This document shows positions 1 through 64,000 of a stretch of 64,000 bases of DNA, piece by piece. The notes beneath the pieces are model-generated. The model ran no database searches and was not told the DNA's origin. It was given only the letters and a program-made list of their open reading frames with translations. Both the position numbers and the translations under genes were made by a program. Origin of the DNA: a virus (lineage: Duplodnaviria > Caudoviricetes). The stretch is taken from positions 1 through 64,000 of the IMG/VR virus record IMGVR_UViG_3300031555_004942. One strand, 5' to 3'. Numbering within the stretch: position 1 is the first letter of the stretch; every line of letters starts with the position of its first letter.

Positions 1-2
1 AA

Positions 3-68
3 GGGTGGGAAGATAATCGTATAACTCATTGGATGCCTATGCCTAAACCACCAAAAATAGATATATAA
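3..68 (+). CDS. 3' end of DUF551-like phage protein (partial)
   Basis: Manual translation GWEDNRITHWMPMPKPPKIDI*; THWMPxPxPP is the DUF551 C-terminal motif. Confidence 0.7.
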   Translation, partial: GWEDNRITHWMPMPKPPKIDI

Positions 69-96
69 AAGACTGATTTTATTAAGGAGAAATGTT

Positions 97-408
97 ATGA
101 GCTATAAAATTACTGAAAATGATGCAAATATAGTTATTGATGCTTTACATGAATATCAGTTTGATAATGATTTTTTTATAAATAAAGTCAAAAAAGCATT
201 AACTAAATATGATGAACTGAAAGAAGCTTATATTGAAGAAAAATTACAAAGATATAAACTAATTGTTCCCAATGATAATTGTCCTTATATGTATTTTAAT
301 TTTGATAATGGTGTTGAATGCGGAGAACTTGATTGCCCTAAATGTAAATATAAATTTTTTCAGGATATCGAAAAAAAAATAAGAAGACTTGCTGATGAGC
401 AGTTTTAA
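97..408 (+). CDS. hypothetical protein with Cys cluster
   Basis: SD AGGAGA; 103 aa; CxxxxCxxC near C-terminus. Confidence 0.8.
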   Translation: MSYKITENDANIVIDALHEYQFDNDFFINKVKKALTKYDELKEAYIEEKLQRYKLIVPNDNCPYMYFNFDNGVECGELDCPKCKYKFFQDIEKKIRRLADEQF

Positions 409-455
409 TAAAAAAATTTAATAAAAAAATTTAATAAAAAAAGAGGTAAAATTTT

Positions 456-770
456 ATGAATTATCACATTTATCAAACAGATGCAGATTATCGCTTTCGT
501 GGATGGGATGATATAACTAAAATTAAATTTAATTTTGCAGATTATCATAGAGTATATTATGGAAATATTATAGATGATTATACTAAAGATGATAATAAAA
601 TTTTGGAAGAGTTATACGAAACATTTAATATAAATCATCCTAAAGATTATCATGCAAGATCATTGTCTGTAAGTGATGTTGTTAAAATTGTAAGAGATAA
701 TACAATAAGATATTATTATTGTGACAATATAGGATGGCAATTAATATCATCTGAACAAATGTCAAAATAA
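456..770 (+). CDS. YodL-like domain protein
   Basis: LEELYETFNINHPKDYHARSLSVSDVV matches the YodL signature. Confidence 0.8.
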   Translation: MNYHIYQTDADYRFRGWDDITKIKFNFADYHRVYYGNIIDDYTKDDNKILEELYETFNINHPKDYHARSLSVSDVVKIVRDNTIRYYYCDNIGWQLISSEQMSK

Positions 771-797
771 AAGTCACATTTTAAAAAGGAGTTAATT

Positions 798-1082
798 ATG
801 CAAAAATTGATTGATATTTCAGGTAATACATATGGATTTCTTAAAGTTATTTCCTTCTCTCATATGGGTGAACGTAGACGGAGTTATTGGAAATGTAAAT
901 GCCTAAGATGTGGAAAAGAAGTTGTCCTTAGAAAAGATGATTTTATTTATCCTTATAGCAAAGTTAAATCTTGCGGATGTTGGCATGTTGAAGAAAGTAA
1001 AATAAGAGCTAATAAACAAAGAAATAAAAATACAGGTAAATTTCAATCTACTAATAATATAATGGGGGTATCTTGTATATGA
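798..1082 (+). CDS. HNH/AP2 homing-endonuclease-associated N-terminal domain, no nuclease domain seen
   Basis: DISGNTYGFLKVI..YWKCKCxxCG..KSCGC pattern. Confidence 0.65.
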   Translation: MQKLIDISGNTYGFLKVISFSHMGERRRSYWKCKCLRCGKEVVLRKDDFIYPYSKVKSCGCWHVEESKIRANKQRNKNTGKFQSTNNIMGVSCI

Positions 1083-1312
1083 ACGATCTTGCAATAATTA
1101 TGTCAATTATGTATATAGGTGTCACAAGTCTGATGGTATTTTTTGTCTGGGATGGTTTTACATATTTAAATCCTCAAACTATCTATGATAAAACTAAACT
1201 AAATTGGTTTGGAACACTATTGGTTACTTTGTTTATATATGTTGCCTTACCTCATATAGTTTTAGTTTATTGTATTGTTGAGTTATGTACCATGGGTAGA
1301 AAGAAAGAATAA
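1073..1312 (+). CDS. small membrane protein, paralog of next gene
   Basis: Two hydrophobic stretches; NP..Y..LN.FG..GRK shared with 1456..1713. Confidence 0.7.
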   Translation: MYMNDLAIIMSIMYIGVTSLMVFFVWDGFTYLNPQTIYDKTKLNWFGTLLVTLFIYVALPHIVLVYCIVELCTMGRKKE

Positions 1313-1455
1313 AATTATCATTTTATGTTATATGCCCTCCAGAAGCTACAGAATTCGATTTTAGACACTTTATCATTTTTCTGGACAAACTATATTCCTG
1401 AATGATAAAATTGAAATTTCGAGCTTTTAAAGCTATTAGAAAGGATGTGTTATTT

Positions 1456-1713
1456 ATGTATGAATATAATACAATTTATATATCAATCTATGGTTTTTAT
1501 TTATTTGTATCAGCACTTGTGATTATATGTAAGTGTTCAGATTTATACTTTTTTAACCCTATTAGAAATTATAAAAAATGGAAATCTCTTAATTTCTTAG
1601 GTGTTGGATTTTTTACAATATTACTACATATTTTATTTCCACATATGGCTATTATATATTGGATTTATGTATTGTTTACTTTTGGTAGAAAAAAGGAGAA
1701 TGAAAATGAGTAA
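1456..1713 (+). CDS. small membrane protein, paralog of previous gene
   Basis: Start moved to ATG after AAGGATG; FFNPIRNY..LNFLG..FGRKK. Confidence 0.7.
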   Translation: MYEYNTIYISIYGFYLFVSALVIICKCSDLYFFNPIRNYKKWKSLNFLGVGFFTILLHILFPHMAIIYWIYVLFTFGRKKENENE

Positions 1714-1927
1714 ACTTTATGCTGATGATTTTAATTATATACAATCAGAATGTTATGGCACTCTTGTTAAATTAGAAGAAATTAATAAAATGATTGAATA
1801 TGGTGCTATTTCTATTGATAAAGATAAACTTCAAGAATATAAATTTGATACTACTGTATTCTATAATAAGGAAAGATATACTCGTGATGAAGCTTTTCAG
1901 TTTTGGAAAAATAATAAATATATTTAG
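1706..1927 (+). CDS. hypothetical protein
   Basis: SD AAGGAG upstream; MSKLYADD start chosen, an in-frame ATG at 1700 is also possible. Confidence 0.7.
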   Translation: MSKLYADDFNYIQSECYGTLVKLEEINKMIEYGAISIDKDKLQEYKFDTTVFYNKERYTRDEAFQFWKNNKYI

Positions 1928-1961
1928 TAGAAAATCAAACAGATAAAAAGGAAGAAGAAAT

Positions 1962-2156
1962 ATGAAATTTGTAAGAGACACAAATAGAATTTATACAGTT
2001 ATGGATTTTGAAGATGGAGAAGAAATAGAATTTGCATATGCTCCTGATAAACCCTCTGCAGTAAATAAAGGATATGAATGTTGGAAAAGTAAAGTTGATG
2101 GTAGAATTAGATTGTTAACTCAGGAAGATATTAATAGGTGTAAAAAAGGAGAATAA
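1962..2156 (+). CDS. hypothetical protein
   Basis: SD and tight operon packing. Confidence 0.7.
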   Translation: MKFVRDTNRIYTVMDFEDGEEIEFAYAPDKPSAVNKGYECWKSKVDGRIRLLTQEDINRCKKGE

Positions 2157-2158
2157 TA

Positions 2159-2362
2159 ATGACTGTTCATGTTTATATGTATCCTAAAGAAAAAATAAAT
2201 TATGATAAGTTTTTATTCGAAAATTATTATCTTGGATTATATAAAACTTATTATAAGGTAGGATCTGTTAAGGATTATTACTTAGACTATAGATTATATG
2301 ATAAAGAAGATGATGTTATTGCTTCTATAAGTAAAAAAAATTTCTTTTTAAAAATTCAATAA
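2159..2362 (+). CDS. hypothetical protein
   Basis: SD AGGAG and tight packing. Confidence 0.7.
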   Translation: MTVHVYMYPKEKINYDKFLFENYYLGLYKTYYKVGSVKDYYLDYRLYDKEDDVIASISKKNFFLKIQ

Positions 2363-2375
2363 GGAGATTGATTAT

Positions 2376-2612
2376 ATGTATAAAGTAGAAAGAATGGATG
2401 TTTGCATTTGTGTGAATTCTTCATATGATTATTATTTGCAAAATGTAAAAGTTATAAAGGTTAATTATGATAGAGATGATATTGTTTCTGTAAAAATACA
2501 AAGACCTGTATTATCAAAAGATCCTTGGGGTGGTCCTCGTATTTATTTTCATTATGAAACTATTATATGGGATACTTTTAAAATGGATTTTAAATTACTA
2601 AATTTAGAATAA
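2376..2612 (+). CDS. hypothetical protein
   Basis: SD AAGGAG. Confidence 0.7.
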   Translation: MYKVERMDVCICVNSSYDYYLQNVKVIKVNYDRDDIVSVKIQRPVLSKDPWGGPRIYFHYETIIWDTFKMDFKLLNLE

Positions 2613-2623
2613 AGGAGTTTTAT

Positions 2624-2902
2624 ATGATTACTAATATTAAAGAAAATGATATCATTATATGTGTAAGACCATATACTGTTTATGATGATTATGATTTGTT
2701 CCTAAAACCTTTAATAGTAAAAGAAATTATTCATGAACCTCACGATTCATATATAAAACAAGTTGTATTACAATCTGTTAAAACATATCATAAGTATCAT
2801 AAGCCTTTATATGGACATTTTTCAATGACAGATACTCATTATTTATCTTTTTCTGACATTCAGGATAACTTTAAAAAAATTAATTTGGAGGAAATTCTAT
2901 GA
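2624..2902 (+). CDS. hypothetical protein
   Basis: SD AAGGAG; ATGA overlap with next gene. Confidence 0.7.
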   Translation: MITNIKENDIIICVRPYTVYDDYDLFLKPLIVKEIIHEPHDSYIKQVVLQSVKTYHKYHKPLYGHFSMTDTHYLSFSDIQDNFKKINLEEIL

Positions 2903-3399
2903 TTGATAGATTGATTTATTGTAACCTTGGTCACGTCTATAATGTGACTGATTATTTTAATTATCTTACACAAACAAATCAAATTGTAGGTACTAATGAT
3001 TGCTATAAGTATGGATATTTTATAGCTCATGATGTTTGGGATACTCATATCTACAGAATTCAAATTGGTCTTAATTCTAATTATGAATCTGAACCTGATA
3101 CTAAAATAATTGAAACTTATAATATCCCTCATGAAGAATTGATTGAATTCTGTAAAGAAGAATATAATGTATCAATTAAAAAAGATATAGATCTTAGAAA
3201 AGCTATAGATGCTTTAATTAAACGTATTGGATTACATAAACTCCTTAAAATTATTATTAATTACGATTATTCTAATGGCTTCGATAATTGGGATGTTGAT
3301 GAATTTAGATTTAATACTCCTCTCTCTGAATTGATTTCACTTATAGATGGAGGATATGGTATTACTAAAATTGAATTGGATGGTGATTTGTATGAATGA
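2899..3399 (+). CDS. hypothetical protein
   Basis: SD GGAGG; 166 aa. Confidence 0.75.
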   Translation: MIDRLIYCNLGHVYNVTDYFNYLTQTNQIVGTNDCYKYGYFIAHDVWDTHIYRIQIGLNSNYESEPDTKIIETYNIPHEELIEFCKEEYNVSIKKDIDLRKAIDALIKRIGLHKLLKIIINYDYSNGFDNWDVDEFRFNTPLSELISLIDGGYGITKIELDGDLYE

Positions 3400-3772
3400 T
3401 AAAACTTTGAAAATTATTGCTGTTTGTAAAGGTTGGGGACATTATACTGATGAATCTTCTACCCTTGAAGCTCTAACTAACTTTTTCTCTGATTTGTATG
3501 GACATCCTACTCATTTTTATACTTATGAAGAAGTTGAAAGAATTATGCGTAATGCTCTTTATGATTATATCGATCATTGCGATAGACCATCTGATGTCTT
3601 ACGTGATATGTATAGTATGGCTGATTTCGATGAATCTCAAACTCTTGTAGAACGTATTTATATGGTTTTCGCTACATCTATGGTCTATGAAGCTTCTCTT
3701 GAACCAAAATTCTGTAATGGATTTGATGAACGCTTTGATGTTATTTGTGATGAATTGAATAAGAGGTGTTGA
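3392..3772 (+). CDS. hypothetical protein
   Basis: Start MNDKT overlaps the previous stop. Confidence 0.7.
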   Translation: MNDKTLKIIAVCKGWGHYTDESSTLEALTNFFSDLYGHPTHFYTYEEVERIMRNALYDYIDHCDRPSDVLRDMYSMADFDESQTLVERIYMVFATSMVYEASLEPKFCNGFDERFDVICDELNKRC

Positions 3773-3775
3773 TTT

Positions 3776-4054
3776 GTGTTTTTGATTATTATTACTATTA
3801 CTTTAATTTGTTTAGTTATTCTGGGATTTTTTACATATAATTATTTTATAGCTGCATGTTGTCTATATGAGGATATAAAAACTGCAACACAAGTCCCTGT
3901 TACTACTAATATGCAGTTGCAAGAACAACCTGATGTTTCAAAAGAAATAACATCTTGTGATAAGCTTTTTAAATATGCTATAAGATTATTTATTGCTTTC
4001 TTGATTGCTTTGGTTGTTAATGTTTTTACTATATTTTATTTTATTTTTATGTGA
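3776..4054 (+). CDS. membrane protein
   Basis: Two hydrophobic segments; GTG start. Confidence 0.65.
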   Translation: MFLIIITITLICLVILGFFTYNYFIAACCLYEDIKTATQVPVTTNMQLQEQPDVSKEITSCDKLFKYAIRLFIAFLIALVVNVFTIFYFIFM

Positions 4055-4068
4055 GGAGATGATTTTTT

Positions 4069-4284
4069 ATGACACTTTTATTGGTGACTATTTTTATAAC
4101 ATTTGTTTGTTTTATTATTTGTTTAGCTTTTTATTCTATCAATTATGGTAAATATAGTCAATGCTCTTATGATAAAGCTACTCATCTTGCAGGAAGTATA
4201 TTCTTTCTTGTTCTTTCAATAATCTTTGGACTTAGTACTTTTATTTTGACTTTTCCTACTTTTGATTATATAATAAATTTTTAA
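4069..4284 (+). CDS. membrane protein
   Basis: SD GAGGAG; two hydrophobic segments. Confidence 0.65.
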   Translation: MTLLLVTIFITFVCFIICLAFYSINYGKYSQCSYDKATHLAGSIFFLVLSIIFGLSTFILTFPTFDYIINF

Positions 4285-4462
4285 ATTAGAACCACCTTTA
4301 TCTTTGTGAGTTATCCACTTCTTACTCTTTCTCCTTAGATATTAAAGGTGGTCTCTTTTTTATACCCTGTTATTCCCCTTTTCGTTAAAAATTCTATATA
4401 CTTTTCTTATCAAAAAATTTCCTTTCTCGTAGAAAAAATTATATACTTTTTTCTTTTGCCTA

Positions 4463-4491
4463 TTGACTTTTTTTATCTTTTATGTTATAAT
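4463..4491 (+). promoter_or_regulatory. sigmaA-type promoter
   Basis: TTGACT-17bp-(TG)TATAAT. Confidence 0.75.
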
Positions 4492-4581
4492 GTTTATATA
4501 TATAAATAACTCTTAAATTACTCATTTTTAAGGTGGTTTTTTATAAAAGTGATTACCTATTTTTGAAAGGAGGAATGTAAG

Positions 4582-4848
4582 GTGAGTAACCTCTCAGAAC
4601 AAGAACTTACTAAGGTGAGTGATAATTATAATTCTATAACTAAAGACTTTGTTGTTCATGATTTTGATGCTTTTCATAAACTTATTAGAGAACTTAATAG
4701 AAATTTTATGTCCGATGAAACTGCTAATATTAATCTTGATAATAATTCTCTTTTAAAAGGTAAATATATGTTACATAAGTTTAATTGGAATTCTATTCCT
4801 AATTCTGATGATGAAGATTTAAATGACTATGTTTTGGATGAAAAATAG
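4582..4848 (+). CDS. hypothetical protein
   Basis: SD AAGGAGG, GTG start. Confidence 0.75.
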   Translation: MSNLSEQELTKVSDNYNSITKDFVVHDFDAFHKLIRELNRNFMSDETANINLDNNSLLKGKYMLHKFNWNSIPNSDDEDLNDYVLDEK

Positions 4849-4859
4849 GAGGTGATTTT

Positions 4860-6233
4860 ATGTCTAATAATTTAACTCAAGACATTATTAATCAACAAAA
4901 AACAGGTGTCGCTAAAAATACTAATCCTTATGCTTCTAAATTAAAAGAAGAACAAGTGATTAATACTTCTCAATTGGTAGAACTTTTTGGCTCTCCTACT
5001 AATAAAAAAACTTATAAGAAAAATAAATATATTTCAAATTGTACTAAAGATTCTTTAATTAAAAAAGCAAGTCAATATTGTATAATTAATCCCTTAGGTA
5101 ATGGGGAATTTAAAATAGAAAAAGTTTTTAATTTCTCTCTTAATAAAAAAATAGTAAATTTCTTGAATGGCTCTAAAGATAAATTCTTTAAAACAGTTCT
5201 TTTGAAACTTATTACATATTTTATTTTAACTCAAAAAAATGAAAATAATTGTCTCTCTTTTAGATTAATGGAATATGCTCAAAAATTCCGTTTAATTAAT
5301 GAAAACTATCAGGTCCTTAAATATGCTGATAATGATAATAAAACTCTTATGTTGAATGAAATAAAAGTGTCAGAATTATCTCTTACTGAATTCTATAATT
5401 CTGTTGATAATGCTATTAATTCTGCTCTTTTAGATGTTCTTAATGCTTTGGCTAATGTTCATGCTATTTCTTTAACTAAAAATATGCTTATCTTAATTAA
5501 ACAAGATGATAAAGGTAATTACTATAAAAAAAGAGCTTCTGAAAAAGAAGAGGGCATTATTACTAAAGCTATTGACAATTTCGTTACTAAATATAATGTC
5601 CAAAATTATAATGACTTGTTTTATGGTAAGTATATAAAACCTAAATTTGAAAAGTATATTCAACAAACATTACAAACTATTGGTGCTGTTAATTTCTATA
5701 GAACTTATGAGGTATTTATTACTAATTCTGTTCTCTTAAATCATATCCTTGATTATACTGATTTTAAAGAAGAACATATAAAATTTTATTATGCTTATTT
5801 AAATGCTTTATTTATTGATAAAATGAATGAAAATGCCTCTTCTCGTAATCAGAAAAGAATTTTAAAAGCTATTAGAAATTCTGACCTTATTTCTTCTTAT
5901 CTTCAGGAAAATAATATTAATTCTGAAGATTTAACTACTACTAATTATTCTGAACTTATTCCTCAAGAATTAGTGGATTCTGTTGTTAAACAGTTGTTTC
6001 AAAATACTAATGAAAAAAATGAAAATAAAGATTTCTCTAAATTATCTTCTACTTTAGTTAATGAAAAAGAATTTCAAACTCTTTGTCAAACTAATATTAA
6101 AGATAATCCCCCTGTTAGATTATTTCAATTAGCTATTGATAATTCTGTTGAGGGTAAACCTATTGATATTAATAAGGGAGACCCTGTTGTCTCTTTAATT
6201 GAAGATAAAAAAAATAAATATATTGATGAATAA
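4860..6233 (+). CDS. hypothetical protein, candidate replication initiator
   Basis: 457 aa directly upstream of DnaA-box region; function inferred from position only. Confidence 0.5.
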   Translation: MSNNLTQDIINQQKTGVAKNTNPYASKLKEEQVINTSQLVELFGSPTNKKTYKKNKYISNCTKDSLIKKASQYCIINPLGNGEFKIEKVFNFSLNKKIVNFLNGSKDKFFKTVLLKLITYFILTQKNENNCLSFRLMEYAQKFRLINENYQVLKYADNDNKTLMLNEIKVSELSLTEFYNSVDNAINSALLDVLNALANVHAISLTKNMLILIKQDDKGNYYKKRASEKEEGIITKAIDNFVTKYNVQNYNDLFYGKYIKPKFEKYIQQTLQTIGAVNFYRTYEVFITNSVLLNHILDYTDFKEEHIKFYYAYLNALFIDKMNENASSRNQKRILKAIRNSDLISSYLQENNINSEDLTTTNYSELIPQELVDSVVKQLFQNTNEKNENKDFSKLSSTLVNEKEFQTLCQTNIKDNPPVRLFQLAIDNSVEGKPIDINKGDPVVSLIEDKKNKYIDE

Positions 6234-6290
6234 TAAATTTTTATGTGTAAGTTTTTTATAGTAAAATTCATTATTTTGACCTTGTTTTTT

Positions 6291-6925
6291 ATACGTCTAT
6301 TTTTGTTTTAATATATACGTAGTATATAGTATTCTTAGTACGTAGTACTGTTAAGAAATTTTTAGACGTATAATTTTATGTTTTTTTTGTTAGTTGAATT
6401 CTACTTAAAAAAGCTATAAAATATTTTTTTGTAATATTTATGTAATATTAATTGGTGAATTGTATGAGGAAAAATCCTTGAATAAGATAAAAAATAAAGA
6501 AAAATAAACTTTTTCTTCGATGAATATTGGCTTTTTTAGTTCTTTGATTGTTATTTTATAGATAAATAGTGTGTTTTTAAAATTGTTTTTGTTCGATGCT
6601 TATTAGGGTTTGAGTAGATAAATAGTTTGTTTGGTTATTTTGGTTAAGGTGGAATGGATTGGTTAAATGGGTTAAAATGTAGATGTTTATTGGAAATTAT
6701 TTTTTAAAATTTGGCTCACATCCCTTTCTCCCCTCTCTATTCACACTTTATCCACACTTAAAATAAAAGTTATCCACACAATACACGAAGTTATCCACAT
6801 ATTAAAAAGTAAAATAAAGAGCCTTCAAAAAAAATAAATAATTTGTCTGTGGTGATTGCAAAGCAAGCAAGGAACAGACTCCGCAGATGAACGAAGTGAG
6901 GCAAGGAATGCGAGGGACGAGCTAA
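6291..6925. other. candidate replication origin (TACGT repeats, DnaA boxes, ssDNA-type hairpins)
   Basis: TTATCCACA at 6748, 6770, 6791; inverted ATACGTCTA/TAGACGTAT at 6291/6363; base-composition switch across the region. Confidence 0.7.
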
Positions 6926-6964
6926 AATAATTTAGTTAGGTAGAAAAATATTTTTAAATAAGAC

Positions 6965-6993
6965 TTGACAAAAGGAAATATTTATGGTATAAT
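6965..6993 (+). promoter_or_regulatory. sigmaA promoter
   Basis: TTGACA-17bp-(TG)TATAAT. Confidence 0.85.
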
Positions 6994-7020
6994 AAATAAA
7001 AAAGAGAGGAGAGATATAAT

Positions 7021-7428
7021 ATGTTTGATAAACTAAAAGAGAAAATAGAGGCTAAAATAGAGAAAGAGTGTAAACCTTTAATTTATAATCCAAGTGATGG
7101 AGATACATATAGAGAAGTTATGATAGAGAATCATAGAAGGCTCTGGAAATGGATAATGTGGAGAACTATTATAGGAAAATGGAAAGAAGCAAAATATAAT
7201 TATTTTACACATTATGATATAGATAATATAAAAGAAAATTGTTTTTTATGTGAGTATGTATTCCAAGAAAGATTAGGATTATGTTATAGATGTCCAGTAA
7301 AATGGAAATTATGTGGAGAAAGGAATAGTCTATATAAAAAATGGTATGCTTGTTTATCAACTGAATGGATAGAATCAGCCTATTATGCATGGAGAATAAG
7401 TAGAGTGAGAGAGAAAAAAGAGGAATAA
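7021..7428 (+). CDS. Cys-rich hypothetical protein, paralog of 8116..8610
   Basis: NHRRLWxWI..CFLCEY..CxxC..KWY. Confidence 0.8.
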   Translation: MFDKLKEKIEAKIEKECKPLIYNPSDGDTYREVMIENHRRLWKWIMWRTIIGKWKEAKYNYFTHYDIDNIKENCFLCEYVFQERLGLCYRCPVKWKLCGERNSLYKKWYACLSTEWIESAYYAWRISRVREKKEE

Positions 7429-7429
7429 G

Positions 7430-7624
7430 ATGAAATACATATTAAGTGAGGAAGAGTTTAAGGTATATAGGCTATGTAGAGCAGAGATAATAAGAACCTA
7501 TAATGGTTTTATTAAATTATTAAAAGAAGAAAGATATAAAGAAGATCAGAATATTATTAATAGAATGAAACAATATGCTGATATATTAGATATAAAAGCA
7601 GGGGAAGAATACAAAGGAGTATAA
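7430..7624 (+). CDS. hypothetical protein
   Basis: Tight packing, SD. Confidence 0.7.
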   Translation: MKYILSEEEFKVYRLCRAEIIRTYNGFIKLLKEERYKEDQNIINRMKQYADILDIKAGEEYKGV

Positions 7625-7625
7625 A

Positions 7626-8129
7626 ATGAATTATAGAACAAATTTATTTAAGGTACTAAAAGAATATGGGATAGAAGCAGGAAAATATTTTAAGATAAAA
7701 GAAACTAATGAAGTTTATTTTATGGATAGTTGTTTTGATTTTTTTCAAGTAGATATTCCCTCTTATGACAAACATTTTGTAAGTGAAGAGGGTAATAAAG
7801 ATATTTTCTATAATATACTTATGGGAGTTTATAACGTTGAAAAACATATAGTAAGAGAATATAGTGATGGAGAAAAAACTATTTTAAATCTACTATATAC
7901 TAATAATTTTCAACATATAGCAAGATATAATAATTGTTTATATGCATATTATAAATTTCCAGAGAAATCAATGTTTGTAAATCCAACATATTATGAAAGG
8001 GTATTAAGAGTTCCAAATCAGTATTTTTCTTGGATTAAAGAAGCAGAAATACAAAAAATAGAACGTAATGATGTGGAATATAGATTGATAGATATGGGAA
8101 GGTATAAAGAGGAGAATGCAAATGGATAA
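7626..8129 (+). CDS. hypothetical protein
   Basis: SD AAGGAG; 167 aa. Confidence 0.75.
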   Translation: MNYRTNLFKVLKEYGIEAGKYFKIKETNEVYFMDSCFDFFQVDIPSYDKHFVSEEGNKDIFYNILMGVYNVEKHIVREYSDGEKTILNLLYTNNFQHIARYNNCLYAYYKFPEKSMFVNPTYYERVLRVPNQYFSWIKEAEIQKIERNDVEYRLIDMGRYKEENANG

Positions 8130-8610
8130 AATAGATATAAAAATAAAATTAAAGATATTTTTCTTCAGGAGAAAATATATAAAAGAAATAGAAGAAAAGA
8201 TAAAAGCAAGTGAAAAAGATATATATACATACTTTAAACCATACAATTTAGATGATAAATGTACTAACTACAGAGAATTAACTATTATTAATCATAGAAG
8301 ATTATGGGGATGGATAGCATATAACACATTAAAGAAAAGGAAAAAATATCTTAAAATAGATTATTTTCACTATTATAATATTCCTCATAGTAAATATCCA
8401 GATTGTTTTTGTTATCTTTGTGAATATAAAAATAGACATAATCAGTTATGTGTTAATTGTTTATTAGATTGGGAAACAGATGATAAATATAGTTCTATAT
8501 GCACCTATAGTTATTTTCAAAAATGGTATAGTTCAATGACATGGATAGAGAAATATTATTATGCAGATAAAATAGCAAATCTTAAAGAGAGAAAAAAGGA
8601 GAATAAATAA
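8116..8610 (+). CDS. Cys-rich hypothetical protein, paralog of 7021..7428
   Basis: NHRRLWGWI..CYLCEY..CVNC..KWY. Confidence 0.8.
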   Translation: MQMDKIDIKIKLKIFFFRRKYIKEIEEKIKASEKDIYTYFKPYNLDDKCTNYRELTIINHRRLWGWIAYNTLKKRKKYLKIDYFHYYNIPHSKYPDCFCYLCEYKNRHNQLCVNCLLDWETDDKYSSICTYSYFQKWYSSMTWIEKYYYADKIANLKERKKENK

Positions 8611-8611
8611 A

Positions 8612-8902
8612 ATGGAAAATAAGTGTATTTGGTATAGTACAAAAGATAATCAGTGTAAAATACTTGAAGAAACTCAGTGTTTAGAGGGTAAAAAATGTAC
8701 TTTTTGTGAATGTCAACAAGCATATAATGAAAGAATAAAAGAATTTAATGAAAAAATGAAACCATACATAGATGGATTTAATCAAGTAGCTTATAAAAAT
8801 AGATGGACAATTCAGAAAAAAGAAACAAATTATAAGGATTTTATGAAAATGAGTTCTGTAAGAAAAACCATGTATTTAAAAGAAAATGGGATTATAATAT
8901 GA
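8612..8902 (+). CDS. hypothetical protein
   Basis: SD AAGGAG; Cys-rich N-terminus. Confidence 0.7.
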   Translation: MENKCIWYSTKDNQCKILEETQCLEGKKCTFCECQQAYNERIKEFNEKMKPYIDGFNQVAYKNRWTIQKKETNYKDFMKMSSVRKTMYLKENGIII

Positions 8903-9096
8903 CAGATATAGAGAATATAAAAAATAATATTAAATACATATTAAATAATATAGAATTAAAAGATATTCCAGAAAGAGATAAATTAGTAGCCTTAGATATA
9001 TTTTTACATAAAAGAGAAGATTTACATAAAGAATTAAGTAATGAAAAATTAATAAATATATTGAAATGGTTATTACACACAGCTTATTGGGTATAA
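8899..9096 (+). CDS. hypothetical protein
   Basis: ATGA overlap. Confidence 0.6.
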   Translation: MTDIENIKNNIKYILNNIELKDIPERDKLVALDIFLHKREDLHKELSNEKLINILKWLLHTAYWV

Positions 9097-9122
9097 AATG
9101 AGTAAAAAAGGAGAAAAGAAAT

Positions 9123-9308
9123 ATGTATGATATGACAGTACAACAACTAATAAATTTTCTAAACACAATTGAAGATAAAAATCAGGTAGTAACAATGAAT
9201 AATTTTGATTTTACCTCAAGCTATCCTGTAAAATATGCAATAGAAATAAAAAATTCAAGTGATGAAGTTCAATATCCTGCTGGAGTATGTCTAATAGGAG
9301 ATCTATAA
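9123..9308 (+). CDS. hypothetical protein
   Basis: SD AAGGAG. Confidence 0.7.
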   Translation: MYDMTVQQLINFLNTIEDKNQVVTMNNFDFTSSYPVKYAIEIKNSSDEVQYPAGVCLIGDL

Positions 9309-9318
9309 GGAGAAAAAA

Positions 9319-9498
9319 ATGATTAAATTAACAGAAAGTCTTAAGCAATGGCTAATAAAAAATCATCCAGATATAATTCATTTAATACTGTTTGGTCATC
9401 TTGAATTATTTACAAAAGAAATGCAAGAGGAATATTTATCTTGGTGTAAAACAGATGAAGGAAAACAATATTTAAAAGATGGAGATGTGCGAATTTAA
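9319..9498 (+). CDS. hypothetical protein (59 aa, absent from ORF track)
   Basis: SD AAGGAG; MIKLTESLKQWLIKNHPD... Confidence 0.65.
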   Translation: MIKLTESLKQWLIKNHPDIIHLILFGHLELFTKEMQEEYLSWCKTDEGKQYLKDGDVRI

Positions 9499-9712
9499 TT
9501 TATTTAAAATATCTTGAACAGCAAGAAGAAATTAATAAATTAAAATAGATAATAATGGATAAAATATTTGAAAATTTTCTAATAATAACAATGGTTTGTA
9601 TAGCAATAATTTTTATCATGGCATATATCCTTAGTTGTATAATACATGCCTATATATTAATTTAACTAAACTAAATAAAATAAACTAAAATAAAGAGAGG
9701 AATGAAAGTATT

Positions 9713-10651
9713 ATGGAAATGGAAGAAGTATTAAAATGGCAACTTGAAGTAACAGGAGTAAAGAAATATCATGATATGGGTTATACTGGAAAAGGAATTA
9801 CAGTTCTTTGTCATGAAGATTCTGACCATGGTGGGAAAGCAATGCAAGTATTGAGACAGATTGCACCTAATGTCAAAGTAATATTTGCAAGTGTTTCATC
9901 AATGATTAGTGGAGGAAAACTTAAAAAATACACATGGACTATTGATGGAGAAACATATGAATTTGAAGAAGTAATGGAAAAATTTAAACCTGATATTATA
10001 TCTAATTCTACAAAAAGTGGAACATATTGTCCAGATAGAGATGCAAAAGTTCAACCATACATAGATAATGGAGATGTTATTATATGTACTTCTGCAGGTA
10101 ATGAAGGGCATAGAGGAGCAGAACCTATGTATCCTAATGGATTAGTTATTGGAGCTTGTCAATTCTTTAATAAAAAAGATGATATAAGATATGTCCCTTA
10201 CAGTGGAAGGACAGAGGGAGAACTTGCTGTTGACTATGTAGGATTTATGTGGGATTGGGGAGGAACTTCTGCATCTACACCTTTTGTTGCAGGTCAGATT
10301 GCTTTGTTTATGGAAAGATTTGGTAAAATGTCTCAGCTTGAATTCCAAAGTTTAATTAAACCTTATTGTAGAGATTTAGGAGACCCTGACAAAGACTGGA
10401 TTTATGGAGATGGACTTATTGTTCTCCCAGACGATATAGAAATGGAGATGAAAGATATGTTTGAAGATGTTATTGAAACAAGATGGAGTAAAGAAGATAT
10501 TGAATGGTGTGCAAAAAATGGCATTATGGAAGGTTTCCCTGATGGTAAATTTCACCCAGAAAAGTCACTAACAAGAGAACAAGGAGCAGCTCTTATGCAT
10601 AGACTGTATAAGATGATTGAGAATAATTTTACTTCTAATTATGGGTTTTAA
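9713..10651 (+). CDS. S8 (subtilisin-like) serine peptidase with C-terminal SLH domain
   Basis: GYTGKGITV, HG, SAGN, GTSASTPFVAG; C-terminal W..IEW..GIMEGFPDGKFHPEKSLTREQ. Confidence 0.9.
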   Translation: MEMEEVLKWQLEVTGVKKYHDMGYTGKGITVLCHEDSDHGGKAMQVLRQIAPNVKVIFASVSSMISGGKLKKYTWTIDGETYEFEEVMEKFKPDIISNSTKSGTYCPDRDAKVQPYIDNGDVIICTSAGNEGHRGAEPMYPNGLVIGACQFFNKKDDIRYVPYSGRTEGELAVDYVGFMWDWGGTSASTPFVAGQIALFMERFGKMSQLEFQSLIKPYCRDLGDPDKDWIYGDGLIVLPDDIEMEMKDMFEDVIETRWSKEDIEWCAKNGIMEGFPDGKFHPEKSLTREQGAALMHRLYKMIENNFTSNYGF

Positions 10652-10664
10652 ATAAAATAAAATT

Positions 10665-10686
10665 GAGAACTTTTGTTCTCTTTTTT
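10665..10686 (+). terminator. intrinsic terminator
   Basis: GAGAAC-TTTT-GTTCTC followed by T tract. Confidence 0.7.
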
Positions 10687-10708
10687 ATTAAAAAATTTTT
10701 AATTATTA

Positions 10709-10737
10709 TTGACATTTAGAAAAAAATATGGTATAAT
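10709..10737 (+). promoter_or_regulatory. sigmaA promoter with ~390-nt leader before the 3D-domain gene
   Basis: TTGACA-17bp-(TG)TATAAT. Confidence 0.8.
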
Positions 10738-11133
10738 AATATTGTGAAGCTCATAAAAGAGTTTCACTCACATTGAGATAAATTTTTATTTATCTATAAA
10801 ACACATAATATGGACAATCAATAATGAGTTTACAAGGTAAATGATTTTAAATTATTTTAAATTATTTTAATAATTTTTTAAATTAAGTCTTTTAATCTCT
10901 TTACCTTAATAGTTTTCAAAAAGATAAACTTCAGATAGTGAACTTTTTATTGTATGAATGTGACTGTCTTTTGACACAAACTTCACAATAAATTTGTGTA
11001 GGTAGTATTTTGTAACCTCAACTCAAAGAAATAAAACTTAAACTTTAAAAACTTTAAAAACTTTAAAAAAATAAAAAATGTTATGATATTTTGCACAAAA
11101 AGTTTTATTTCAGAAAGGAACAGGTGAAAAAAT

Positions 11134-11955
11134 ATGAACGAAACAATCAAGGAAGAAAATATCGAAGATAATTCTACAAAAAAACGATTAAGATTTATTG
11201 TTGCAATAATAATTATTTTTATTATGTGTTTAGTACCTTTCAGTTTATGTAACGTAGGAAAAACACATAGCGAATCTTTATTGTCCATGAATTCTAATGA
11301 ACAATCAATTACTGTTGTTATGGAACAGGAAAAATTAAAAGCAGAAAAAGAATTACTTATTCAGAATGCAACTACTAAGTACATAATAACAGACAGTGGA
11401 TTAAACATTAGAAACAAAAATTGGGAAGTAATAGGTACTCTCCCATTGAATTCTGCAATTACAGTATTAAAAGAGCAATTTACTGATGATAAATTATATG
11501 ATTTAGTTTTATATAATAATGAATATGCTTATGCTTGTAATAAATATTTAGGTTTGCAGAAGATAGTGATCCAAATCACAAAAGATGAGAATAAAACAAC
11601 GGATGTAAATTCTCAAAAAAACGAAATAAAGGCACAAGATAATAGTTCGGAAAATTGGGTATATCTTGGTACATTTTCATCAACTGCTTATTGCCCATGT
11701 CGTAAATGTTGTGGCAAATGGTCAGGTGGTCCGACAGCTTCTGGAAAGATGCCCCAAGCAGGAAGAACTATTGCAGTTGATCCTAAAGTTATTCCATTAG
11801 GTTCTCAAGTAAAAATTAATGGAAATATATACACAGCAGAAGATACAGGGTCAGCGATAAAAGGAAAGAAGATTGATATATATTATAATTCGCATTCAGA
11901 AGCTCTAAATTGGGGCAGAAGAAGCATAGAAGTTTATGTTTTAAGGAATTTCTAA
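11134..11955 (+). CDS. membrane-anchored SH3b + 3D-domain cell-wall enzyme
   Basis: N-terminal TM; SGLNIR SH3b-like; TAYC..TASG..IAVDPKVIPLGS..AEDTGSAIKGKKIDIY. Confidence 0.9.
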   Translation: MNETIKEENIEDNSTKKRLRFIVAIIIIFIMCLVPFSLCNVGKTHSESLLSMNSNEQSITVVMEQEKLKAEKELLIQNATTKYIITDSGLNIRNKNWEVIGTLPLNSAITVLKEQFTDDKLYDLVLYNNEYAYACNKYLGLQKIVIQITKDENKTTDVNSQKNEIKAQDNSSENWVYLGTFSSTAYCPCRKCCGKWSGGPTASGKMPQAGRTIAVDPKVIPLGSQVKINGNIYTAEDTGSAIKGKKIDIYYNSHSEALNWGRRSIEVYVLRNF

Positions 11956-12998
11956 AAGAAACGAGAAAATATTTTTACTTTAATTAAACTAACTTAAATT
12001 ATATCAATCATTATTGAGGTATGCTAAAATAATTTTATTTATTATTTAGTTTTATGAGATGCTACAAAAAATATTATATAACTAACAATTAACCTGCATT
12101 TATTAATAAAGAAACTTGTTTTCTGAATTTACTTTTGTTAGTTTACAAATTTATTTTAAGATTAAATAATCTAATGGTAATCTTTTTAAAGATTACTTCT
12201 CGTTTGATCTTACATATTATGTGTTATTTTAAAAAGAATCTATTAGCTTCTACTAAGGTGAAATGATATATCCTTATAAAATAGATTCTTTTTTTGTTTG
12301 TTTTTTATTATGTTATGATTAAAATATGTAGAATCAATTTTAAGATACCTGAGACTTCGATTTTTGAATTATATCTTTTTACTGGTCTAATTATATTCCT
12401 AAATGCTAAAATTGAAATTTGGGGTGTTTTTGAGCGTTTAAATGCATGTGTATAAAAATATGTTTTGATAGGGTGATGGGAGTAGGAAACAGAATAAGTG
12501 CAAACTCCGTACACTACTCCCTTTTAAAAAATGATTTTGAAGAGGCTAATCCTTTTTTATTTTATCCTTTTTTATTGTATTTATTCTTGGGTTTTTATTA
12601 TTTTATTTTGCTTTTCTTTTATTTTTTTAACTATTTTTTTCTATTTTATTTTTTGAGATGGAATGAGATGAAATGAAGAAAATATAAAAAATCCCTGCCC
12701 TCTTATTATATATTTTTGTTGAGATGAGATGGAATGGGAAATAGTCCCTAAAAAAATACCCCCCTTGCTTTAAAAAAATCCCCCTCTTATAAAAATTTTA
12801 CTGGAGTGGGGGAAAAGAATGGGAAAGGGAGTAGATTAAGTGCAAAGCCAGTACACCTATCCCTCGGAATCCCGCGAACTTAAGAAACTCCCCATGGTAG
12901 AGAAGAACACCCAGATTTTGTGTTCCTTTTTTATTTTTAAAGAGAATAGTTTAGGGACATAACTCTTATTGGTCACAATAAGTTAAACTTATTATATA

Positions 12999-14132
12999 TC
13001 AAATCTTCTGAGAATTAACATATTCAATCATATTTTCAATTTCAGAAGTTGAAACAAAAGAACCTTGAAATCTAATTGGATCTTTACCATCAGGGTTAAG
13101 AAGTAATCCATCACCATCTCCTGTAAGCTTTTCAGCCCCAGAAGTATCAAGTACAACTCTTGAATTTACAGCAGAAGGTACTTTAAAGCATATTTTTGTA
13201 GGAATATTAACTTTAAGTAATCCTGTTACAACTTCTCTAGATGGTCTCTGAGTTGCAAGAATAAGATGAATTCCACAAGCTCTACCCATCTGAGCTAATC
13301 TAATAAGAAGAGGTTCAACTTCTTTCTTATTACGCATCATTAATTCTGCAAGTTCATCAATAATGATTATAGCTCTTGAATATTTCTGTTCAGATATTGC
13401 ATTAAACTCATCAATATCTTTACATCCCATAGCTGAAATTGTTCTATATCTTTGTTCCATATTGTGACAAATTGTATAAAGAGCAGAAGATGCTTTATAT
13501 ATATTATCAACAACATCACAAGACAAGAAGAATTTCATTTTATTATATCTTGAAAATTCCACCTGTTTAGGGTCTATTAAAACCATTTGAACCTGAGTAG
13601 GATCACAATTTGCAAGAATAGAAGATATAATAGAATTAACACATACAGACTTACCTGACCCTGTTGCTCCACAAATAAGGACATGAGGAGCTTTAGTAAT
13701 ATCAAGAGATACAGGTTTATTTTCTTCATCGAGACCCAAAGGCACAGAAAATGAATTAGTGTTATTTGTATCCATTTCTATGCAATTACCCAGAGGGATA
13801 ATAATTCTTTCATCATGAGGAATACTAATAGTAAAACCTGCATAATTTTTAGATGGACCAATAAGAACAGAATCTTTTCTAAGGAACATTTCAAGAGTTT
13901 TCTCTAACTTTTTAACTTTTTCAAAAGTTATATTATAGTTAAAAAGTTCAAAATCATAAATAGAGCAAGAAGCAGTTCTAATAATCTTATTACACTCACA
14001 GGCAATATCTTTATTAATAAAAATTCTATTAAGAGTTTCAAGATTAAGAGTATCCTGTTCAGTAGTAATTTCTCCTATCTGAAGATTTTGTGGTTTAAAA
14101 ATTTGTATTTTGTTTGGTTTTTTGTAATTCAT
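12999..14132 (-). CDS. FtsK/SpoIIIE-family DNA translocase motor domain
   Basis: PHVLICGATGSGKS, IDPK, IIIIDELAEL, GIHLILATQRPS, GAEKLTGDGD; no membrane or gamma domain. Confidence 0.92.
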   Translation of the reverse strand: MNYKKPNKIQIFKPQNLQIGEITTEQDTLNLETLNRIFINKDIACECNKIIRTASCSIYDFELFNYNITFEKVKKLEKTLEMFLRKDSVLIGPSKNYAGFTISIPHDERIIIPLGNCIEMDTNNTNSFSVPLGLDEENKPVSLDITKAPHVLICGATGSGKSVCVNSIISSILANCDPTQVQMVLIDPKQVEFSRYNKMKFFLSCDVVDNIYKASSALYTICHNMEQRYRTISAMGCKDIDEFNAISEQKYSRAIIIIDELAELMMRNKKEVEPLLIRLAQMGRACGIHLILATQRPSREVVTGLLKVNIPTKICFKVPSAVNSRVVLDTSGAEKLTGDGDGLLLNPDGKDPIRFQGSFVSTSEIENMIEYVNSQKI

Positions 14133-14175
14133 AGTGTAATTCCTTTCTTTTTTGTCAAAAATTTTATAAAAACTA

Positions 14176-14204
14176 TTGACAAATTTAAAGTTTTATGTTA
14201 TAAT
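14176..14204 (+). promoter_or_regulatory. antisense sigmaA promoter, cassette A
   Basis: TTGACA-17bp-(TG)TATAAT facing against the - strand operon. Confidence 0.85.
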
Positions 14205-14209
14205 ATAAA

Positions 14210-14359
14210 AAGAGAAGAAAAGTATAGGTTCACTTCTCTAATATATTATTTACAAGCAGGGAAAGAAATTTCCCTTACATGTTCGTTAGAGTCATAAGAC
14301 TCCAAATAATTTGCAGGAATGAATCCTATTGTTTTGTGTTGGGGATTCATTCCATTTTT
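14210..14359 (+). ncRNA. putative antisense sRNA, cassette A
   Basis: Promoter, four hairpins, terminal GGAATGAATCC..GGATTCATTCC + T tract; homologous to cassette E. Confidence 0.7.
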
Positions 14360-14410
14360 ATTACTCAAATTATTAACAAACATATTATAAGGATAATTAA
14401 AATTATTCAT
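14246..14410 (-). CDS. 54-aa peptide, cassette A (family 2)
   Basis: SD GAAAGGAG; MNNFNYPYNMFVNNLSNKNGMNPQHKTIGFIPANYLESYDSNEHVREISFPACK. Confidence 0.75.
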   Translation of the reverse strand: MNNFNYPYNMFVNNLSNKNGMNPQHKTIGFIPANYLESYDSNEHVREISFPACK

Positions 14411-14513
14411 AATATCAACTCCTTTCAGTAAGAAATCTCAATTAAAGAATCCCTATACAATTCTTTTCAATCAAATCATAAACATCACTCCTTTCAGAAT
14501 TTAATTATTTTTT

Positions 14514-15452
14514 TTATTCTTTTACCTCACATTCATAAAAATTCTCATCACACTCAGCACAAACATAATCATACTGAGGTAAATCACTTTTAAATAGATA
14601 ACATCCACAATGAGGACATTCTTTATCTGTTCTACATTTATCAATTACTTTTACAATGGGTTCTACAATATCTGAGAGATAATCAAGTACTTCATTATTA
14701 GAAGGGATAAAGGAGCTTAACTCATTGATATAATCAACTGCTTTAACAATATCTGTTATTGATAAATCTTTTATTGTGTTTTGACAATCTTCAAAATTTT
14801 TTGTTCTATCTTGTGGTGTATCAAATTCATTAATTTTCTGATTATGATCTTCAAAAGTTTTATCAATAAGATAATCAAAACACACATCATAATATTTTTC
14901 ATAATATTTTTCTGAATTATCACTATTTATTTCATTAGAGTGTAATTCTTGAATAACTGCATATAAAAATTTTTCTTTAACTGAATGAATCCAATCCATT
15001 TTACAAATTTCGATTTCATCTTCAGAGCATTCAGGTAAATCAGGTCTTGTTATACAATAATCTGTTTCAAAATTATCATCAAGAAAGCTATTTTTAAAAT
15101 CAAGGTTCATTTTTTCAGCAATTTTATCAAAAACAGATATAAGTTCATTATACATAATATTATTTTTATTCATATAACTTTCCTCCATATAAAAATTCTT
15201 TAATACATTTTCTAACTCTTGAAGAGAAATTGTTTTAGTATATTTATAATTTGTATCCTCATCTTCATATCTACAATAAATGACATAATGAGGATTTCCA
15301 TCATTAGATGATTTATATACATCAACAAATCTTTCTGTTCCATTTTTAAACTTTTTAATAATAAAACATCCACTACTATCTGTAACATCATCAAAACTAC
15401 ATGTTTTTAATATTTCATGGATTTGCTTTGCTGTATGTTTTATATTTTTCAT
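14514..15452 (-). CDS. hypothetical protein with C-terminal Zn ribbon (possible two-gene fusion)
   Basis: CPHCG..CAEC; internal SD+ATG at 15173. Confidence 0.7.
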   Translation of the reverse strand: MKNIKHTAKQIHEILKTCSFDDVTDSSGCFIIKKFKNGTERFVDVYKSSNDGNPHYVIYCRYEDEDTNYKYTKTISLQELENVLKNFYMEESYMNKNNIMYNELISVFDKIAEKMNLDFKNSFLDDNFETDYCITRPDLPECSEDEIEICKMDWIHSVKEKFLYAVIQELHSNEINSDNSEKYYEKYYDVCFDYLIDKTFEDHNQKINEFDTPQDRTKNFEDCQNTIKDLSITDIVKAVDYINELSSFIPSNNEVLDYLSDIVEPIVKVIDKCRTDKECPHCGCYLFKSDLPQYDYVCAECDENFYECEVKE

Positions 15453-15453
15453 A

Positions 15454-15867
15454 TTAATTATCCTCCTTAACACATTTTTCAATTAAAACAATTGCATCTT
15501 CATCGACATCAAATATTGGTCCTGTTTTATTAATTATATTAAGAATTATTTTTTCGAACTCATTTCTTATTAATTCTTTGTCCATATCTAAATCTATAGA
15601 ATAAATATTAGGGCATCCACCTCCATATATATCTGTAATAAAATTAGGGTCAAAAGAATCAAACCCAGTATCTATGCAATGTATACCACACCACATATGT
15701 TCAACAGCACTATAAGCAAATACTATATCATCAGTAATTGTTCCATCATAATATACAAAAGAATAATCATTCCAATTCCATGGTTCTTCATTTTTAGACA
15801 TTACACTTTCTGATAATATTGTAGCAAAATTTTCAACAGTTATTAATTTCATATTTTTTTCATTCAT
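15454..15867 (-). CDS. hypothetical protein
   Basis: SD AAGGAG. Confidence 0.75.
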   Translation of the reverse strand: MNEKNMKLITVENFATILSESVMSKNEEPWNWNDYSFVYYDGTITDDIVFAYSAVEHMWCGIHCIDTGFDSFDPNFITDIYGGGCPNIYSIDLDMDKELIRNEFEKIILNIINKTGPIFDVDEDAIVLIEKCVKEDN

Positions 15868-15905
15868 AGTTTTTTCTCCTTTTTATAAAAATTTTTAAAT
15901 TTTAC

Positions 15906-15934
15906 TTGACAATTTTAAAATTTTATGATATAAT
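15906..15934 (+). promoter_or_regulatory. antisense sigmaA promoter, cassette B
   Basis: TTGACA-17bp-(TG)TATAAT. Confidence 0.85.
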
Positions 15935-15939
15935 ATAAA

Positions 15940-16095
15940 TAAAGAGAGGAGATATTATCTCCTCTCCTATGAAAGTTTATTTGAATTCTGTTATAGAAAC
16001 AAAATCCAAATCGGGATTAAATCCCATATTTGTGTCAAATAATATATTTGACTGAATAGAAACTACTTCGGTTGGTGGAGTAGTTTCTTTTATTT
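15940..16095 (+). ncRNA. putative antisense sRNA, cassette B
   Basis: Hairpins GAGAGGAGAT/ATCTCCTCTC, GGGAT/ATCCC, GTCAAATA/TATTTGAC; terminator AGAAACTACTTC/GGAGTAGTTTCT-TTTATTT. Confidence 0.7.
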
Positions 16096-16108
16096 GTTCT
16101 ACATTCAT
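15977..16108 (-). CDS. 43-aa peptide, cassette B (family 1)
   Basis: SD GAAAGGAGGTGAT; MNVEQIKETTPPTEVVSIQSNILFDTNMGFNPDLDFVSITEFK. Confidence 0.8.
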   Translation of the reverse strand: MNVEQIKETTPPTEVVSIQSNILFDTNMGFNPDLDFVSITEFK

Positions 16109-16136
16109 ATCATCACCTCCTTTCAATAGATATAAG

Positions 16137-16649
16137 TTAAAATATATTTCCATTCCATTCGTTATGGTATTCATCATATTCGAAATCAACATAATCATTT
16201 GTATAACGTTTCATTATTTGATTAAAGTATGACATATCATTAGAATGAAATTGAGTTTTATTAAAACAATTAATCATATGAAGAGTTTTTTCATATTCTG
16301 CTCTTAAACTTTCATCTTCTTCAACCCAATCTTCAACACATGTTTCCAATGCTATTTTTAAATACATCATATCTAAATTGTTTTGATTTTCAAACATATA
16401 TAATGTAAATACCAATGGTAATCCATTATCCTTATATTGTCCACCAGATGCAGCTAGTTCAACAATATTTGGTTCAAGAGATGCTTGATAATTAAGAATT
16501 TCTTCTATTTTTTCTGTGAGATTTTGTTGAATTCTTGATAATTCTAAATTTAATTCAGGAGTGATACTCCAATTAAGAATACCTCTTGTTTCTTCTTCTT
16601 CAATAAATAGTCTTGTTACAAATTTATCAATTTTATTATAAATAGTCAT
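16137..16649 (-). CDS. hypothetical protein
   Basis: SD AAGGAGG. Confidence 0.75.
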   Translation of the reverse strand: MTIYNKIDKFVTRLFIEEEETRGILNWSITPELNLELSRIQQNLTEKIEEILNYQASLEPNIVELAASGGQYKDNGLPLVFTLYMFENQNNLDMMYLKIALETCVEDWVEEDESLRAEYEKTLHMINCFNKTQFHSNDMSYFNQIMKRYTNDYVDFEYDEYHNEWNGNIF

Positions 16650-16863
16650 AATAATTCCTCCTTAAATTAATTCAAATAAAACATCAAATCCATTTTCCTC
16701 ACACCAATCACATTTAGACTTTTCAACATCATCTTCATCAAATTCCAAATCAATATCATGTCTAAGAGTTGGCAAATATCCTTCACGACTTTCAATAGCT
16801 GCTAAACAGTGTGAACATACCCACATTGTATTTCTTTCCATATTAATAACCTCCGATTTATTA

Positions 16864-17070
16864 CTATTCTACATATTTAATATCTTCCATTGTGACAGCA
16901 TCTTCTGGGTCTAAATCATTAAGCCATACAAGTTCATCCACATTACATTCATTAAGATGCGAGTGAATATACTCAAGTATTGCTTTATAATCATTTTTAA
17001 TTTCATTTGGTATTTCTAATTCAGATTGATAAACTGCAGTACACGCTACACTAAATTTTACTTTTGACAT
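16864..17070 (-). CDS. hypothetical protein
   Basis: SD AGGTGA. Confidence 0.7.
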   Translation of the reverse strand: MSKVKFSVACTAVYQSELEIPNEIKNDYKAILEYIHSHLNECNVDELVWLNDLDPEDAVTMEDIKYVE

Positions 17071-17126
17071 ATTATCACCTTTAACCTTTCTATTTTTTGA
17101 TAAAGCTATTTTTCATTTATTTTGCA

Positions 17127-17324
17127 TTAAATATCAAAATCAATTTCTAATTCTTCTCCAACTTTTTCCCACTTAGTAACGGACAATTCATATCCCTCAT
17201 CTTTAGGGAATTTTTGAATAAAAACTTTTAATTTTTCTTTCAAATCCCATGGGTTAGTAATACTTCTTTCTGCAGTTGCAAAGAAGTGTTTTCCATTTAG
17301 TGTTACATTGATTTCATAATACAT
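17127..17324 (-). CDS. hypothetical protein
   Basis: SD AAGGAG. Confidence 0.7.
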   Translation of the reverse strand: MYYEINVTLNGKHFFATAERSITNPWDLKEKLKVFIQKFPKDEGYELSVTKWEKVGEELEIDFDI

Positions 17325-17337
17325 AAGATCATCTCCT

Positions 17338-17841
17338 TTATATATCCTGTTTTATATTTCTTTTTTGAATTGCTGCAAAAACGATATTCTCAAGAATTTC
17401 ATCACCCGACATTTCATCTTCATAAGAAAATTCTTTTTCAAAATTAAAAGAAATATCAATTATAAATGATTCATCTTGTATAAGTTGTTTTATAATATTT
17501 TCATCTTTTATATAATCCTTTAAATTCACTTTTATTCCATTAATAATTGTAAATTCATATTTTTTTTCATTTAAAAGACCATATTCTTGATATTCCTCAT
17601 CATAAGTTTCATCAAGTTCAATTTGAACATCTGTAAGAATATCATTATATAAATCACCATAAAAATTATTATCAACATGATAATGCAAGCTATATAATAA
17701 TTCTTTTATAATCTCAGCAAGATTATCTTTTGTAAAACTATGAAAATTACAACTTATAAAATCATATGCTTTTTGTGGTTCATTTTTTAAAATCTCTGTA
17801 AATTCCATCATTGTTTTAGTATCTTCGTAATTATTACTCAT
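17338..17841 (-). CDS. acidic hypothetical protein
   Basis: SD AAGGAGG. Confidence 0.75.
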   Translation of the reverse strand: MSNNYEDTKTMMEFTEILKNEPQKAYDFISCNFHSFTKDNLAEIIKELLYSLHYHVDNNFYGDLYNDILTDVQIELDETYDEEYQEYGLLNEKKYEFTIINGIKVNLKDYIKDENIIKQLIQDESFIIDISFNFEKEFSYEDEMSGDEILENIVFAAIQKRNIKQDI

Positions 17842-18016
17842 TTTTTATTTCCTCCTTTTAATTATCTAATTGATATTTTTCAATTATTTCTTTTTTTGTC
17901 TTTTCAGCATCGAAAGTTATAACAGATTCATAAACATTCCAAGCTTCATCCATTAATTCAACCAACCATGAATTTGGACCTGATTCAGTAACATTAAAGA
18001 ACATAGAGAAACCTCC

Positions 18017-18520
18017 TTAATTATCAAAATATGGACAACCATTAAATTTCATTTCTGAAGGTATAATTTCTTCAGGGTAAGCAAATATTTGTTTATTGTT
18101 TGAAAGTTCAATCAACCACATTGGTAAATGTTCGATAAATATACCATCATCTTCAGTAGCTCTTCTAATTACTTTAAATTTATAATTTTTATATTCTTCA
18201 TATTGTTCAAAAGGTGTCCAATATTTATCTGAAAATCCTTCTTGTTCGTAACAATTAAAACAATCTTTTACAAACTCTTGATGTTTTTCATCAGACATCT
18301 CATCTCTATCCTCTGGATATTTAATTTTCATTTCTTCCCAAGTCATAACAATGCCTCCTTTTTGTTTCTCCCATTTTTCGAATTCATTCCATACGGATTC
18401 TTTATAATATACATCACTTAAAAAATAATTAGGATGTTGTTCTAAAAATATTTCTATATGAGCAAATTTTTCTTCACCAATTTTGTTTTTTATTGTTTCA
18501 TATTCTTGCAAAATACTCAT
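18017..18520 (-). CDS. hypothetical protein (possible two-gene fusion)
   Basis: SD AAGGAGG; internal SD+ATG at 18346. Confidence 0.7.
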   Translation of the reverse strand: MSILQEYETIKNKIGEEKFAHIEIFLEQHPNYFLSDVYYKESVWNEFEKWEKQKGGIVMTWEEMKIKYPEDRDEMSDEKHQEFVKDCFNCYEQEGFSDKYWTPFEQYEEYKNYKFKVIRRATEDDGIFIEHLPMWLIELSNNKQIFAYPEEIIPSEMKFNGCPYFDN

Positions 18521-18536
18521 TATTATACCTCCTTTT

Positions 18537-18911
18537 TTAATCTTCATCTTCAAAAGTCTCTGCAGATATTAATACTTCATTACAATCTTCACATTCAATA
18601 CAAATATCATCAGGGTCATTTATATCTCCATAAGCTACACAAACGATATTGTGTCCAATATGATTTTTAAGCAATTCATACATCATATTTGTTTTTACTA
18701 TTTGAATTTTTGCTGTAATAATTATATCTTCTGGATTTTTAATATTATATTTTTTAATAAAATCTTCTAAAGCATCTCCATTAATTTTATCCCATATAGA
18801 AAAATTATTATTTTCAATATAATTTTTATAATCAATAGCCTCTGAGTTATTATTTGCATAACTATTATCCCAATGTACTCCATTTAAAAAAATATTTACT
18901 ATATACTTCAT
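18537..18911 (-). CDS. hypothetical protein
   Basis: HIGH..CIECEDC motif; SD. Confidence 0.7.
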   Translation of the reverse strand: MKYIVNIFLNGVHWDNSYANNNSEAIDYKNYIENNNFSIWDKINGDALEDFIKKYNIKNPEDIIITAKIQIVKTNMMYELLKNHIGHNIVCVAYGDINDPDDICIECEDCNEVLISAETFEDED

Positions 18912-18924
18912 AATATTTCTCCTT

Positions 18925-19110
18925 TCAAACTTTCAAATTATTTTCTTTTACTAATCTTTGCCACATCATACGATTTACTTCATTGCTATAAGGAATTGTA
19001 ATATGACACCCTCTTTCATTATAAAATTTCACATGATCTGAACGACCTTGTATGATTTTATTAAATCCATTATTAATTAAAATCTTTTTAGCTATTCTGA
19101 ATTTCATCAA
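18925..19110 (-). CDS. hicA: HicA-family mRNA interferase (no adjacent HicB)
   Basis: KILINNGF..GRSDHVKF..HITIP pattern; about 60 aa, basic. Confidence 0.7.
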   Translation of the reverse strand: MMKFRIAKKILINNGFNKIIQGRSDHVKFYNERGCHITIPYSNEVNRMMWQRLVKENNLKV

Positions 19111-19405
19111 ACTCCTCCTTAAAGTTTTCTTTTAATGAATTAATATAATATCTTTTATCTTCACACTTTACAAAGAAACCATGATTTTTATTATAGTATA
19201 TTTTCAATTTAGTATGAAATGTTATATAAATACCAAACGAAGGGAATATATGATATATATTATATAAATAACCCATAGATACTTTAACATTATCATCATA
19301 ATATAACATTCCACTTCCTTGAGATGCATGACAAAGATGTGTTAATTTTTTATCTTGTATGAAAGACTCTAATACATTATAATCTTTTAAAACATAATTT
19401 TTCAT
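19088..19405 (-). CDS. hypothetical protein
   Basis: SD AAGGAGG. Confidence 0.7.
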   Translation of the reverse strand: MKNYVLKDYNVLESFIQDKKLTHLCHASQGSGMLYYDDNVKVSMGYLYNIYHIFPSFGIYITFHTKLKIYYNKNHGFFVKCEDKRYYINSLKENFKEEFDEIQNS

Positions 19406-19419
19406 AACTAATTCCTCCT

Positions 19420-19749
19420 TTATCCTAATAACCAATTTACAACAATACTTTTTATTATATCAACATTATTTATTTTTAAATTTTTATCTTTATAAATAAA
19501 ATATAAATCATTATTTTCATCTATATCTAACCAAACTTCTGTTGTTGATTCAAATCTATTTGTGACATAAATATTTAATTTTTTAATCAAATCAGGATTT
19601 AAATGTAATGGGTCAAATTTAGATGATATTTTATTATATATTATTTCTTTTAATAATTTTTCATCACCTTTTATTTCATACATTAAATCTTCAGTTTTTC
19701 CATCTTTAAAATCTTGTAAATCTTTACTAATTAATTCAAATTTTTTCAT
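19420..19749 (-). CDS. hypothetical protein
   Basis: SD AAGGAGG. Confidence 0.7.
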   Translation of the reverse strand: MKKFELISKDLQDFKDGKTEDLMYEIKGDEKLLKEIIYNKISSKFDPLHLNPDLIKKLNIYVTNRFESTTEVWLDIDENNDLYFIYKDKNLKINNVDIIKSIVVNWLLG

Positions 19750-19762
19750 AACTAATTCCTCC

Positions 19763-20605
19763 TTAATAATTCATTCCTAAAAAGTACTGAATAATATCAT
19801 TTTTATTATTCCAATCAAGACTATCACTTGTAATATTATTCATATCTACAGTATCACATGACCCATCCGAATAAGTTACAATTTTATCAATATAAACATT
19901 ATATAGATTATGAGTAGTAAATATATTAAATGAAACATTATTTGATGGTTTAAAAGTAGCAATTAAATAATCATTAGTATCCATTTCGCAATCATCTATT
20001 GCTTGATATAAATCATCTTCATCGGGTATTTCATATCTGTCAATATATAATCCTGCTTCTATTTCTTTGTCTAAAACAAAGAATTCAAAATTCATATTCA
20101 CATAAGCTTGTTTTTTTATTCCTCCCATTTCTCTTAATCTATCTAAATCTTCATCTTTCCAAATTTTGAATTTTTTTAAACCTATTTCTGTTGATGTAGT
20201 TATTAAATGCGTAATCCAACCTAATGCAAATTCTGCCATTGTAGAATATCTATATTCTATTGTATTATTTTTTACACATAATTCCATAGTGTGTACATCA
20301 AAAGAAAGAGTATAATCATAATATTGACAAATTTGAAAAATAAGTTGAATTCTTTTAACCCATTCCCTCAAAAAAGTTTCATCATCATTATAAAAATCCA
20401 TAATTGCATCATATTCAGATATATTATTTAAGTTATATTTACTATGATAAAATTCATTATAATATAAAACACATAGATTAAAAGATGTATCACAATCAAG
20501 CTTAAGATTATTCATTTCATTTTGTAATATATCATAACCTAAATCAAATACTCTTTTCATAACTCCTATACTTTCATTACTTCCAACATTTTTTAATACT
20601 AACAT
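19763..20605 (-). CDS. hypothetical protein
   Basis: 280 aa, SD. Confidence 0.75.
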   Translation of the reverse strand: MLVLKNVGSNESIGVMKRVFDLGYDILQNEMNNLKLDCDTSFNLCVLYYNEFYHSKYNLNNISEYDAIMDFYNDDETFLREWVKRIQLIFQICQYYDYTLSFDVHTMELCVKNNTIEYRYSTMAEFALGWITHLITTSTEIGLKKFKIWKDEDLDRLREMGGIKKQAYVNMNFEFFVLDKEIEAGLYIDRYEIPDEDDLYQAIDDCEMDTNDYLIATFKPSNNVSFNIFTTHNLYNVYIDKIVTYSDGSCDTVDMNNITSDSLDWNNKNDIIQYFLGMNY

Positions 20606-20625
20606 AATTAATACTTCCTTTCTTT

Positions 20626-21150
20626 TTATAAATTTATTACTGAGAATGAATTTCCTCTACAATGAGGGCATTTACAATAATTTGGATTTTTTAATACTCC
20701 TCTAACGAACTTACCCGCTTTTTCATATAACCACTCCTTTCCACATGTATTACACATCAATTTATATCTGTAATGTTTAGTTTCATTAAGATATTTACTA
20801 TATTCAGGAACATCACTATGAGTTTTTACATTATATCCAAATTTGCGATTAACTAAAGAAGCAAGATATTGAAAATTTGGACCATGATTCATACAACCAT
20901 TAACACTATGGATTAATTCATGCATCATTGTATTTTTTACATATTCTGGACATACTTGCATGAAATTTTTAGAAATTTTTATTGTATAAAACATAGATTT
21001 TCGATTATAACAACATTGACCTAATTTTTTTCTAAACCGAGGATTAATTTCCAAATTGTAAAGTTTTGAGTTAAGTTCTGAAAATCCTAAACTTACCAAT
21101 TGCTGTTTACAGGTATACATCATTTGTTCTAAATTAGATAAAGTCAACAT
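20626..21150 (-). CDS. SprT-like zinc metalloprotease
   Basis: KKLGQC, TMMHELIH, HGPNF, C-terminal CxxC..CPHC ribbon. Confidence 0.85.
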   Translation of the reverse strand: MLTLSNLEQMMYTCKQQLVSLGFSELNSKLYNLEINPRFRKKLGQCCYNRKSMFYTIKISKNFMQVCPEYVKNTMMHELIHSVNGCMNHGPNFQYLASLVNRKFGYNVKTHSDVPEYSKYLNETKHYRYKLMCNTCGKEWLYEKAGKFVRGVLKNPNYCKCPHCRGNSFSVINL

Positions 21151-21200
21151 AATAACATCCTTTCTGAGAGTCTAACCACCTACTCACAGGGTAATTCACA

Positions 21201-21608
21201 TTAGTTTATTTTACTATAATCATAATTGGTGTTTTTCATATCTTTTAAATAATCAATAGTCTTCTCAATGTTTTCCCAATGAGAAAGGTCACTATCTGCA
21301 CATTTTTTAAAAGCCCAATATATTGTCCCTATATCTTTTTCAATATCATCAAAATCATCCTCAGAGACATCATGATAATCTTTTAACTTATAAAGAAAAT
21401 CATTTAATATATCTTCTTTTTCAATCTCATTTTCATAATGTTCTTCTATTTCATGTCTTGCTAAATCAATAGATAATGGGACAATTCGAGTCTTATATCC
21501 AGAGTTAATATAGACTAATTGCATTTCTTCTGCTGAATGCATTTCGAAAAATATTTCATTTTCTATTTTATCTTCTTTTTGAGCTGTTAATAAATATCTT
21601 TTAATCAT
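21201..21608 (-). CDS. hypothetical protein
   Basis: SD GAAAGGAG. Confidence 0.7.
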   Translation of the reverse strand: MIKRYLLTAQKEDKIENEIFFEMHSAEEMQLVYINSGYKTRIVPLSIDLARHEIEEHYENEIEKEDILNDFLYKLKDYHDVSEDDFDDIEKDIGTIYWAFKKCADSDLSHWENIEKTIDYLKDMKNTNYDYSKIN

Positions 21609-21625
21609 AATTTTATCTCCTTTCA

Positions 21626-21910
21626 TCAATACCAAAATGTTGGTGTAAATATATGTGCAACATCATCAAGTCTTTCATCATCTTCAGAAAATACTTCATA
21701 ATACACACCATCTAAGACAATATGTTCTGATTGAAGAATATCTAAATCTTCTTCTGTTACTGTATCACACGATTCAATATCTACGACCTGATGTGTTAGA
21801 ACATTAATTTTACAAGGGACAGAAACAACTATTCCATTATTCCAAACAGATTGAAATATAGCTTCTCTTTCCCATTTCTTTTCTACTTGATGTTGATTTG
21901 TAAAATTCAT
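21626..21910 (-). CDS. hypothetical protein
   Basis: SD GAGGAGG. Confidence 0.7.
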   Translation of the reverse strand: MNFTNQHQVEKKWEREAIFQSVWNNGIVVSVPCKINVLTHQVVDIESCDTVTEEDLDILQSEHIVLDGVYYEVFSEDDERLDDVAHIFTPTFWY

Positions 21911-22039
21911 ACTTATTCCTCCTCATCTACTGCAAATTCCATTGATATAATTTGTTCCCAAACTTCAGAAGGAGTTAATCCTAAATGAATTAACTCATCA
22001 TATGTTTCTTTTCTTGATTGAGTCATTACATTACCTCCT

Positions 22040-22744
22040 TTAATGTTGTTTAAAAACTACATCTTTGTTTGTATGCCAACATTTATAACAAGTTGAACAA
22101 CAACCAGTTCCATCTTGACAACAAAATGCATCTTTCGGGATAGTAGGATTAATTGTTTTATCATCAAAATCAACATAAGCTATCTGTAAATTATATGGAT
22201 TATCAATTATCCAATTCTTATCCCAAGCAGAAAAATAAACTTTTAAATTTTTAGGAAGAATTTTATTTTTATCCAAATATTCATTTACAATATTATACTT
22301 CTTAGTATACATAAGAAATTTAACATTTGAATTTTCCTTACATACTTTTATAATTCCTTTAAAAAAGTTAGCATCAGGACAGTCACCACTATCAAAGATC
22401 CTGCAATATCTATATCCTGAGAACTTAAAGTAAGCAGACCATTTATCGAAGAATTCATCTCCTAATTCATGATACAATCTTAAATTCTTACAGTAAGTCC
22501 CATAGACATTTGCAAATGCTTGAGGTCCTTTATTACAATAACAATTTTTAAGACAGGGACTGTCAGTTCTACACGTGATTTTATTAGGCATAGATAAACC
22601 ACACACCTGTGAACCTAATTTTCGATTACTTGTTGCTATTGTAATTTCATCATTGATATTACAATAATAATCAATCTTTTTCTGACGAGTCCAGTTTTCT
22701 ACTTTCATTTGTTCTTTTGTGATTTTTGTGTTTTTTCTACTCAT
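22040..22744 (-). CDS. phage Gp88-like Cys-motif protein
   Basis: NRKLG..TC..C..CY, RIFDSGD, YTK, CxxCxxCW..VVFKQH. Confidence 0.7.
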   Translation of the reverse strand: MSRKNTKITKEQMKVENWTRQKKIDYYCNINDEITIATSNRKLGSQVCGLSMPNKITCRTDSPCLKNCYCNKGPQAFANVYGTYCKNLRLYHELGDEFFDKWSAYFKFSGYRYCRIFDSGDCPDANFFKGIIKVCKENSNVKFLMYTKKYNIVNEYLDKNKILPKNLKVYFSAWDKNWIIDNPYNLQIAYVDFDDKTINPTIPKDAFCCQDGTGCCSTCYKCWHTNKDVVFKQH

Positions 22745-22821
22745 TTTTCATTTCTCCTTTTTTGATTTTTTATTTTAAGTAGCATTTTATGCTTAATGTT
22801 ATTCATCACCCAACATTTAAT

Positions 22822-23808
22822 TTACTCTCCTTTCTTATATATTGTTTTATTTCTGAATAATATTTCTACAATATCTTCAGGATATAAATCTGCTTTTGGA
22901 CCAAATGTTTTTTCGAAACTATCCCTATCTTGTTTAGAACATTGATACATAGAAATCCATTCATATACACTACAACGTTTTAGCTTATTAATATCTATTT
23001 TTCCAAACCATTCTATATTATCTTTTATAATTTTAATTGTAACAGTTTTGATTGGCTTTTCATATTTATTTTCTAAAGACTTTAAAGCATCTTTCATATT
23101 TCTTTCATGTTGAATATCTGGATTATTTAAAATATCAGACATTTGATGAATTGCAGATTCATAAGTTATAATAGATTCAAAGAATAAAGCCAACTTATCT
23201 TTATCACTCATAAATTTTTTTATTTTGTTTTGTATATATTCTTGAGGGTTTGATAAATATTCTATATAATCCTCAGCTTCCATATTTACTTTTATATCAT
23301 ATTGATATTCAGGAGGAACATAGAGATGATCTTCTACAACCCACTTTATTGCTTTCTCTTTAGCTCTAGTTTTCTTTGCATATTCAATATCTGTAAAATT
23401 ATTTTTATATTTTTCATTTCTTAACTCTTCCCAATTATTTTTTATTTCCTGAGTTAATTGTTTAGATAAAACATCATCAAAATTTAAATCTACAAAATTA
23501 GTATATTGGATAACTGATTTTTCTTTAAAATTATCTAATATTTGAGTTAAATAATAATTGGGACTATATAAATGGTTATTTGACTTTTTAATATATCCGC
23601 AAACTTCAATTTTATCTGGTATAAATAATTTGTTTTCACGAAACCAATGTCTAGCCATATAAATAATATAAAAATGTTCATTTAAATCAACTTTAAACAA
23701 TTGATAATAATAAGAAAAACTATTTTTTGACAACCCCTCTATCATAGTAACTTTATCATTTGTAAGAAATTGTTTCATTATATCTTGTGTTATGTGTATT
23801 TTTCTCAT
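22822..23808 (-). CDS. hypothetical protein
   Basis: SD AAGGAG; 328 aa. Confidence 0.75.
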   Translation of the reverse strand: MRKIHITQDIMKQFLTNDKVTMIEGLSKNSFSYYYQLFKVDLNEHFYIIYMARHWFRENKLFIPDKIEVCGYIKKSNNHLYSPNYYLTQILDNFKEKSVIQYTNFVDLNFDDVLSKQLTQEIKNNWEELRNEKYKNNFTDIEYAKKTRAKEKAIKWVVEDHLYVPPEYQYDIKVNMEAEDYIEYLSNPQEYIQNKIKKFMSDKDKLALFFESIITYESAIHQMSDILNNPDIQHERNMKDALKSLENKYEKPIKTVTIKIIKDNIEWFGKIDINKLKRCSVYEWISMYQCSKQDRDSFEKTFGPKADLYPEDIVEILFRNKTIYKKGE

Positions 23809-23846
23809 AATAATTACTCCTTTTAATAAAAATTTTAAAATATATC

Positions 23847-23875
23847 TTGACAAATATAATTATTTATGATATAAT
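23847..23875 (+). promoter_or_regulatory. antisense sigmaA promoter, cassette C
   Basis: TTGACA-17bp-(TG)TATAAT. Confidence 0.85.
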
Positions 23876-23880
23876 ATAAA

Positions 23881-24028
23881 CAGAGAGAGGAGATTTCTCT
23901 CCTCTCATATATTTATTTAAATTCATTAAATGGTATAAAACCCAATTCAAAGTCAAATCCTAAATTTGGGTCAAATAATGAATTCTTTTTTAATTCAGGT
24001 ACTTCGTTTGAAGTACTTGTTTTTATTT
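23881..24028 (+). ncRNA. putative antisense sRNA, cassette C
   Basis: 5' GAGAGGAGA/TCTCCTCTC hairpin; terminator CAGGTACTTC-GTTT-GAAGTACTTG-TTTTTATTT. Confidence 0.7.
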
Positions 24029-24047
24029 GTTCATTATTATCGTTCAT
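23913..24047 (-). CDS. 44-aa peptide, cassette C (family 1)
   Basis: SD GGAAGGAG; MNDNNEQIKTSTSNEVPELKKNSLFDPNLGFDFELGFIPFNEFK. Confidence 0.8.
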   Translation of the reverse strand: MNDNNEQIKTSTSNEVPELKKNSLFDPNLGFDFELGFIPFNEFK

Positions 24048-24121
24048 ATTTCTCAACTCCTTCCTTGTTATATTTTTAATTAATTAAATCATATCCATCA
24101 CCCCTTTCAATAAATTATTTT

Positions 24122-24469
24122 TTATTCTTCATCCCATTCATTCCAAAGAGTTGTAGGATGTTGCCAATCAACTGATTCAAATAAATCTTCAGCTTTCTCT
24201 AAATCTCCTGTAATATCAAGAAAATCTTGTTTTGTATAACAACTACTAATATCTAAAGTTGTAAATTCGATACCTTTAGAATTATTACCTGTTATATCAC
24301 AATATTCAGGAATATAAACTATTACATCAGGACTATCAGAATCCCATGCCTCTACAGATTTATATCCATATCCTTGACCTATATCTTCAAATTCCATATA
24401 CTCTCTAAAGAATTTAAGATCTTTTTCTTCATCAATTAAATTTTGAATTTGTGTTTTTGTGAATAGCAT
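24122..24469 (-). CDS. acidic hypothetical protein
   Basis: SD AAGGAG; YIPE..LF..VDWQHP motif. Confidence 0.75.
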   Translation of the reverse strand: MLFTKTQIQNLIDEEKDLKFFREYMEFEDIGQGYGYKSVEAWDSDSPDVIVYIPEYCDITGNNSKGIEFTTLDISSCYTKQDFLDITGDLEKAEDLFESVDWQHPTTLWNEWDEE

Positions 24470-24482
24470 AATAATTACTCCT

Positions 24483-24842
24483 TTATCTTAAAATTTGTTT
24501 TAATATTTTTATTATTACAGGTAGGTTTTCAGGAAACCCATCTTTCCACCCTATATCAAGCATTCCACTACATCCACCATTTTTCATTTCATCCATCTCA
24601 TCGAACCCAAGAAAATCAATATCATAATCTTCACATAATTTTCGTAATCTTTCAAGACGATTTTCAAATTTGACAGAAGTATATGGGATATTAAGTTCAT
24701 ATAAATCTGATAAATTAAATTTAACATCTTCTGGTGATATTTTCATAAGATTTTTACATTCTGGGCATAAAAAATTACCTTTATGATAATCTACCCAATG
24801 ACCACATCTGTTACAGCTTGCACTTGTATGAATTTCCAACAT
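24483..24842 (-). CDS. Zn-ribbon hypothetical protein
   Basis: CNRCG..CPEC. Confidence 0.75.
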   Translation of the reverse strand: MLEIHTSASCNRCGHWVDYHKGNFLCPECKNLMKISPEDVKFNLSDLYELNIPYTSVKFENRLERLRKLCEDYDIDFLGFDEMDEMKNGGCSGMLDIGWKDGFPENLPVIIKILKQILR

Positions 24843-24844
24843 AA

Positions 24845-25168
24845 TTAATCCTCCTTATATTCTTCTAACCAATCATTTTTTATTTTTTGAGCAACTTCTA
24901 AAATATCATACAGTTCTCCCCATATTACTTTTTCGTGATTTGCAGGATATAATAATTGATAACTATCAATACTACTCTTACTATTTAATTTTGTTGCAAT
25001 AATTGTTGTCCATAACCAACTTTGACCAATATCAAAATATGTGGTTTGAATAGTTATTGCTATTGGAAAATTGTTTTCAGCAATAATAACATCCAACAGA
25101 GATTTAAATAATTCTAATCTTTTATATTCTATTGTGTTATTAGCCCATATTGTAATATTTTTTGACAT
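24845..25168 (-). CDS. hypothetical protein
   Basis: SD AAGGAGG. Confidence 0.75.
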   Translation of the reverse strand: MSKNITIWANNTIEYKRLELFKSLLDVIIAENNFPIAITIQTTYFDIGQSWLWTTIIATKLNSKSSIDSYQLLYPANHEKVIWGELYDILEVAQKIKNDWLEEYKED

Positions 25169-25201
25169 TCTTAGTTTCCTCCTTTTGATTGAATTCCGAT
25201 T

Positions 25202-25519
25202 TTATCGGTTATTAATCGCATTGTATATATCTTCAACTCTATCAATTAAATAGGTTACATCATCCTCAAAACTCTCTTGAACTAATAATATCGTTAATAT
25301 TTCATGTTCAAATGGTTTGTATTTATCGCTTGTTTCTACCCCAAAAAGCCCATCGTTATACAAATCATAGTTACCATTAGACCAATCAAAATTTTCAGGT
25401 CTATTATCTATCAAGTCGCTATTAATCAAAATATCTTGCAATAACTCACATTGCTCTGTATTTAGGCTTTCTCTGATAATTTTTGCATCTCTCCAATTAT
25501 CAAAATAATATTTTTCCAT
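25202..25519 (-). CDS. acidic hypothetical protein
   Basis: SD AGGAGGT. Confidence 0.75.
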   Translation of the reverse strand: MEKYYFDNWRDAKIIRESLNTEQCELLQDILINSDLIDNRPENFDWSNGNYDLYNDGLFGVETSDKYKPFEHEILTILLVQESFEDDVTYLIDRVEDIYNAINNR

Positions 25520-25868
25520 GCCTCATACCTCCTGATAAAATCACTCTTTCGTCTGCTTTATTCTTCTGTTATCATTTTAGATATTTTTATATTTAGCTTC
25601 TGTAACTCTTCAATGTGTTCCTTTTGTTTTATCTCGATATTACAAGTTCCATCAATTAATTCAATTAACGATGCAATTCCATTTGATAATGTTACAAGTT
25701 CCTTTTGTGTAAAATTCTGTTTCATAATTATTTAATCTCCTTTTCCTATTAAAGACCTGAATTTATTCCTAAAATTTAACTTGATTTTCTGCCAACTTAT
25801 CTAATTCGTTTTCATATTCCTCCTTTGAACTTTGATTTTATTTATTTTTAATTAATTTTTTATAGACA

Positions 25869-26411
25869 TTATTTCATCAACACCTTTCCTTGCAAATTTG
25901 TTATAATTCCTTTATATATCAAAGGATACATACCTGTCCAATCCCAAAGATTGATATAATCTTTAGTTTTTTGATTCCTCTGCCAACAATCTGGTTTTGT
26001 TTGTCTTCCTTGACCTGTCTTATCTCCTTCATGAATTTTAAAGAAAAATGCTTTATTTTGATGTGGTTGTTCTTGAACTGTATATCTTGATATTGCATCA
26101 ATAATACGTTGAACATTATCATATTCTTTAATAATACATAAAACGTTAGAGCAAATATAAATATCTGCATCAAATCTTCTTTCAAAAGCAACTGTTTGAT
26201 CTGCCTTTGATTGATGATAAGGATCATATGGAATATAATCTATATCATATTTTTCTAAAAAATCTCGAATAAGATTAATAGTTTCTTGTTTGCCACAACC
26301 AAAATCAAATACAGTTTTTCCAATAAGTTTATTCCAATCAATTTTATTATAAATTGCAGGAAGTTTTTTAGTATTAATAGATGTGTTCTTACTTGTAAAT
26401 TCTTGTTTCAT
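25869..26411 (-). CDS. class I SAM-dependent methyltransferase-like protein
   Basis: VFDFGCGK, YDPY, CSNVL motifs. Confidence 0.7.
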   Translation of the reverse strand: MKQEFTSKNTSINTKKLPAIYNKIDWNKLIGKTVFDFGCGKQETINLIRDFLEKYDIDYIPYDPYHQSKADQTVAFERRFDADIYICSNVLCIIKEYDNVQRIIDAISRYTVQEQPHQNKAFFFKIHEGDKTGQGRQTKPDCWQRNQKTKDYINLWDWTGMYPLIYKGIITNLQGKVLMK

Positions 26412-26427
26412 AATTAATTCCTCCCCT

Positions 26428-26694
26428 TTATATATAAAATTTACAAACCATAAAATAAATAGTAACATTATTAAAAATTTCAATTTCAGCATTTGGAGCT
26501 ATCGTGCCTAACTCAATGTGAATTTTTAATTTTTCTTCGTTGTATATTCCTCTTGCTAATATTTTATCTTTGTAATCATACACTTCATGAAGTAAAGACT
26601 CGCATGCTTCAGAAATTTTGTCATGCATAGATAAAATATTAATATCACCTTCTTCTGAACTAATTACAAAATATTTTGCTTTTTTGTTTTCCAT
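26428..26694 (-). CDS. hypothetical protein
   Basis: SD AGGAGG. Confidence 0.7.
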   Translation of the reverse strand: MENKKAKYFVISSEEGDINILSMHDKISEACESLLHEVYDYKDKILARGIYNEEKLKIHIELGTIAPNAEIEIFNNVTIYFMVCKFYI

Positions 26695-26760
26695 TTTGGA
26701 TTGCCTCCTATTAAATAAAATATTTTCTGCTTAAAGTTATTCATCAGCCAACTATGTAAA

Positions 26761-27099
26761 TTAATATTGCTCAGGAATAGTTATATCTAATATTTCCTGA
26801 AAATTTACTTCATAACAAGGATTTATTGAAGTTCCTATACTCCTCATCCCTAATACATGAATAAATTCTATATTTTTTGCAATTTTAAAGAACTTATCTA
26901 AATTTCTTCTATTGTAAAAAAATCTAGAAGAATTTTCAGTTCTTTTATCTAAATATTTATTTTTGTCTGCTTTCCTAAAATACTGAATAGCTTCACGTAT
27001 AGACTCTTCTACATATTCTACTTCTTCTGTTTCTTCGGTAGGGATATCATCATAAATAACTCCCATTATTTTTTCTGCAATTTCTTCATAATTGTTCAT
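26761..27099 (-). CDS. hypothetical protein
   Basis: SD AAAGGA. Confidence 0.7.
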   Translation of the reverse strand: MNNYEEIAEKIMGVIYDDIPTEETEEVEYVEESIREAIQYFRKADKNKYLDKRTENSSRFFYNRRNLDKFFKIAKNIEFIHVLGMRSIGTSINPCYEVNFQEILDITIPEQY

Positions 27100-27130
27100 A
27101 TTATTTTTTCCTTTCTTTTTTATATTTTAA

Positions 27131-27151
27131 AAAGGGGCTATAAAAGCCCCT
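27131..27151 (-). terminator. intrinsic terminator
   Basis: AGGGGCT-TTTAT-AGCCCCT + T tract on - strand. Confidence 0.7.
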
Positions 27152-27163
27152 AATTAAACATTG

Positions 27164-27496
27164 TTAATAACTGTTTGTTATACTAATACCATGTCCATAA
27201 TGATTAAATCTACATTCTCGTAATGTTTCATCATCATCCCAATATACTGCAGATTGTGGATTAAATCCATTATTAGTATTAAGCTTTATATCAATATAAG
27301 CATAATAACCATTGATATAATATTCTATATGCAATAAAGTTACATATATATCTGTGCCTATTAACTTATCAGATGTAATAAACTTATCTAATAACTGTCC
27401 TTTATTCATGCAATATTCTAAAAGATACCAACCTCCTTTTTTATTTAATTGTACTGCTTTATGTCTTGGATTCAGATTATTTCTTTTGATATTCAT
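27164..27496 (-). CDS. hypothetical protein
   Basis: SD GGGAGTG. Confidence 0.7.
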   Translation of the reverse strand: MNIKRNNLNPRHKAVQLNKKGGWYLLEYCMNKGQLLDKFITSDKLIGTDIYVTLLHIEYYINGYYAYIDIKLNTNNGFNPQSAVYWDDDETLRECRFNHYGHGISITNSY

Positions 27497-27856
27497 TTTT
27501 TTCACTCCCTTCGATATCAAATTTTATATCTGACATTAAATTAAATATAGAAGCAGAATAACATCCTGTTTCTTTACCTTGTTTATAAATTTCAGACAAT
27601 CTTTGATAAATTTCTTGTTTTGTTATATTATTTTCAATCATATTTTTCACTCCTTTCTTTCTTCCTCTATACTTAAAATAAATTTATTTCCATCTTCAGT
27701 CCAAACAATAAGCCTATTTTCACCTTCTAAACTAAAATCTAAAATACCATTTCCATCATCTAAAGAATTATATATTTTTCTTAATAGTTCAAATCTGGTC
27801 ATAATAAAATCTCCTTTTCATTATAATATTTTTATTCATATGATGACCTATAAATT

Positions 27857-28978
27857 TTAATCTCTCATATATTCATCAATATATTCTTCAATCATGAAAC
27901 ATATATTGTTCCATGTGTCTGTATGAATCTCGGAATCATAACCTGTTTCAAAATTATATAATGTTTCAAGAATATAATCAATTTGTAAAAACTGAATCAA
28001 TTCTTCGTCTGTAATTTCGAAACGTCCTGTTGTTACCATTGTTAGAGTATCCCATAATTCTAATGGTTCTTGGTCACAGAAAAACATAAAAAGATTCATT
28101 TTTGTATATATTTCAAAATTCTTCATAAAAGAAAACTCAGGATTTTTTGTTGTTTCTTTTATCATTATTTGTTTAAATTCAACATACTCATCTTCTACTT
28201 TCTTTTGAAAATCTCTTACAATATGAAAAATTTTTACTTTTTGTTTTTCTCTTTCTTCAATGCTTTCTCTCATGGCTGAAATACCACCATTCATCAATGC
28301 TCTAAAATCATCAATTGTTAATTCACATTTATAGTTTGGATTTTTCAAAATTTCAAACAATGATTTTACAATAGGTTGATTTAAAACATCTAATGATAAA
28401 TCTTGCCATTCTTGCAACTGTTCTTTTGTTTGATTCCATGACCTACCTGCTTTTATAGGATCATAATATTCTTTATGATATTCTGTATGTGTTTGTATTA
28501 TTGCATCTATATCTCTATCTAATAATTTATTGATAGGAACATATAAAGATGCGTTGTGTCCATTAATTTGGATATTTGTTTCTAAGAATATTAAAGTATC
28601 TAATCTATCAAGATGATAACATTTAAAATTAAAATATTTTAATTCTGGCATCTCTGTATGAATACAATCTAAGAAAAACTTATCTTCTTCTAATTGTGAT
28701 TGAGCAGGAATTAAAAATGTATAACATTGTGTATAATAACATGCAGTTGCTGATAAATCTTTTTCGTGTATTTGCTTAAATACATAATCTAAATGTTTAT
28801 CTTTTATTTGAATATATTTATCATATTGTCCTCGATAATAATTAATATCTACATTTTTCTTTTGTGTCCAATCTTTGATATCTTGTTTTGATAAACATTC
28901 TATCAAAGTTTCTTGCGAGAATAATTCCTCATAATTTTTTAAATTTCGAATAAATAATTTTGCTTCTGCGTATGTCAT
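27857..28978 (-). CDS. hypothetical protein
   Basis: 373 aa, SD GAAAGGAG. Confidence 0.8.
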   Translation of the reverse strand: MTYAEAKLFIRNLKNYEELFSQETLIECLSKQDIKDWTQKKNVDINYYRGQYDKYIQIKDKHLDYVFKQIHEKDLSATACYYTQCYTFLIPAQSQLEEDKFFLDCIHTEMPELKYFNFKCYHLDRLDTLIFLETNIQINGHNASLYVPINKLLDRDIDAIIQTHTEYHKEYYDPIKAGRSWNQTKEQLQEWQDLSLDVLNQPIVKSLFEILKNPNYKCELTIDDFRALMNGGISAMRESIEEREKQKVKIFHIVRDFQKKVEDEYVEFKQIMIKETTKNPEFSFMKNFEIYTKMNLFMFFCDQEPLELWDTLTMVTTGRFEITDEELIQFLQIDYILETLYNFETGYDSEIHTDTWNNICFMIEEYIDEYMRD

Positions 28979-29036
28979 AATACATACTCCTTTCTTAATT
29001 TAATTTTAATAAAAAGAGAGAAGATGAACTTCTCTC

Positions 29037-29564
29037 TTAATATACAGTAACTATCTTATCTAAACCTATTGTCATAAATTCTGGTTTTTCTTTATGTTTC
29101 CAAAATGATGGTTGCATAATTCCCAATTCTTTTAATTGTTCATAATTTACAGGAACCCCATTTATCATATATATGGTCTCAGGTTTACCATTAATATTAG
29201 GAAATGCTCCAATATAATATTGATTTAAATTTCTATGTTTTAATAATATCTTATCAATATGATAATACCATGGTTCTCTACTTGATGGTACATATCCAAG
29301 TTGCATTCTTCTTTCAATCACTCTTTTTGTTTTATCATACGATATTCCTATTCTGACAGACATAGTTGTTAATTTTGTTACATTATACTGTGATTTATAA
29401 TGTTCGGATACACTCTTATTCACATCTGTATAATATTGAATTTTAAAATATGTTCCTGGGTGTTTAGCATAAAGTTGTTTTAAGATTGTTTGTTGCTTTT
29501 TAGGAAACCCTAATACATCAAACCTCATAGTATTCTTTTGTGTTCTTGTGATTTTCTTTTCCAT
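29037..29564 (-). CDS. basic hypothetical protein
   Basis: SD; followed by AGAGAGAAG/CTTCTCTCT terminator. Confidence 0.75.
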   Translation of the reverse strand: MEKKITRTQKNTMRFDVLGFPKKQQTILKQLYAKHPGTYFKIQYYTDVNKSVSEHYKSQYNVTKLTTMSVRIGISYDKTKRVIERRMQLGYVPSSREPWYYHIDKILLKHRNLNQYYIGAFPNINGKPETIYMINGVPVNYEQLKELGIMQPSFWKHKEKPEFMTIGLDKIVTVY

Positions 29565-29604
29565 AATAAAACTCCTTTTTTATTTATTTTATTTTTTTAT
29601 AGTA

Positions 29605-29862
29605 TTAAAATTCGATACAATAATTATAGCCTGTAGTCTCTGCTTTATAACCTTCTGTCTTTAAATATTCACAAGCAAGTTCAATAATTGTATCAGTATC
29701 CCAATCATAAGGATTCTCCTCTTTGTATTTTTCAATGGCTTTTTTAGTTCTTTCAATTACTCCATTTGTTAATTCTGTTTTTCCCTCTACTTTAATATAT
29801 GCATCAATATCTGTGCCACATCCATCAACGTTTACATCAATCATTTTAATAATCTGAATCAT
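29605..29862 (-). CDS. hypothetical protein
   Basis: SD GAAAGGAG. Confidence 0.75.
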   Translation of the reverse strand: MIQIIKMIDVNVDGCGTDIDAYIKVEGKTELTNGVIERTKKAIEKYKEENPYDWDTDTIIELACEYLKTEGYKAETTGYNYCIEF

Positions 29863-29886
29863 AATAAATTACTCCTTTCAATTATC

Positions 29887-30339
29887 TTACTCCCAATATG
29901 TTTTTATAAATCCTTGTTCTGGGTCGTCATAGCTTCTGTTTTTACATTCTTCATATGTTCCTTTATAAGAAGCTGAAACAAGTTTTAAAGGATATTTTAG
30001 ATTGTCTATATCTTTATCGGAACATGTAATTTTGATTCCTTTGCAACGATTCTCTTGCAGACAAGTATTTCCTCGTTCTAAGATATCTTTCATTGTAGAT
30101 GGATATTCTTCACCTTCAAATATCATACCTTCACATTTGTTCCAATATGCAAGAATTCCATATAGATCCGCATTTTCTTTTGTATCATCATATTCAAATA
30201 CAAGTCCATAATCATAATATCTGTCTTTAATAAACCCACCTCCAAATTCTTGTGGAATTAAAATCTTATATACATCTCCATCCACCAAATTTCTTCTTTT
30301 TGTTGTTTTGTCTGCTCTTTCCCATGAAAAACTTCCCAT
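29887..30339 (-). CDS. hypothetical phage protein
   Basis: MGSFSW..YYDYG..DLYGILAYWN..DPEQG; SD. Confidence 0.75.
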   Translation of the reverse strand: MGSFSWERADKTTKRRNLVDGDVYKILIPQEFGGGFIKDRYYDYGLVFEYDDTKENADLYGILAYWNKCEGMIFEGEEYPSTMKDILERGNTCLQENRCKGIKITCSDKDIDNLKYPLKLVSASYKGTYEECKNRSYDDPEQGFIKTYWE

Positions 30340-30360
30340 GTTATTTTACCATCCTTTCTA

Positions 30361-30558
30361 TTATTTAATTAAGTTATTATGTTTTAATATGCATTTATTG
30401 CATACATAAACCTCAGTTGTTTTGTTATCTATAACAGGATCAGAAATTTTTATTGAATATTTAACACTCTTTGTAGTCTCACAAAAATGACATTTGAGAT
30501 TTTTATTTTGCCAATCATTTATAAGTTTACTTCTCATGATTAAACTTTTTTCTTCCAT
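30361..30558 (-). CDS. small Zn-finger protein
   Basis: CHFC..CNKC. Confidence 0.7.
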   Translation of the reverse strand: MEEKSLIMRSKLINDWQNKNLKCHFCETTKSVKYSIKISDPVIDNKTTEVYVCNKCILKHNNLIK

Positions 30559-30613
30559 AATATTTCCTCCTTATAAATTCTTAATATTTTATTTATTGAT
30601 TATTATATATTTT

Positions 30614-30919
30614 TTAATTTACATCAAAAGTAAAAGTAGCTATACCAAATTCTTCTTCTGTAAGAATGAAAAAGCTATTTTCATTTGCATCATTTACATC
30701 ATGCAAATAATAACCTTTGTTATCTTTTTTTATAAGTTTACATTCTGCTCCATTCATACAAATCACTTCATGATTAAGAGAACATAAATTATAATAATCT
30801 CCATAATATTGCATAGAATCATTATCATAAGTTATATGTTGTATAATATAACCATTATCTAAAACAACTTTATTTTGATTATAAAGATTTTCAATGCTTA
30901 AACAATATGTTTTATTCAT
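30614..30919 (-). CDS. hypothetical protein
   Basis: SD AAGGAG. Confidence 0.7.
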   Translation of the reverse strand: MNKTYCLSIENLYNQNKVVLDNGYIIQHITYDNDSMQYYGDYYNLCSLNHEVICMNGAECKLIKKDNKGYYLHDVNDANENSFFILTEEEFGIATFTFDVN

Positions 30920-30934
30920 CTTTTTAATCTCCTT

Positions 30935-31222
30935 TTAATCTTCAAACTTTGGTTCATGTTTTACAGCTTTTAATTCTTTAGTATACTCAACCTTGCCACA
31001 TTTCTTACAAGTTCTACTCCATCTTGCAACCTTACTTTCTGTATATCCTACTAATTCAGGCATATAATCACTACCTATAAACCTATCTTCAAATCTAGGC
31101 ATCTGTTTAATTTCAGGATTATACTCGATATCCCCCCATTCATGATTGCATTCAGATTGCTCTTTACGTAGATTTGCTAATTCCTTTTCATACCTACTTC
31201 TGATTTCTTCCTCTCTTGTCAT
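30935..31222 (-). CDS. hypothetical protein
   Basis: CNHEW..CKKCG; SD. Confidence 0.7.
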   Translation of the reverse strand: MTREEEIRSRYEKELANLRKEQSECNHEWGDIEYNPEIKQMPRFEDRFIGSDYMPELVGYTESKVARWSRTCKKCGKVEYTKELKAVKHEPKFED

Positions 31223-31223
31223 T

Positions 31224-31997
31224 TTAATTACTCCTTTCTTTTGCATAATTATATATCTTATCAGTAATATCTTCCTCAAAAATATTACCTATAAAATATT
31301 CATCTTTTTCATCCATATGACGATAACTCATATCACAACTCGAATATAAGTTACCATTATAAGAAATATATATTTGACCCTCATTTATCCATATATCTTC
31401 ATCTTGATATTCAGATAATTCAAGATAAGGCTTTTCAAGAGGTGTTGTTCTATATCCCCATGACAGATCTTTAGCTCTACCTTCTTCTATAAGATAAACA
31501 TAACTAAAATCTGTCTTTTTATCTTGTGTTCGAATATATTCTCTTTCCTTTTCATAATATTCTCCATAATCTTCTATGATTTCATATTGATATTTACATA
31601 TGTTTTTGTTAAGTTTATCATATGGAACAAATTCTTCATGAAACATATCCGAAGAAAAAGCTAAACCACATATTTCTGGTTCACTTGATATATTATATAA
31701 TCTATCACAAAGTTCAACAAGTTTATGATGATATACTTTACCGTTTGTGACAATATAAAACGCATATAATGAATTTAACCGATTAACAAATGATTCAAGA
31801 ATGTCAAGAGCTAATGTTGGTTCACCTCCTCCAAAAGTTATTTCTGTTTGAGACATATCAAAAATATCAAATATCCGATTAATTACTTCTTCGGACATCT
31901 TTTTATTTTGAGCAGGTCCTCTCAAACAATGTTTACATGCAATATTGCATTTTCTACTTATTTCTGGAATTAATTGATAAGCATGAATTTTACACAT
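31224..31997 (-). CDS. radical SAM protein
   Basis: CNIACKHC motif, FGGGEP, VTNG, partial SPASM-like tail. Confidence 0.9.
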   Translation of the reverse strand: MCKIHAYQLIPEISRKCNIACKHCLRGPAQNKKMSEEVINRIFDIFDMSQTEITFGGGEPTLALDILESFVNRLNSLYAFYIVTNGKVYHHKLVELCDRLYNISSEPEICGLAFSSDMFHEEFVPYDKLNKNICKYQYEIIEDYGEYYEKEREYIRTQDKKTDFSYVYLIEEGRAKDLSWGYRTTPLEKPYLELSEYQDEDIWINEGQIYISYNGNLYSSCDMSYRHMDEKDEYFIGNIFEEDITDKIYNYAKERSN

Positions 31998-32122
31998 ATT
32001 ATTTATCCTCCTCATCTTTTATTATATTTTTATTTTCACAAGAGAAAAAATCTTGTTCTAACATGCAATTTTCACAAGCTTCAAAATCTATTCCATTATT
32101 AGGACAATCTTTGCAATTCATA

Positions 32123-32731
32123 TCATTTATCCTCCTTATTTATGTTTTTTGATATTCTATCCAAAGCTATTTTAAATGGATCTATATCTTCTAAACATGA
32201 ATGTAATAAATCCCAATTTGTTGTACCTATCCTATTCATTGTTTTATCCATATAAAAACCTAACATATGTTGAATAACTTCTGATGCAATAGATGCAGAT
32301 AGTAAATATTGTTGAATATAATTATCATTTTCAGAAAATTCTTGAATCTTTTCAATATCTATTATCTCTTGTACTAACATAGGAAATATAAATTCCAAAT
32401 GCATCATATCGAAGTCAATCATATGAGGTTTTACATCATAATCTTTACATACTTGTTGTACTTTTTTGGGGTCTAAATATTCTGCTGTTGGCACAAGATA
32501 TAATGTTGAATAAATTTTATTGTTTAATTCTTTAATTTCTAAAATTTCGAGATGAAGAACTAAATGATAATCAAATTTCATAGCATCTTCTTCAAAATCA
32601 TATTTATATATTTCTTTTGATTTAAATATAATTTCATCATCTGTAGTCCATTCGATTTCCCAATAATCTTTCCAATCAGTCCGATTATGCTTCTTTGGGG
32701 TGATACTCCATACTGTTAGATAGTTATTCAT
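32123..32731 (-). CDS. hypothetical protein
   Basis: SD AAGGAGG. Confidence 0.75.
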   Translation of the reverse strand: MNNYLTVWSITPKKHNRTDWKDYWEIEWTTDDEIIFKSKEIYKYDFEEDAMKFDYHLVLHLEILEIKELNNKIYSTLYLVPTAEYLDPKKVQQVCKDYDVKPHMIDFDMMHLEFIFPMLVQEIIDIEKIQEFSENDNYIQQYLLSASIASEVIQHMLGFYMDKTMNRIGTTNWDLLHSCLEDIDPFKIALDRISKNINKEDK

Positions 32732-32749
32732 AATAAATTCCTCCTTATT

Positions 32750-33151
32750 TTATTTTATAACAATACCATATTTTTTACATTTATTTATTATTTCTTCAAT
32801 AGTTTTTTTACCTAAATTTCTAATTTGCATCAAATCATATTTAGTTTTTCCTTCAAAATCTGAAAGATAGTAATATCCTCCTCTTGTGCAACAATTATAT
32901 GCACGAACAGAAAGATCTAAATTTTCAATAGATAGATCTCGTTGTCCATAAATCATTGTTCCATCATAATATTTAACCGTCCATTTTAATCCTTCAATAA
33001 AAGCTTTTGCTTCCTCTTCTGTTTCAAATTCTGCTATTGTATTAGATGATGAAAAAATTCCATTTGCTTTTACTTTTTTATTATCTTGAAAAATTTCTAT
33101 TTTTTTATATCCTTTTATAAGAATAATATTTGTTAAAATTTTTTCATACAT
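32750..33151 (-). CDS. protein with RNA polymerase alpha-subunit C-terminal domain
   Basis: SIENLDLSVRAYNCC..LMQIRNLGKKTIEEI matches alpha-CTD. Confidence 0.85.
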   Translation of the reverse strand: MYEKILTNIILIKGYKKIEIFQDNKKVKANGIFSSSNTIAEFETEEEAKAFIEGLKWTVKYYDGTMIYGQRDLSIENLDLSVRAYNCCTRGGYYYLSDFEGKTKYDLMQIRNLGKKTIEEIINKCKKYGIVIK

Positions 33152-33157
33152 ATTATT

Positions 33158-33346
33158 TCACTCCTTATTTATAGCTTTTGAACATCTTTCTTTAAACTCT
33201 TTAAATATTTGTTCTTGTTTAAATTTAAATTCTTCTTCTGCCATTTTTATTTCTCTCATTGTATATCGTGAGCAAGTTTTAAGTCCACAAGTTTGTGTGT
33301 TATTTGTAGCATACCCACATGAACAATCATTAGCTATATATTTCAT
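33158..33346 (-). CDS. hypothetical protein
   Basis: SD AAGGAG. Confidence 0.65.
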   Translation of the reverse strand: MKYIANDCSCGYATNNTQTCGLKTCSRYTMREIKMAEEEFKFKQEQIFKEFKERCSKAINKE

Positions 33347-33360
33347 AGAACTTCACTCCT

Positions 33361-33705
33361 TTATAATAAATTATATAATTTATCTGCTGTTTCTTCAAGT
33401 GTTTTTTGTTTCCATTGGGCATCTTCAACTAAATCTACAACACTATTTGGAATTCCATTTTTACCTCGATTTTCAACATATACTTCAACTTCTTCATCTA
33501 TATCAAAATTACAAGCATATTTATAAAATTCTTGAATGAACCCATTGTTTGTTCCATCAAAGAATATTGTTATCCACCAATCTTCTCCTAATGGTGTTGA
33601 TTGATTAAGTTCAACAAGTATTCCATTACTTTGTTTTGTTATTTCTCCAACAACAAAATCATTATCTTCAAGAATTTTTACAATATCTTTTTTAAATTTT
33701 TTCAT
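33361..33705 (-). CDS. hypothetical protein
   Basis: SD AAGGAGG. Confidence 0.75.
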   Translation of the reverse strand: MKKFKKDIVKILEDNDFVVGEITKQSNGILVELNQSTPLGEDWWITIFFDGTNNGFIQEFYKYACNFDIDEEVEVYVENRGKNGIPNSVVDLVEDAQWKQKTLEETADKLYNLL

Positions 33706-33717
33706 TTTTATTCCTCC

Positions 33718-34002
33718 TTAAATACGATATGAGATTGTGTAATCACAAACTTCAACATCTAGATTATTTATTTTCTTGTAATAACTATTAAGTTTTAAAT
33801 CTACAATATCACAATATTCTTTGCAGTCTTTAGCAAGTCTTGAACAAATCCATCTATGAATATCATAAATATCATTTCTTTCCAATCCCCATTCATGATT
33901 ACCTGATACTTGAACTACAATTGTTTTAATTCCATCATCAATGTTTTGACTTATTTTTTTCATGTCAACAGTTCCATATCCTTGCCAATGTTTTGCTTTC
34001 AT
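33718..34002 (-). CDS. hypothetical protein
   Basis: SD GAGGAG. Confidence 0.75.
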   Translation of the reverse strand: MKAKHWQGYGTVDMKKISQNIDDGIKTIVVQVSGNHEWGLERNDIYDIHRWICSRLAKDCKEYCDIVDLKLNSYYKKINNLDVEVCDYTISYRI

Positions 34003-34004
34003 AA

Positions 34005-34289
34005 TTAAAACTCCTCTCCATCATAAACATAATCATACTTTAAACCATATAGTTTTTCATTTATTTGATCTCTGTGTAATTTATTCCAATCTAATATAAA
34101 TTCTCTTCTTTGATCAGGTTTATTCATTTTTTCATTATCATAAAATATATCAGGATTATTATTTAAAATATTATTAATGATAAACCTTTTTAATTTTTTT
34201 ATGGATGTTGTTGCCATACATATACCCATAGGTTGGTCTATTAAGTTACATTTTTGAACAATAAATATTTGTTTTTTACTTGTTTCCAT
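34005..34289 (-). CDS. hypothetical protein
   Basis: SD AAGGAG. Confidence 0.7.
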   Translation of the reverse strand: METSKKQIFIVQKCNLIDQPMGICMATTSIKKLKRFIINNILNNNPDIFYDNEKMNKPDQRREFILDWNKLHRDQINEKLYGLKYDYVYDGEEF

Positions 34290-34335
34290 AATCGTAAATC
34301 TCCTTTAAAAAAGAGAGGAGAATTATCTCCTCTCC

Positions 34336-34827
34336 TTAATTTAATTCTATATCAATAATTGATTCTTCTTTATTTATTTGATAAATAGGTGGTAATGAAG
34401 GACATTGTTCCCATTTTATATACTTTGATAAATTTTTAGTTAAACTTATTTTTACTTTAACTATATACTCATCTGAATCAACATATCCTCCATTGTATGT
34501 TGTTTGTACTTCAACAAAGAGTTCATTATCATAAATTCTTTCAATTTCACAACATTGAAATATTATATCTTTAAATGTTTCAGTTGATGGTTTGCTATCT
34601 CCTATATATCTATAAAGATAAGATTCTCCAATAAATTTTCCTTCAATGTTTTTTTCTGTTATTGCAAACATTGTGACATATTTATTTTTTTCATTTTGTT
34701 GTTTATAATAATAATTATAATTTTTCCGAACTGGACATTTATCACAATTTGTTGCATTCATTACTATACAATTTAAACAAACTAAGTCCATAGCTTCTGT
34801 TAACTTGTTATATTCTTCTTGGTTCAT
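34336..34827 (-). CDS. hypothetical protein with N-terminal Cys cluster
   Basis: CLNC..CDKCPV; followed by GAGAGGAGA terminator. Confidence 0.75.
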   Translation of the reverse strand: MNQEEYNKLTEAMDLVCLNCIVMNATNCDKCPVRKNYNYYYKQQNEKNKYVTMFAITEKNIEGKFIGESYLYRYIGDSKPSTETFKDIIFQCCEIERIYDNELFVEVQTTYNGGYVDSDEYIVKVKISLTKNLSKYIKWEQCPSLPPIYQINKEESIIDIELN

Positions 34828-34865
34828 AATTTTACTCCTTTTTTATTATTTTTTAATTTTAAGAC

Positions 34866-34894
34866 TTGACAATTTTAAAATTATATGATATAAT
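34866..34894 (+). promoter_or_regulatory. antisense sigmaA promoter, cassette D
   Basis: TTGACA-17bp-(TG)TATAAT. Confidence 0.85.
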
Positions 34895-34899
34895 ATACA

Positions 34900-35037
34900 A
34901 AAGAGGAGATTTCTCTCCTCTGATGTATTAATTGTATGGAATAAAATCCAAATTAGGATTAAATCCCAAATTTATGTCAAATATAATATTTGACTCTGTA
35001 GAGACTATTTCATGGGGAGGAGTAGTCTCTTTTATTT
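34900..35037 (+). ncRNA. putative antisense sRNA, cassette D
   Basis: Same hairpins as B; terminator AGAGACTATTTC/GGAGTAGTCTCT with a compensatory change relative to B. Confidence 0.7.
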
Positions 35038-35053
35038 GTTCATTATTATCCAT
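34928..35053 (-). CDS. 41-aa peptide, cassette D (family 1)
   Basis: SD GAAAGGAG; MDNNEQIKETTPPHEIVSTESNIIFDINLGFNPNLDFIPYN. Confidence 0.8.
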   Translation of the reverse strand: MDNNEQIKETTPPHEIVSTESNIIFDINLGFNPNLDFIPYN

Positions 35054-35133
35054 ATATTTCAACTCCTTTCTATATTAAATTTTAAATAACTTAAATCATA
35101 AGCATCACTTCTTTCAAATATAATTTTATTATT

Positions 35134-36033
35134 TTATGCTGCGATTTTTGAATTAACCAACTGTATGAAATTCATCATTAGTCTTGGGTCAAATGTAACT
35201 GTTACAAATTTATTTTCTTCTGCTGTCGAAGTTTTTCTTGTTGGTTCTCTATGTGTTATATAATCTGAATATGCATTAATCATTCCCCACATTGAATTCC
35301 TAAAGTTACCATTGTCATTTACTTTATATGCTTGCATAAATTGTGTTCTTGCATTTTCCATACGTTCAATCTGATAATCTTTCATATCGTATTGTATAGG
35401 AAATAATTCATTAATAACTTTTTGAACCTCTATGTCAGAAACTAGTGTGGTTGCCCATCGTGTTGCTTGTTTATTAAGTTCCTGCATGTAATCTGCAGTT
35501 CCTTTAAGAACATGGAATGCTTCTTTAAGACGAACTTCTGCAAGAGAACTATGTCTAATTGTGATTGTATTTGGGGATTCTCTGAATGCAATGTTAAATT
35601 GATTTTGACATACAATTCTTAATGGACAAATTGTTGTCTGAAGCTGAAAACGTCCATTATGAGAATTTCTAAATATCAGATGAGGTTTAAATTCATCACC
35701 TAATATTTTAATAGGTTCTAAAGAAGCAATTAAATAAATCATGCCTCCTGATGTCTCCCCAATCTTTTCAAACTGAATATCATCTTTTAGATAATCTATA
35801 AATCCAAAAGCATCACGATTCTGAACAACATTATACTTATCTGATACAATTCCATAAACATGATTATCTGTATTTCTTACAGTTGCTTGATTTCCATCAA
35901 TTATTGTACCATCTGCAAGAAATATTGGTTTTTTATGAACTTCATAATCAAGCCCACCAATTCTCAATGCTTCATCTACTGTTGTTGCCCCTATTGTATT
36001 TGTTCCTAAATTTGTAAATGTGTTTGTTCTCAT
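35134..36033 (-). CDS. DUF932/DUF945-family phage/plasmid protein
   Basis: VSDKYNVVQNRDAF, NSHNG, PLRIVCQN, IRH, WGMINAYSDY. Confidence 0.85.
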   Translation of the reverse strand: MRTNTFTNLGTNTIGATTVDEALRIGGLDYEVHKKPIFLADGTIIDGNQATVRNTDNHVYGIVSDKYNVVQNRDAFGFIDYLKDDIQFEKIGETSGGMIYLIASLEPIKILGDEFKPHLIFRNSHNGRFQLQTTICPLRIVCQNQFNIAFRESPNTITIRHSSLAEVRLKEAFHVLKGTADYMQELNKQATRWATTLVSDIEVQKVINELFPIQYDMKDYQIERMENARTQFMQAYKVNDNGNFRNSMWGMINAYSDYITHREPTRKTSTAEENKFVTVTFDPRLMMNFIQLVNSKIAA

Positions 36034-36051
36034 AATATTTTCCTCCTATAA

Positions 36052-36261
36052 TTAAATATGTTTTTTAATATTGATTAAATCTACAATGTTTTCAAGAAGT
36101 TCAATTCTTTCACTATAACTCATAACTTCTTTATTTACTTGATAATCACCTGTAAGTCTTTCAATTATACTATCAAAAACTTCTTCTTTAGTTCTTCCTG
36201 AGATTGTATAAATTTTCTTTTGTGTATTACAGTTATTACAATAAGTGTCTTTTGGATGCAT
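36052..36261 (-). CDS. hypothetical protein
   Basis: SD AAGGAG. Confidence 0.65.
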   Translation of the reverse strand: MHPKDTYCNNCNTQKKIYTISGRTKEEVFDSIIERLTGDYQVNKEVMSYSERIELLENIVDLINIKKHI

Positions 36262-36302
36262 AATAATTTCTCCTTTTTTATAAAAAATTTTTAAAATAAT
36301 AC

Positions 36303-36331
36303 TTGACAATTTTATTTTTTTATGTTATAAT
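36303..36331 (+). promoter_or_regulatory. antisense sigmaA promoter, cassette E
   Basis: TTGACA-17bp-(TG)TATAAT. Confidence 0.85.
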
Positions 36332-36336
36332 GTAGA

Positions 36337-36479
36337 TATAGAAGTAAAGTATAGGTTTACTTCTTGATATATTATCTACATATAGGTAGAATTAATTCTT
36401 CTACTTGTTCACTATAACAGCAGTTATAGGTTTTTGATGGAATGAACACAGGGTTGAATGCAGGGTTCATTCCTTTTTT
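36337..36479 (+). ncRNA. putative antisense sRNA, cassette E
   Basis: AGAAGTAAA-GTATAGG-TTTACTTCT; GTAGAA/TTCTAC; CTATAAC/GTTATAG; GGAATGAAC/GTTCATTCC-TTTTTT. Confidence 0.72.
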
Positions 36480-36530
36480 ACTATCAATAATAATCTTTTG
36501 ACCATTAGTAATAATATAATGATTATTCAT
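36372..36530 (-). CDS. 52-aa peptide, cassette E (family 2)
   Basis: SD AAAGGAG; MNNHYIITNGQKIIIDSKKGMNPAFNPVFIPSKTYNCCYSEQVEELILPICR. Confidence 0.75.
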   Translation of the reverse strand: MNNHYIITNGQKIIIDSKKGMNPAFNPVFIPSKTYNCCYSEQVEELILPICR

Positions 36531-36621
36531 ATTATCATCTCCTTTACTTATATAATCTTAATTAAAGAATTCCTATACAATTCTTTTTTTATTAAATCAT
36601 AATACATCAACTCCCTTCATA

Positions 36622-37254
36622 TTAATCTAAATCTTCAGCTATATAATTTTCAATTTTATCAATTTCTTCAATTATTGGTTCTATCAAGTCTAATTCTCCT
36701 GTGTCTTTAAAATCATTCTTTAATTTGAATAGTTTGTTTAATGTTGTCATTAAATTATTATCAACAAATGTTTTAAATGATTCTAAACTTAGACGTTTTT
36801 TGTTATTTTCATTTATAAGTTTATTTATTTTATCATTTTGTACATTTATAATAAAATCTTCAATCTTATTACAAATTTCATCAAAATCTAATTCTAGAAT
36901 TACTGGATTGTCTACACAAAATTCTGTATAATATATTGAACTGTTAATTCCTTTTGATAAATCTATATTACGATTATCAAACAATAAATTCCATTTTTCA
37001 TGAGAATAATCAAATGTAATATGAACACTACTAACTCCTCTGTATTTAAGTGTATATGATTTTGAGGTTTGTATATTCATACCTGTTGATAATTCTTTCA
37101 AGATGGCAGTATAAATTCTTAAACGTGCATAGAGAGAACTTAATAATGTATTAGCTAATTGAATGCCATCATCTTTTATTTGTTCATTTAATTTTTTATT
37201 TTCTGCCTTTAATTCTTTTATTTGTTTCATGTTTTCTAAAATTTCTTTTTTCAT
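36622..37254 (-). CDS. coiled-coil hypothetical protein
   Basis: SD AAGGAG. Confidence 0.75.
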   Translation of the reverse strand: MKKEILENMKQIKELKAENKKLNEQIKDDGIQLANTLLSSLYARLRIYTAILKELSTGMNIQTSKSYTLKYRGVSSVHITFDYSHEKWNLLFDNRNIDLSKGINSSIYYTEFCVDNPVILELDFDEICNKIEDFIINVQNDKINKLINENNKKRLSLESFKTFVDNNLMTTLNKLFKLKNDFKDTGELDLIEPIIEEIDKIENYIAEDLD

Positions 37255-37500
37255 AATATTTTCTCCTTTTATTAAAAAATTGTTAGACAGGTTATTTTGA
37301 GTGATTTTGTTACTGTAACACACTCTGCTTGAGTAACTGTGTATTATTACATAGAACCTTCATCAAGTTCTATCTCTCGTTCTGCTTCAAATTCATCATC
37401 TGCAGAACACATGAACTCTCCATTCCTAAAGACTTCATAATGTCCTTTGTTTGGAATGATTTCATAATAATTTGACATTGTTTTACCTCCTTTCATAATT

Positions 37501-37849
37501 TTGCTGAATTCAGAATATTTTACGTTAAAGAGTTATAAAATTGAAACTCAATAATCTTTATATTCTAAATTTTTTAGTTTTTTGAGGGCATAAATCTGTA
37601 AAGTTCAGTGGATAGTTTTATTTAATTCTGGAACTTGTTTTTAAAATTCCTTGAATTGTTTTTTAAACTCATAGAACCTCTTTTAGAAATCCTATGAGTT
37701 ATTTGTTGTCCTTCCACATCACTATTTATCATTGGTATGTTGACCTCCTTTCTTGTGTATGTATGATACCCTCCGAGATGTAATAAAACATCTCTATAAG
37801 CCTACAATAAAATTATTATAAGCTTATAGAGACACTTTATCGTGTCTCT
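37501..37849 (-). repeat. duplicated leader element, copy 1
   Basis: Ordered conserved blocks shared with 38458..38780. Confidence 0.75.
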
Positions 37850-37853
37850 TTTT

Positions 37854-38234
37854 TTATAACCAATATTCTCCTTTCTTTCCCATAATACAAGGTATGTATT
37901 CTTTTACACCTTGTTTTATGGTTATTTTGATTCCTTTACTTCCATAAATGTATGGAATACGGACATCATCAAAACGAACTACATTAATGTCATAAAGTAA
38001 TTCATTTACTTTAGTTACATTAAATGCAACACAACGTATAAAATCCATAATATAAAACATTTCGTTATCCTCTATTTCAGATAGTAGTTGTTTTACGTTA
38101 ACATCATCTTCAAATAAATATGTAATATATCCATTTAAAGATTCTTTTGTCCGAAATTCCTCTGAATATTTTTGTGCCATCTTGTAAGTCTTGAAACCTA
38201 CATTAATTCTTGTCCTTAATCCTATTTTTGCCAT
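37854..38234 (-). CDS. hypothetical protein
   Basis: SD AAGGAGG. Confidence 0.75.
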   Translation of the reverse strand: MAKIGLRTRINVGFKTYKMAQKYSEEFRTKESLNGYITYLFEDDVNVKQLLSEIEDNEMFYIMDFIRCVAFNVTKVNELLYDINVVRFDDVRIPYIYGSKGIKITIKQGVKEYIPCIMGKKGEYWL

Positions 38235-38251
38235 TTGTTTGTTCCTCCTTT

Positions 38252-38437
38252 TTATCTTAACGTAGTTGCTGTCATTAACCCGTAAATCAGTAAAGTTTGA
38301 AAGCATATACAGATTAATACAAACAGTTTTATTTCAATAACCCGATTTTTTCTCCGAATTCTCTTTTTCCTATTTTGCTCCATTTTATAAAATCTTTTCG
38401 CTGTAGCATTTTCTGCCCAAGTTTTTGAATAATACAT
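38252..38437 (-). CDS. small membrane protein
   Basis: Basic N-terminus and C-terminal TM; SD. Confidence 0.65.
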   Translation of the reverse strand: MYYSKTWAENATAKRFYKMEQNRKKRIRRKNRVIEIKLFVLICICFQTLLIYGLMTATTLR

Positions 38438-38457
38438 ATTTTTTCTCCTTTCGTTTT

Positions 38458-38780
38458 TTGCTGAATTCAGAATATTTTTCGTTAAAGAATTATATAGTTA
38501 AAACTAAATACCATAAATATTTTAAATTCTCGGTTTTTTCGAGGGCGTAATCTTTTTTATCATGGTGGCTTTCTGTTATAATCTTTGCCAACTTGTTTAA
38601 ATCTGCAAGGATTATTTTTAAAAAGTTTTAAATTTTTGATTGATTTTACACCTTCCACAGTGACTTCCTCCTTTCTTCTTATGTATATCCCCCACCTACA
38701 TTGTAGGACTGAGGTATTCTTAGAATACCTCTATTAACCCATAATTAAATAAATAATTATGAGCTAATATAGGTACTCTA
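38458..38780 (-). repeat. duplicated leader element, copy 2
   Basis: Ordered conserved blocks shared with 37501..37849. Confidence 0.75.
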
Positions 38781-38832
38781 TAAAAAACAAAAAAAAAGAA
38801 GAGGCTCTACAAGAGAGCCTCTCTATGACTAT

Positions 38833-39387
38833 TTAACTTCTTACATAATATGAATTTGTCCAAAGATAATCATATTTGTATTGTTGACAAATCAACAAAC
38901 ACATTCTCTGAAAGTCATAAGATGTAGAAATTATTATTCTTTTATCTCGATTCATATCATGATGGATATCGTGTTTCTGTTGAGATTGATGAATTAAACA
39001 AGTTTTAAATCCTGTTCTTTTATTAATCTCAACAAAGTTTTTAGCATCTTTATAATGAGAATAAGCAGACAAAATACTTATGATTTCTTCATTATTTTGA
39101 TGTCTTTTACGATAATGTTCCATTTCTTTTAAAAATAAATCCATTTCTTCTTTGTATTCTTTTGGTCTAATAATTGACCTTAAAACACAAAAGAATCTTT
39201 TATCACTTTCAACTATTGTATCCCATATATACATACTACATGGAATTAAACAACACATATTAATAATTAATATAATATTATTTGCCATATATGTATTTAA
39301 CATATATATGAAAAATAATAATATCAAAAGTGAAAATAATATTATTGAAATAAAAGATATTATGAATGCATTTAATGTTTTTTGCAT
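38833..39387 (-). CDS. membrane protein
   Basis: Two N-terminal TM segments; terminator AGAGGCTCT hairpin after stop. Confidence 0.7.
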   Translation of the reverse strand: MQKTLNAFIISFISIILFSLLILLFFIYMLNTYMANNIILIINMCCLIPCSMYIWDTIVESDKRFFCVLRSIIRPKEYKEEMDLFLKEMEHYRKRHQNNEEIISILSAYSHYKDAKNFVEINKRTGFKTCLIHQSQQKHDIHHDMNRDKRIIISTSYDFQRMCLLICQQYKYDYLWTNSYYVRS

Positions 39388-39518
39388 ATTAAACTTCCCT
39401 CTTTTTGTTTTTTTTGTTTCTTACATAAGAAGAGTCCGAGGAATATTTTCAGGATTAAATTAATTATTTATCCTTATGCTATTATGTAAAATATTTTTAT
39501 TATTTTTTTAAAAATGTA

Positions 39519-39547
39519 TTGACAAATAATATCTTTTGTGCTATAAT
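39519..39547 (+). promoter_or_regulatory. antisense sigmaA promoter convergent on 39635..40000
   Basis: TTGACA-17bp-(TG)TATAAT. Confidence 0.75.
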
Positions 39548-39634
39548 ATGCATAAGCTCAAAGTAAATATCTTACTATAGCAATAGTTTATTAGAGAGAA
39601 ATATTTCTACTCCTCTCTTTGTCTTAACCTCTTA

Positions 39635-40000
39635 TCAAGAATAAGAGAACTGTATTTGTTCTGAATTACAAGAATAATTCAAAACATCTTTGTTTAGATA
39701 TCTTGGACGTATAGTGCATCCAGAATCTACATATGGAGCAACATTAGATGCAAAACAGCAAGCTACATCTAAATAGAAATATTTAGATTTTACTTTTAAT
39801 TCTGTTTTAACATCTTCTACAATTTCAGAAAGTTTTATTTTCTTACCATTGTATGTGATTGTTCCATCTTTACCTCCATGACAAATCAAAGTGGGATTTG
39901 ATTCGTCTTCTGGAAATATATAAGCATGGTCATTGATGCCTGAATTAAATTGAATTATACTTATATATTCCTTTTTACTGATAGGTATGTTTTCAAACAT
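39635..40000 (-). CDS. small protein with caspase-fold-like His-Gly/Cys dyad
   Basis: TLICHGG..YLDVACCFA; SD AAGGAGGT. Confidence 0.5.
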   Translation of the reverse strand: MFENIPISKKEYISIIQFNSGINDHAYIFPEDESNPTLICHGGKDGTITYNGKKIKLSEIVEDVKTELKVKSKYFYLDVACCFASNVAPYVDSGCTIRPRYLNKDVLNYSCNSEQIQFSYS

Positions 40001-40226
40001 ATACACACCTCCTTTCTATAAAATTTAAGAAGAATCGTTATACATAGATAACTCCTTTCTTTGTGTGTTTATCTTGCATTTTTGTTATTTAACACTAATA
40101 ACAGATGCTCTCAAACCTTGTTGTTTGTAGACCTACCTATTAGTAACGCTTTGAGCTTAACTACCTATTTATACTCGCTCAAACGAGTTTGAAAGAGAGA
40201 TATATTTCAATCTCTCTTTCTATAAC

Positions 40227-40481
40227 TCAAAGTAAATAGTATGGTAATTTACTACCAATGCTATATCTTTGAGCATTTGTCCTCTTATTAAGATAATAGT
40301 CTATTACTGCAATATAATCATCTATTATAGTACGATTATTATCTCTTTTATCTCTTTTTTCTAAAAGAATATTTTTATACTCTTTTAGTTCAGAAATAGA
40401 CATTTTTCTGCATTCCCATGCAATCCATTGTCTATCTCCAATAGAGATAAGAGGACAGCGTGTTCTCCATGTAGCTATCAT
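40227..40481 (-). CDS. hypothetical protein
   Basis: SD AAGGAGGT. Confidence 0.7.
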   Translation of the reverse strand: MIATWRTRCPLISIGDRQWIAWECRKMSISELKEYKNILLEKRDKRDNNRTIIDDYIAVIDYYLNKRTNAQRYSIGSKLPYYLL

Positions 40482-40544
40482 AGGAACACCTCCTTTTAAT
40501 AAAATATTAAAGAACTCCCTATTATAGAGAGTCCTTTTTTTATT

Positions 40545-40838
40545 TTATGACCATAAAAGATTGTAATGAAGATATATATTATTTATTCTTTCATCATCAG
40601 GAGCATTATTTAAACATACTTTATTCTGAACTTCACCATATGAAATATCTATTTCTTTTTTTATTCCATATTCTACTCGATAATAAAGTTCATAATATTT
40701 TTTATCACAAACAAGAGCTTTATATAACTCCCTTATTGCTCCAAAAATATCAGTTTTTGCTATTGATATAGCTCTCCGAAAATGTTCATTTGAATATTTT
40801 TGAAGATTATTTAAATATCTTCTTGTTGTTTTTTTCAT
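40545..40838 (-). CDS. hypothetical protein
   Basis: SD AGGAGGT. Confidence 0.7.
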   Translation of the reverse strand: MKKTTRRYLNNLQKYSNEHFRRAISIAKTDIFGAIRELYKALVCDKKYYELYYRVEYGIKKEIDISYGEVQNKVCLNNAPDDERINNIYLHYNLLWS

Positions 40839-40979
40839 CTATTTTTACCTCCTGTTATTAAAGAATATTTAATTCTTTTATAATTAAGAATTTTATTTTC
40901 ATATTCTTCTCTGCCTTGTATACTATAAGTTGCTCCTGACTTTATATTAGCAGCAACTTTTTTAATTTGGTCTGTTTTT

Positions 40980-41465
40980 TTATTTTCTTTTTCTTTTATT
41001 TCTTTTGTCATAGTATTCAGCTTCCTTTCTTCGAGATATTATGTTTTTTAATTTTTTTATACCTCTTTCTTTTCTTTTTTTAAGTACATTAAGATTTTCA
41101 TATGATAAGAATTTTTTTATTTCGCTCATAGAAAAACCCATATAATATAGCTTTAGAACTCCTTGATAATAAAAAGGAAGTTCATCTATATCTTGAAAGA
41201 TATTCTGAATATTTTCATATTCAATAATTATATCTTCTGGATTTATAAATATCCATTCAGATATATAAACTTCTTTTATGTTCATTTTAGATTTATCATA
41301 AAATTTAATACATAAATTTAAGAGATTGTCAAATGATAAATCATTTGTTTCTAAAGCTTCAAGATATGTCTCTTGGACAATATCTTCGGCTAACTGTATA
41401 GAACATCCTAATGATAAAATCATATTAATTAAAAATGTTCTTTCTTCTTCAGTAACTATATACAT
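40980..41465 (-). CDS. ECF-type sigma-70-like factor
   Basis: AEDIVQETYLEA (region 2); IDELP..VLKLYYMGFSMSEI (region 4 HTH). Confidence 0.75.
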   Translation of the reverse strand: MYIVTEEERTFLINMILSLGCSIQLAEDIVQETYLEALETNDLSFDNLLNLCIKFYDKSKMNIKEVYISEWIFINPEDIIIEYENIQNIFQDIDELPFYYQGVLKLYYMGFSMSEIKKFLSYENLNVLKKRKERGIKKLKNIISRRKEAEYYDKRNKRKRK

Positions 41466-41466
41466 T

Positions 41467-41808
41467 TTAATATCTCCTTTTAATCTCTTGCAGATATGTT
41501 GAATCATCAACATGATCTTTTAATTCAATTTTTTGCAGATATTCTTTAGGATTTGATGCATTTACAGTATAATCCTGTTTATCAAATTTTAATTCATTAA
41601 AAGATACTTTTATAATAGTATCTTCTATATACTCTCCTGAATTGAGAGCATAAAAATCGTATGTTTCTCCATTTGGATGTAACACAGTTATTACTTTATC
41701 ATGTTCTTGAGTTACTCTACAATACCGAATTGTATGAGCTTTACTATACATTGCATAACTTAATCCTATTACTGCCACTAAACCTATAATTACTAAAATT
41801 TTTTTCAT
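41467..41808 (-). CDS. secreted or membrane hypothetical protein
   Basis: MKKILVIIGLVAVIG signal/TM. Confidence 0.7.
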   Translation of the reverse strand: MKKILVIIGLVAVIGLSYAMYSKAHTIRYCRVTQEHDKVITVLHPNGETYDFYALNSGEYIEDTIIKVSFNELKFDKQDYTVNASNPKEYLQKIELKDHVDDSTYLQEIKRRY

Positions 41809-41944
41809 ATCAATTACCTACCTTTCTTTCTCTTTTGAGCATAAGAAGATATGAGTTTGAACTCATGCAGAGAATAAATATTTTTTAGAGTATAATTAAA
41901 TACTCAAAGAAAGAGAGAGGAATATTTCTATTCCTCTCTAACTT

Positions 41945-42175
41945 TCAGTATTTAACTGAATATTCCTCTTCAATGAAGTCTTCGACCATATCTTTAAAAT
42001 GGTCTGAATTAATAGAATCTGCTTTATTTAGTATATTGCAGAATTCATTAATTCTTTGCTCAGAAGAAGTTAAATCTTTATATTCTTCACTTCCTCTTTT
42101 TATCCCATACCGAAGATATGTATTACCTTCGATGGTAATATTATTTTTAATTACCTCAAATTTTTCTTTTGCCAT
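41945..42175 (-). CDS. DUF6514-like small protein
   Basis: YGI..DL..LN..HF.DMVEDFI pattern. Confidence 0.55.
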   Translation of the reverse strand: MAKEKFEVIKNNITIEGNTYLRYGIKRGSEEYKDLTSSEQRINEFCNILNKADSINSDHFKDMVEDFIEEEYSVKY

Positions 42176-42495
42176 GATTTGTCATTCCTTTCGAACTTAC
42201 GTACCCATCTCGTAAGACTATGACATGACACATAGTTTTATTTTTTTCTTTTGGGTGTGAGATATTAAATATCTCTATAAAGATACAACTTATGTTATAC
42301 CTTTATAGAGGCATTTAAGCCTCTTTACCAATTTAATGTTGTTGCAGTCATAAGACCCCATATCAACATAAATTCAGTAGTAATAAATAAAAGAATAGAG
42401 ATTCTTATATTATCTCTTCTTTCTTTAGCTCTTTTTATTTTGTTAATTCTTATATTCGTCATTGTTTTTTTCCTCCGTTTTAAGTTTTATTATAT

Positions 42496-42951
42496 TTATG
42501 CTACTGATTTTAATATATTTAAACTCTTTGTTAGTTCGTTAATGATTTGATTATTGTTAGAATATCTCAATATATTTCTTATTATCTTTTGTGCATATTT
42601 AATTTCAAAGCTTGTTGATTTGTTAGAAAAAGCATTATTAATAATTCTTTCGCCTATTGCATCAACATGAATATTTAAAGAATTTGCAGAATTAAGATAT
42701 TGTATAAGGTAAACTCTACCCCAATATAAAGAATTATCTTTGCCATTTGTCTTTTCGTTTATTTTTGAAGATGCTTTATAAATACGATTCATTTCAAGTG
42801 TTGATTTGATGGAGTTTTTGTTTCGATATTCGTTCATAACATTTAAAAAATTTTCAATGTCTGCTTTGTGGTTTTTAGTATTAAATTTTACTGACAATTT
42901 AATTGATATTGTCTTAATTGTGTTTACGATAATGTTGATGATTTTTTTCAT
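42496..42951 (-). CDS. hypothetical protein, first gene of the leftward run
   Basis: SD GAAAGGA. Confidence 0.7.
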   Translation of the reverse strand: MKKIINIIVNTIKTISIKLSVKFNTKNHKADIENFLNVMNEYRNKNSIKSTLEMNRIYKASSKINEKTNGKDNSLYWGRVYLIQYLNSANSLNIHVDAIGERIINNAFSNKSTSFEIKYAQKIIRNILRYSNNNQIINELTKSLNILKSVA

Positions 42952-43277
42952 AATATTTCCTTTCTTTCTCTTTCGAGATGACAACTTTTTCATTAATTAG
43001 GTTGATGTCAAGCAACCATTTTTTTGTTTAATCATGAATACATAAACATTTAATTTACATATTCGTTTTTTATTTTTTTATATATAATATTAATATTGGG
43101 TTATTTTCCAACTCCAAAATTAAAAATTTAAAAAATTCAAAAAAATTTTTTCAGCAAAAAATCCAAAAACCCAAATTTCAAACTTAAAAAAAAAACAAAA
43201 AAATTTTTCACCCTATTCAAAGTGGTAACAAAAAAAAGAGACTCAAGTTTTCACTCAAGTCTCTCAAATCTTTAACT

Positions 43278-43907
43278 TTATTCTTCCTTTTCGAAATCAT
43301 TCATTACATTATCCTGATAATTATTAGGAATAGTATGAACTGAATTATTTTCAGCAGTTGTATAACCTGTAATTTTAATACCATACACCTCATTTTGTTT
43401 AAAACCAGTACTATTAGGATTATTAACAAGATTATTCACAACTAATTTCTTTTCAGTCTTAGGTTTTCTTTTAGCTTTTTTAGGTTTATCTTTTTCAACA
43501 GGTTTTAAAGAATCTAAGAATCTATCCAACATATAATAATCACCAGTAATTTCAGCTTTATAAATTTCTCTATTAATCAATTCTGAATATTCATTAATGA
43601 TACAAGGGTCATTATATTTTTCATTTTTTCTATTTTTAGCATAAAGTTGTCCATCAATAGAAGTAAGAAGATTAATGCCTTCATTCCAAAGTTTACTTCT
43701 TAGCATTTTAAATGCATAATGAGGGTGTGTATTTGTTTTAAATAAGTTTTCAAAATCAAGAAGTACAAAATAATCATTATCTGAAGATAAAGCACTTATT
43801 ATTTCATCAAAAATTTCATATTTACCATCAGTATACCATTGTTCATTAAACAATTCTTCAAAATCTTTTTCCATTTCTTTTTTAGTAATCAATTCATCTT
43901 TAAGCAT
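43278..43907 (-). CDS. hypothetical protein
   Basis: Own promoter and terminator; SD GAAAGGAG. Confidence 0.75.
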   Translation of the reverse strand: MLKDELITKKEMEKDFEELFNEQWYTDGKYEIFDEIISALSSDNDYFVLLDFENLFKTNTHPHYAFKMLRSKLWNEGINLLTSIDGQLYAKNRKNEKYNDPCIINEYSELINREIYKAEITGDYYMLDRFLDSLKPVEKDKPKKAKRKPKTEKKLVVNNLVNNPNSTGFKQNEVYGIKITGYTTAENNSVHTIPNNYQDNVMNDFEKEE

Positions 43908-43964
43908 ATGTATGCTCCTTTCTTTTTTAATATGTATAGTAAGATATATTTATATCTCAAAGTA

Positions 43965-43993
43965 ATTATAACATATAAAACAATAAATGTCAA
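43965..43993 (-). promoter_or_regulatory. sigmaA promoter
   Basis: TTGACA-17bp-(TG)TATAAT on - strand. Confidence 0.8.
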
Positions 43994-44033
43994 TAGTTAT
44001 TTAAAATATTTTTATTTTTTATTCTTTTTATTT

Positions 44034-44741
44034 TTATTCTTTTAAATTGGTTTTCATAGAATCTATATAAGTTTTTAATAAATCTTCATTTATTGGTTGC
44101 AAAGTATAAATAAGGGGATAATTTTTTACTATTCCATTTTTAGTAATATAAGTCCCAAGGTTATAAGTATAAATCAAATTCATATCTTTAAGGATTGCGA
44201 TTGTATTTAAAATACTTTGTTTAGAGAGTTTAGAGTAATCATGTAAATTTTCTAAAGAAGGATAACCATAAGGGATATTTTCCTCATGAAAGTTCATAAA
44301 TTTTTTAATAATCAAATATAGATAGATAGTATTATCAATATAAGATTTTGTTTTAGATTTATTATTCAAATAATAATTTAAGATAGTATTAATTTCAGAA
44401 TCCTCAAGAATAACGAAATTAGATTTAAAATTTATACAAACAGGGATATTATTTTCTTTTATAAATTTAAGAGTATAAATAGATTGTTTATTATTAGAAT
44501 TTTCATTTATCAAAGAAATAGAATTATTAGTAATCATTTTATGTAAAGAAGATTTAAAAATAGTATTAATCCCATTTTCTTTAGTAGAAGGAGAATATCC
44601 ATAATATTTAACCAAATTATTAATATCAAGATATATATATCCATTTCTACATTCAGTAGCATAAAGATACCAAGTCAACATAATATCTTTTTTAGAATTA
44701 GGATTAGTCAAAGAAGATTTATCAATTTTAATATAAAACAC
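44034..44741 (-). CDS. winged-HTH protein, candidate replication initiator
   Basis: LYL.IK..GYPSLENL..SKLSKQSI..I..L..MNLI; adjacent to iteron-like repeats. Confidence 0.65.
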   Translation of the reverse strand: MFYIKIDKSSLTNPNSKKDIMLTWYLYATECRNGYIYLDINNLVKYYGYSPSTKENGINTIFKSSLHKMITNNSISLINENSNNKQSIYTLKFIKENNIPVCINFKSNFVILEDSEINTILNYYLNNKSKTKSYIDNTIYLYLIIKKFMNFHEENIPYGYPSLENLHDYSKLSKQSILNTIAILKDMNLIYTYNLGTYITKNGIVKNYPLIYTLQPINEDLLKTYIDSMKTNLKE

Positions 44742-44892
44742 AATAGCACCTCATTTATTTTTATTATTATTTTTATTTTGATTTTTAGAGATTAAACAAC
44801 TGACCTTTAAGCGAAGCGAAAGGTATTCATAATATTATTAAAGGATCTTTTATTATTAAATGGATCATATATATTATTACGGTCTAGTTTTA

Positions 44893-44999
44893 CCCCAAAA
44901 AATCGGGAACTTTTTCAATGTTTTTAAAAAGATCCCTAAAAAAACAGGGAACTTTTTTTATTTTCGTAAAAAGTTACCCAAAAAAAACGGGAACTTTTT
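44893..44999. repeat. three iteron-like repeats, 42-bp period
   Basis: CCC-A tract-GGGAACTTTTT with GGGAAC at 44905, 44947, 44989. Confidence 0.8.
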
Positions 45000-45009
45000 C
45001 ATTAAACAG

Positions 45010-45107
45010 ATTATAACATATAAAAAAACAAATGTCAAGTCTAAAAAAAATATTTTTTAAAAAATAAAACAAAAAGACTTGACAAAAATACAAATAGATG
45101 ATATAAT
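45010..45107. promoter_or_regulatory. divergent sigmaA promoter pair
   Basis: - strand 45010-45038 and + strand 45079-45107, both TTGACA-17bp-(TG)TATAAT. Confidence 0.85.
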
Positions 45108-45176
45108 AAAATCAGTTAATGATAAAGTAATATTATAATAATCATTAACAATGCAATAATGGAAGGAGGAGGGGTA

Positions 45177-45773
45177 ATGAATGAGGAATCTAACACAAGA
45201 CCAAACTTGTACATAGATATAGACAGTACAATCATAAATACAGCAGAGACATTTATAGATATGTATTGTAAGAAAAAAGGAATAAAAAAGAATTTTTATG
45301 ACCTAAAAGATTGGAAGTTCAGAAGTATAGATAGAAATATAAATGTAAAAGAATTTTTAAATTATATAGAAACAGAAGAATTTTTTAATAAAGTACAATT
45401 TTATGATGATTTTTTAAGATTTTATGTAAAATATGGAGACAAGTTTAATTTTATTTTTGTAACTATAGGAAGTAAAAAGAATTTAGAGTTAAAGAAAAAG
45501 TTTATATTTAGAAGTTTACCAACGATAGAAAATGTAAAATATATTGGATTAGAAAACAATAAAAATGATATAGATATGAGTAATGGAATACAAATAGATG
45601 ATAAATATGACAATTTAAATACTAATGCAAAGTTAAAGATATTACAAAAAAATAATATTGAAACAGATTATAATCAAGTAAAAGAATATAGAGATGATTT
45701 ATATATAATGCAAGATTGGAAACAAATTAGTGAAAGTTTAGAATTTATATTAAGAAACAAAGAATTATTTTAA
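45177..45773 (+). CDS. HAD-family 5'(3')-deoxyribonucleotidase-like protein
   Basis: LYIDIDSTI and IQIDDK motifs. Confidence 0.8.
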   Translation: MNEESNTRPNLYIDIDSTIINTAETFIDMYCKKKGIKKNFYDLKDWKFRSIDRNINVKEFLNYIETEEFFNKVQFYDDFLRFYVKYGDKFNFIFVTIGSKKNLELKKKFIFRSLPTIENVKYIGLENNKNDIDMSNGIQIDDKYDNLNTNAKLKILQKNNIETDYNQVKEYRDDLYIMQDWKQISESLEFILRNKELF

Positions 45774-45796
45774 TAAAAAAGAAAGGGTGAATTCAT

Positions 45797-46198
45797 ATGA
45801 ATAATGGATTAACACAATATCAGCAGTTAATGCAAATCAAGGGAATGAATAGAGCTGAAAAAAGAAAATTAGCAAAGAAGCTAAAAATGTCTTATACTGA
45901 TTTAGTAAATTCATTAAATTTTGAAATTGCGGATATAACTGTAGAAGAACTCCCAGAGGGAACGTTAGTAAAACTTAAAACAGATAGGATTTTAGATAAA
46001 AAACAAGAATTAAGTGAAACGTACATAAAATGGGTAGAAGATAATCGAGATAAAGTGTTTACATGTGAGAAAGATCCAAGTTTAGGAGATGATTCTAAGA
46101 GAGTTGTTCTCAAAGAAGATGAAACTGAACCAAAATGGATATTCCATGTTAGTGATTTAGAATTAGTGTTAGACGAGAAAGAAATATTCAATCAATAA
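45797..46198 (+). CDS. hypothetical protein
   Basis: MNRAEKRK motif; SD. Confidence 0.75.
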   Translation: MNNGLTQYQQLMQIKGMNRAEKRKLAKKLKMSYTDLVNSLNFEIADITVEELPEGTLVKLKTDRILDKKQELSETYIKWVEDNRDKVFTCEKDPSLGDDSKRVVLKEDETEPKWIFHVSDLELVLDEKEIFNQ

Positions 46199-46207
46199 AA
46201 GATTGGA

Positions 46208-49117
46208 GTGTATTTAATGCCTAACAGATTATTTTATACAGCAAAATTTGATAGTGATTATATTATTTATTGTAAGTCTGATATAAGAGCAAATTTTTTT
46301 GAATTATTTAGGGCAGGAAATATTATATCTTTAGCAGATTCCCAGATGTTAAAAACCATAAGGCAACTTACAAATCATATTGTTGATTTAAATAAAATAG
46401 AACAGTGGTATGAAGAGCGAGATAGAATAAAAAAGAGAGCAAATTCAAAAGAAAATCGAGAGAGAATCAGAAAATTACAAAAAAATATATATGATATGAT
46501 GTATATCCCTGAATACATAACAGTTGTAATAAATAATGCTAAACATTATGAAAAATTTTTCAAAAAGGGATTTTATTTCAATGGAGAAAAGTATACGAGG
46601 TTTTCATGTTCTGCTTCACAAGCAAGAGTTTCTACTGTTGTATTTATAAAAGATAGTTTAAAAGAACAGATGAAGGAAATATTGGATAATGGAAGAAAAT
46701 TAGATAAAGCTATTGCACCGAGCAAATATAATGCATATTTTGGATTATATTCATCAGCAATAAAAGAAGTAACAGCTCCTAGATTTTGTATAATACCTGA
46801 TTTTTGTGAAACAGATAAAGTTATAGTTGATTATATTATTACAACAGATGATTATTCAGATGATATTGTAGAAGAAAGACAAATAGAAGTAGAATTTAAC
46901 AGATTTGATGGAGGAGGATTAATAACTCCTCAAATGGCTGAACAATGGAGTAAAGATATAGGAATTTATTTTCCTGAAGAAGAAAAAGAGGAAAAAAGAG
47001 GATATATTGCTTGTCAATTCTGTATAAGACAAAGTTTTGCAAAAGGTATGTTGAATGTTTTTGAAACAGAATTATTTTGTAGAGAAAAAAATAATGGAAA
47101 TTACATAGTAAAAGATATCTATGGGAAAGATGTAGATTTAAGAGAAATAGATGTTATTTTAACAGAAGGACAAGTTAAATTATGGGATTCTTTTGGATAT
47201 GAAGATGAAGAAGGTAATTGGATTCCTTCTCAGGAAGTATATGAAAACAATATAAAGAAAAATAATATTGTTTGGGGTGTAACCAGATTTACTCCAGAAG
47301 AAGATGATAAGACATTAATAACAAATTATCAATTTTTACAAACATTAAAAATGTCTGATGAAGATATAAAAGAGTTATGTCAAACTACTGTTGATTATAT
47401 TACAGGAGTTACTAATGAAGATTATAATTATGCTTTATTATTTATGCTTGGAGAAAGTATGAATGAGAGAAAGATGCAAAATTATATGAAATCAAGCGAT
47501 AATTATTGGTTAAAAAGTTTAATTTGTAATCCTGATTTATTTAATGATAAATACACTAAAGAGAAGATACGTGATTGTATAAAAAGAAGAATTGAACAAG
47601 CATGTATTGGTAAGATAATGGTTGAAGGAAACTTTCAAGTAATTATTCCTGACAGTTATGCTTTAATGGAATGGGTTTGTTATAGAGACTCAAATAGAGT
47701 TAAAGGATTATTAAGAGCAGGAGAATGTTATAGTAAGTTTTGGAAAGATAGAGATAGTAAGACCATATTATCTCAGAGAAGTCCATTAACACATTTTAGT
47801 GAATGTCATTTATTAAATGTTGTTTGGAATGAAGAAATTGAAAAATGGTTTAAATATAGTTATACTGGTTTTTATATTAATACTCATGATGATAGTACTA
47901 TGAGATGGGCGGGTGCGGATTTCGATTATGACATTGTTGCAAGTACTAATAATCCAGTAATGATTAGAAGTGTTTACAAAAACCAAAAACCAGTAACATA
48001 TGATATTCCAAAACCTTTTAAAAAAGTATTTACAGAAGAAGATTTATATATAGCAGATGTAAAGACATTTGGTTCATTAATAGGACCTTTAACAAATAGA
48101 GGTACAAGCATTGTTGCTTTAATTTCGGAATATAAACAACGATTTGATAAATCAGGATTAGATGGAGATAAGAAAAAATTAGAACTTTTACATAATCGTC
48201 TAAAAATGGTATGTGCAAGTCAGAGTAGGCAGATAGACAAAGCTAAGATTGGCAAAGAAGTAAAAGGAATTCCAAAAATTTGGACAAATTATCAGCATAT
48301 TAGTATAGAAGATTCTGATGAAGAGAAAAAAAATAAGGAATTTTATAATAGTCTTTTATGTGATAAGAAACCATATTTCTTTAAATATGTTTATAAAACA
48401 GAAAATAAAAAATACAATCAATATTGTAAAAAAGTTGATTTAAGATGTTATAGTTTGTTTGATATTACATTAAAAGAATTATTATCAAAAGAGGATAAAA
48501 CAGAAGCTCAAGAAGAATTTATCAGATCATTTAAGGATAAAAATGGATTTATAAATTCAGAATGTGAAATGAATAAAATATGTTGGTATATAGAAAATGT
48601 TTTTAAAGATATAAATAAAAAAGTAAGAGATGGTTCATCTTTTGATTATACATATTTTATAACTGATGAAATTGAATTTGATAAGCACAAATATAATCAA
48701 ATTAAAGAATTTTTAAACTTATGTTTAAGTAAAAAAAGAGACAGTATTGGTCAGAAAAACAAGAAAGTTTTTTCAGAAGAGAAACTTATAAATAATAATT
48801 CTGACAAATCTGATGATAAAAATACATGGGTACAAGATATAAAGAATGAATTATATCAAAAATATTGTTCTAATGGATATGAATTAACTAATTATTTAAT
48901 TAAATTTTTCTATGAAGATAAGAAGAATTTTAGCAAAAATACCTTATGGAAAATATGTGGAGATGTTTTATATAATATATCTTTAGAAAAAAGTAATGGA
49001 AATATAACAATACCTATCAAAGATCAAAATGGAGATATAGAATTTTGGTTTGATAAGTTTTCTGTACAAAACATTATTTTAGAAAAGGAGAAAGAATCAG
49101 ATGATAAAAATATTTGA
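46208..49117 (+). CDS. YonO-like single-subunit RNA polymerase (RdRP-like double-psi barrel)
   Basis: 969 aa; FDGGGLI, QFCIR..KG, TNYQFLQ, RSP, GADFDYD, IDKAK; SPbeta-like synteny. Confidence 0.85.
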   Translation: MYLMPNRLFYTAKFDSDYIIYCKSDIRANFFELFRAGNIISLADSQMLKTIRQLTNHIVDLNKIEQWYEERDRIKKRANSKENRERIRKLQKNIYDMMYIPEYITVVINNAKHYEKFFKKGFYFNGEKYTRFSCSASQARVSTVVFIKDSLKEQMKEILDNGRKLDKAIAPSKYNAYFGLYSSAIKEVTAPRFCIIPDFCETDKVIVDYIITTDDYSDDIVEERQIEVEFNRFDGGGLITPQMAEQWSKDIGIYFPEEEKEEKRGYIACQFCIRQSFAKGMLNVFETELFCREKNNGNYIVKDIYGKDVDLREIDVILTEGQVKLWDSFGYEDEEGNWIPSQEVYENNIKKNNIVWGVTRFTPEEDDKTLITNYQFLQTLKMSDEDIKELCQTTVDYITGVTNEDYNYALLFMLGESMNERKMQNYMKSSDNYWLKSLICNPDLFNDKYTKEKIRDCIKRRIEQACIGKIMVEGNFQVIIPDSYALMEWVCYRDSNRVKGLLRAGECYSKFWKDRDSKTILSQRSPLTHFSECHLLNVVWNEEIEKWFKYSYTGFYINTHDDSTMRWAGADFDYDIVASTNNPVMIRSVYKNQKPVTYDIPKPFKKVFTEEDLYIADVKTFGSLIGPLTNRGTSIVALISEYKQRFDKSGLDGDKKKLELLHNRLKMVCASQSRQIDKAKIGKEVKGIPKIWTNYQHISIEDSDEEKKNKEFYNSLLCDKKPYFFKYVYKTENKKYNQYCKKVDLRCYSLFDITLKELLSKEDKTEAQEEFIRSFKDKNGFINSECEMNKICWYIENVFKDINKKVRDGSSFDYTYFITDEIEFDKHKYNQIKEFLNLCLSKKRDSIGQKNKKVFSEEKLINNNSDKSDDKNTWVQDIKNELYQKYCSNGYELTNYLIKFFYEDKKNFSKNTLWKICGDVLYNISLEKSNGNITIPIKDQNGDIEFWFDKFSVQNIILEKEKESDDKNI

Positions 49118-50057
49118 TGAAAAAGCTTATATAGATATATATATAAAACAAGGGTTTAAAAATTTACATTCATGGACTAGAGATGCTATATTATATGTAA
49201 GATGGCTTAAACTTCCTTACGAACAAGGAGGTTGTGGTAGAGAGTTATCTAAAAAAGAATGTAAAGAAGAATTAATTAGAATTTGTAAAAAAAGTATTCC
49301 ATTATTTAATGAAATGTCAGATTATAAAAAAATTGAAAATATTATAAAAAAAGCATGGGCAAATAAAGAACCACTATTACAAGTAAAAAATATACGTATT
49401 AGTCATACATTATTTTCATGGTTTAAAAAACAAGGATTGAAAAAAAATGAATTAAAATTATTATTTACTTTATATGTGGGATATTTAATCAAGAAAAACA
49501 ATTTAAAGATTAAAGATGCTACATGGTTTGGGCAGATAACAGACAGGGAGTTTTTAAGAAGTAACTCAAACATATCAAGTAGTTTTTCTATTAAAAAAGC
49601 ATTAAATTCATTTAGGGATAAAGGGTTAATTGATTTAAGAGGAGAATATTTTTCTATAATTTTTATTAATCGTGAGGATTTTAAGGTTTGTGAAAATAAT
49701 GTTAGTAATTTAGAAACTCTAACAGGATATGATTTAGAAAACATAGGGGAAGCCTTATATAAATTTTATGACAATTATAGATATTGTGATGATTGTGGAA
49801 GATTAATTGATAAGACAAAATCCACGAATAAAAAATATTGTGAAGAATGTGCTAAGTTACATAAATATAAGCCTCAAGGGACTAAAGTTGTAACATGTAA
49901 AGATTGTGAACGTCAATTTGAAACATCTGCAAAAAACAATAAAGAAGAATACAGATGTGAAGAGTGTTACAAAAAACATAGACGAAAGAAAAAAGCTGAA
50001 ACTATGAGAAAATTACGAGAAAAAAAGCCTATGTGGTCAGGACAAATGGAAAGTTGA
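49101..50057 (+). CDS. hypothetical protein with C-terminal Zn ribbons
   Basis: Four CxxC motifs; coupled to the RNAP gene. Confidence 0.75.
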   Translation: MIKIFDEKAYIDIYIKQGFKNLHSWTRDAILYVRWLKLPYEQGGCGRELSKKECKEELIRICKKSIPLFNEMSDYKKIENIIKKAWANKEPLLQVKNIRISHTLFSWFKKQGLKKNELKLLFTLYVGYLIKKNNLKIKDATWFGQITDREFLRSNSNISSSFSIKKALNSFRDKGLIDLRGEYFSIIFINREDFKVCENNVSNLETLTGYDLENIGEALYKFYDNYRYCDDCGRLIDKTKSTNKKYCEECAKLHKYKPQGTKVVTCKDCERQFETSAKNNKEEYRCEECYKKHRRKKKAETMRKLREKKPMWSGQMES

Positions 50058-50272
50058 AATGATTTTTTATAAGGTTTTTTTGCTGATGTTTATTAGAAAA
50101 AAAGGGATCGAAAAAAATAAAAAGTCGAGATTTCATTTATGGAAGAGAATATAGTTCTCATAAATAAAATAATTAAGATAAATTATATATTTATCGAATG
50201 AAGCGTAACATTTCAACACTAAATAAAAAAAAATTATTAAAGGGACTTTATAAGTCGAAAGGAGAAATTAAA

Positions 50273-50542
50273 ATGAAAAGAGAAGATATGATTAGAAGAA
50301 TTGCTCAGAGAGCTAACATGACACAGAAGGAAATCCTTCCTATTTTGGAGGTAATTGAAGATGAAACACTTTTTGCGATTTCTAATGAAGAAGAAATGCC
50401 ATTTAAATTTGGAAAAATTGGTGGCAAGACAGTTCCTGCAAGAAATGGAGTAAATCCAAAGACAGGAGAAAAGATTAAGATTGAAGAAAAGAGAGGATAT
50501 CCTTATTTCAAGGCATCATCAAAAGCGAAAGGCAAGAACTAA
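50273..50542 (+). CDS. hup: HU-family DNA-binding protein
   Basis: MKREDMIRRIA..FG..ARNGVNPKTGEKIKI..PYFKAS. Confidence 0.88.
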   Translation: MKREDMIRRIAQRANMTQKEILPILEVIEDETLFAISNEEEMPFKFGKIGGKTVPARNGVNPKTGEKIKIEEKRGYPYFKASSKAKGKN

Positions 50543-50770
50543 TTGATGATAGAGTGAAGGAGTTTAATCTCAGATAATTAGAATAAGATGAGAGGAAGTA
50601 AGACACTTCCTCTCTATTTATTATATTTTAAGTAATTAAAACAAGTATTATCTAATATTGTTTTTATAGTTTTTCATATACATCCTTTCTTTTTTACAAA
50701 TATAAATAGATAATGCTTGTTTTAATTATTTAAAATATGATAATAAAAATCAAATTTTATTATATAAAAA

Positions 50771-50817
50771 ATACAATATATAGTGTATTATATTTATATA
50801 TATACTATATATAGTGT
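50771..50817. promoter_or_regulatory. tandem NrdR boxes
   Basis: ATACAATATATAGTGT (50771) and ATACTATATATAGTGT (50802), 31 bp apart. Confidence 0.75.
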
Positions 50818-50854
50818 AAAAAAAAGTTATTAAAGGAAAGAAAGGAAAATAAAA

Positions 50855-51880
50855 ATGAGTGATAAAAAAATAATAGATATTATTATACCCGCATATAAAG
50901 CACAAGATAGTATTGAAAGAACAATTGCAAGTATTGCAATTCAATCAATTAAAAATCAAGTGAGAGTTACAATAGTTAATGATTGTGATGGTATTGGATA
51001 TAGTAAAATAATTAAAAGGTATTCTGATTTATTAGATATTAGAGAAATATGTTTGGATAAGAATGGTGGACCTGGTGTTGCTAGACAATATGGTATAGAC
51101 AATACTGAATTGCCTTATTTTACATGTATTGATGCTGATGATACTTTTGCAGGAGCATTTGCTTTAGAAACATTATATAGAAACTTAATATCAGATCCTG
51201 TTGGAGTATGTTGCGTAGGAGGGTTCTTAGAAGAACATGAAAATTTACAATTTGTACCACACCAAGGAGATTTAATTTGGATGTTTGGTAAATTGTATTT
51301 ACGTAAATTTATTGAAAAATATGAAATTAAATTTAATGATACTAGAGCTAATGAAGATAATGGGTTTAATACTTTGGTTAGACTATGTTCTGATGAATAT
51401 GAAAAGATTATATTTATACAAGATATCGTCTATTATTGGCATTTTAAAGAGGATAGTATAACTCGTATTAATAATTGTGAATATTCATATAATCAAAGTT
51501 TTCCAGGATATACAGAAAATATGATATATGCAATTAAGGAAGCTAAGAAAAAGAAGCCATTTAATGGATATATTAATTTATGGGCAACACAAGTTATGAT
51601 ACATTTATATGTGTATTGGTTAGAGACGTGTGAAAGAGACCCTAGATTTAAAGATCAGAATTTTAATAGTTGTGTAAAATTTTATAAAGAAGTATTTAAA
51701 GATATCTATAAAGAATTATCAGAAAAAATCTTTAAAGAAGTTTATAGTAATGTAATGATGACATCTGCTCAAGGAATGATTGGAGTTTGTCCTGAAGTTA
51801 CTATTTATCAATTTTTAGATATTTTAGAAGAAGAAATAACTGAGAAAAAAGAGGAGATAAAAAATGATAAAACAAAATAA
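50855..51880 (+). CDS. GT2-family glycosyltransferase
   Basis: IIIPAY, IVNDC, NGGPGVARQYG, IDADD, NED. Confidence 0.9.
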   Translation: MSDKKIIDIIIPAYKAQDSIERTIASIAIQSIKNQVRVTIVNDCDGIGYSKIIKRYSDLLDIREICLDKNGGPGVARQYGIDNTELPYFTCIDADDTFAGAFALETLYRNLISDPVGVCCVGGFLEEHENLQFVPHQGDLIWMFGKLYLRKFIEKYEIKFNDTRANEDNGFNTLVRLCSDEYEKIIFIQDIVYYWHFKEDSITRINNCEYSYNQSFPGYTENMIYAIKEAKKKKPFNGYINLWATQVMIHLYVYWLETCERDPRFKDQNFNSCVKFYKEVFKDIYKELSEKIFKEVYSNVMMTSAQGMIGVCPEVTIYQFLDILEEEITEKKEEIKNDKTK

Positions 51881-53177
51881 TGAAACATTTTTACAATTCG
51901 CTAAAAGGTTATTAACAACAGATAATATAACTGAATATGGATTAGTTGAAATATATCGTATGTTATTTGGAGAAGTTGTATCATATGATAATGCTCAAAG
52001 ACAATTAAGAGGAATTACTCGTTTTATAAAACAATGTGATATAGAAGATATAAATAAAGCAGGAGAAGAAATTCAATCACATCAAATAGATATAAGTTTA
52101 AATAAAGATGGTAGTCAAACTAGAAATGCTTTATTATATTTATCTGAAGAACAGGTAAAGACACCTAAATTACTTTTAGAAGCACATGGATATGATCCTA
52201 ATGTTTTTGAATTAGTTAATAGTAAGAATTCAATGTGGCATCAAAAAAGTAATATTCATGGATTATCTACTTTATATTGTAGTAAGATTACAGTAAAACC
52301 AAGAACTGAGATTAGTTTAGAGCAAGTTGAGGAAATTTTTAAAAAACTAGATAGAGAAAAAACAGATGTATTGGTAAGATCAGATAATAATATATTAAGT
52401 ATTATTAATGATAGTGATGAATGTTTTGTATTAAATTTTTTTGATGTTCATTTTGCTAAATTAGCACATTCAGAAGAAACAGGTGAAGAATATAATTATA
52501 AAATTGCAAGAGATAGAATGATAAATTCTGTTATGGAATATAAAAATAGATTTAATAATAAAAGATTTGATTCTATTTATTTTGCAATAGGTCAGGATTA
52601 TTTCAATTCAGAGCCAACAGGTGCAACTGTGAATAACACAAAGCAAGATAATGATGTTAGATATTCTGTGATGTTTGAAAAAGGAGTGGAAGCTCTTATA
52701 GATGTTATAGAAATATTAAAAACTATGGGTAATATTATTTATATTCCTTTAGTTCAAGGTAATCATAGCACATATACTGAATATTATGCTGCACAGTTTT
52801 TAAAAGCATGGTATAGACATGAAAATAATGTAATTATAGATACATCAATACTTCCAAGAAAATATTATAGTTTTGGTGTTAATCTATTTGGATTCACTCA
52901 TAATAGTGAAGAAAAAAATAGGATATATACATTGATGCAAATAGAAGCTCCACAGTTATGGGCAGAAACGGAAGAAAGAACATGGTTTACTGGACATTTA
53001 CATAAAGAGGATGTAAAAGAAGATGGGGGAGTGTTTATTAGACAATCTCCTTCCATGTGTAGTACTGATTCATGGCATAAACAAAAAGGATATGTGGGGT
53101 CAATAAAAAGGACACAAGGGTTTGTATATAATTATTTAGAAGGATTAACTGAAAGTCATTATGTAAAAGTAAAATAA
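51864..53177 (+). CDS. metallophosphoesterase-domain protein (YonJ-like position)
   Basis: DVH, GQD, GNH, TH, GHLH calcineurin-like motifs. Confidence 0.8.
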   Translation: MIKQNNETFLQFAKRLLTTDNITEYGLVEIYRMLFGEVVSYDNAQRQLRGITRFIKQCDIEDINKAGEEIQSHQIDISLNKDGSQTRNALLYLSEEQVKTPKLLLEAHGYDPNVFELVNSKNSMWHQKSNIHGLSTLYCSKITVKPRTEISLEQVEEIFKKLDREKTDVLVRSDNNILSIINDSDECFVLNFFDVHFAKLAHSEETGEEYNYKIARDRMINSVMEYKNRFNNKRFDSIYFAIGQDYFNSEPTGATVNNTKQDNDVRYSVMFEKGVEALIDVIEILKTMGNIIYIPLVQGNHSTYTEYYAAQFLKAWYRHENNVIIDTSILPRKYYSFGVNLFGFTHNSEEKNRIYTLMQIEAPQLWAETEERTWFTGHLHKEDVKEDGGVFIRQSPSMCSTDSWHKQKGYVGSIKRTQGFVYNYLEGLTESHYVKVK

Positions 53178-53205
53178 AATATAATAAGAAAGGAGTTGAG
53201 ATAAA

Positions 53206-53532
53206 ATGCAAATAAGACAAAAATATATTATTTTTGACAAACCTACAAATACTCCTTTATCTTATGAAATAGATTTCACAAAATCTGATCTATTAAAAAT
53301 TCAGGTTAGTGGAGATGGAGAATGTGATATAAAGATTTATGGGAAGATACATCCTAAATCAGAGTATTCCCTAATGAGTATTATTAAAGATTTTGATTAT
53401 AATTTTATTAATACTATTAATTCAAAAGGTGTATATACAATATCTGCAACAGGATACGATAAACTTAAAATTGAAACAAATAATGCAGATAGCACTTTGA
53501 CTTGTGTGGCAAGTGAGGTGGTTGAAGTATGA
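53206..53532 (+). CDS. hypothetical protein, possibly structural
   Basis: SD; beta-rich 108 aa. Confidence 0.7.
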   Translation: MQIRQKYIIFDKPTNTPLSYEIDFTKSDLLKIQVSGDGECDIKIYGKIHPKSEYSLMSIIKDFDYNFINTINSKGVYTISATGYDKLKIETNNADSTLTCVASEVVEV

Positions 53533-53777
53533 CAGATATTACAGCACGAGCATTAGCTATGCAAGCAATTAATATGAAAAATATAAATCAGTTTAGTTCA
53601 AAAGCTGAATTTCCAATTATTGGGCAAGAAGGTATTTTATATATAGATGAGATTAATAATCAATTGTATTATTGGAATTTAAATACTCAGAGTTATGCAT
53701 TATTAATTTCAGGGAATTTAGATATAGAAAATATCTTATCTGGAATAATATTAGATGGTGGTTCATCATCATCTTAA
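53529..53777 (+). CDS. hypothetical protein, fibre-like fragment
   Basis: FPIIG..LYID..LYYWN motif seen in phage fibre proteins. Confidence 0.65.
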   Translation: MTDITARALAMQAINMKNINQFSSKAEFPIIGQEGILYIDEINNQLYYWNLNTQSYALLISGNLDIENILSGIILDGGSSSS

Positions 53778-53801
53778 ATTAAAAATATAGGAGGGGGTTT
53801 T

Positions 53802-56800
53802 ATGATAAATGATTCATATAATCAAATTGATGTAAAAATAGTGCATAAAAATGATACTTATGAAAATTGGACAAAAAACAATCCTGTTTTATTAAATTCA
53901 GAGATTGGGTATGATACTACTAATAAAAAAATTAAAATAGGTGACGGTGCGACTAATTGGAATTCTTTACCTTATTATGATGAAGACTATATTAATGAAA
54001 AAATTGCAGAATTAGTTGATACAGCACCAGAAACTCTGAATACACTAAATGAACTTGCACGAGCTTTGGGAGATGACCCGAATTTTGCTACAACAATAGC
54101 AAACCAGATTGGTAACAAAGTAGATAAAATTGAGGGAATGGGTTTATCTGCTAATAATTTTACAAATTCAGAAAAAGAAAAACTTGCTAATTTATCAAAA
54201 ATTCCTATTAATAATGGTACTGGCAAAAATAGTATAGTTATAAATGATGGTGAGGCAAATGGAGAATATTCAGTTGCTGGGGGTGTTACAGATAAGAGTG
54301 TTATAGAGTCTCTTGTAGGTAGTGTTGCAGCTTCGTTAGTTAAGGTTGATAAAGCTAAAGCAAATGGAATTATGTCTTTATCTTATGGAGTAAATACAGA
54401 AACACAGACTTCAGGAAGTATGGCTCTGGGAGTTGATAATATTGTGGGTGTTAAAGGTTATTATTGGCACACAATAGATTTTATAAATAAAACAATAACT
54501 CTATCTACTAATAGACCAACGACATTATCAGGTTCTGTAAAAGCTCCTAGTAATTTAGATTGGGAAGTTGGTGACTACATATCAATTACCAATGAAAGTA
54601 ACTATCCATTCTGTACCAAGATTACCGCAATTACAGGCAATATTATTACTGTTGAATCATTGCCGTTTAAGAGTAATCCATATGATACAAAAAAAACAAT
54701 ACTTGGTCAAGAGGTAATAGTTTATCCTGCAGTATATGCCACTCCATACAATAGAACTATTTATGCAGTATATCGAGATGAATATATATCTGTTCTTGAT
54801 AAAACTATAGAACATTGGGCTTTTAGAAATGGTATTGTAGAGTTAGGTTTTGGTGGAACGGCTATTGGTGCTTTAAATAAAGTGTCTGGATTGGTGGCAT
54901 CTGCAAAAGGCTTTGAAAACTTTGCAGTTGGAGACTATTCTGAAGTTTCTGGATCACATAATATTGCTGGAGAATATGCTTCTGCAAGAGGATTTTGGAC
55001 TAAAGCATTAGGTCGATTTTCAACAACTGATGGTAGAGGTACTGAAGCTTTGGGAGAAGCTCAATATGTTCATGGTAAGTATAATATCCTTGATCCAAGC
55101 AATAAATATATCGAGATTGCTGGTAATGGTAAAAATGAAGATAATCGTTCTAATGCTTATACATTAGATTGGAATGGTAATGCATGGTATGCAGGAAATG
55201 TTGATGCTACAGATGGTAATTTTTCTGGTAATGTATCTGGTACAAACGCAAATTTTAGTGGATATGTAACTGATGGCTCTGGTAATAGACTAATAGATTC
55301 AAATACTGCAATAAATAATGCGGCTAAATGTTTTGGAGAAGAAGTTTTAATTAATGGCGATAATTATGTAGAGTATTTTAATGCTCTTGGCATTAAAGAT
55401 TATTCTATTACAGGAAATGGAGCTGTGACTACTTATGATGAATCTACAAATTCTTATTACCTGCCTATAACTTGTGGAGTTAAAGAAAATATAAAAGCTG
55501 TTGATGGAGATAAATATTTATTGATTGAGTCTCCTACTGCCGCTATAGCACATCGCTTTATTCATTTATTACGAAATGATAATACAAATATAGTAGAGAT
55601 AGGTCATTCGTATACTTTTACTGCATGGTGTAAGACAAAGAAAGGCACTAATACTGTTAAAACACATATTAGTTCATCAGCATTAAGTACAAATACAATT
55701 ATGCCAACTCAAACAAAAGCTTCAGCCGTAACTATCAATAGTAATGAATGGACAAAAGTTATTGGAACTTTTAATATTATAGAGGCAACTGGAGATAAAA
55801 CTCAAAATAATGGATTTCATTTAGGAGTTGAATTTACATCTTCTAATTTTAGTGATATATATATAGATAATTATTGTCTTGTAGATAATGAAAATCCTGA
55901 TGTGAATTTGCTTGAACATAGTATTGCTAAAACTAACAGTAAATATGTAAAGTGTGATTATATGTTTGAAGGCATTAATGGGACTATAGATGGACTAGTT
56001 AATGGTACTGCTTCTTTTGTAGAAGGTGGTACTGCTGATTATATTCCATCTTCTGTTACAGTTAATATTCCTGTAGATGCGGAGACTTTTACAGGCACAT
56101 TAAATTATGTTAACGATAGTTTGCCTGAATTACCCGCATTTTTTGGATATACATCTACGTATACACTGGAAACAACATCTGACGTAATATTTGATCTAGT
56201 ATGCTACAGTAAGATAAATTCCCCTACAAAAGTATCCCAGCTTGAAAATGACATAGGCTATCTTACAGAGCATCAGGACATATCGGGAAAAGCTGATGTA
56301 AACCATAAGCACCCTGAGTATTTAACCGAACATCAAGATATATCAATAAAAGCTGATATAGACCATACTCATACAGGGGAGCAGGTAAATGTGACATTGG
56401 AAATACTTGATGATAACAGAGAACCTACAGGCGAATCATCAACAATATCTTTGAACGAATTTGTAAATCAGGTGGTTTTATTAGAGGGTAGAACTATTAT
56501 TGAAGGTATAATCAATGAGATTGACATCATAAATACCGATAAAGTGAACAAGTCAGAGTTGGAGACAAAGGCAGACAAGACTATCATACAAACTGATACC
56601 GAAGCGACAGAATATGCATTTGACTTTTCTGATATGTATAACAAGGAAATGAGATTGCAATCAGCATCTTCTATAAGTATTAAATTTGCAGACAATGAGT
56701 ATGCGAATGACTATATCTCAGGGTTGAGCTTTAACAGTGGTGAAACACCTACAGGATTTGATTATGCTGATAGTGGTATCATAAATTGGGTGGGAACAGA

Positions 56801-56939
56801 TTGTGTAAAGAATGGAGATCTCTCTATATTCCAACCGTCTGCCAATACTCATTATGACATTGTGTTTTATTTTAATGGTGTGCAGTTTATAGGACTAGTA
56901 AACGGCTTTGTACCTGCAATAGGAAATGAGGCGGTATAA
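53802..56939 (+). CDS. mosaic tail-fibre/adhesin protein with CBM-like domain
   Basis: NPVLLNSEIGYD..KIGDG; APETLNTLNELARALGDDPNFATT; YTFTAW..EWTKV..IYIDN; YLTEHQDIS repeats. Confidence 0.75.
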   Translation: MINDSYNQIDVKIVHKNDTYENWTKNNPVLLNSEIGYDTTNKKIKIGDGATNWNSLPYYDEDYINEKIAELVDTAPETLNTLNELARALGDDPNFATTIANQIGNKVDKIEGMGLSANNFTNSEKEKLANLSKIPINNGTGKNSIVINDGEANGEYSVAGGVTDKSVIESLVGSVAASLVKVDKAKANGIMSLSYGVNTETQTSGSMALGVDNIVGVKGYYWHTIDFINKTITLSTNRPTTLSGSVKAPSNLDWEVGDYISITNESNYPFCTKITAITGNIITVESLPFKSNPYDTKKTILGQEVIVYPAVYATPYNRTIYAVYRDEYISVLDKTIEHWAFRNGIVELGFGGTAIGALNKVSGLVASAKGFENFAVGDYSEVSGSHNIAGEYASARGFWTKALGRFSTTDGRGTEALGEAQYVHGKYNILDPSNKYIEIAGNGKNEDNRSNAYTLDWNGNAWYAGNVDATDGNFSGNVSGTNANFSGYVTDGSGNRLIDSNTAINNAAKCFGEEVLINGDNYVEYFNALGIKDYSITGNGAVTTYDESTNSYYLPITCGVKENIKAVDGDKYLLIESPTAAIAHRFIHLLRNDNTNIVEIGHSYTFTAWCKTKKGTNTVKTHISSSALSTNTIMPTQTKASAVTINSNEWTKVIGTFNIIEATGDKTQNNGFHLGVEFTSSNFSDIYIDNYCLVDNENPDVNLLEHSIAKTNSKYVKCDYMFEGINGTIDGLVNGTASFVEGGTADYIPSSVTVNIPVDAETFTGTLNYVNDSLPELPAFFGYTSTYTLETTSDVIFDLVCYSKINSPTKVSQLENDIGYLTEHQDISGKADVNHKHPEYLTEHQDISIKADIDHTHTGEQVNVTLEILDDNREPTGESSTISLNEFVNQVVLLEGRTIIEGIINEIDIINTDKVNKSELETKADKTIIQTDTEATEYAFDFSDMYNKEMRLQSASSISIKFADNEYANDYISGLSFNSGETPTGFDYADSGIINWVGTDCVKNGDLSIFQPSANTHYDIVFYFNGVQFIGLVNGFVPAIGNEAV

Positions 56940-58546
56940 TGACATATTTACAGAAAAAGAAACTTGCCTTTATGAGTATAGTAAATCAGATTAAAGGCTT
57001 TGTAAGAACTGTATCAGGAGTACCCCCTTTGATATTGTCTGATTGTGTAGATAATGACAGCCTTATCAATTACACAATAGACGGAAACAGCATACAAAAC
57101 GGAACTCCCACACCTGATACTCCTGTTGAGGTTGAGAGTGTGGGAGAAAAGACAAAGAATATAGTTAGAGATTATGTATATGTAGACCAAACGACACGTT
57201 ATAACTCACCTTTACATGCGAAAAATTCGTTTACACTTAAGCAAGGGGTAACGTATACTATTTCATTTGATACTCCTAATACTATGAAGAATGTAGCATA
57301 CGCACAATATGCGTATACTGAAGAAGGGTTGAAAACAGTATTATTAAATGGCACAAGGCAGTCAATAACTGTAACACCTACAAAAGATATGACATCAGCA
57401 ACAATACTTGTAGTAACATCTGTCGTTTCTGAAGGTGACAGTACAGGATTGTGTAGTAATTGCATGATTGAAGAAGGTAGTACCGCTACCGATTATGAGC
57501 CATACGGATACAAAATCCCTGTTGTATGTAGTGGTAAGAATTTGTTTGATAAAGATAATTTTACTCCTAGCATGACTAATGGCACACGTACAAAAAACGG
57601 CTACGATTATACAGTTATAGGCAATAAAGGGAATGAGGCATCAGCATCATCTGGAAGTTTTAATGTAAGATTCTCTGAAGGTATTATAACACCAACTAAA
57701 AACCTCACTGTATCAGTCTATATAACAATGTTAGAATATGGTGGCATTGGCGACAAAATAAGATTATGGACGGTTAGCGGTAGTTCGGCAAAACAACATA
57801 CTTTTGCTTCAAAAACTGTTTCTTTAAATGAGAGACTTCGACTATCTTGGACTTATACGAATGTTGACTATGAGATTGATGCATTATGGTTTTATGTCAA
57901 TGGTAATAAGTTATTAATCGAAATGGACACCCTACAGATTGAAACAAATGATGTTATGACCGATTATGAGCCTTATTACCTGCCTATTACAACTAACATC
58001 TATCTTGATGAACCCCTTCGTAAAATCGGTGACTATGCGGACTATGTTGATTTTGAAAATCGGAAGGTTGTAAAAAATGTATCCGAAACAATTTTGAAAG
58101 GCACAGAGGATTGTTATTCATCAGGGATAGGAAGTACAAATGAAAGGATAATTTATGATTTATCTGTATTCAACGGGTTAAAAGGGAATGGAAATACACC
58201 AAGCTTATGTACACACACAAAAACCACAATTGATGCAAATGTTGGTTGGGCAGGCACAAAATTTGTAATGCAGGTAGCTAATGCAGATGTCCGTTTCTAT
58301 CGTCCTTTTTATTGTGAAATAACTGAATTTACTGAGAAAACACCTTTTGAATGGAAACAATACCTTGCACGATTGTACGCTGAAGGAAATCCTTTCAAGG
58401 TTTATAGTGTACGAAGTGAAACCTCAGAGGAAACCATTAACTTACCCAAACTACCCTCATTTAAAGGCACAACCGTCTACACAATCAAAACAAGTGTGCA
58501 ACCATCAGAAATGAGTGCGACATATTATGCTATGAATAAGGAGTGA
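56939..58546 (+). CDS. fibre/baseplate-associated protein
   Basis: QNGTPTPDTPV, GKNLFD, repeated TDYEPY motifs. Confidence 0.65.
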   Translation: MTYLQKKKLAFMSIVNQIKGFVRTVSGVPPLILSDCVDNDSLINYTIDGNSIQNGTPTPDTPVEVESVGEKTKNIVRDYVYVDQTTRYNSPLHAKNSFTLKQGVTYTISFDTPNTMKNVAYAQYAYTEEGLKTVLLNGTRQSITVTPTKDMTSATILVVTSVVSEGDSTGLCSNCMIEEGSTATDYEPYGYKIPVVCSGKNLFDKDNFTPSMTNGTRTKNGYDYTVIGNKGNEASASSGSFNVRFSEGIITPTKNLTVSVYITMLEYGGIGDKIRLWTVSGSSAKQHTFASKTVSLNERLRLSWTYTNVDYEIDALWFYVNGNKLLIEMDTLQIETNDVMTDYEPYYLPITTNIYLDEPLRKIGDYADYVDFENRKVVKNVSETILKGTEDCYSSGIGSTNERIIYDLSVFNGLKGNGNTPSLCTHTKTTIDANVGWAGTKFVMQVANADVRFYRPFYCEITEFTEKTPFEWKQYLARLYAEGNPFKVYSVRSETSEETINLPKLPSFKGTTVYTIKTSVQPSEMSATYYAMNKE

Positions 58547-58551
58547 TATAA

Positions 58552-58815
58552 ATGGAACTTTATAAGTTTATAAGCGAAACAGAGATTAAGAAGTATAAAG
58601 GTGGATTTGTTGTTGTAGATAATACAATATACACAAATCCCAAAGAAGAAATAATAAGGATGGCAGGATATAAAGAATTAATTGATACACCTATCCCTGA
58701 ATATAATCCTGAAATAGAATATATTGTATTAACATATCAGGATGGTGAAAAAATTACTCCTTGTTATACTGTAAATCAAATAGAGTTCATGGAAGAATTA
58801 GAAGTAATAGAATAA
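58552..58815 (+). CDS. small fibre-assembly-like protein
   Basis: YTNP..AGYKEL..PEY motif; SD. Confidence 0.6.
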   Translation: MELYKFISETEIKKYKGGFVVVDNTIYTNPKEEIIRMAGYKELIDTPIPEYNPEIEYIVLTYQDGEKITPCYTVNQIEFMEELEVIE

Positions 58816-58843
58816 TAAAAACTGAATTTTATTGTATAATATA

Positions 58844-58891
58844 GCACAACATATAGTGTATGATTTTATTTTCATACACTATATATAGTTG
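58844..58891. promoter_or_regulatory. tandem NrdR boxes
   Basis: GCACAACATATAGTGT (58844) and ACACTATATATAGTTG (58876), 32 bp apart. Confidence 0.75.
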
Positions 58892-58921
58892 TGATTTTGA
58901 AATGTTTTAAAGGAGAAAGAG

Positions 58922-60223
58922 GTGAAAAATATGCCTAAAAAAAGTCAAAAAGTAGAAACAGTTGGAATAAATGAAGTAAAACGAAAGTTAGGACCAATGG
59001 GGAAAAAAATAAAAGAATTTTATAGAAACCAAGATGATGTTATTGGGACATATTTTTCTCCACAATCAGAAAAAATAAAAGAAGATAGAAAAATATGTAC
59101 TATGTGTAATAAACCTTTACCTGCAGGTGATTTTTGGCAAAGTTTTTCATATATTAATTCTGCAAGAACAGATATTGATAGTAAGATGCATTTACCTGTA
59201 TGTAAAGCATGTTCTCAGAAGTTATTTGATTATTATTACGAAAAAGTACATCATAAATCCTATGTAAAAGCAATGGAACATGTATGTTGTGATTTGAATT
59301 TATATTGGGATATAGATATATTCAATGCTTGTAAAGAAGTGTATGAGCATAACCAGAGAAAACTACATATATTGTCTGAGTATGTAGGTGCTTTAAGTAG
59401 AAGAAGTGCTAATTTTATCGGACAGACTTATTGGGATAGTCCTACAATAGTGAATAGAAATATAACTATTGTTCAAGGACAGAATCAAGATTTTGAAAAA
59501 AAACTCATTAATCCTGAGGATAATCCTGAATTATTAAAGGATGGATGGGATACCCCTTTAGATTGGGAAAGGGAAGATGCAGAAAATAGAAAAAAAATTA
59601 TACGTGTATATAGATATGATCCGTTTGAATATGAAACGGACGAAGATAAAAAATCACTTTATAGGGATTTAGCAGCAATGTTAGATGATGCAATGGAAGA
59701 TGATTTTGTTAAATCTAGAGGTGCTTTAGAAGTAGTTAGAGGTTTTAATAGAATAGAAAAATTAGGTAAAAAAATAGCAATATTAGAAAAAGAAGAAGCT
59801 GAGGCAAATGTTATTCAAAGATATGTTGATATGAAAACTAAAGAACGTGCTTCCATTACAGCATATTGTAAAGATAATGGTTTTGCTGCAAGCTATGGAA
59901 CAAAAAAAGCAAAAGGTGCAGGAACATTATCAGGAATTATGAATGAAATGAATGAAAAACAATATGAAAGAGGTATTTTAAATAGGTTTGATGTTAAAAC
60001 AAGTGAAAGTATTCAACAAGCAGCTAATGCATCTGTAAGAGCTATTTTTGACCAATTAAATATTGGAGGTAATGAACAATATACTATTATTCAACAGCAA
60101 AGAGATTTGATTTCAAGTTTGCAAAAAAAACTAGATAATGCTGAAGAAGATTTAAGAAAAGCTGAATGTAAAATAGTTGAATTAAAATTAAATAAACAAT
60201 TGGAGGAATCTGAAGATGATTAA
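58922..60223 (+). CDS. YonG-like protein, candidate terminase small subunit
   Basis: N-terminal CxxC..CKAC finger; overlaps the large terminase start. Confidence 0.6.
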   Translation: MKNMPKKSQKVETVGINEVKRKLGPMGKKIKEFYRNQDDVIGTYFSPQSEKIKEDRKICTMCNKPLPAGDFWQSFSYINSARTDIDSKMHLPVCKACSQKLFDYYYEKVHHKSYVKAMEHVCCDLNLYWDIDIFNACKEVYEHNQRKLHILSEYVGALSRRSANFIGQTYWDSPTIVNRNITIVQGQNQDFEKKLINPEDNPELLKDGWDTPLDWEREDAENRKKIIRVYRYDPFEYETDEDKKSLYRDLAAMLDDAMEDDFVKSRGALEVVRGFNRIEKLGKKIAILEKEEAEANVIQRYVDMKTKERASITAYCKDNGFAASYGTKKAKGAGTLSGIMNEMNEKQYERGILNRFDVKTSESIQQAANASVRAIFDQLNIGGNEQYTIIQQQRDLISSLQKKLDNAEEDLRKAECKIVELKLNKQLEESEDD

Positions 60224-62537
60224 TGTTATTTTTAATAAGACAGATTATGAGATTTCTCAAAGAAAAATTGATATGTTTGAAAAATATAATAAAGTTATTC
60301 AATGGGGACGTAGAGAACCAGTTAAATTTATGGAAAAATTTTTTGGACTTCAGTTTACAGACCATCAGAGATATGTATTGTTATCTACATGGAATGCTAC
60401 ATACGCAGTATGGCTTATGTCGAGAAATAGTGGCAAAGCTTGTGAACTTTCAACAAAAATATGGACACCAGATAATAATTTTTTGTGCATGAACGACATA
60501 CATGTAGGAGATTATGTTTTAGATTATGAAGGCAATCCAACAAAGGTAATAGCTGAAAGTGAAATATTTATGAATGATACATATGATGTATATTTTTCTG
60601 ATGGAGATATTGTTACAGTAAATGATAATCATACATGGTGGATAGGGATAGATGATATTAATTCATTTATACTATGTGATACAAAAAATTTATATGAAAT
60701 TCTAAAAGATGAAAAACATATAATTTTTAATATAGATAAAAAAAGAATTATAGGTGTAAAAAGAGTTCCGACAGCTCCTACTAAATGTATTGAGGTTGAT
60801 AATGAAACTCATACATATTTATGTGGAGAAAAAAAAACAGCTACTCATAATTCATATCTTTCAGCACCATATATGATGGCAAGAAGTATTTTAATACCAA
60901 ATCATAAAAGTTACATAATGTGTCCGTCTGGTAATCAGGCACAACAAACATTTAGTAAAATAGAAGACTTAGCTAAAAATAAAATTGCTTCTGTACAAGG
61001 TGCAACATCTGTATTCATTAATGAATTAATGAAGGCTAACTCTGGAACTGATGGATTTGTTCATGATAAACATTCTCATTATTGTGAATTATTTAATGGT
61101 AGTTCAATTAGTACTTTGAATAGTATTGCAAAAAATGTTGTGGGTTTTCGTTCTCATCTTAATTTTTATGATGAGGCAGGAAAAGTCGAAAGAGATTTCT
61201 TTGATTTAACAGAACCATTCTGTACTCAGGATAGAGACTTTATAACTGGTGCTAATTTTAATATAAAGTGTATGCCAAAACAAATGCCTAACCAAATGAT
61301 TTATGCAAGTTCTGCAGAAGGTGTTGATAGTAGACTATATGATATTTATAAAGAGAGTGCTTTAAGAATGATTGGTGGAGATATGTCATATTTTTGTTGT
61401 GATATAACTTGTGAATTAAGTCTACATCCATATTTAGATGGTAAACCTTATAGACCATTGTTATCACAAGATGTAATTGATAATGCCTTAAAAATGAATG
61501 AATTTAGGGCAAATCGTGAATATTTCAATAAATTTGATTTATCTGGGGGACAAGATGCATTAGTAAAAAGAACAACTATTATAGCAAATAGTTATGCATA
61601 TCATCCTATCTATAGGAATGATACTAATGAACGTATCTTTTTAATTGCATATGACCCTGCTACAAAGATAGATAACAGTATGATTGGTATAGCAGAACTT
61701 ATAGAGGATGCTGAAAAAGGATTAATGTTAAAAATGGCTAATTTAATTAATTTAATAGAAATTTTGCCGAATGGTGACAAGAAAACTATTCAGAAACCAG
61801 AACAGGTAGAAATATTAAAATCTTTAATTTTAAAATATAATGGACAAGTTCCTGATTATGAAAATCTTAGTTCTTTAACAATAGATGCAGGTTCTGGAGG
61901 AGGAGGTTTTGATATTGCTCAATATCTACTTCGAGATTGGACAGGACCTGATGGAAGAAAACATATTGGTTTTATTGATTTAAATGATAAATATTTAAAA
62001 TTAGAAAGAGATAAATTTCCAGGAGCTTCAGATAAATTAACCATGGCTAATTTTACAGGACAAAAAGTAGAAATGTATCAAGCTTGTCAAGATATGATAA
62101 ACCAAGGATTAGTAATGTTTCCAAAAAGTTTAAATTTAAAATTAGAAATGGAATTTGAAGAAGTTAAAGAAGATGGAACTGTTAATATTACTTGTGAAAG
62201 AATGAGTTCTGAAGAGGTAAAAACAATAGTGGAATTTGATATGATGAAAGAAGAACTTGTTGCTATGCAAAAAATTAAACAAGGAAATAATATAAAATTT
62301 GATTTATTGCCAAGTAAAAAAGCAGAATCTATGCATGATGACCGCAGTGACGTATGTGCTATGCTCTGTTGGCAATTATCAAAATTAAGAAAAAATGAAT
62401 TATTAAATGTAGAAACAAAAACAGATGGATTTCAAAAATTATTTAATCATGGATTTAAAAAACAATCAACTCCATTTGATTCTCAAACAAATCCTTTTTT
62501 AAATGACAGTAAAAGAAATCCATTTTTAATGAGGTAG
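60216..62537 (+). CDS. terL: terminase large subunit containing an intein
   Basis: Spliced Walker A SRNSGK/S, Walker B FYDEAG, YASSA, AYDPA nuclease motif, HDDR. Confidence 0.9.
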   Translation: MINVIFNKTDYEISQRKIDMFEKYNKVIQWGRREPVKFMEKFFGLQFTDHQRYVLLSTWNATYAVWLMSRNSGKACELSTKIWTPDNNFLCMNDIHVGDYVLDYEGNPTKVIAESEIFMNDTYDVYFSDGDIVTVNDNHTWWIGIDDINSFILCDTKNLYEILKDEKHIIFNIDKKRIIGVKRVPTAPTKCIEVDNETHTYLCGEKKTATHNSYLSAPYMMARSILIPNHKSYIMCPSGNQAQQTFSKIEDLAKNKIASVQGATSVFINELMKANSGTDGFVHDKHSHYCELFNGSSISTLNSIAKNVVGFRSHLNFYDEAGKVERDFFDLTEPFCTQDRDFITGANFNIKCMPKQMPNQMIYASSAEGVDSRLYDIYKESALRMIGGDMSYFCCDITCELSLHPYLDGKPYRPLLSQDVIDNALKMNEFRANREYFNKFDLSGGQDALVKRTTIIANSYAYHPIYRNDTNERIFLIAYDPATKIDNSMIGIAELIEDAEKGLMLKMANLINLIEILPNGDKKTIQKPEQVEILKSLILKYNGQVPDYENLSSLTIDAGSGGGGFDIAQYLLRDWTGPDGRKHIGFIDLNDKYLKLERDKFPGASDKLTMANFTGQKVEMYQACQDMINQGLVMFPKSLNLKLEMEFEEVKEDGTVNITCERMSSEEVKTIVEFDMMKEELVAMQKIKQGNNIKFDLLPSKKAESMHDDRSDVCAMLCWQLSKLRKNELLNVETKTDGFQKLFNHGFKKQSTPFDSQTNPFLNDSKRNPFLMR
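60438..60851 (+). mobile_element. class 3 mini-intein (138 aa, no homing endonuclease)
   Basis: Starts with Ala after GK, ends THN|S; NHTW, KCIEVD and THN provide the W-C-T triad. Confidence 0.85.
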
Positions 62538-62541
62538 TAAT

Positions 62542-62901
62542 ATGATATATAAAATTATAATGGAATTTAAGGATTTAGATATTTTGATTAATAAATTATC
62601 TAAAGACTTTAATATTTTATTTTATAACAATTGTTTATACATATGTTCAAAAAATTTTAAAAAAAAATCTTTAAAGACAATCAAGAGTATTTTAAAAACA
62701 GATAATGTTTTTTTAGTAGATATTAATGAAAGTAATTTGAAGAATGAAAGTGATTACATTCAAAGCTGGTGTAAAAATTATTTCATAGAAAAAGACATTA
62801 AAGAGTTTGAACAAAAAGAACAAGAATTATTAAAACAATATATGTTATGTTTAGATGATTGTGAAAAACAAATTCAAGAAATGATAAAGAAAGGAGGATA
62901 A
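62542..62901 (+). CDS. hypothetical protein
   Basis: Between terminase and portal; SD. Confidence 0.7.
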   Translation: MIYKIIMEFKDLDILINKLSKDFNILFYNNCLYICSKNFKKKSLKTIKSILKTDNVFLVDINESNLKNESDYIQSWCKNYFIEKDIKEFEQKEQELLKQYMLCLDDCEKQIQEMIKKGG

Positions 62902-62904
62902 AAT

Positions 62905-64000
62905 ATGGAAAAGACAAAAGGTAGACCAACTATTGAAAAAGATACTACTAATGAAGAAAAAAAAGAAGTATTAATGGAGAAAATATCTGTTCAAGAACCA
63001 TATATAAGAATGTCTCAGATGTTTTCACAATATCAACAACAAGGACTTAATAGTAGTCAATTTTTAACAGCATTAGGTTCATCTTTTAAAAATAATCCAT
63101 TTATACAAAATTCTCGATTAAAAAGAATTAATTCTCCTATAACATCAACAAATAAAAGCGAATTAGATAAAGCGATTAAAATTCCTGAAAATAATGAAGA
63201 TCTTTTTTGTTCTGAATCTCAAAGTTTGTATTTTCAGAATTATGTATATAGTAATTTATTAAAAATTAATCGTGAAACACCTCAATATTTTTATTATGCT
63301 ATTCCTGTTGATGTATCATCTAAAGATTGTGTCAAAGATGATTTTAAAAAAGAAATGCATCTTGTGAATGAATTATTAGATAAACTTAACATTCGTAAAG
63401 TAGGTAAAGATATTGCTATGGATATAAGTTTGGAAGGAAAAAGGTCTTATATTTTTAGACATAGTTGTTCAAAAAATAAAGGACAAGTTGATTTTGCTTT
63501 ATTTCAAAAAATACCATCTCGTTGGATTAAATATACAAATATAGGAAGCACAACAGATTATGTAACATCTTTAGATTTTATGATGTTTTTACAACCAGGG
63601 GAATCATTGGATTTTTATCCACCATTCTTTACAGAAATTTGGAATGAATTAATTGAAAATGAAATTTTTGTAGATGATAAACAAGGAAATAAAACTTTAA
63701 ATATAAATGCTATTAATAATAATCAAAGGAATGATATTTTAGAATATGCGAATGGTAGATACATGTATTGGGTACAATTACCACAAAATGAAGTATTTGA
63801 ATTTGGTTCAGATAATAGCCACACATTAAGACTTCCTGAATATATGGGGTTATTTAGTGATTTAAGGGGATTAGATGATTATAAATGGCTTCAAAATCAA
63901 TTATTATCTAGATCTGTAAATAGTGTTATGGTTGGTACAGTTCCACTTATAAAAGATCATAATCTTGCAGGAGGAGATCAAACAGCTATTTCTATGGATT
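62905..64000 (+). CDS. portal protein (partial, runs off the window)
   Basis: SD AAGGAGG; apparently open to the window end (MEKTKGRP...); YonE-like position. Confidence 0.65.
   Translation, partial: MEKTKGRPTIEKDTTNEEKKEVLMEKISVQEPYIRMSQMFSQYQQQGLNSSQFLTALGSSFKNNPFIQNSRLKRINSPITSTNKSELDKAIKIPENNEDLFCSESQSLYFQNYVYSNLLKINRETPQYFYYAIPVDVSSKDCVKDDFKKEMHLVNELLDKLNIRKVGKDIAMDISLEGKRSYIFRHSCSKNKGQVDFALFQKIPSRWIKYTNIGSTTDYVTSLDFMMFLQPGESLDFYPPFFTEIWNELIENEIFVDDKQGNKTLNINAINNNQRNDILEYANGRYMYWVQLPQNEVFEFGSDNSHTLRLPEYMGLFSDLRGLDDYKWLQNQLLSRSVNSVMVGTVPLIKDHNLAGGDQTAISMD

Follow-up and report, generated by a model that had tools for sequence, protein, structure and literature searches.

A small mobile cassette that may work like a Firmicute type I toxin-antitoxin (TA) locus is found five times in the window, the 64,000-nucleotide stretch of DNA analysed here, which belongs to an integrase-bearing phage of 117 kb and 27% GC. 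On the minus strand each cassette encodes a soluble, probably disordered and putatively harmful protein-binding peptide, and on the plus strand a predicted antisense RNA that would restrain it; judged from the sequences, we give this reading about an even chance. All five units, A to E, had been located correctly in a first-pass annotation, and 15 further cassettes were found in related contigs at differing gene junctions, for a total of 20. The annotation's single five-copy family, however, divides into two subfamilies, B/C/D and A/E (hereafter B-type and A-type). DNA identity within the subfamilies is 70–76%, while the similarity between them lies mostly in the promoter region. A permuted common origin of A and B peptides, suggested by the shared words GFIP and EQxKE, is unsupported (hhalign probability 5.9%).

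The antisense promoters lie on the plus strand at 14176–14204 (A), 15906–15934 (B), 23847–23875 (C), 34866–34894 (D) and 36303–36331 (E). As first described, each is a perfect sigmaA match, TTGACA-N17-TATAAT, with a TG extension inside the spacer. The window contains 11 such perfect promoters against 0.24 expected by chance, and the cassette promoter is perfect in 20 of 20 copies. In A–E the next ATG begins 38–43 nt beyond the −35 (39–44 counted inclusively, in agreement with the original description); in relatives the distance is mostly 36–42 nt, with outliers of 31 and 54. This near-fixed spacing arises because an AT-rich UP tract, common to the cassette promoters and the phage's other sigmaA promoters, adjoins the ribosome-binding site (RBS) of the next gene. 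By sequence, the cassette as a whole runs from a first Shine-Dalgarno sequence (SD1) to the UP tract, following the stop of one gene and preceding the RBS of another.

The predicted plus-strand RNAs each begin with a 5′ hairpin and end in a terminator: RNA A (~150 nt, 14211–14360) has its hairpin at 14211–14239 and its terminator, followed by a T tract, at 14316–14353; RNA B (~154 nt, 15941–16094) at 15944–15966 and 16058–16088; RNA C (~146 nt, 23882–24027) at 23885–23906 and 23996–24019; RNA D (~136 nt, 34901–35036) at 34902–34921 and 35000–35030; and RNA E (~143 nt, 36338–36480) at 36340–36364 and 36439–36473. The length of ~140–155 nt first proposed thus fits four of them (~143–154 nt) but not D. 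Similarly, single RNAs fold into four or five hairpins, close to the four originally counted, but across 12 B-type copies conservation is limited to the 5′ hairpin and the terminator. The G-T pairs reported to work only on the plus strand are present in the terminator stems of A–D, and the compensatory change between B and D is real. The B-type terminator stem (10 bp) is 100% paired in 11 distinct sequences, with two-sided changes at 4 pairs and 13 G-U cells that pair on the plus strand alone; its paired fraction was reached by 0 of 500 shuffles, and slid controls gave 47–65%. For the A-type terminators, stability on the plus strand is equal or greater in 8 of 8. A cis-encoded antisense RNA gene, with its own promoter and terminator, overlapping the mRNA of a small ORF is therefore predicted from sequence and covariation. 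The cassettes have no match in Rfam at gathering scores; matches by E-value were rejected, all being far under those scores.

The peptide ORFs, each preceded by a strong SD, are on the minus strand at 14246–14410 (A, 54 aa), 15977–16108 (B, 43 aa), 23913–24047 (C, 44 aa), 34928–35053 (D, 41 aa) and 36372–36530 (E, 52 aa), which agrees with the 41–54 aa first reported. They had been described as other than membrane helices, and the numbers bear this out: the highest 19-residue hydropathy is at most 0.54, compared with 1.8–2.6 in hydrophobic TA-like loci of equal layout, GRAVY is negative, and no transmembrane (TM) helix was found. The peptides are hydrophilic, acidic in the B-type (including B itself), and predicted to be disordered (pTM 0.15), with no stable helix predicted. 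Under a codon model, in sets that were partly collected by protein search and include recombinants, omega is 0.14 for the B peptides (lnL gain 35.6 over omega=1) and 0.32 for the A peptides (gain 7.9); the A peptides, which are highly divergent and have some of their conserved residues in RNA stems, reached p=0.09 in a simpler pN/pS test. Outside the conserved stem, differences in the B region fall by codon position as 0.29/0.17/0.38, and in 0 of 5000 column shuffles did all frames stay open. Nearly all ORF indels are multiples of three. The selection on the peptides is purifying, and the comparative data indicate that antisense promoter, terminator and frame are all under selection. No already described family accounts for the peptides, which have no match in Pfam, PHROG, NCBIfam or PDB; TALE matches in PDB were rejected as summed repeats with no single stretch passing. 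The clustering of A and B peptides with long proteins (P0002-4 and P0006) is an artefact, these being DUF4340 and PGA_cap proteins without relation to the peptides, and so gives no evidence that the ORFs are stubs of larger genes. Longer relatives of the B-type were also sought and none emerged, which is weak evidence.

Two features of the mRNA leader were absent from the first-pass annotation. Upstream of the peptide ORF, on the minus strand, SD1 is followed by a Met-Ile-stop minigene (SD-ATG-ATT) in A (14471–14494), C (24084–24108), D (35091–35115, with a weaker SD1) and E (36592–36618); B is without it. SD-minigenes are also present at further junctions in these phages, so this element may not be cassette-specific. 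In A and E, a leader hairpin (14444–14466 and 36564–36586, minus strand) presents a loop complementary to that of the 3′ hairpin of the same message: in A, GUAUAGG (14452–14458) faces CCUAUAC (14222–14228), and in E the loop at 36572–36578 faces that at 36349–36355. This complementarity covaries in relatives; the leader/3′ alleles are GUAUAGG/CCUAUAC, AUAGGG/CCCUAU and UUGUGAGC/GCUCACAA (shuffle p of 0.011, 0.012 and 0.0007), and each of the three leader loops precedes the ATG by 46–49 nt. Pairing is far stronger within an allele than across alleles, two related alleles excepted. A fourth candidate allele, UGUUGGG/CUCAACA (contig L001 at 7213), was dropped, as the motif in its leader is present at cassette-free junctions too, where it is part of another SD-minigene. 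No such clasp was seen in the B subfamily; an SD-sequestering helix appears in the consensus fold of B mRNAs, but with almost no covariation. No promoter for the peptide was recognisable within the cassettes, a TTGAAA-N16-TTTAAT-like match in the leader being without the −11 A and not conserved. The peptide promoter may lie inside the upstream gene or be phage-specific.

The neighbours of the cassettes are small variable accessory genes, and the downstream gene differs among relatives. A-type and B-type cassettes substitute for each other ahead of FtsK (window versus contig L056), and mosaic, recombined copies were found. The minigene leader is lost in three copies. In 2 of the 20 copies (L056 at 1596 and L058 at 10471) the ORF is broken by a single lesion while the promoter and hairpins are intact.

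These broken ORFs weigh against the soluble-peptide, type I TA-like locus first suggested; that reading otherwise fits the anatomy, namely a convergent RNA overlapping at the 3′ side, selection on the antisense-strand terminator and on the peptides, and no known family. Toxicity is what defines a TA system: in such a locus, the peptide would bind a host or phage protein, and its unchecked production would harm or slow the cell. Constitutive transcription by host sigmaA polymerase would supply the antisense RNA both in the lysogen and as soon as the DNA enters a cell. Contact with the mRNA would start between loops, at the 3′ hairpin, after which the duplex would zip across 70–90% of the ORF and lead to RNase III decay. 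Such decay would limit the peptide to conditions in which read-through of the phage operon exceeds the antisense RNA (a threshold), or in which the phage has been lost and the RNA is the first to decay. Since no promoter of its own was recognisable for the peptide, its mRNA may be nearly absent in the lysogen, and post-segregational killing would therefore be weakened. In A and E, the intramolecular loop clasp could mask the entry loop of the antisense RNA and so store the message until a ribosome stopping at the minigene, 4–5 nt ahead of the leader hairpin, opens it. A fuller proposal, offered tentatively, is that these are promoterless mobile type I cassettes for soluble disordered toxins with a cytoplasmic target. 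Their mRNA would be stored by a covarying clasp of kissing loops, which would mimic the antitoxin's entry loop and would yield to the ribosome on the minigene.

The ibs/Sib loci of E. coli are multi-copy tiny ORFs mostly covered by convergent antisense RNA, and the Ibs peptides are 18–19 aa long, very hydrophobic, chromosomal and transcribed from their own promoter. The cassettes resemble them in being multi-copy and in arrangement, and differ from them in peptide size, hydrophobicity and location and in having no recognisable peptide promoter. In Bacillus subtilis, txpA/RatA, bsrG/SR4, bsrE/SR5 and yonT-yoyJ/SR6 are prophage-located type I TA loci with 3′ overlap (PMC6562991, PMC8270828), and SPbeta itself carries bsrG/SR4 and yonT/SR6 (PMC8270828). 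Like these, the cassettes combine a convergent cis-antisense RNA (100–220 nt in B. subtilis), 3′ pairing, an ORF of fewer than 60 aa and a very strong SD (PMC6562991, PMC8270828). In contrast to them, the cassettes have peptides without TM helices, no promoter of their own that was found, an overlap covering 70–90% of the ORF, five interchangeable copies in one gene run, an upstream minigene and a loop clasp, and there is no sequence or Rfam match. The prophage- or CRISPR-associated type I loci of Clostridioides difficile, CD2517.1-RCd8, CD2907.1-RCd9 and CD0977.1-RCd11, likewise have a convergent sigmaA-driven antitoxin (~134–140 nt), several copies per element, and a proposed loop-loop initiation followed by RNase III decay (PMC5961336, PMC7699646); layout and RNA size of RCd8-10 are as in the cassettes (PMC5961336). 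Their toxins, however, are hydrophobic at the N-terminus, end in a basic tail and are transcribed from promoters of their own, whereas the B-type peptides are acidic; the TM helix with charged tail of Firmicute membrane type I toxins (TxpA/BsrG/Fst/CD2517.1-like) was not found in any of the peptides. Hydrophobic-peptide TA-like loci sharing a GAGAGGA hairpin were considered as homologues and rejected, the B-type covariance model giving only hairpin-level scores; by sequence they appear to be analogues of the cassettes. As in Helicobacter pylori aapA/IsoA and in hok/Sok, a long-range contact between mRNA ends might hold the message inactive and out of reach of its antitoxin (PMC5416894), and hok/mok also has a translated leader upstream (PMC6562991). 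Those systems use 5′–3′ helices and an antitoxin directed at the 5′ region, while the cassettes have loop-to-loop pairing, an antisense RNA over the 3′ part and a soluble peptide.

Type I toxins are nearly all membrane helices, and the cytoplasmic exceptions named are the enzymes SymE and RalR (PMC6562991). Should short disordered soluble peptides under type I-like control be confirmed, they would point towards a new way of acting on the cell and towards new targets in bacteria; screens that look for hydrophobic ORFs overlook soluble peptides by design. With the natural loop alleles, an mRNA clasp that competes with antisense RNA for the same loop can readily be tested by compensatory mutation, and recombination between repeated cassettes may be a further means of reshuffling accessory genes in SPbeta-like phages.

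It is possible, though clearly less probable than a TA function, that the same antisense control governs non-toxic effectors, such as modulators of anti-defence, lysis-lysogeny or host takeover, with lytic timing set by an RNA threshold. The peptides are selected, soluble, predicted to be disordered and without a recognisable promoter of their own, as such effectors could be, and the cassettes lie among variable accessory genes and tolerate broken copies. Even with harmless peptides, they would represent an uncatalogued antisense-gated small-protein family. An antisense promoter that is both perfect and conserved and the A/E clasp, on the other hand, are layered safeguards typical of toxic products (PMC6562991, PMC5416894).

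The first-pass annotation had also offered antisense checkpoints that attenuate the lytic early run; such a reading, in which the RNA or the convergent promoter would attenuate downstream transcription and the ORF would be no more than a translated leader, found little support and is unlikely. The phage immunity RNAs of P1 (C4/icd) and P4 (CI) restrain expression within a lytic operon; a fixed leader precedes fixed genes, and the RNAs either arise by processing of the same strand as this leader or target separate sites in it. The cassette RNA is instead a complete antisense copy made in cis, and which gene lies downstream varies freely, to the point of the A-/B-type exchange before FtsK. A minus-strand hairpin does lie 6–8 nt past the ORF stop, two such hairpins score as terminators, the promoter stands at a near-fixed distance from the next gene, RNA parts persist where ORFs are broken, and RNase III cutting of the duplex would sever the polycistronic message as a side effect. 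Similar hairpins, however, occur at many cassette-free junctions of the same gene run, the tail behind that of E is a poor U tract, and selection on the B peptides exceeds maintenance of a frame. For an antisense-controlled attenuator of the pT181/pIP501, P1 C4 or P4 CI type, alternative terminator/antiterminator folds switched by the RNA would be expected, but the consensus folds contain no conserved antiterminator, and no fixed downstream gene was found.

A plus-strand RNA acting in trans or binding a protein, opposite an incidental or RNA-titrating ORF, is more doubtful still. Every copy, broken-ORF ones included, has kept an intact promoter and terminator, and palindromic stems encode many conserved residues, yet the central part of the B RNA shows codon periodicity in its variation and no conserved structure, nearly all indels respect the frame, and the A/E clasp is restricted to the mRNA strand, since the antisense RNA terminates before reaching the leader. 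Functionless repeats or chance ORFs opposite promoters, which AT-rich DNA might produce, are barely credible and are largely refuted by covariation and selection, with promoter count, terminator covariation, frame shuffles and omega each far beyond their controls.

The tyrosine integrase and YonO-like RNA polymerase encoded by the phage identify it, from sequence, as a temperate, SPbeta-like element; its long ORFs are open under table 11, so amber recoding does not apply to it. No cassette was found in GenBank phages or PLSDB plasmids, and the Atlas gave no usable match. A low-GC Firmicute host is indicated by the SLH and 3D domains, the style of the SDs and the sigmaA promoters. The sole genome match, an 8-kb contig in a Bacteroidales MAG, is consequently probably mis-binned.

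All of the ORFs, SDs, promoters and hairpins claimed in the first-pass annotation were found in cassettes A (14176-14495), B (15906-16124), C (23847-24108), D (34866-35115) and E (36303-36618), although what had been described as one five-copy family divides into two subfamilies, B type (B, C and D) and A type (A and E). The window has eleven perfect sigmaA promoters, compared with a chance expectation of 0.24, and five of these are the cassette promoters, directed against the gene run; the rest of the genome yielded no further full cassette copy. The antisense RNAs have predicted lengths of 136-154 nt, close to the approximately 140-155 nt originally put forward. The predicted 5′ end is the complement of the mRNA 3′ hairpin, and the 3′ end is a stem and T tract, located near codons 4-6 in the B type and near codons 17-18 in the A type. 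An RNA that starts at the 3′ hairpin and ends inside the ORF would cover most of the ORF and leave its RBS free. Cassette conservation extends from the upstream SD to an AT tract beyond the -35, adjoining the RBS of the next gene. This tract is common to the phage's other sigmaA promoters, and because it abuts the next RBS the distance from the -35 to the next ATG is nearly constant. Stand-alone hairpins nearly identical to the cassette 3′ hairpin are found at 34310-34337 and 29014-29038; their position directly before the RBS of the next gene implies that polymerase transcribing the minus-strand run passes them, by read-through or antitermination.

Strong indirect evidence from sequence comparison argues that the plus-strand transcript is selected. 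Plus-strand-only terminator pairs and compensatory changes, of the kinds noted earlier, are seen across 11 distinct B-type sequences, in which every cell of the 10-bp stem is paired, four pairs have both sides changed, and 13 cells are G-U pairs whose mRNA-strand counterparts would be mismatched A-C. Shuffle and slide controls fall far below the observed pairing, with the shuffle test inflated by kinship of the sequences. A-type terminators are wholly different in sequence between groups, with stems and T-rich tails kept, and their mRNA-strand versions are no more stable than the plus-strand ones. Of the four or so hairpins claimed per RNA, those in the middle are not conserved across B types. 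Searches of Rfam gave no family match.

By counting, pN/pS is 0.44 in the B type (p = 0.002 when columns are shuffled) and 0.65 in the A type (p = 0.09); a codon model gave omega values of 0.14 and 0.32, respectively (log-likelihood gains over omega = 1 of 35.6 and 7.9). Away from the conserved stem, the B region is most conserved at second codon positions, and all frames stayed open in none of the shuffles. These results are to be read with RNA constraints, recombination and the ascertainment of relatives through protein searches in mind. Two copies detected by promoter each have a single lesion, a stop at codon 6 in contig L056 and one inserted base within a run of T in L058, and the L055 copy is without the RBS region that its closest relative has. 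The peptides are hydrophilic in both subfamilies, in keeping with their description as non-membrane, and are predicted to be unstructured; B-type peptides are acidic (net charge -3 to -6). Family, structure and Atlas searches with the peptides gave no usable match. Taken at the sequence level, these data indicate that the cassettes are truly selected on both strands and are uncatalogued.

The layout agrees with the earlier suggestion of a type I toxin-antitoxin (TA)-like system with a soluble peptide, whereas the cassettes failed the membrane-toxin and sequence tests for known families. We give about an even chance to a toxic soluble peptide under antisense control. A non-toxic effector peptide under the same antisense control is possible but clearly less probable, and use of the cassettes as an operon checkpoint is unlikely. 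A trans-acting RNA as the plus-strand product is the least probable of these four readings. Host polymerase would make the antisense RNA constitutively and the peptide mRNA would arise only when transcription of the phage gene run reads through into the cassette, such that the antisense RNA would set a threshold for production of a soluble, presumably inhibitory, peptide.

Most cassettes open with an SD-ATG-ATT (Met-Ile) minigene of 2-15 codons, lying some 43-70 nt upstream of the peptide start codon. It is absent from three copies, B among them, consistent with deletion between two similar SD blocks. Further SD-minigenes are present in these phages, making the role of the cassette minigene uncertain, and this phage group appears to use SD-minigene leaders repeatedly. 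A 28-nt element is conserved at junctions (22787-22814 and 26725-26752, minus strand; in related contigs at L056:2826, L058:3878, L065:5729, L001:6958 and L055:9993), and several copies of it form an SD-led Met-Leu-Gly-Asp-Glu-stop minigene that overlaps with a second ATG.

In A-type cassettes, a leader hairpin loop of the peptide mRNA is complementary to the loop of the 3′ hairpin: GUAUAGG/CCUAUAC in A, E and L146, the related AUAGGG/CCCUAU in L057, and UUGUGAGC/GCUCACAA in L001, with the leader loop always 46-49 nt before the peptide ATG. Cognate loop duplexes range from -8 to -13 kcal/mol, compared to -0.6 to -4 between unrelated alleles, and shuffles gave p values of 0.011, 0.012 and 0.0007 for three alleles. 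The leader loop sequence is also that of the antisense RNA 5′ loop. The antisense terminator comes before the leader is reached, so the loop-loop contact is possible only in the mRNA. Such a clasp would hide the loop at which the antisense RNA is proposed to enter and keep the message in store, much as end-pairing of the mRNA does for aapA1 (PMC5416894); it could be opened by a ribosome that halts 4-5 nt ahead of the leader hairpin. No clasp was found in B-type cassettes.

Phage contigs retrieved by a DUF932 search contain two A-like cassettes, detected by promoter rather than by peptide. Protein searches returned 14 clusters of A-type peptides and 18 of B-type peptides (queries included). When 1.84 billion representatives were searched with a profile, the only additions were three full-length relatives and a 34-aa partial one; by these searches the peptide family is narrow. 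With contigs fetched for peptide relatives and then scanned by promoter, 20 distinct cassettes are known, the window's included, and TTGACA-N17-TATAAT is perfect in 20/20. Neighboring genes vary among relatives; the cassette before FtsK is A type in the window and B type in L056. The L069 copy (peptide cluster P0018) has an E-like front and an A-like end, suggesting recombination between cassette copies.

Seven metagenomic type I TA-like loci of identical layout (L060:9024, L076:13245, L085:8993, L095:773, L098:1711, L108:1012 and L118:553) were picked up with a pattern built on the cassette promoter and 5′ hairpin. In contrast to the hydrophilic cassette peptides, theirs are of the typical hydrophobic kind and mostly basic-tailed. 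Besides perfect convergent promoters, these loci have sense promoters of their own, and most contain the GGCTTTGC motif in both leader and antisense RNA. The one peptide tested gave just a weak match in Pfam, and homology to the cassettes was not supported by a covariance model.

A sixth unit of related layout is found at 39519-40226. It consists of a pistol ribozyme (RF02679; 40127-40188, minus strand), an SD-minigene, a second SD, an ORF of 121-123 aa (39635-40006, minus strand), 3′ hairpins and, convergent to these, a perfect sigmaA promoter at 39519; a hairpin near +62 may terminate the RNA from this promoter. The ORF has no match in Pfam or PDB; its CHGG and ACCFAS words recall a His/Cys protease dyad.

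The virus record (117,109 bp, 27% GC; the window is its first 64 kb) encodes an RdRP-fold protein (PF05183; 46208-49117, plus strand), read as a YonO-type phage RNA polymerase as in SPbeta (PMC8270828), an ECF-sigma-like ORF (40980-41513, minus strand; NCBIfam matches below cutoff), an SLH-subtilase and a 3D-domain protein and, outside the window, a tyrosine integrase and a 7175-aa ORF (83324-104851 of the record). From these ORFs, the phage is most likely temperate, SPbeta-like and from a low-GC Firmicute. All five cassettes lie within a minus-strand small-gene run (44.7 to 13.0 kb), presumably early, which carries DUF932, GP88, SprT-like and FtsK genes and has perfect sigmaA promoters at 45.0 and 44.0 kb. 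A possible operator array, made up of three AAAAAGTTCCC-type repeats in tandem together with hairpins (44900-45010, minus strand), immediately follows the promoter at 45038. A ~32-nt element, a candidate phage-specific promoter or operator, occurs directly upstream of RBSs in the run (38456-38487 and 37499-37530, minus strand), with more sequence common to both copies further upstream. At 10709-10900 (plus strand), a perfect sigmaA promoter precedes hairpins and a stretch of some 400 nt that looks non-coding and reaches to the 3D-domain gene, a candidate sRNA or long leader. Where the gene runs converge, about 1 kb without convincing genes (11956-12998) contains tracts with purine/pyrimidine skew along with a pair of similar hairpins (near 12480-12520 and 12825-12865), and could be an origin or packaging region.

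Follow-up and report, generated by a model that had tools for sequence, protein, structure and literature searches.

Two copies of a small peptide-gene cassette, termed A and E, carry on the − strand RNA two hairpins whose 7-nt loops, GUAUAGG in the leader and CCUAUAC behind the open reading frame (ORF), are exactly complementary. The loops are identical in both copies while the sequence between them has diverged (the A and E peptides are 33–35% identical), and in related cassettes the complementarity is kept through changes of the loop sequence itself. Based on these comparisons, we propose that the message probably makes contact between its two ends, thereby gating expression of the peptide. 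We lean, with some reserve, towards a kissing contact between the distant loops, in a cassette resembling type I toxin-antitoxin loci, where the leader loop would mimic the recognition loop of an antisense RNA.

Organization of cassettes A and E

The window, namely the whole stretch of DNA analysed here, covers the first 64 kb of an IMG/VR record that is 117 kb long (~67% complete by estimate; G+C ~27%). The genes at ~13000–44700 are on the − strand, and the only perfect sigma70-type promoters on this strand are at 43993 and 45038. Within the gene run, six perfect promoters point the opposite way (+ strand), five of which belong to repeated cassettes, A to E. Read on the − strand, A and E share the same order: a strong SD with a 3-codon mini-ORF (AUG AUU stop), the leader hairpin, a second SD, the peptide ORF and the 3′ hairpin, which is directly abutted by the reverse complement of TTGACA-17-TATAAT. 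The features are as follows.

Cassette A
14471–14493, − strand: extended SD (AAGGAGUGAU) and mini-ORF AUG AUU UGA (14479 to 14471)
14444–14466, − strand: leader hairpin AAAGAAUU-GUAUAGG-GAUUCUUU, loop 14458 to 14452 (ViennaRNA, −5.2 kcal/mol)
14246–14426, − strand: SD GAAAGGAG (14426 to 14419) and 54-aa ORF (14410 to 14246, C-terminus FPACK)
14211–14239, − strand: 3′ hairpin AGAGAAGUGAA-CCUAUAC-UUUUCUUCUCU, then a U-run; loop 14228 to 14222
14176–14204, + strand: convergent promoter TTGACA-17-TATAAT with TG extension, aimed into the ORF (12/12 matches)
14211–14360, + strand: predicted antisense RNA of ~150 nt with putative ends (hairpin 14316–14353 and AUUUUUA)

Cassette E
36592–36616, − strand: SD and mini-ORF AUG AUU UAA (36600 to 36592)
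36564–36586, − strand: leader hairpin AAAGAAUU-GUAUAGG-AAUUCUUU, loop 36578 to 36572 (z −3.3)
36372–36530, − strand: 52-aa peptide ORF, C-terminus LPICR
36340–36364, − strand: 3′ hairpin AGAAGUAAA-CCUAUAC-UUUACUUCU, loop 36355 to 36349 (z −4.5)
36303–36331, + strand: convergent promoter TTGACA-17-TATAAT with TG extension
36338–36480, + strand: predicted antisense RNA of ~140 nt with putative ends (hairpin 36439–36473 and UUUUUU at 36474–36479)

The initial annotation had placed the four hairpins and their matching loops at these positions, and our folding agrees with it: ViennaRNA puts both heptamers in the hairpin loops in all four cases. The leader hairpins are weak overall (−5 to −7 kcal/mol), with −5.2 kcal/mol for both A (z −2.4) and E; the 3′ hairpins reach −7.7 kcal/mol in A (z −2.3) and −7.5 kcal/mol in E. 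Between the mini-ORF stop and the leader hairpin there are 4 nt in A and 5 nt in E. In the window, the SD/mini-ORF motif occurs in cassettes A, C and D only, with 0.02 occurrences expected. The two heptamers together have seven copies on both strands of the window against ~4 expected, four of the seven being the A/E loops; this count is near expectation and proves nothing by itself, and it is the position of the motifs and their behaviour in relatives that exceed chance.

Loops, peptides and antisense RNA in related cassettes

With a YonO-type protein as query, three related virus records were found, of which G001 and G002 carry cassettes G1a and G1b; G002 contains the same region as G001. Cassette A is directly followed by an FtsK-like gene with many close homologs, and the comparison of their contigs shows that the site before this gene varies: it holds a cassette of the A type in L270, one of the B/D type in each of L268 and L269, and none in L271 and L272, where the mini-ORF alone is left. 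A profile of the peptide gave 16 family members, and four further contigs were fetched. Altogether, nine cassettes of the A/E kind were compared (A, E, L270, L280, L281, G1a, G1b, L282 and L279), with the loop comparison leaving out the DNA behind peptides P0121, P0122, P0125–P0127, P0129, P0130, P0133 and P0136.

Scans of the viral collection for the leader hairpin, the mini-ORF motif, the 3′ end and the exact 20-mer of the mini-ORF SD returned no cassettes past G001/G002, the other matches being coding noise or ordinary gene starts. The 3′-end scan demanded TGTTATAAT and is blind to TGATATAAT variants such as L270 and L280. No cassette was found by a metagenome scan and a genome scan, and nothing by a related-locus search with the FtsK-like protein. 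The peptide profile returned nothing from G001–G003 despite the two cassettes present there, and the search is thus insensitive.

The loop pairs of the nine cassettes are listed below.

A, E and L270: leader GUAUAGG, 3′ loop CCUAUAC; the L270 3′ stem has a U.G pair
L280: leader AUAGGG, 3′ loop CCCUAU; stems AGAAGAUA/UAUCUUCU and AGAGUAAAUU/AAUUUACUCU, quite unlike E
G1a: leader loop AUUGUGAG, in which UUGUGAGC pairs, 3′ loop GCUCACAA; leader hairpin AAAGAAUG-AUUGUGAG-CAUUUU
G1b, L282 and L279: leader UGUUGGG or CGUUGGG, 3′ loop CUCAACA; 6–7 pairs including one conserved G.U
L281: no leader, 3′ loop CCUAUAC; a deletion between two SD repeats took the mini-ORF and the leader hairpin

The covariation check proposed with the initial annotation thus has an answer: four distinct loop pairs stay matched among the nine cassettes, and the complement of the cassette's own 3′ loop is present in every one that bears a leader, L281 being the only one without. 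The comparison of L280 with E is instructive. The leader loop has changed at its 3′ edge (A>G) and the 3′ loop at its 5′ edge (A>C), creating a new G-C pair, and the former GU:AC pairs are lost. Cognate matches in the eight leaders are 7, 7, 7, 6, 8, 7, 6 and 6 nt long, as opposed to at most 5 nt with the other types and 4 nt for L281. Shuffled leaders equal the observed match in 1.5–4.9% of trials per type (G.U allowed). Fisher's combined p is 3.8e-4 for the four types, which come from a handful of uncultured phages and whose independence is limited given that the A type and L280 share the core AUAGG; it is 1e-3 for the three types that remain if L280 is set aside for its kinship with the A type.

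The loops are conserved as well. Between A and L270, ~49% of the synonymous sites differ and 0/14 loop bases do (p ~1e-4 under neutral change), and two metagenome variants of cassette A have ~20 differences in the ORF (14266–14428) with none listed in the leader hairpin. When the leader hairpin is compared with the antisense 5′/3′ hairpin, about half of the arm positions match, as opposed to 100% of the loops. The energies of whole-leader versus whole-tail duplexes separate cognate from non-cognate pairs only in A, because both regions are purine/pyrimidine tracts; the loop-specific test was used instead. MAFFT put the loops of different subgroups in different columns. Judged by the loop-specific comparison, complementarity of the loops at the RNA level is supported by covariation.

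The setting of the loops differs among the cassettes. Both loops are exposed in hairpins in A, E, L270, L280 and G1a, and the 5′ partner of the G1b type is not clearly in a hairpin loop. A gap of 4–5 nt separates the mini-ORF stop from the leader hairpin in A, E, L270 and L280; in G1a the two overlap. The partner motif of L279 coincides in part with the peptide's own SD. That of L282 does so with the SD of an upstream ORF of 12 codons, whose stop falls in the spacer between the main SD and its AUG; by their positions, these overlaps would fit translational control. L281 keeps its 3′ loop without a leader, showing that a cassette can, at least for a short time, do without the leader partner. 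In cassettes B, C and D of the same phage there are no large loops and no such complementarity, their 3′ hairpins carrying a tetraloop (GAGAGGAGA-GAAA-UCUCCUCUC), and the contact would thus be a feature of one subfamily. A YUNR U-turn was considered as a general loop feature and rejected: CUCA is found in the 3′ loops of G1a/G1b and is absent from CCUAUAC and CCCUAU.

Several wobble pairs bear on the strand. The remark in the initial annotation that those in A favour the − strand is borne out by folding: owing to a U.G pair, the A leader has −5.2 kcal/mol as − strand and only −2.1 kcal/mol as + strand. The U.G/G.U pairs in the stems of A and L270 work only in the − strand RNA. In addition, the G.U in the loop pair is kept in three G1b-type sequences, where the DNA cores, TGTTGGG and TGTTGAG, are not identical. 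The stem wobbles and the conserved G.U therefore favour the − strand RNA, rather than DNA, as the likely level at which the loops act.

The ORF is coding and under purifying selection, as judged from dN/dS, the strong SDs and frame-preserving indels. Thus, dN/dS is 0.2–0.55 in all but one of eleven comparisons, the exception being a chimera, with 0.39 for A versus L270 and 0.22 for E versus L280; and the indels in the metagenome variants of cassette A are grouped in frame-restoring sets. The peptide motifs GMNP...GFIP, ESYDS and EISFP coincide with + strand hairpins, meaning that RNA structure and coding constrain the same bases. Across the cassettes the peptides are 39–55 aa long, within the size of type I toxins (under 60 aa); they are hydrophilic (GRAVY −0.2 to −1.0; best 15-aa window at most 0.8), unlike type I toxins, which are usually hydrophobic membrane peptides. 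No relatives were found in Pfam, PHROGs or the ESM Atlas, and an AlphaFold2 model from 19 sequences (pLDDT 53, no secondary structure) is uninformative. A toxin role for a hydrophilic peptide without a known family is unsupported. The L281 peptide is chimeric, with the C-terminus FPAYR.

On the opposite strand, a perfect TTGACA-17-TATAAT promoter (12/12) with a TG extension faces the ORF in 9/9 cassettes. A + strand hairpin followed by a T-run is found inside the ORF in A, E, G1a, G1b, L280 and L281 (6/9 cassettes). In A the hairpin is GGAAUGAAUCC...GGAUUCAUUCC and then AUUUUUA; in E and L281 it ends in GUUCAUUCC followed by UUUUUU; G1a and G1b have different stems, with UUUUUU after each. Together, the promoter and the internal hairpin/T-run predict a + strand antisense RNA of ~140–150 nt with about four stem-loops, which in A would start ~7 nt past the −10 box. 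A strict terminator scan of cassettes A and E listed neither the 3′ hairpin nor the + strand hairpin, because their loops exceed its limit (>8 nt in the A + strand hairpin). The first hairpin of the predicted RNA is the complement of the message 3′ hairpin, and its loop consequently equals the leader loop. The antisense RNA with a 5′ GUAUAGG loop that had been postulated for these cassettes is therefore a reasonable prediction.

The putative contact and its competitors

We propose the following scheme. A and E would be two copies of a self-contained cassette, carried between early genes by SPbeta-like gut phages. The 3′ loop (6–8 nt) would serve as the recognition loop for the antisense RNA, and the leader loop would kiss it in cis to form a closed domain of ~230 nt around the ORF. 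Having the same sequence as the antisense 5′ loop, the leader loop would act as a built-in competitor of the antisense recognition loop. The closed domain would be poorly translated and at the same time shielded from the antisense RNA, until a ribosome stopping on the mini-ORF, 0–5 nt before the weak leader hairpin, unfolds this hairpin and so opens the domain. The initial annotation had suggested a closure of the 5′ to the 3′ end by kissing loops. The covarying complementarity speaks for the kissing part of this suggestion; the end-to-end part has to be given up, since no promoter precedes the leader, which lies inside a long early operon, and what would be closed is a domain rather than the true ends of an RNA.

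If the contact is real, the cassette provides a compact, easily mutated message that carries its own decoy for the antisense regulator, with the four natural loop alleles as ready-made specificity swaps. The 5′-3′ control known for type I toxin messages, which relies on long helices, would also be extended to a loop-loop contact, and a mobile regulatory module that recurs in the early region of a widespread gut phage family would receive a name. In type I systems the antisense RNA represses the translation or the stability of the toxin message, the antitoxin being unstable and the toxin mRNA stable. The cassette would work like such a system, but we do not file it as one. A wider proposal, which we put forward tentatively and consider rather doubtful, is that of an 'anti-antisense' gate in a portable unit of ~290 bp (leader hairpin, peptide gene, 3′ hairpin and convergent promoter), inserted, deleted and swapped by SPbeta-like gut phages at early-gene junctions and guarding hydrophilic, non-membrane peptides; this would be a new class of antisense-guarded small-protein module of phages and not classical type I.

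The main rival is a variant in which the same pairing controls termination. As a long-range attenuator, it would decide on transcription readthrough instead of translation or antisense access: a ribosome on the mini-ORF would release the leader loop and 3′ arm, these would pair with the loop of the 3′ hairpin and its 5′ arm, the terminator would be blocked, and the operon would continue downstream, e.g. into the FtsK-like gene after cassette A. In cassette A, the minimum-energy fold as a whole trades both hairpins for a leader/3′ helix of 5+7+9 bp (21 bp), none of 500 shuffles betters its duplex energy (−26.1 kcal/mol), and a U-run follows the 3′ hairpin. In addition, the downstream genes have no − strand promoter of their own, and the spacing of the mini-ORF matches the logic of leader peptides. 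Outside A, however, the pairing past the loops is not conserved: the duplex energies of E, G1a and G1b are no better than those of shuffles, and the 3′ hairpins of E and G1a have no good U-run behind them. Moreover, the 6–8 bp between the loops cannot out-compete stems of 9–11 bp, and the terminator scan is empty at both cassettes. We therefore regard attenuation as improbable.

The loops could also be a historical leftover, the leader being a decayed inverted copy of the 3′ hairpin that arose from cassette-shuffling recombination and has no function. The cassettes are clearly shuffled, as seen from the empty site in L271/L272 and the different types at the same site; peptides P0124, P0125 and P0130 are chimeric, and L281 has undergone its deletion between two SD repeats and persists without a leader. 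The partial match (about half of the positions) between the arms of the leader hairpin and those of the antisense 5′ hairpin would also be explained. What such decay does not account for is the contrast between arms (~50%) and loops (100%), the 14/14 loop bases unchanged between A and L270 at a pS of 0.49, and the coordinated changes in L280. Four different matched pairs would need repeated fresh duplications, and the conserved G.U is no exact inverted copy. Little probability is thus left for this explanation in our estimate.

The initial annotation had itself offered inverted recombination sites with a 7-bp core as the less likely alternative, and this we now hold to be very improbable. A recombinase acting on a short asymmetric core would flip the 230-bp segment and bring the ORF under the + strand promoter. 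Each site does resemble short inverted arms around an asymmetric centre of 6–8 bp, the matched cores are what heterospecific tyrosine-recombinase sites require, and the record has one tyrosine recombinase (79783–80334). This enzyme, however, is encoded ~65 kb off, and no serine recombinase was found in the record; the two sites of a cassette have differing arms, the G1b-type cores are one base apart in 3/3 sequences (TGTTGGG versus TGTTGAG), and the wobble pairs are strand-specific. Furthermore, the orientation is the same in 11/11 assembled copies, counting the two in G002, and the contigs of four runs, which hide rare forms, hold no inverted joint between opposite strands at 14228/14452.

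Lastly, a single RNA- or DNA-binding protein that reads the same motif in the leader and in the antisense start or promoter-proximal DNA would explain why the leader loop and the antisense 5′ loop are identical and why the 3′ hairpin occupies +1 to +30 relative to the + strand promoter, as an operator might, but it is scarcely credible, as the motif differs within one phage (UUGUGAGC and UGUUGGG in G001) and among close relatives, needing a new protein each time, and the stems around it are unrelated.

Relation to known antisense-controlled systems

The kissing contact that we favour had initially been likened to the fold-back of hok. The analogy is loose; the convergent, 3′-overlapping layout is closer to bsrG/SR4 and yonT/SR6 (PMC6562991), the type I toxin-antitoxin loci on the Bacillus prophage SPbeta (PMC6562991, PMC5848175). 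Their 3′-overlapping antisense RNAs consist of four stem-loops and make first contact loop to loop, while binding of SR4 at the 3′ end alters the structure at the SD (PMC6562991); also named there is par (fst RNA I/RNA II) of the Enterococcus plasmid pAD1. With bsrG/SR4 and yonT/SR6 our cassettes share a small ORF with a convergent antisense RNA (~100–180 nt; predicted in our case) over the 3′ part of the message, the SPbeta-type phage context, very strong SDs and about four antisense stem-loops. They differ in that their peptides are hydrophilic, without a membrane segment, and in that the ORF, embedded in a long operon, has no promoter to itself. Neither sequence nor Rfam connects them with these two loci, and the window holds no toxin or antitoxin RNA family of Rfam, its sole gathering-level match being a Pistol ribozyme (40127–40188). 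A message-internal copy of the antisense recognition loop was not found described for either locus in the reviews consulted.

In hok/sok and AapA1/IsoA1, end-to-end pairing keeps a small-ORF message closed, untranslated and hidden from the antisense RNA. The pairing there consists of extended linear 5′-3′ helices that cover the SD or an activator element and are opened by 3′ processing, and the antisense RNAs target the 5′ leader; the hok/sok family also has an overlapping mok frame and a linear fbi/tac fold-back. The proposed pairing of the ends would likewise keep the cassette message closed. Unlike in those systems, the contact would be loop-loop only, over 6–8 nt, with the SD left uncovered (except perhaps in L279) and the antisense RNA directed at the 3′ part. 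Membership in the hok/sok group was rejected on account of the antisense promoter at the 3′ end, the conserved contact being loop-loop only and the lack of an Rfam match.

In par, the two convergent RNAs have a terminator hairpin in common, and its loop initiates the interaction; there is further complementarity with the 5′ leader of the toxin message, whose 5′ elements are direct repeats able to pair with the antisense RNA. Convergent RNAs, a shared hairpin loop and involvement of the 5′ leader are thus common to par and, as predicted, to our cassettes. In the latter, by contrast, the leader loop has the very sequence of the antisense loop and is the complement of the 3′ loop in its own message. 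Kissing complexes with 6–8 complementary nt in hairpin loops are formed by ColE1 RNA I/RNA II and R1 CopA/CopT, where two molecules are involved. The cassettes likewise show 6–8 complementary nt in two loops; the difference is that both loops lie within one message, in which their pairing would compete with the trans partner.

As for mobility, the PeSL cassettes of T4-type phages, reportedly described by Arbiol et al. in 2010, are said to be modules of a promoter and a stem-loop that border small ORFs and are shuffled between the junctions of early genes. To our knowledge, their promoters are co-directional with the genes, and we know of no antisense RNA or loop complementarity described for them. 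The cassettes studied here resemble PeSL in being promoter/stem-loop modules with small ORFs at early-gene junctions; they are set apart by a convergent promoter, a predicted antisense RNA and complementary loops.

Organization of the B/C/D cassettes

The small-peptide cassettes comprise a second subfamily, which is represented in the window by three units:

15906-16124, cassette B
23847-24108, cassette C
34866-35115, cassette D

Further members were found on related phage contigs (L268, L269, L270:2990-3260, L274:2700-3030 and L277:250-545). The peptides of this subfamily are 41-44 aa long and carry the motif G(F)NP...FIP, and the convergent promoter is identical to that of the A/E type. Large loops, as well as complementarity between leader and 3' loops, are absent from cassettes B, C and D and from the relatives' copies; the 3' hairpin is instead GAGAGGAGA-GAAA-UCUCCUCUC, the arms of which are SD-like and anti-SD-like. 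In the relatives, a 12-codon upstream ORF ends at a UGA located within the main SD-AUG spacer.

The Shine-Dalgarno sequence of the mini-ORF, AAAGGAGUGAU, occurs at four places, in cassettes A, C, D and E:

14474-14493, 24087-24106, 35094-35113 and 36598-36616, - strand, mini-ORF SD

Its near-perfect complementarity to the 16S rRNA 3' end makes it an extended SD, resembling in this respect the comparably over-long SDs of txpA and yonT (PMC6562991).

Insertion, recombination and strain variation

Comparison of window 14140-14500 with L271:3920-4010 and L272 identifies the cassette as an insertion/deletion unit of ~290 bp. Upstream of the FtsK-like gene, L271 and L272 carry the mini-ORF only (MIVYEF and a stop), while the same site is occupied by a B/D-type cassette in L268 and L269, and by an A-type cassette in L270 and the window. 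In the related virus record G001, cassette G1a lies after the homologue of the gene that precedes cassette C.

Chimeric peptides (P0124, P0125, P0130; L281:4747-4905) combine an E-type N-terminal half with an A-type C-terminal half. The two halves meet at the codons for GMNP...FIP, the part that folds into the predicted + strand terminator hairpin, a pattern suggesting that cassettes recombine with one another there. The C-terminal Cys is not invariant, as some variants have PAYR or IPIR at this end.

Variation extends to positions 15175-15879, replaced by 12 other nucleotides in a contig from metagenome runs X7 and X9. The 137-aa ORF at 15454-15867 lies inside this stretch and is thus missing from some strains. 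The phage occurs in animal gut and feces metagenomes from at least 15 studies.

Other elements of the early run

Several further features lie in or near the early run of - strand genes:

40127-40188, - strand, Pistol ribozyme (RF02679; 59.6 bits, gathering score 34.5)
39519-39547, + strand, sixth perfect antisense-facing promoter, near the ribozyme
37499-37593 and 38456-38550, pair of direct repeats, 95 nt each, sharing 80% identity, starting with TTTTGCTGAATTCAGAATATTTT
31224-32015, - strand, putative radical SAM protein, 263 aa

The ribozyme, within the run, is the sole Rfam match in the window, and both repeats are intergenic within the run. For the 263-aa protein, which is likewise encoded in the run, matches to many radical SAM families, peptide maturases included, were all weak and fell below the cut-off; that it might be linked to the Cys-containing cassette peptides is pure speculation. 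Its homologue, L280:7310-8086, is located 2 kb upstream of the cassette of that contig.
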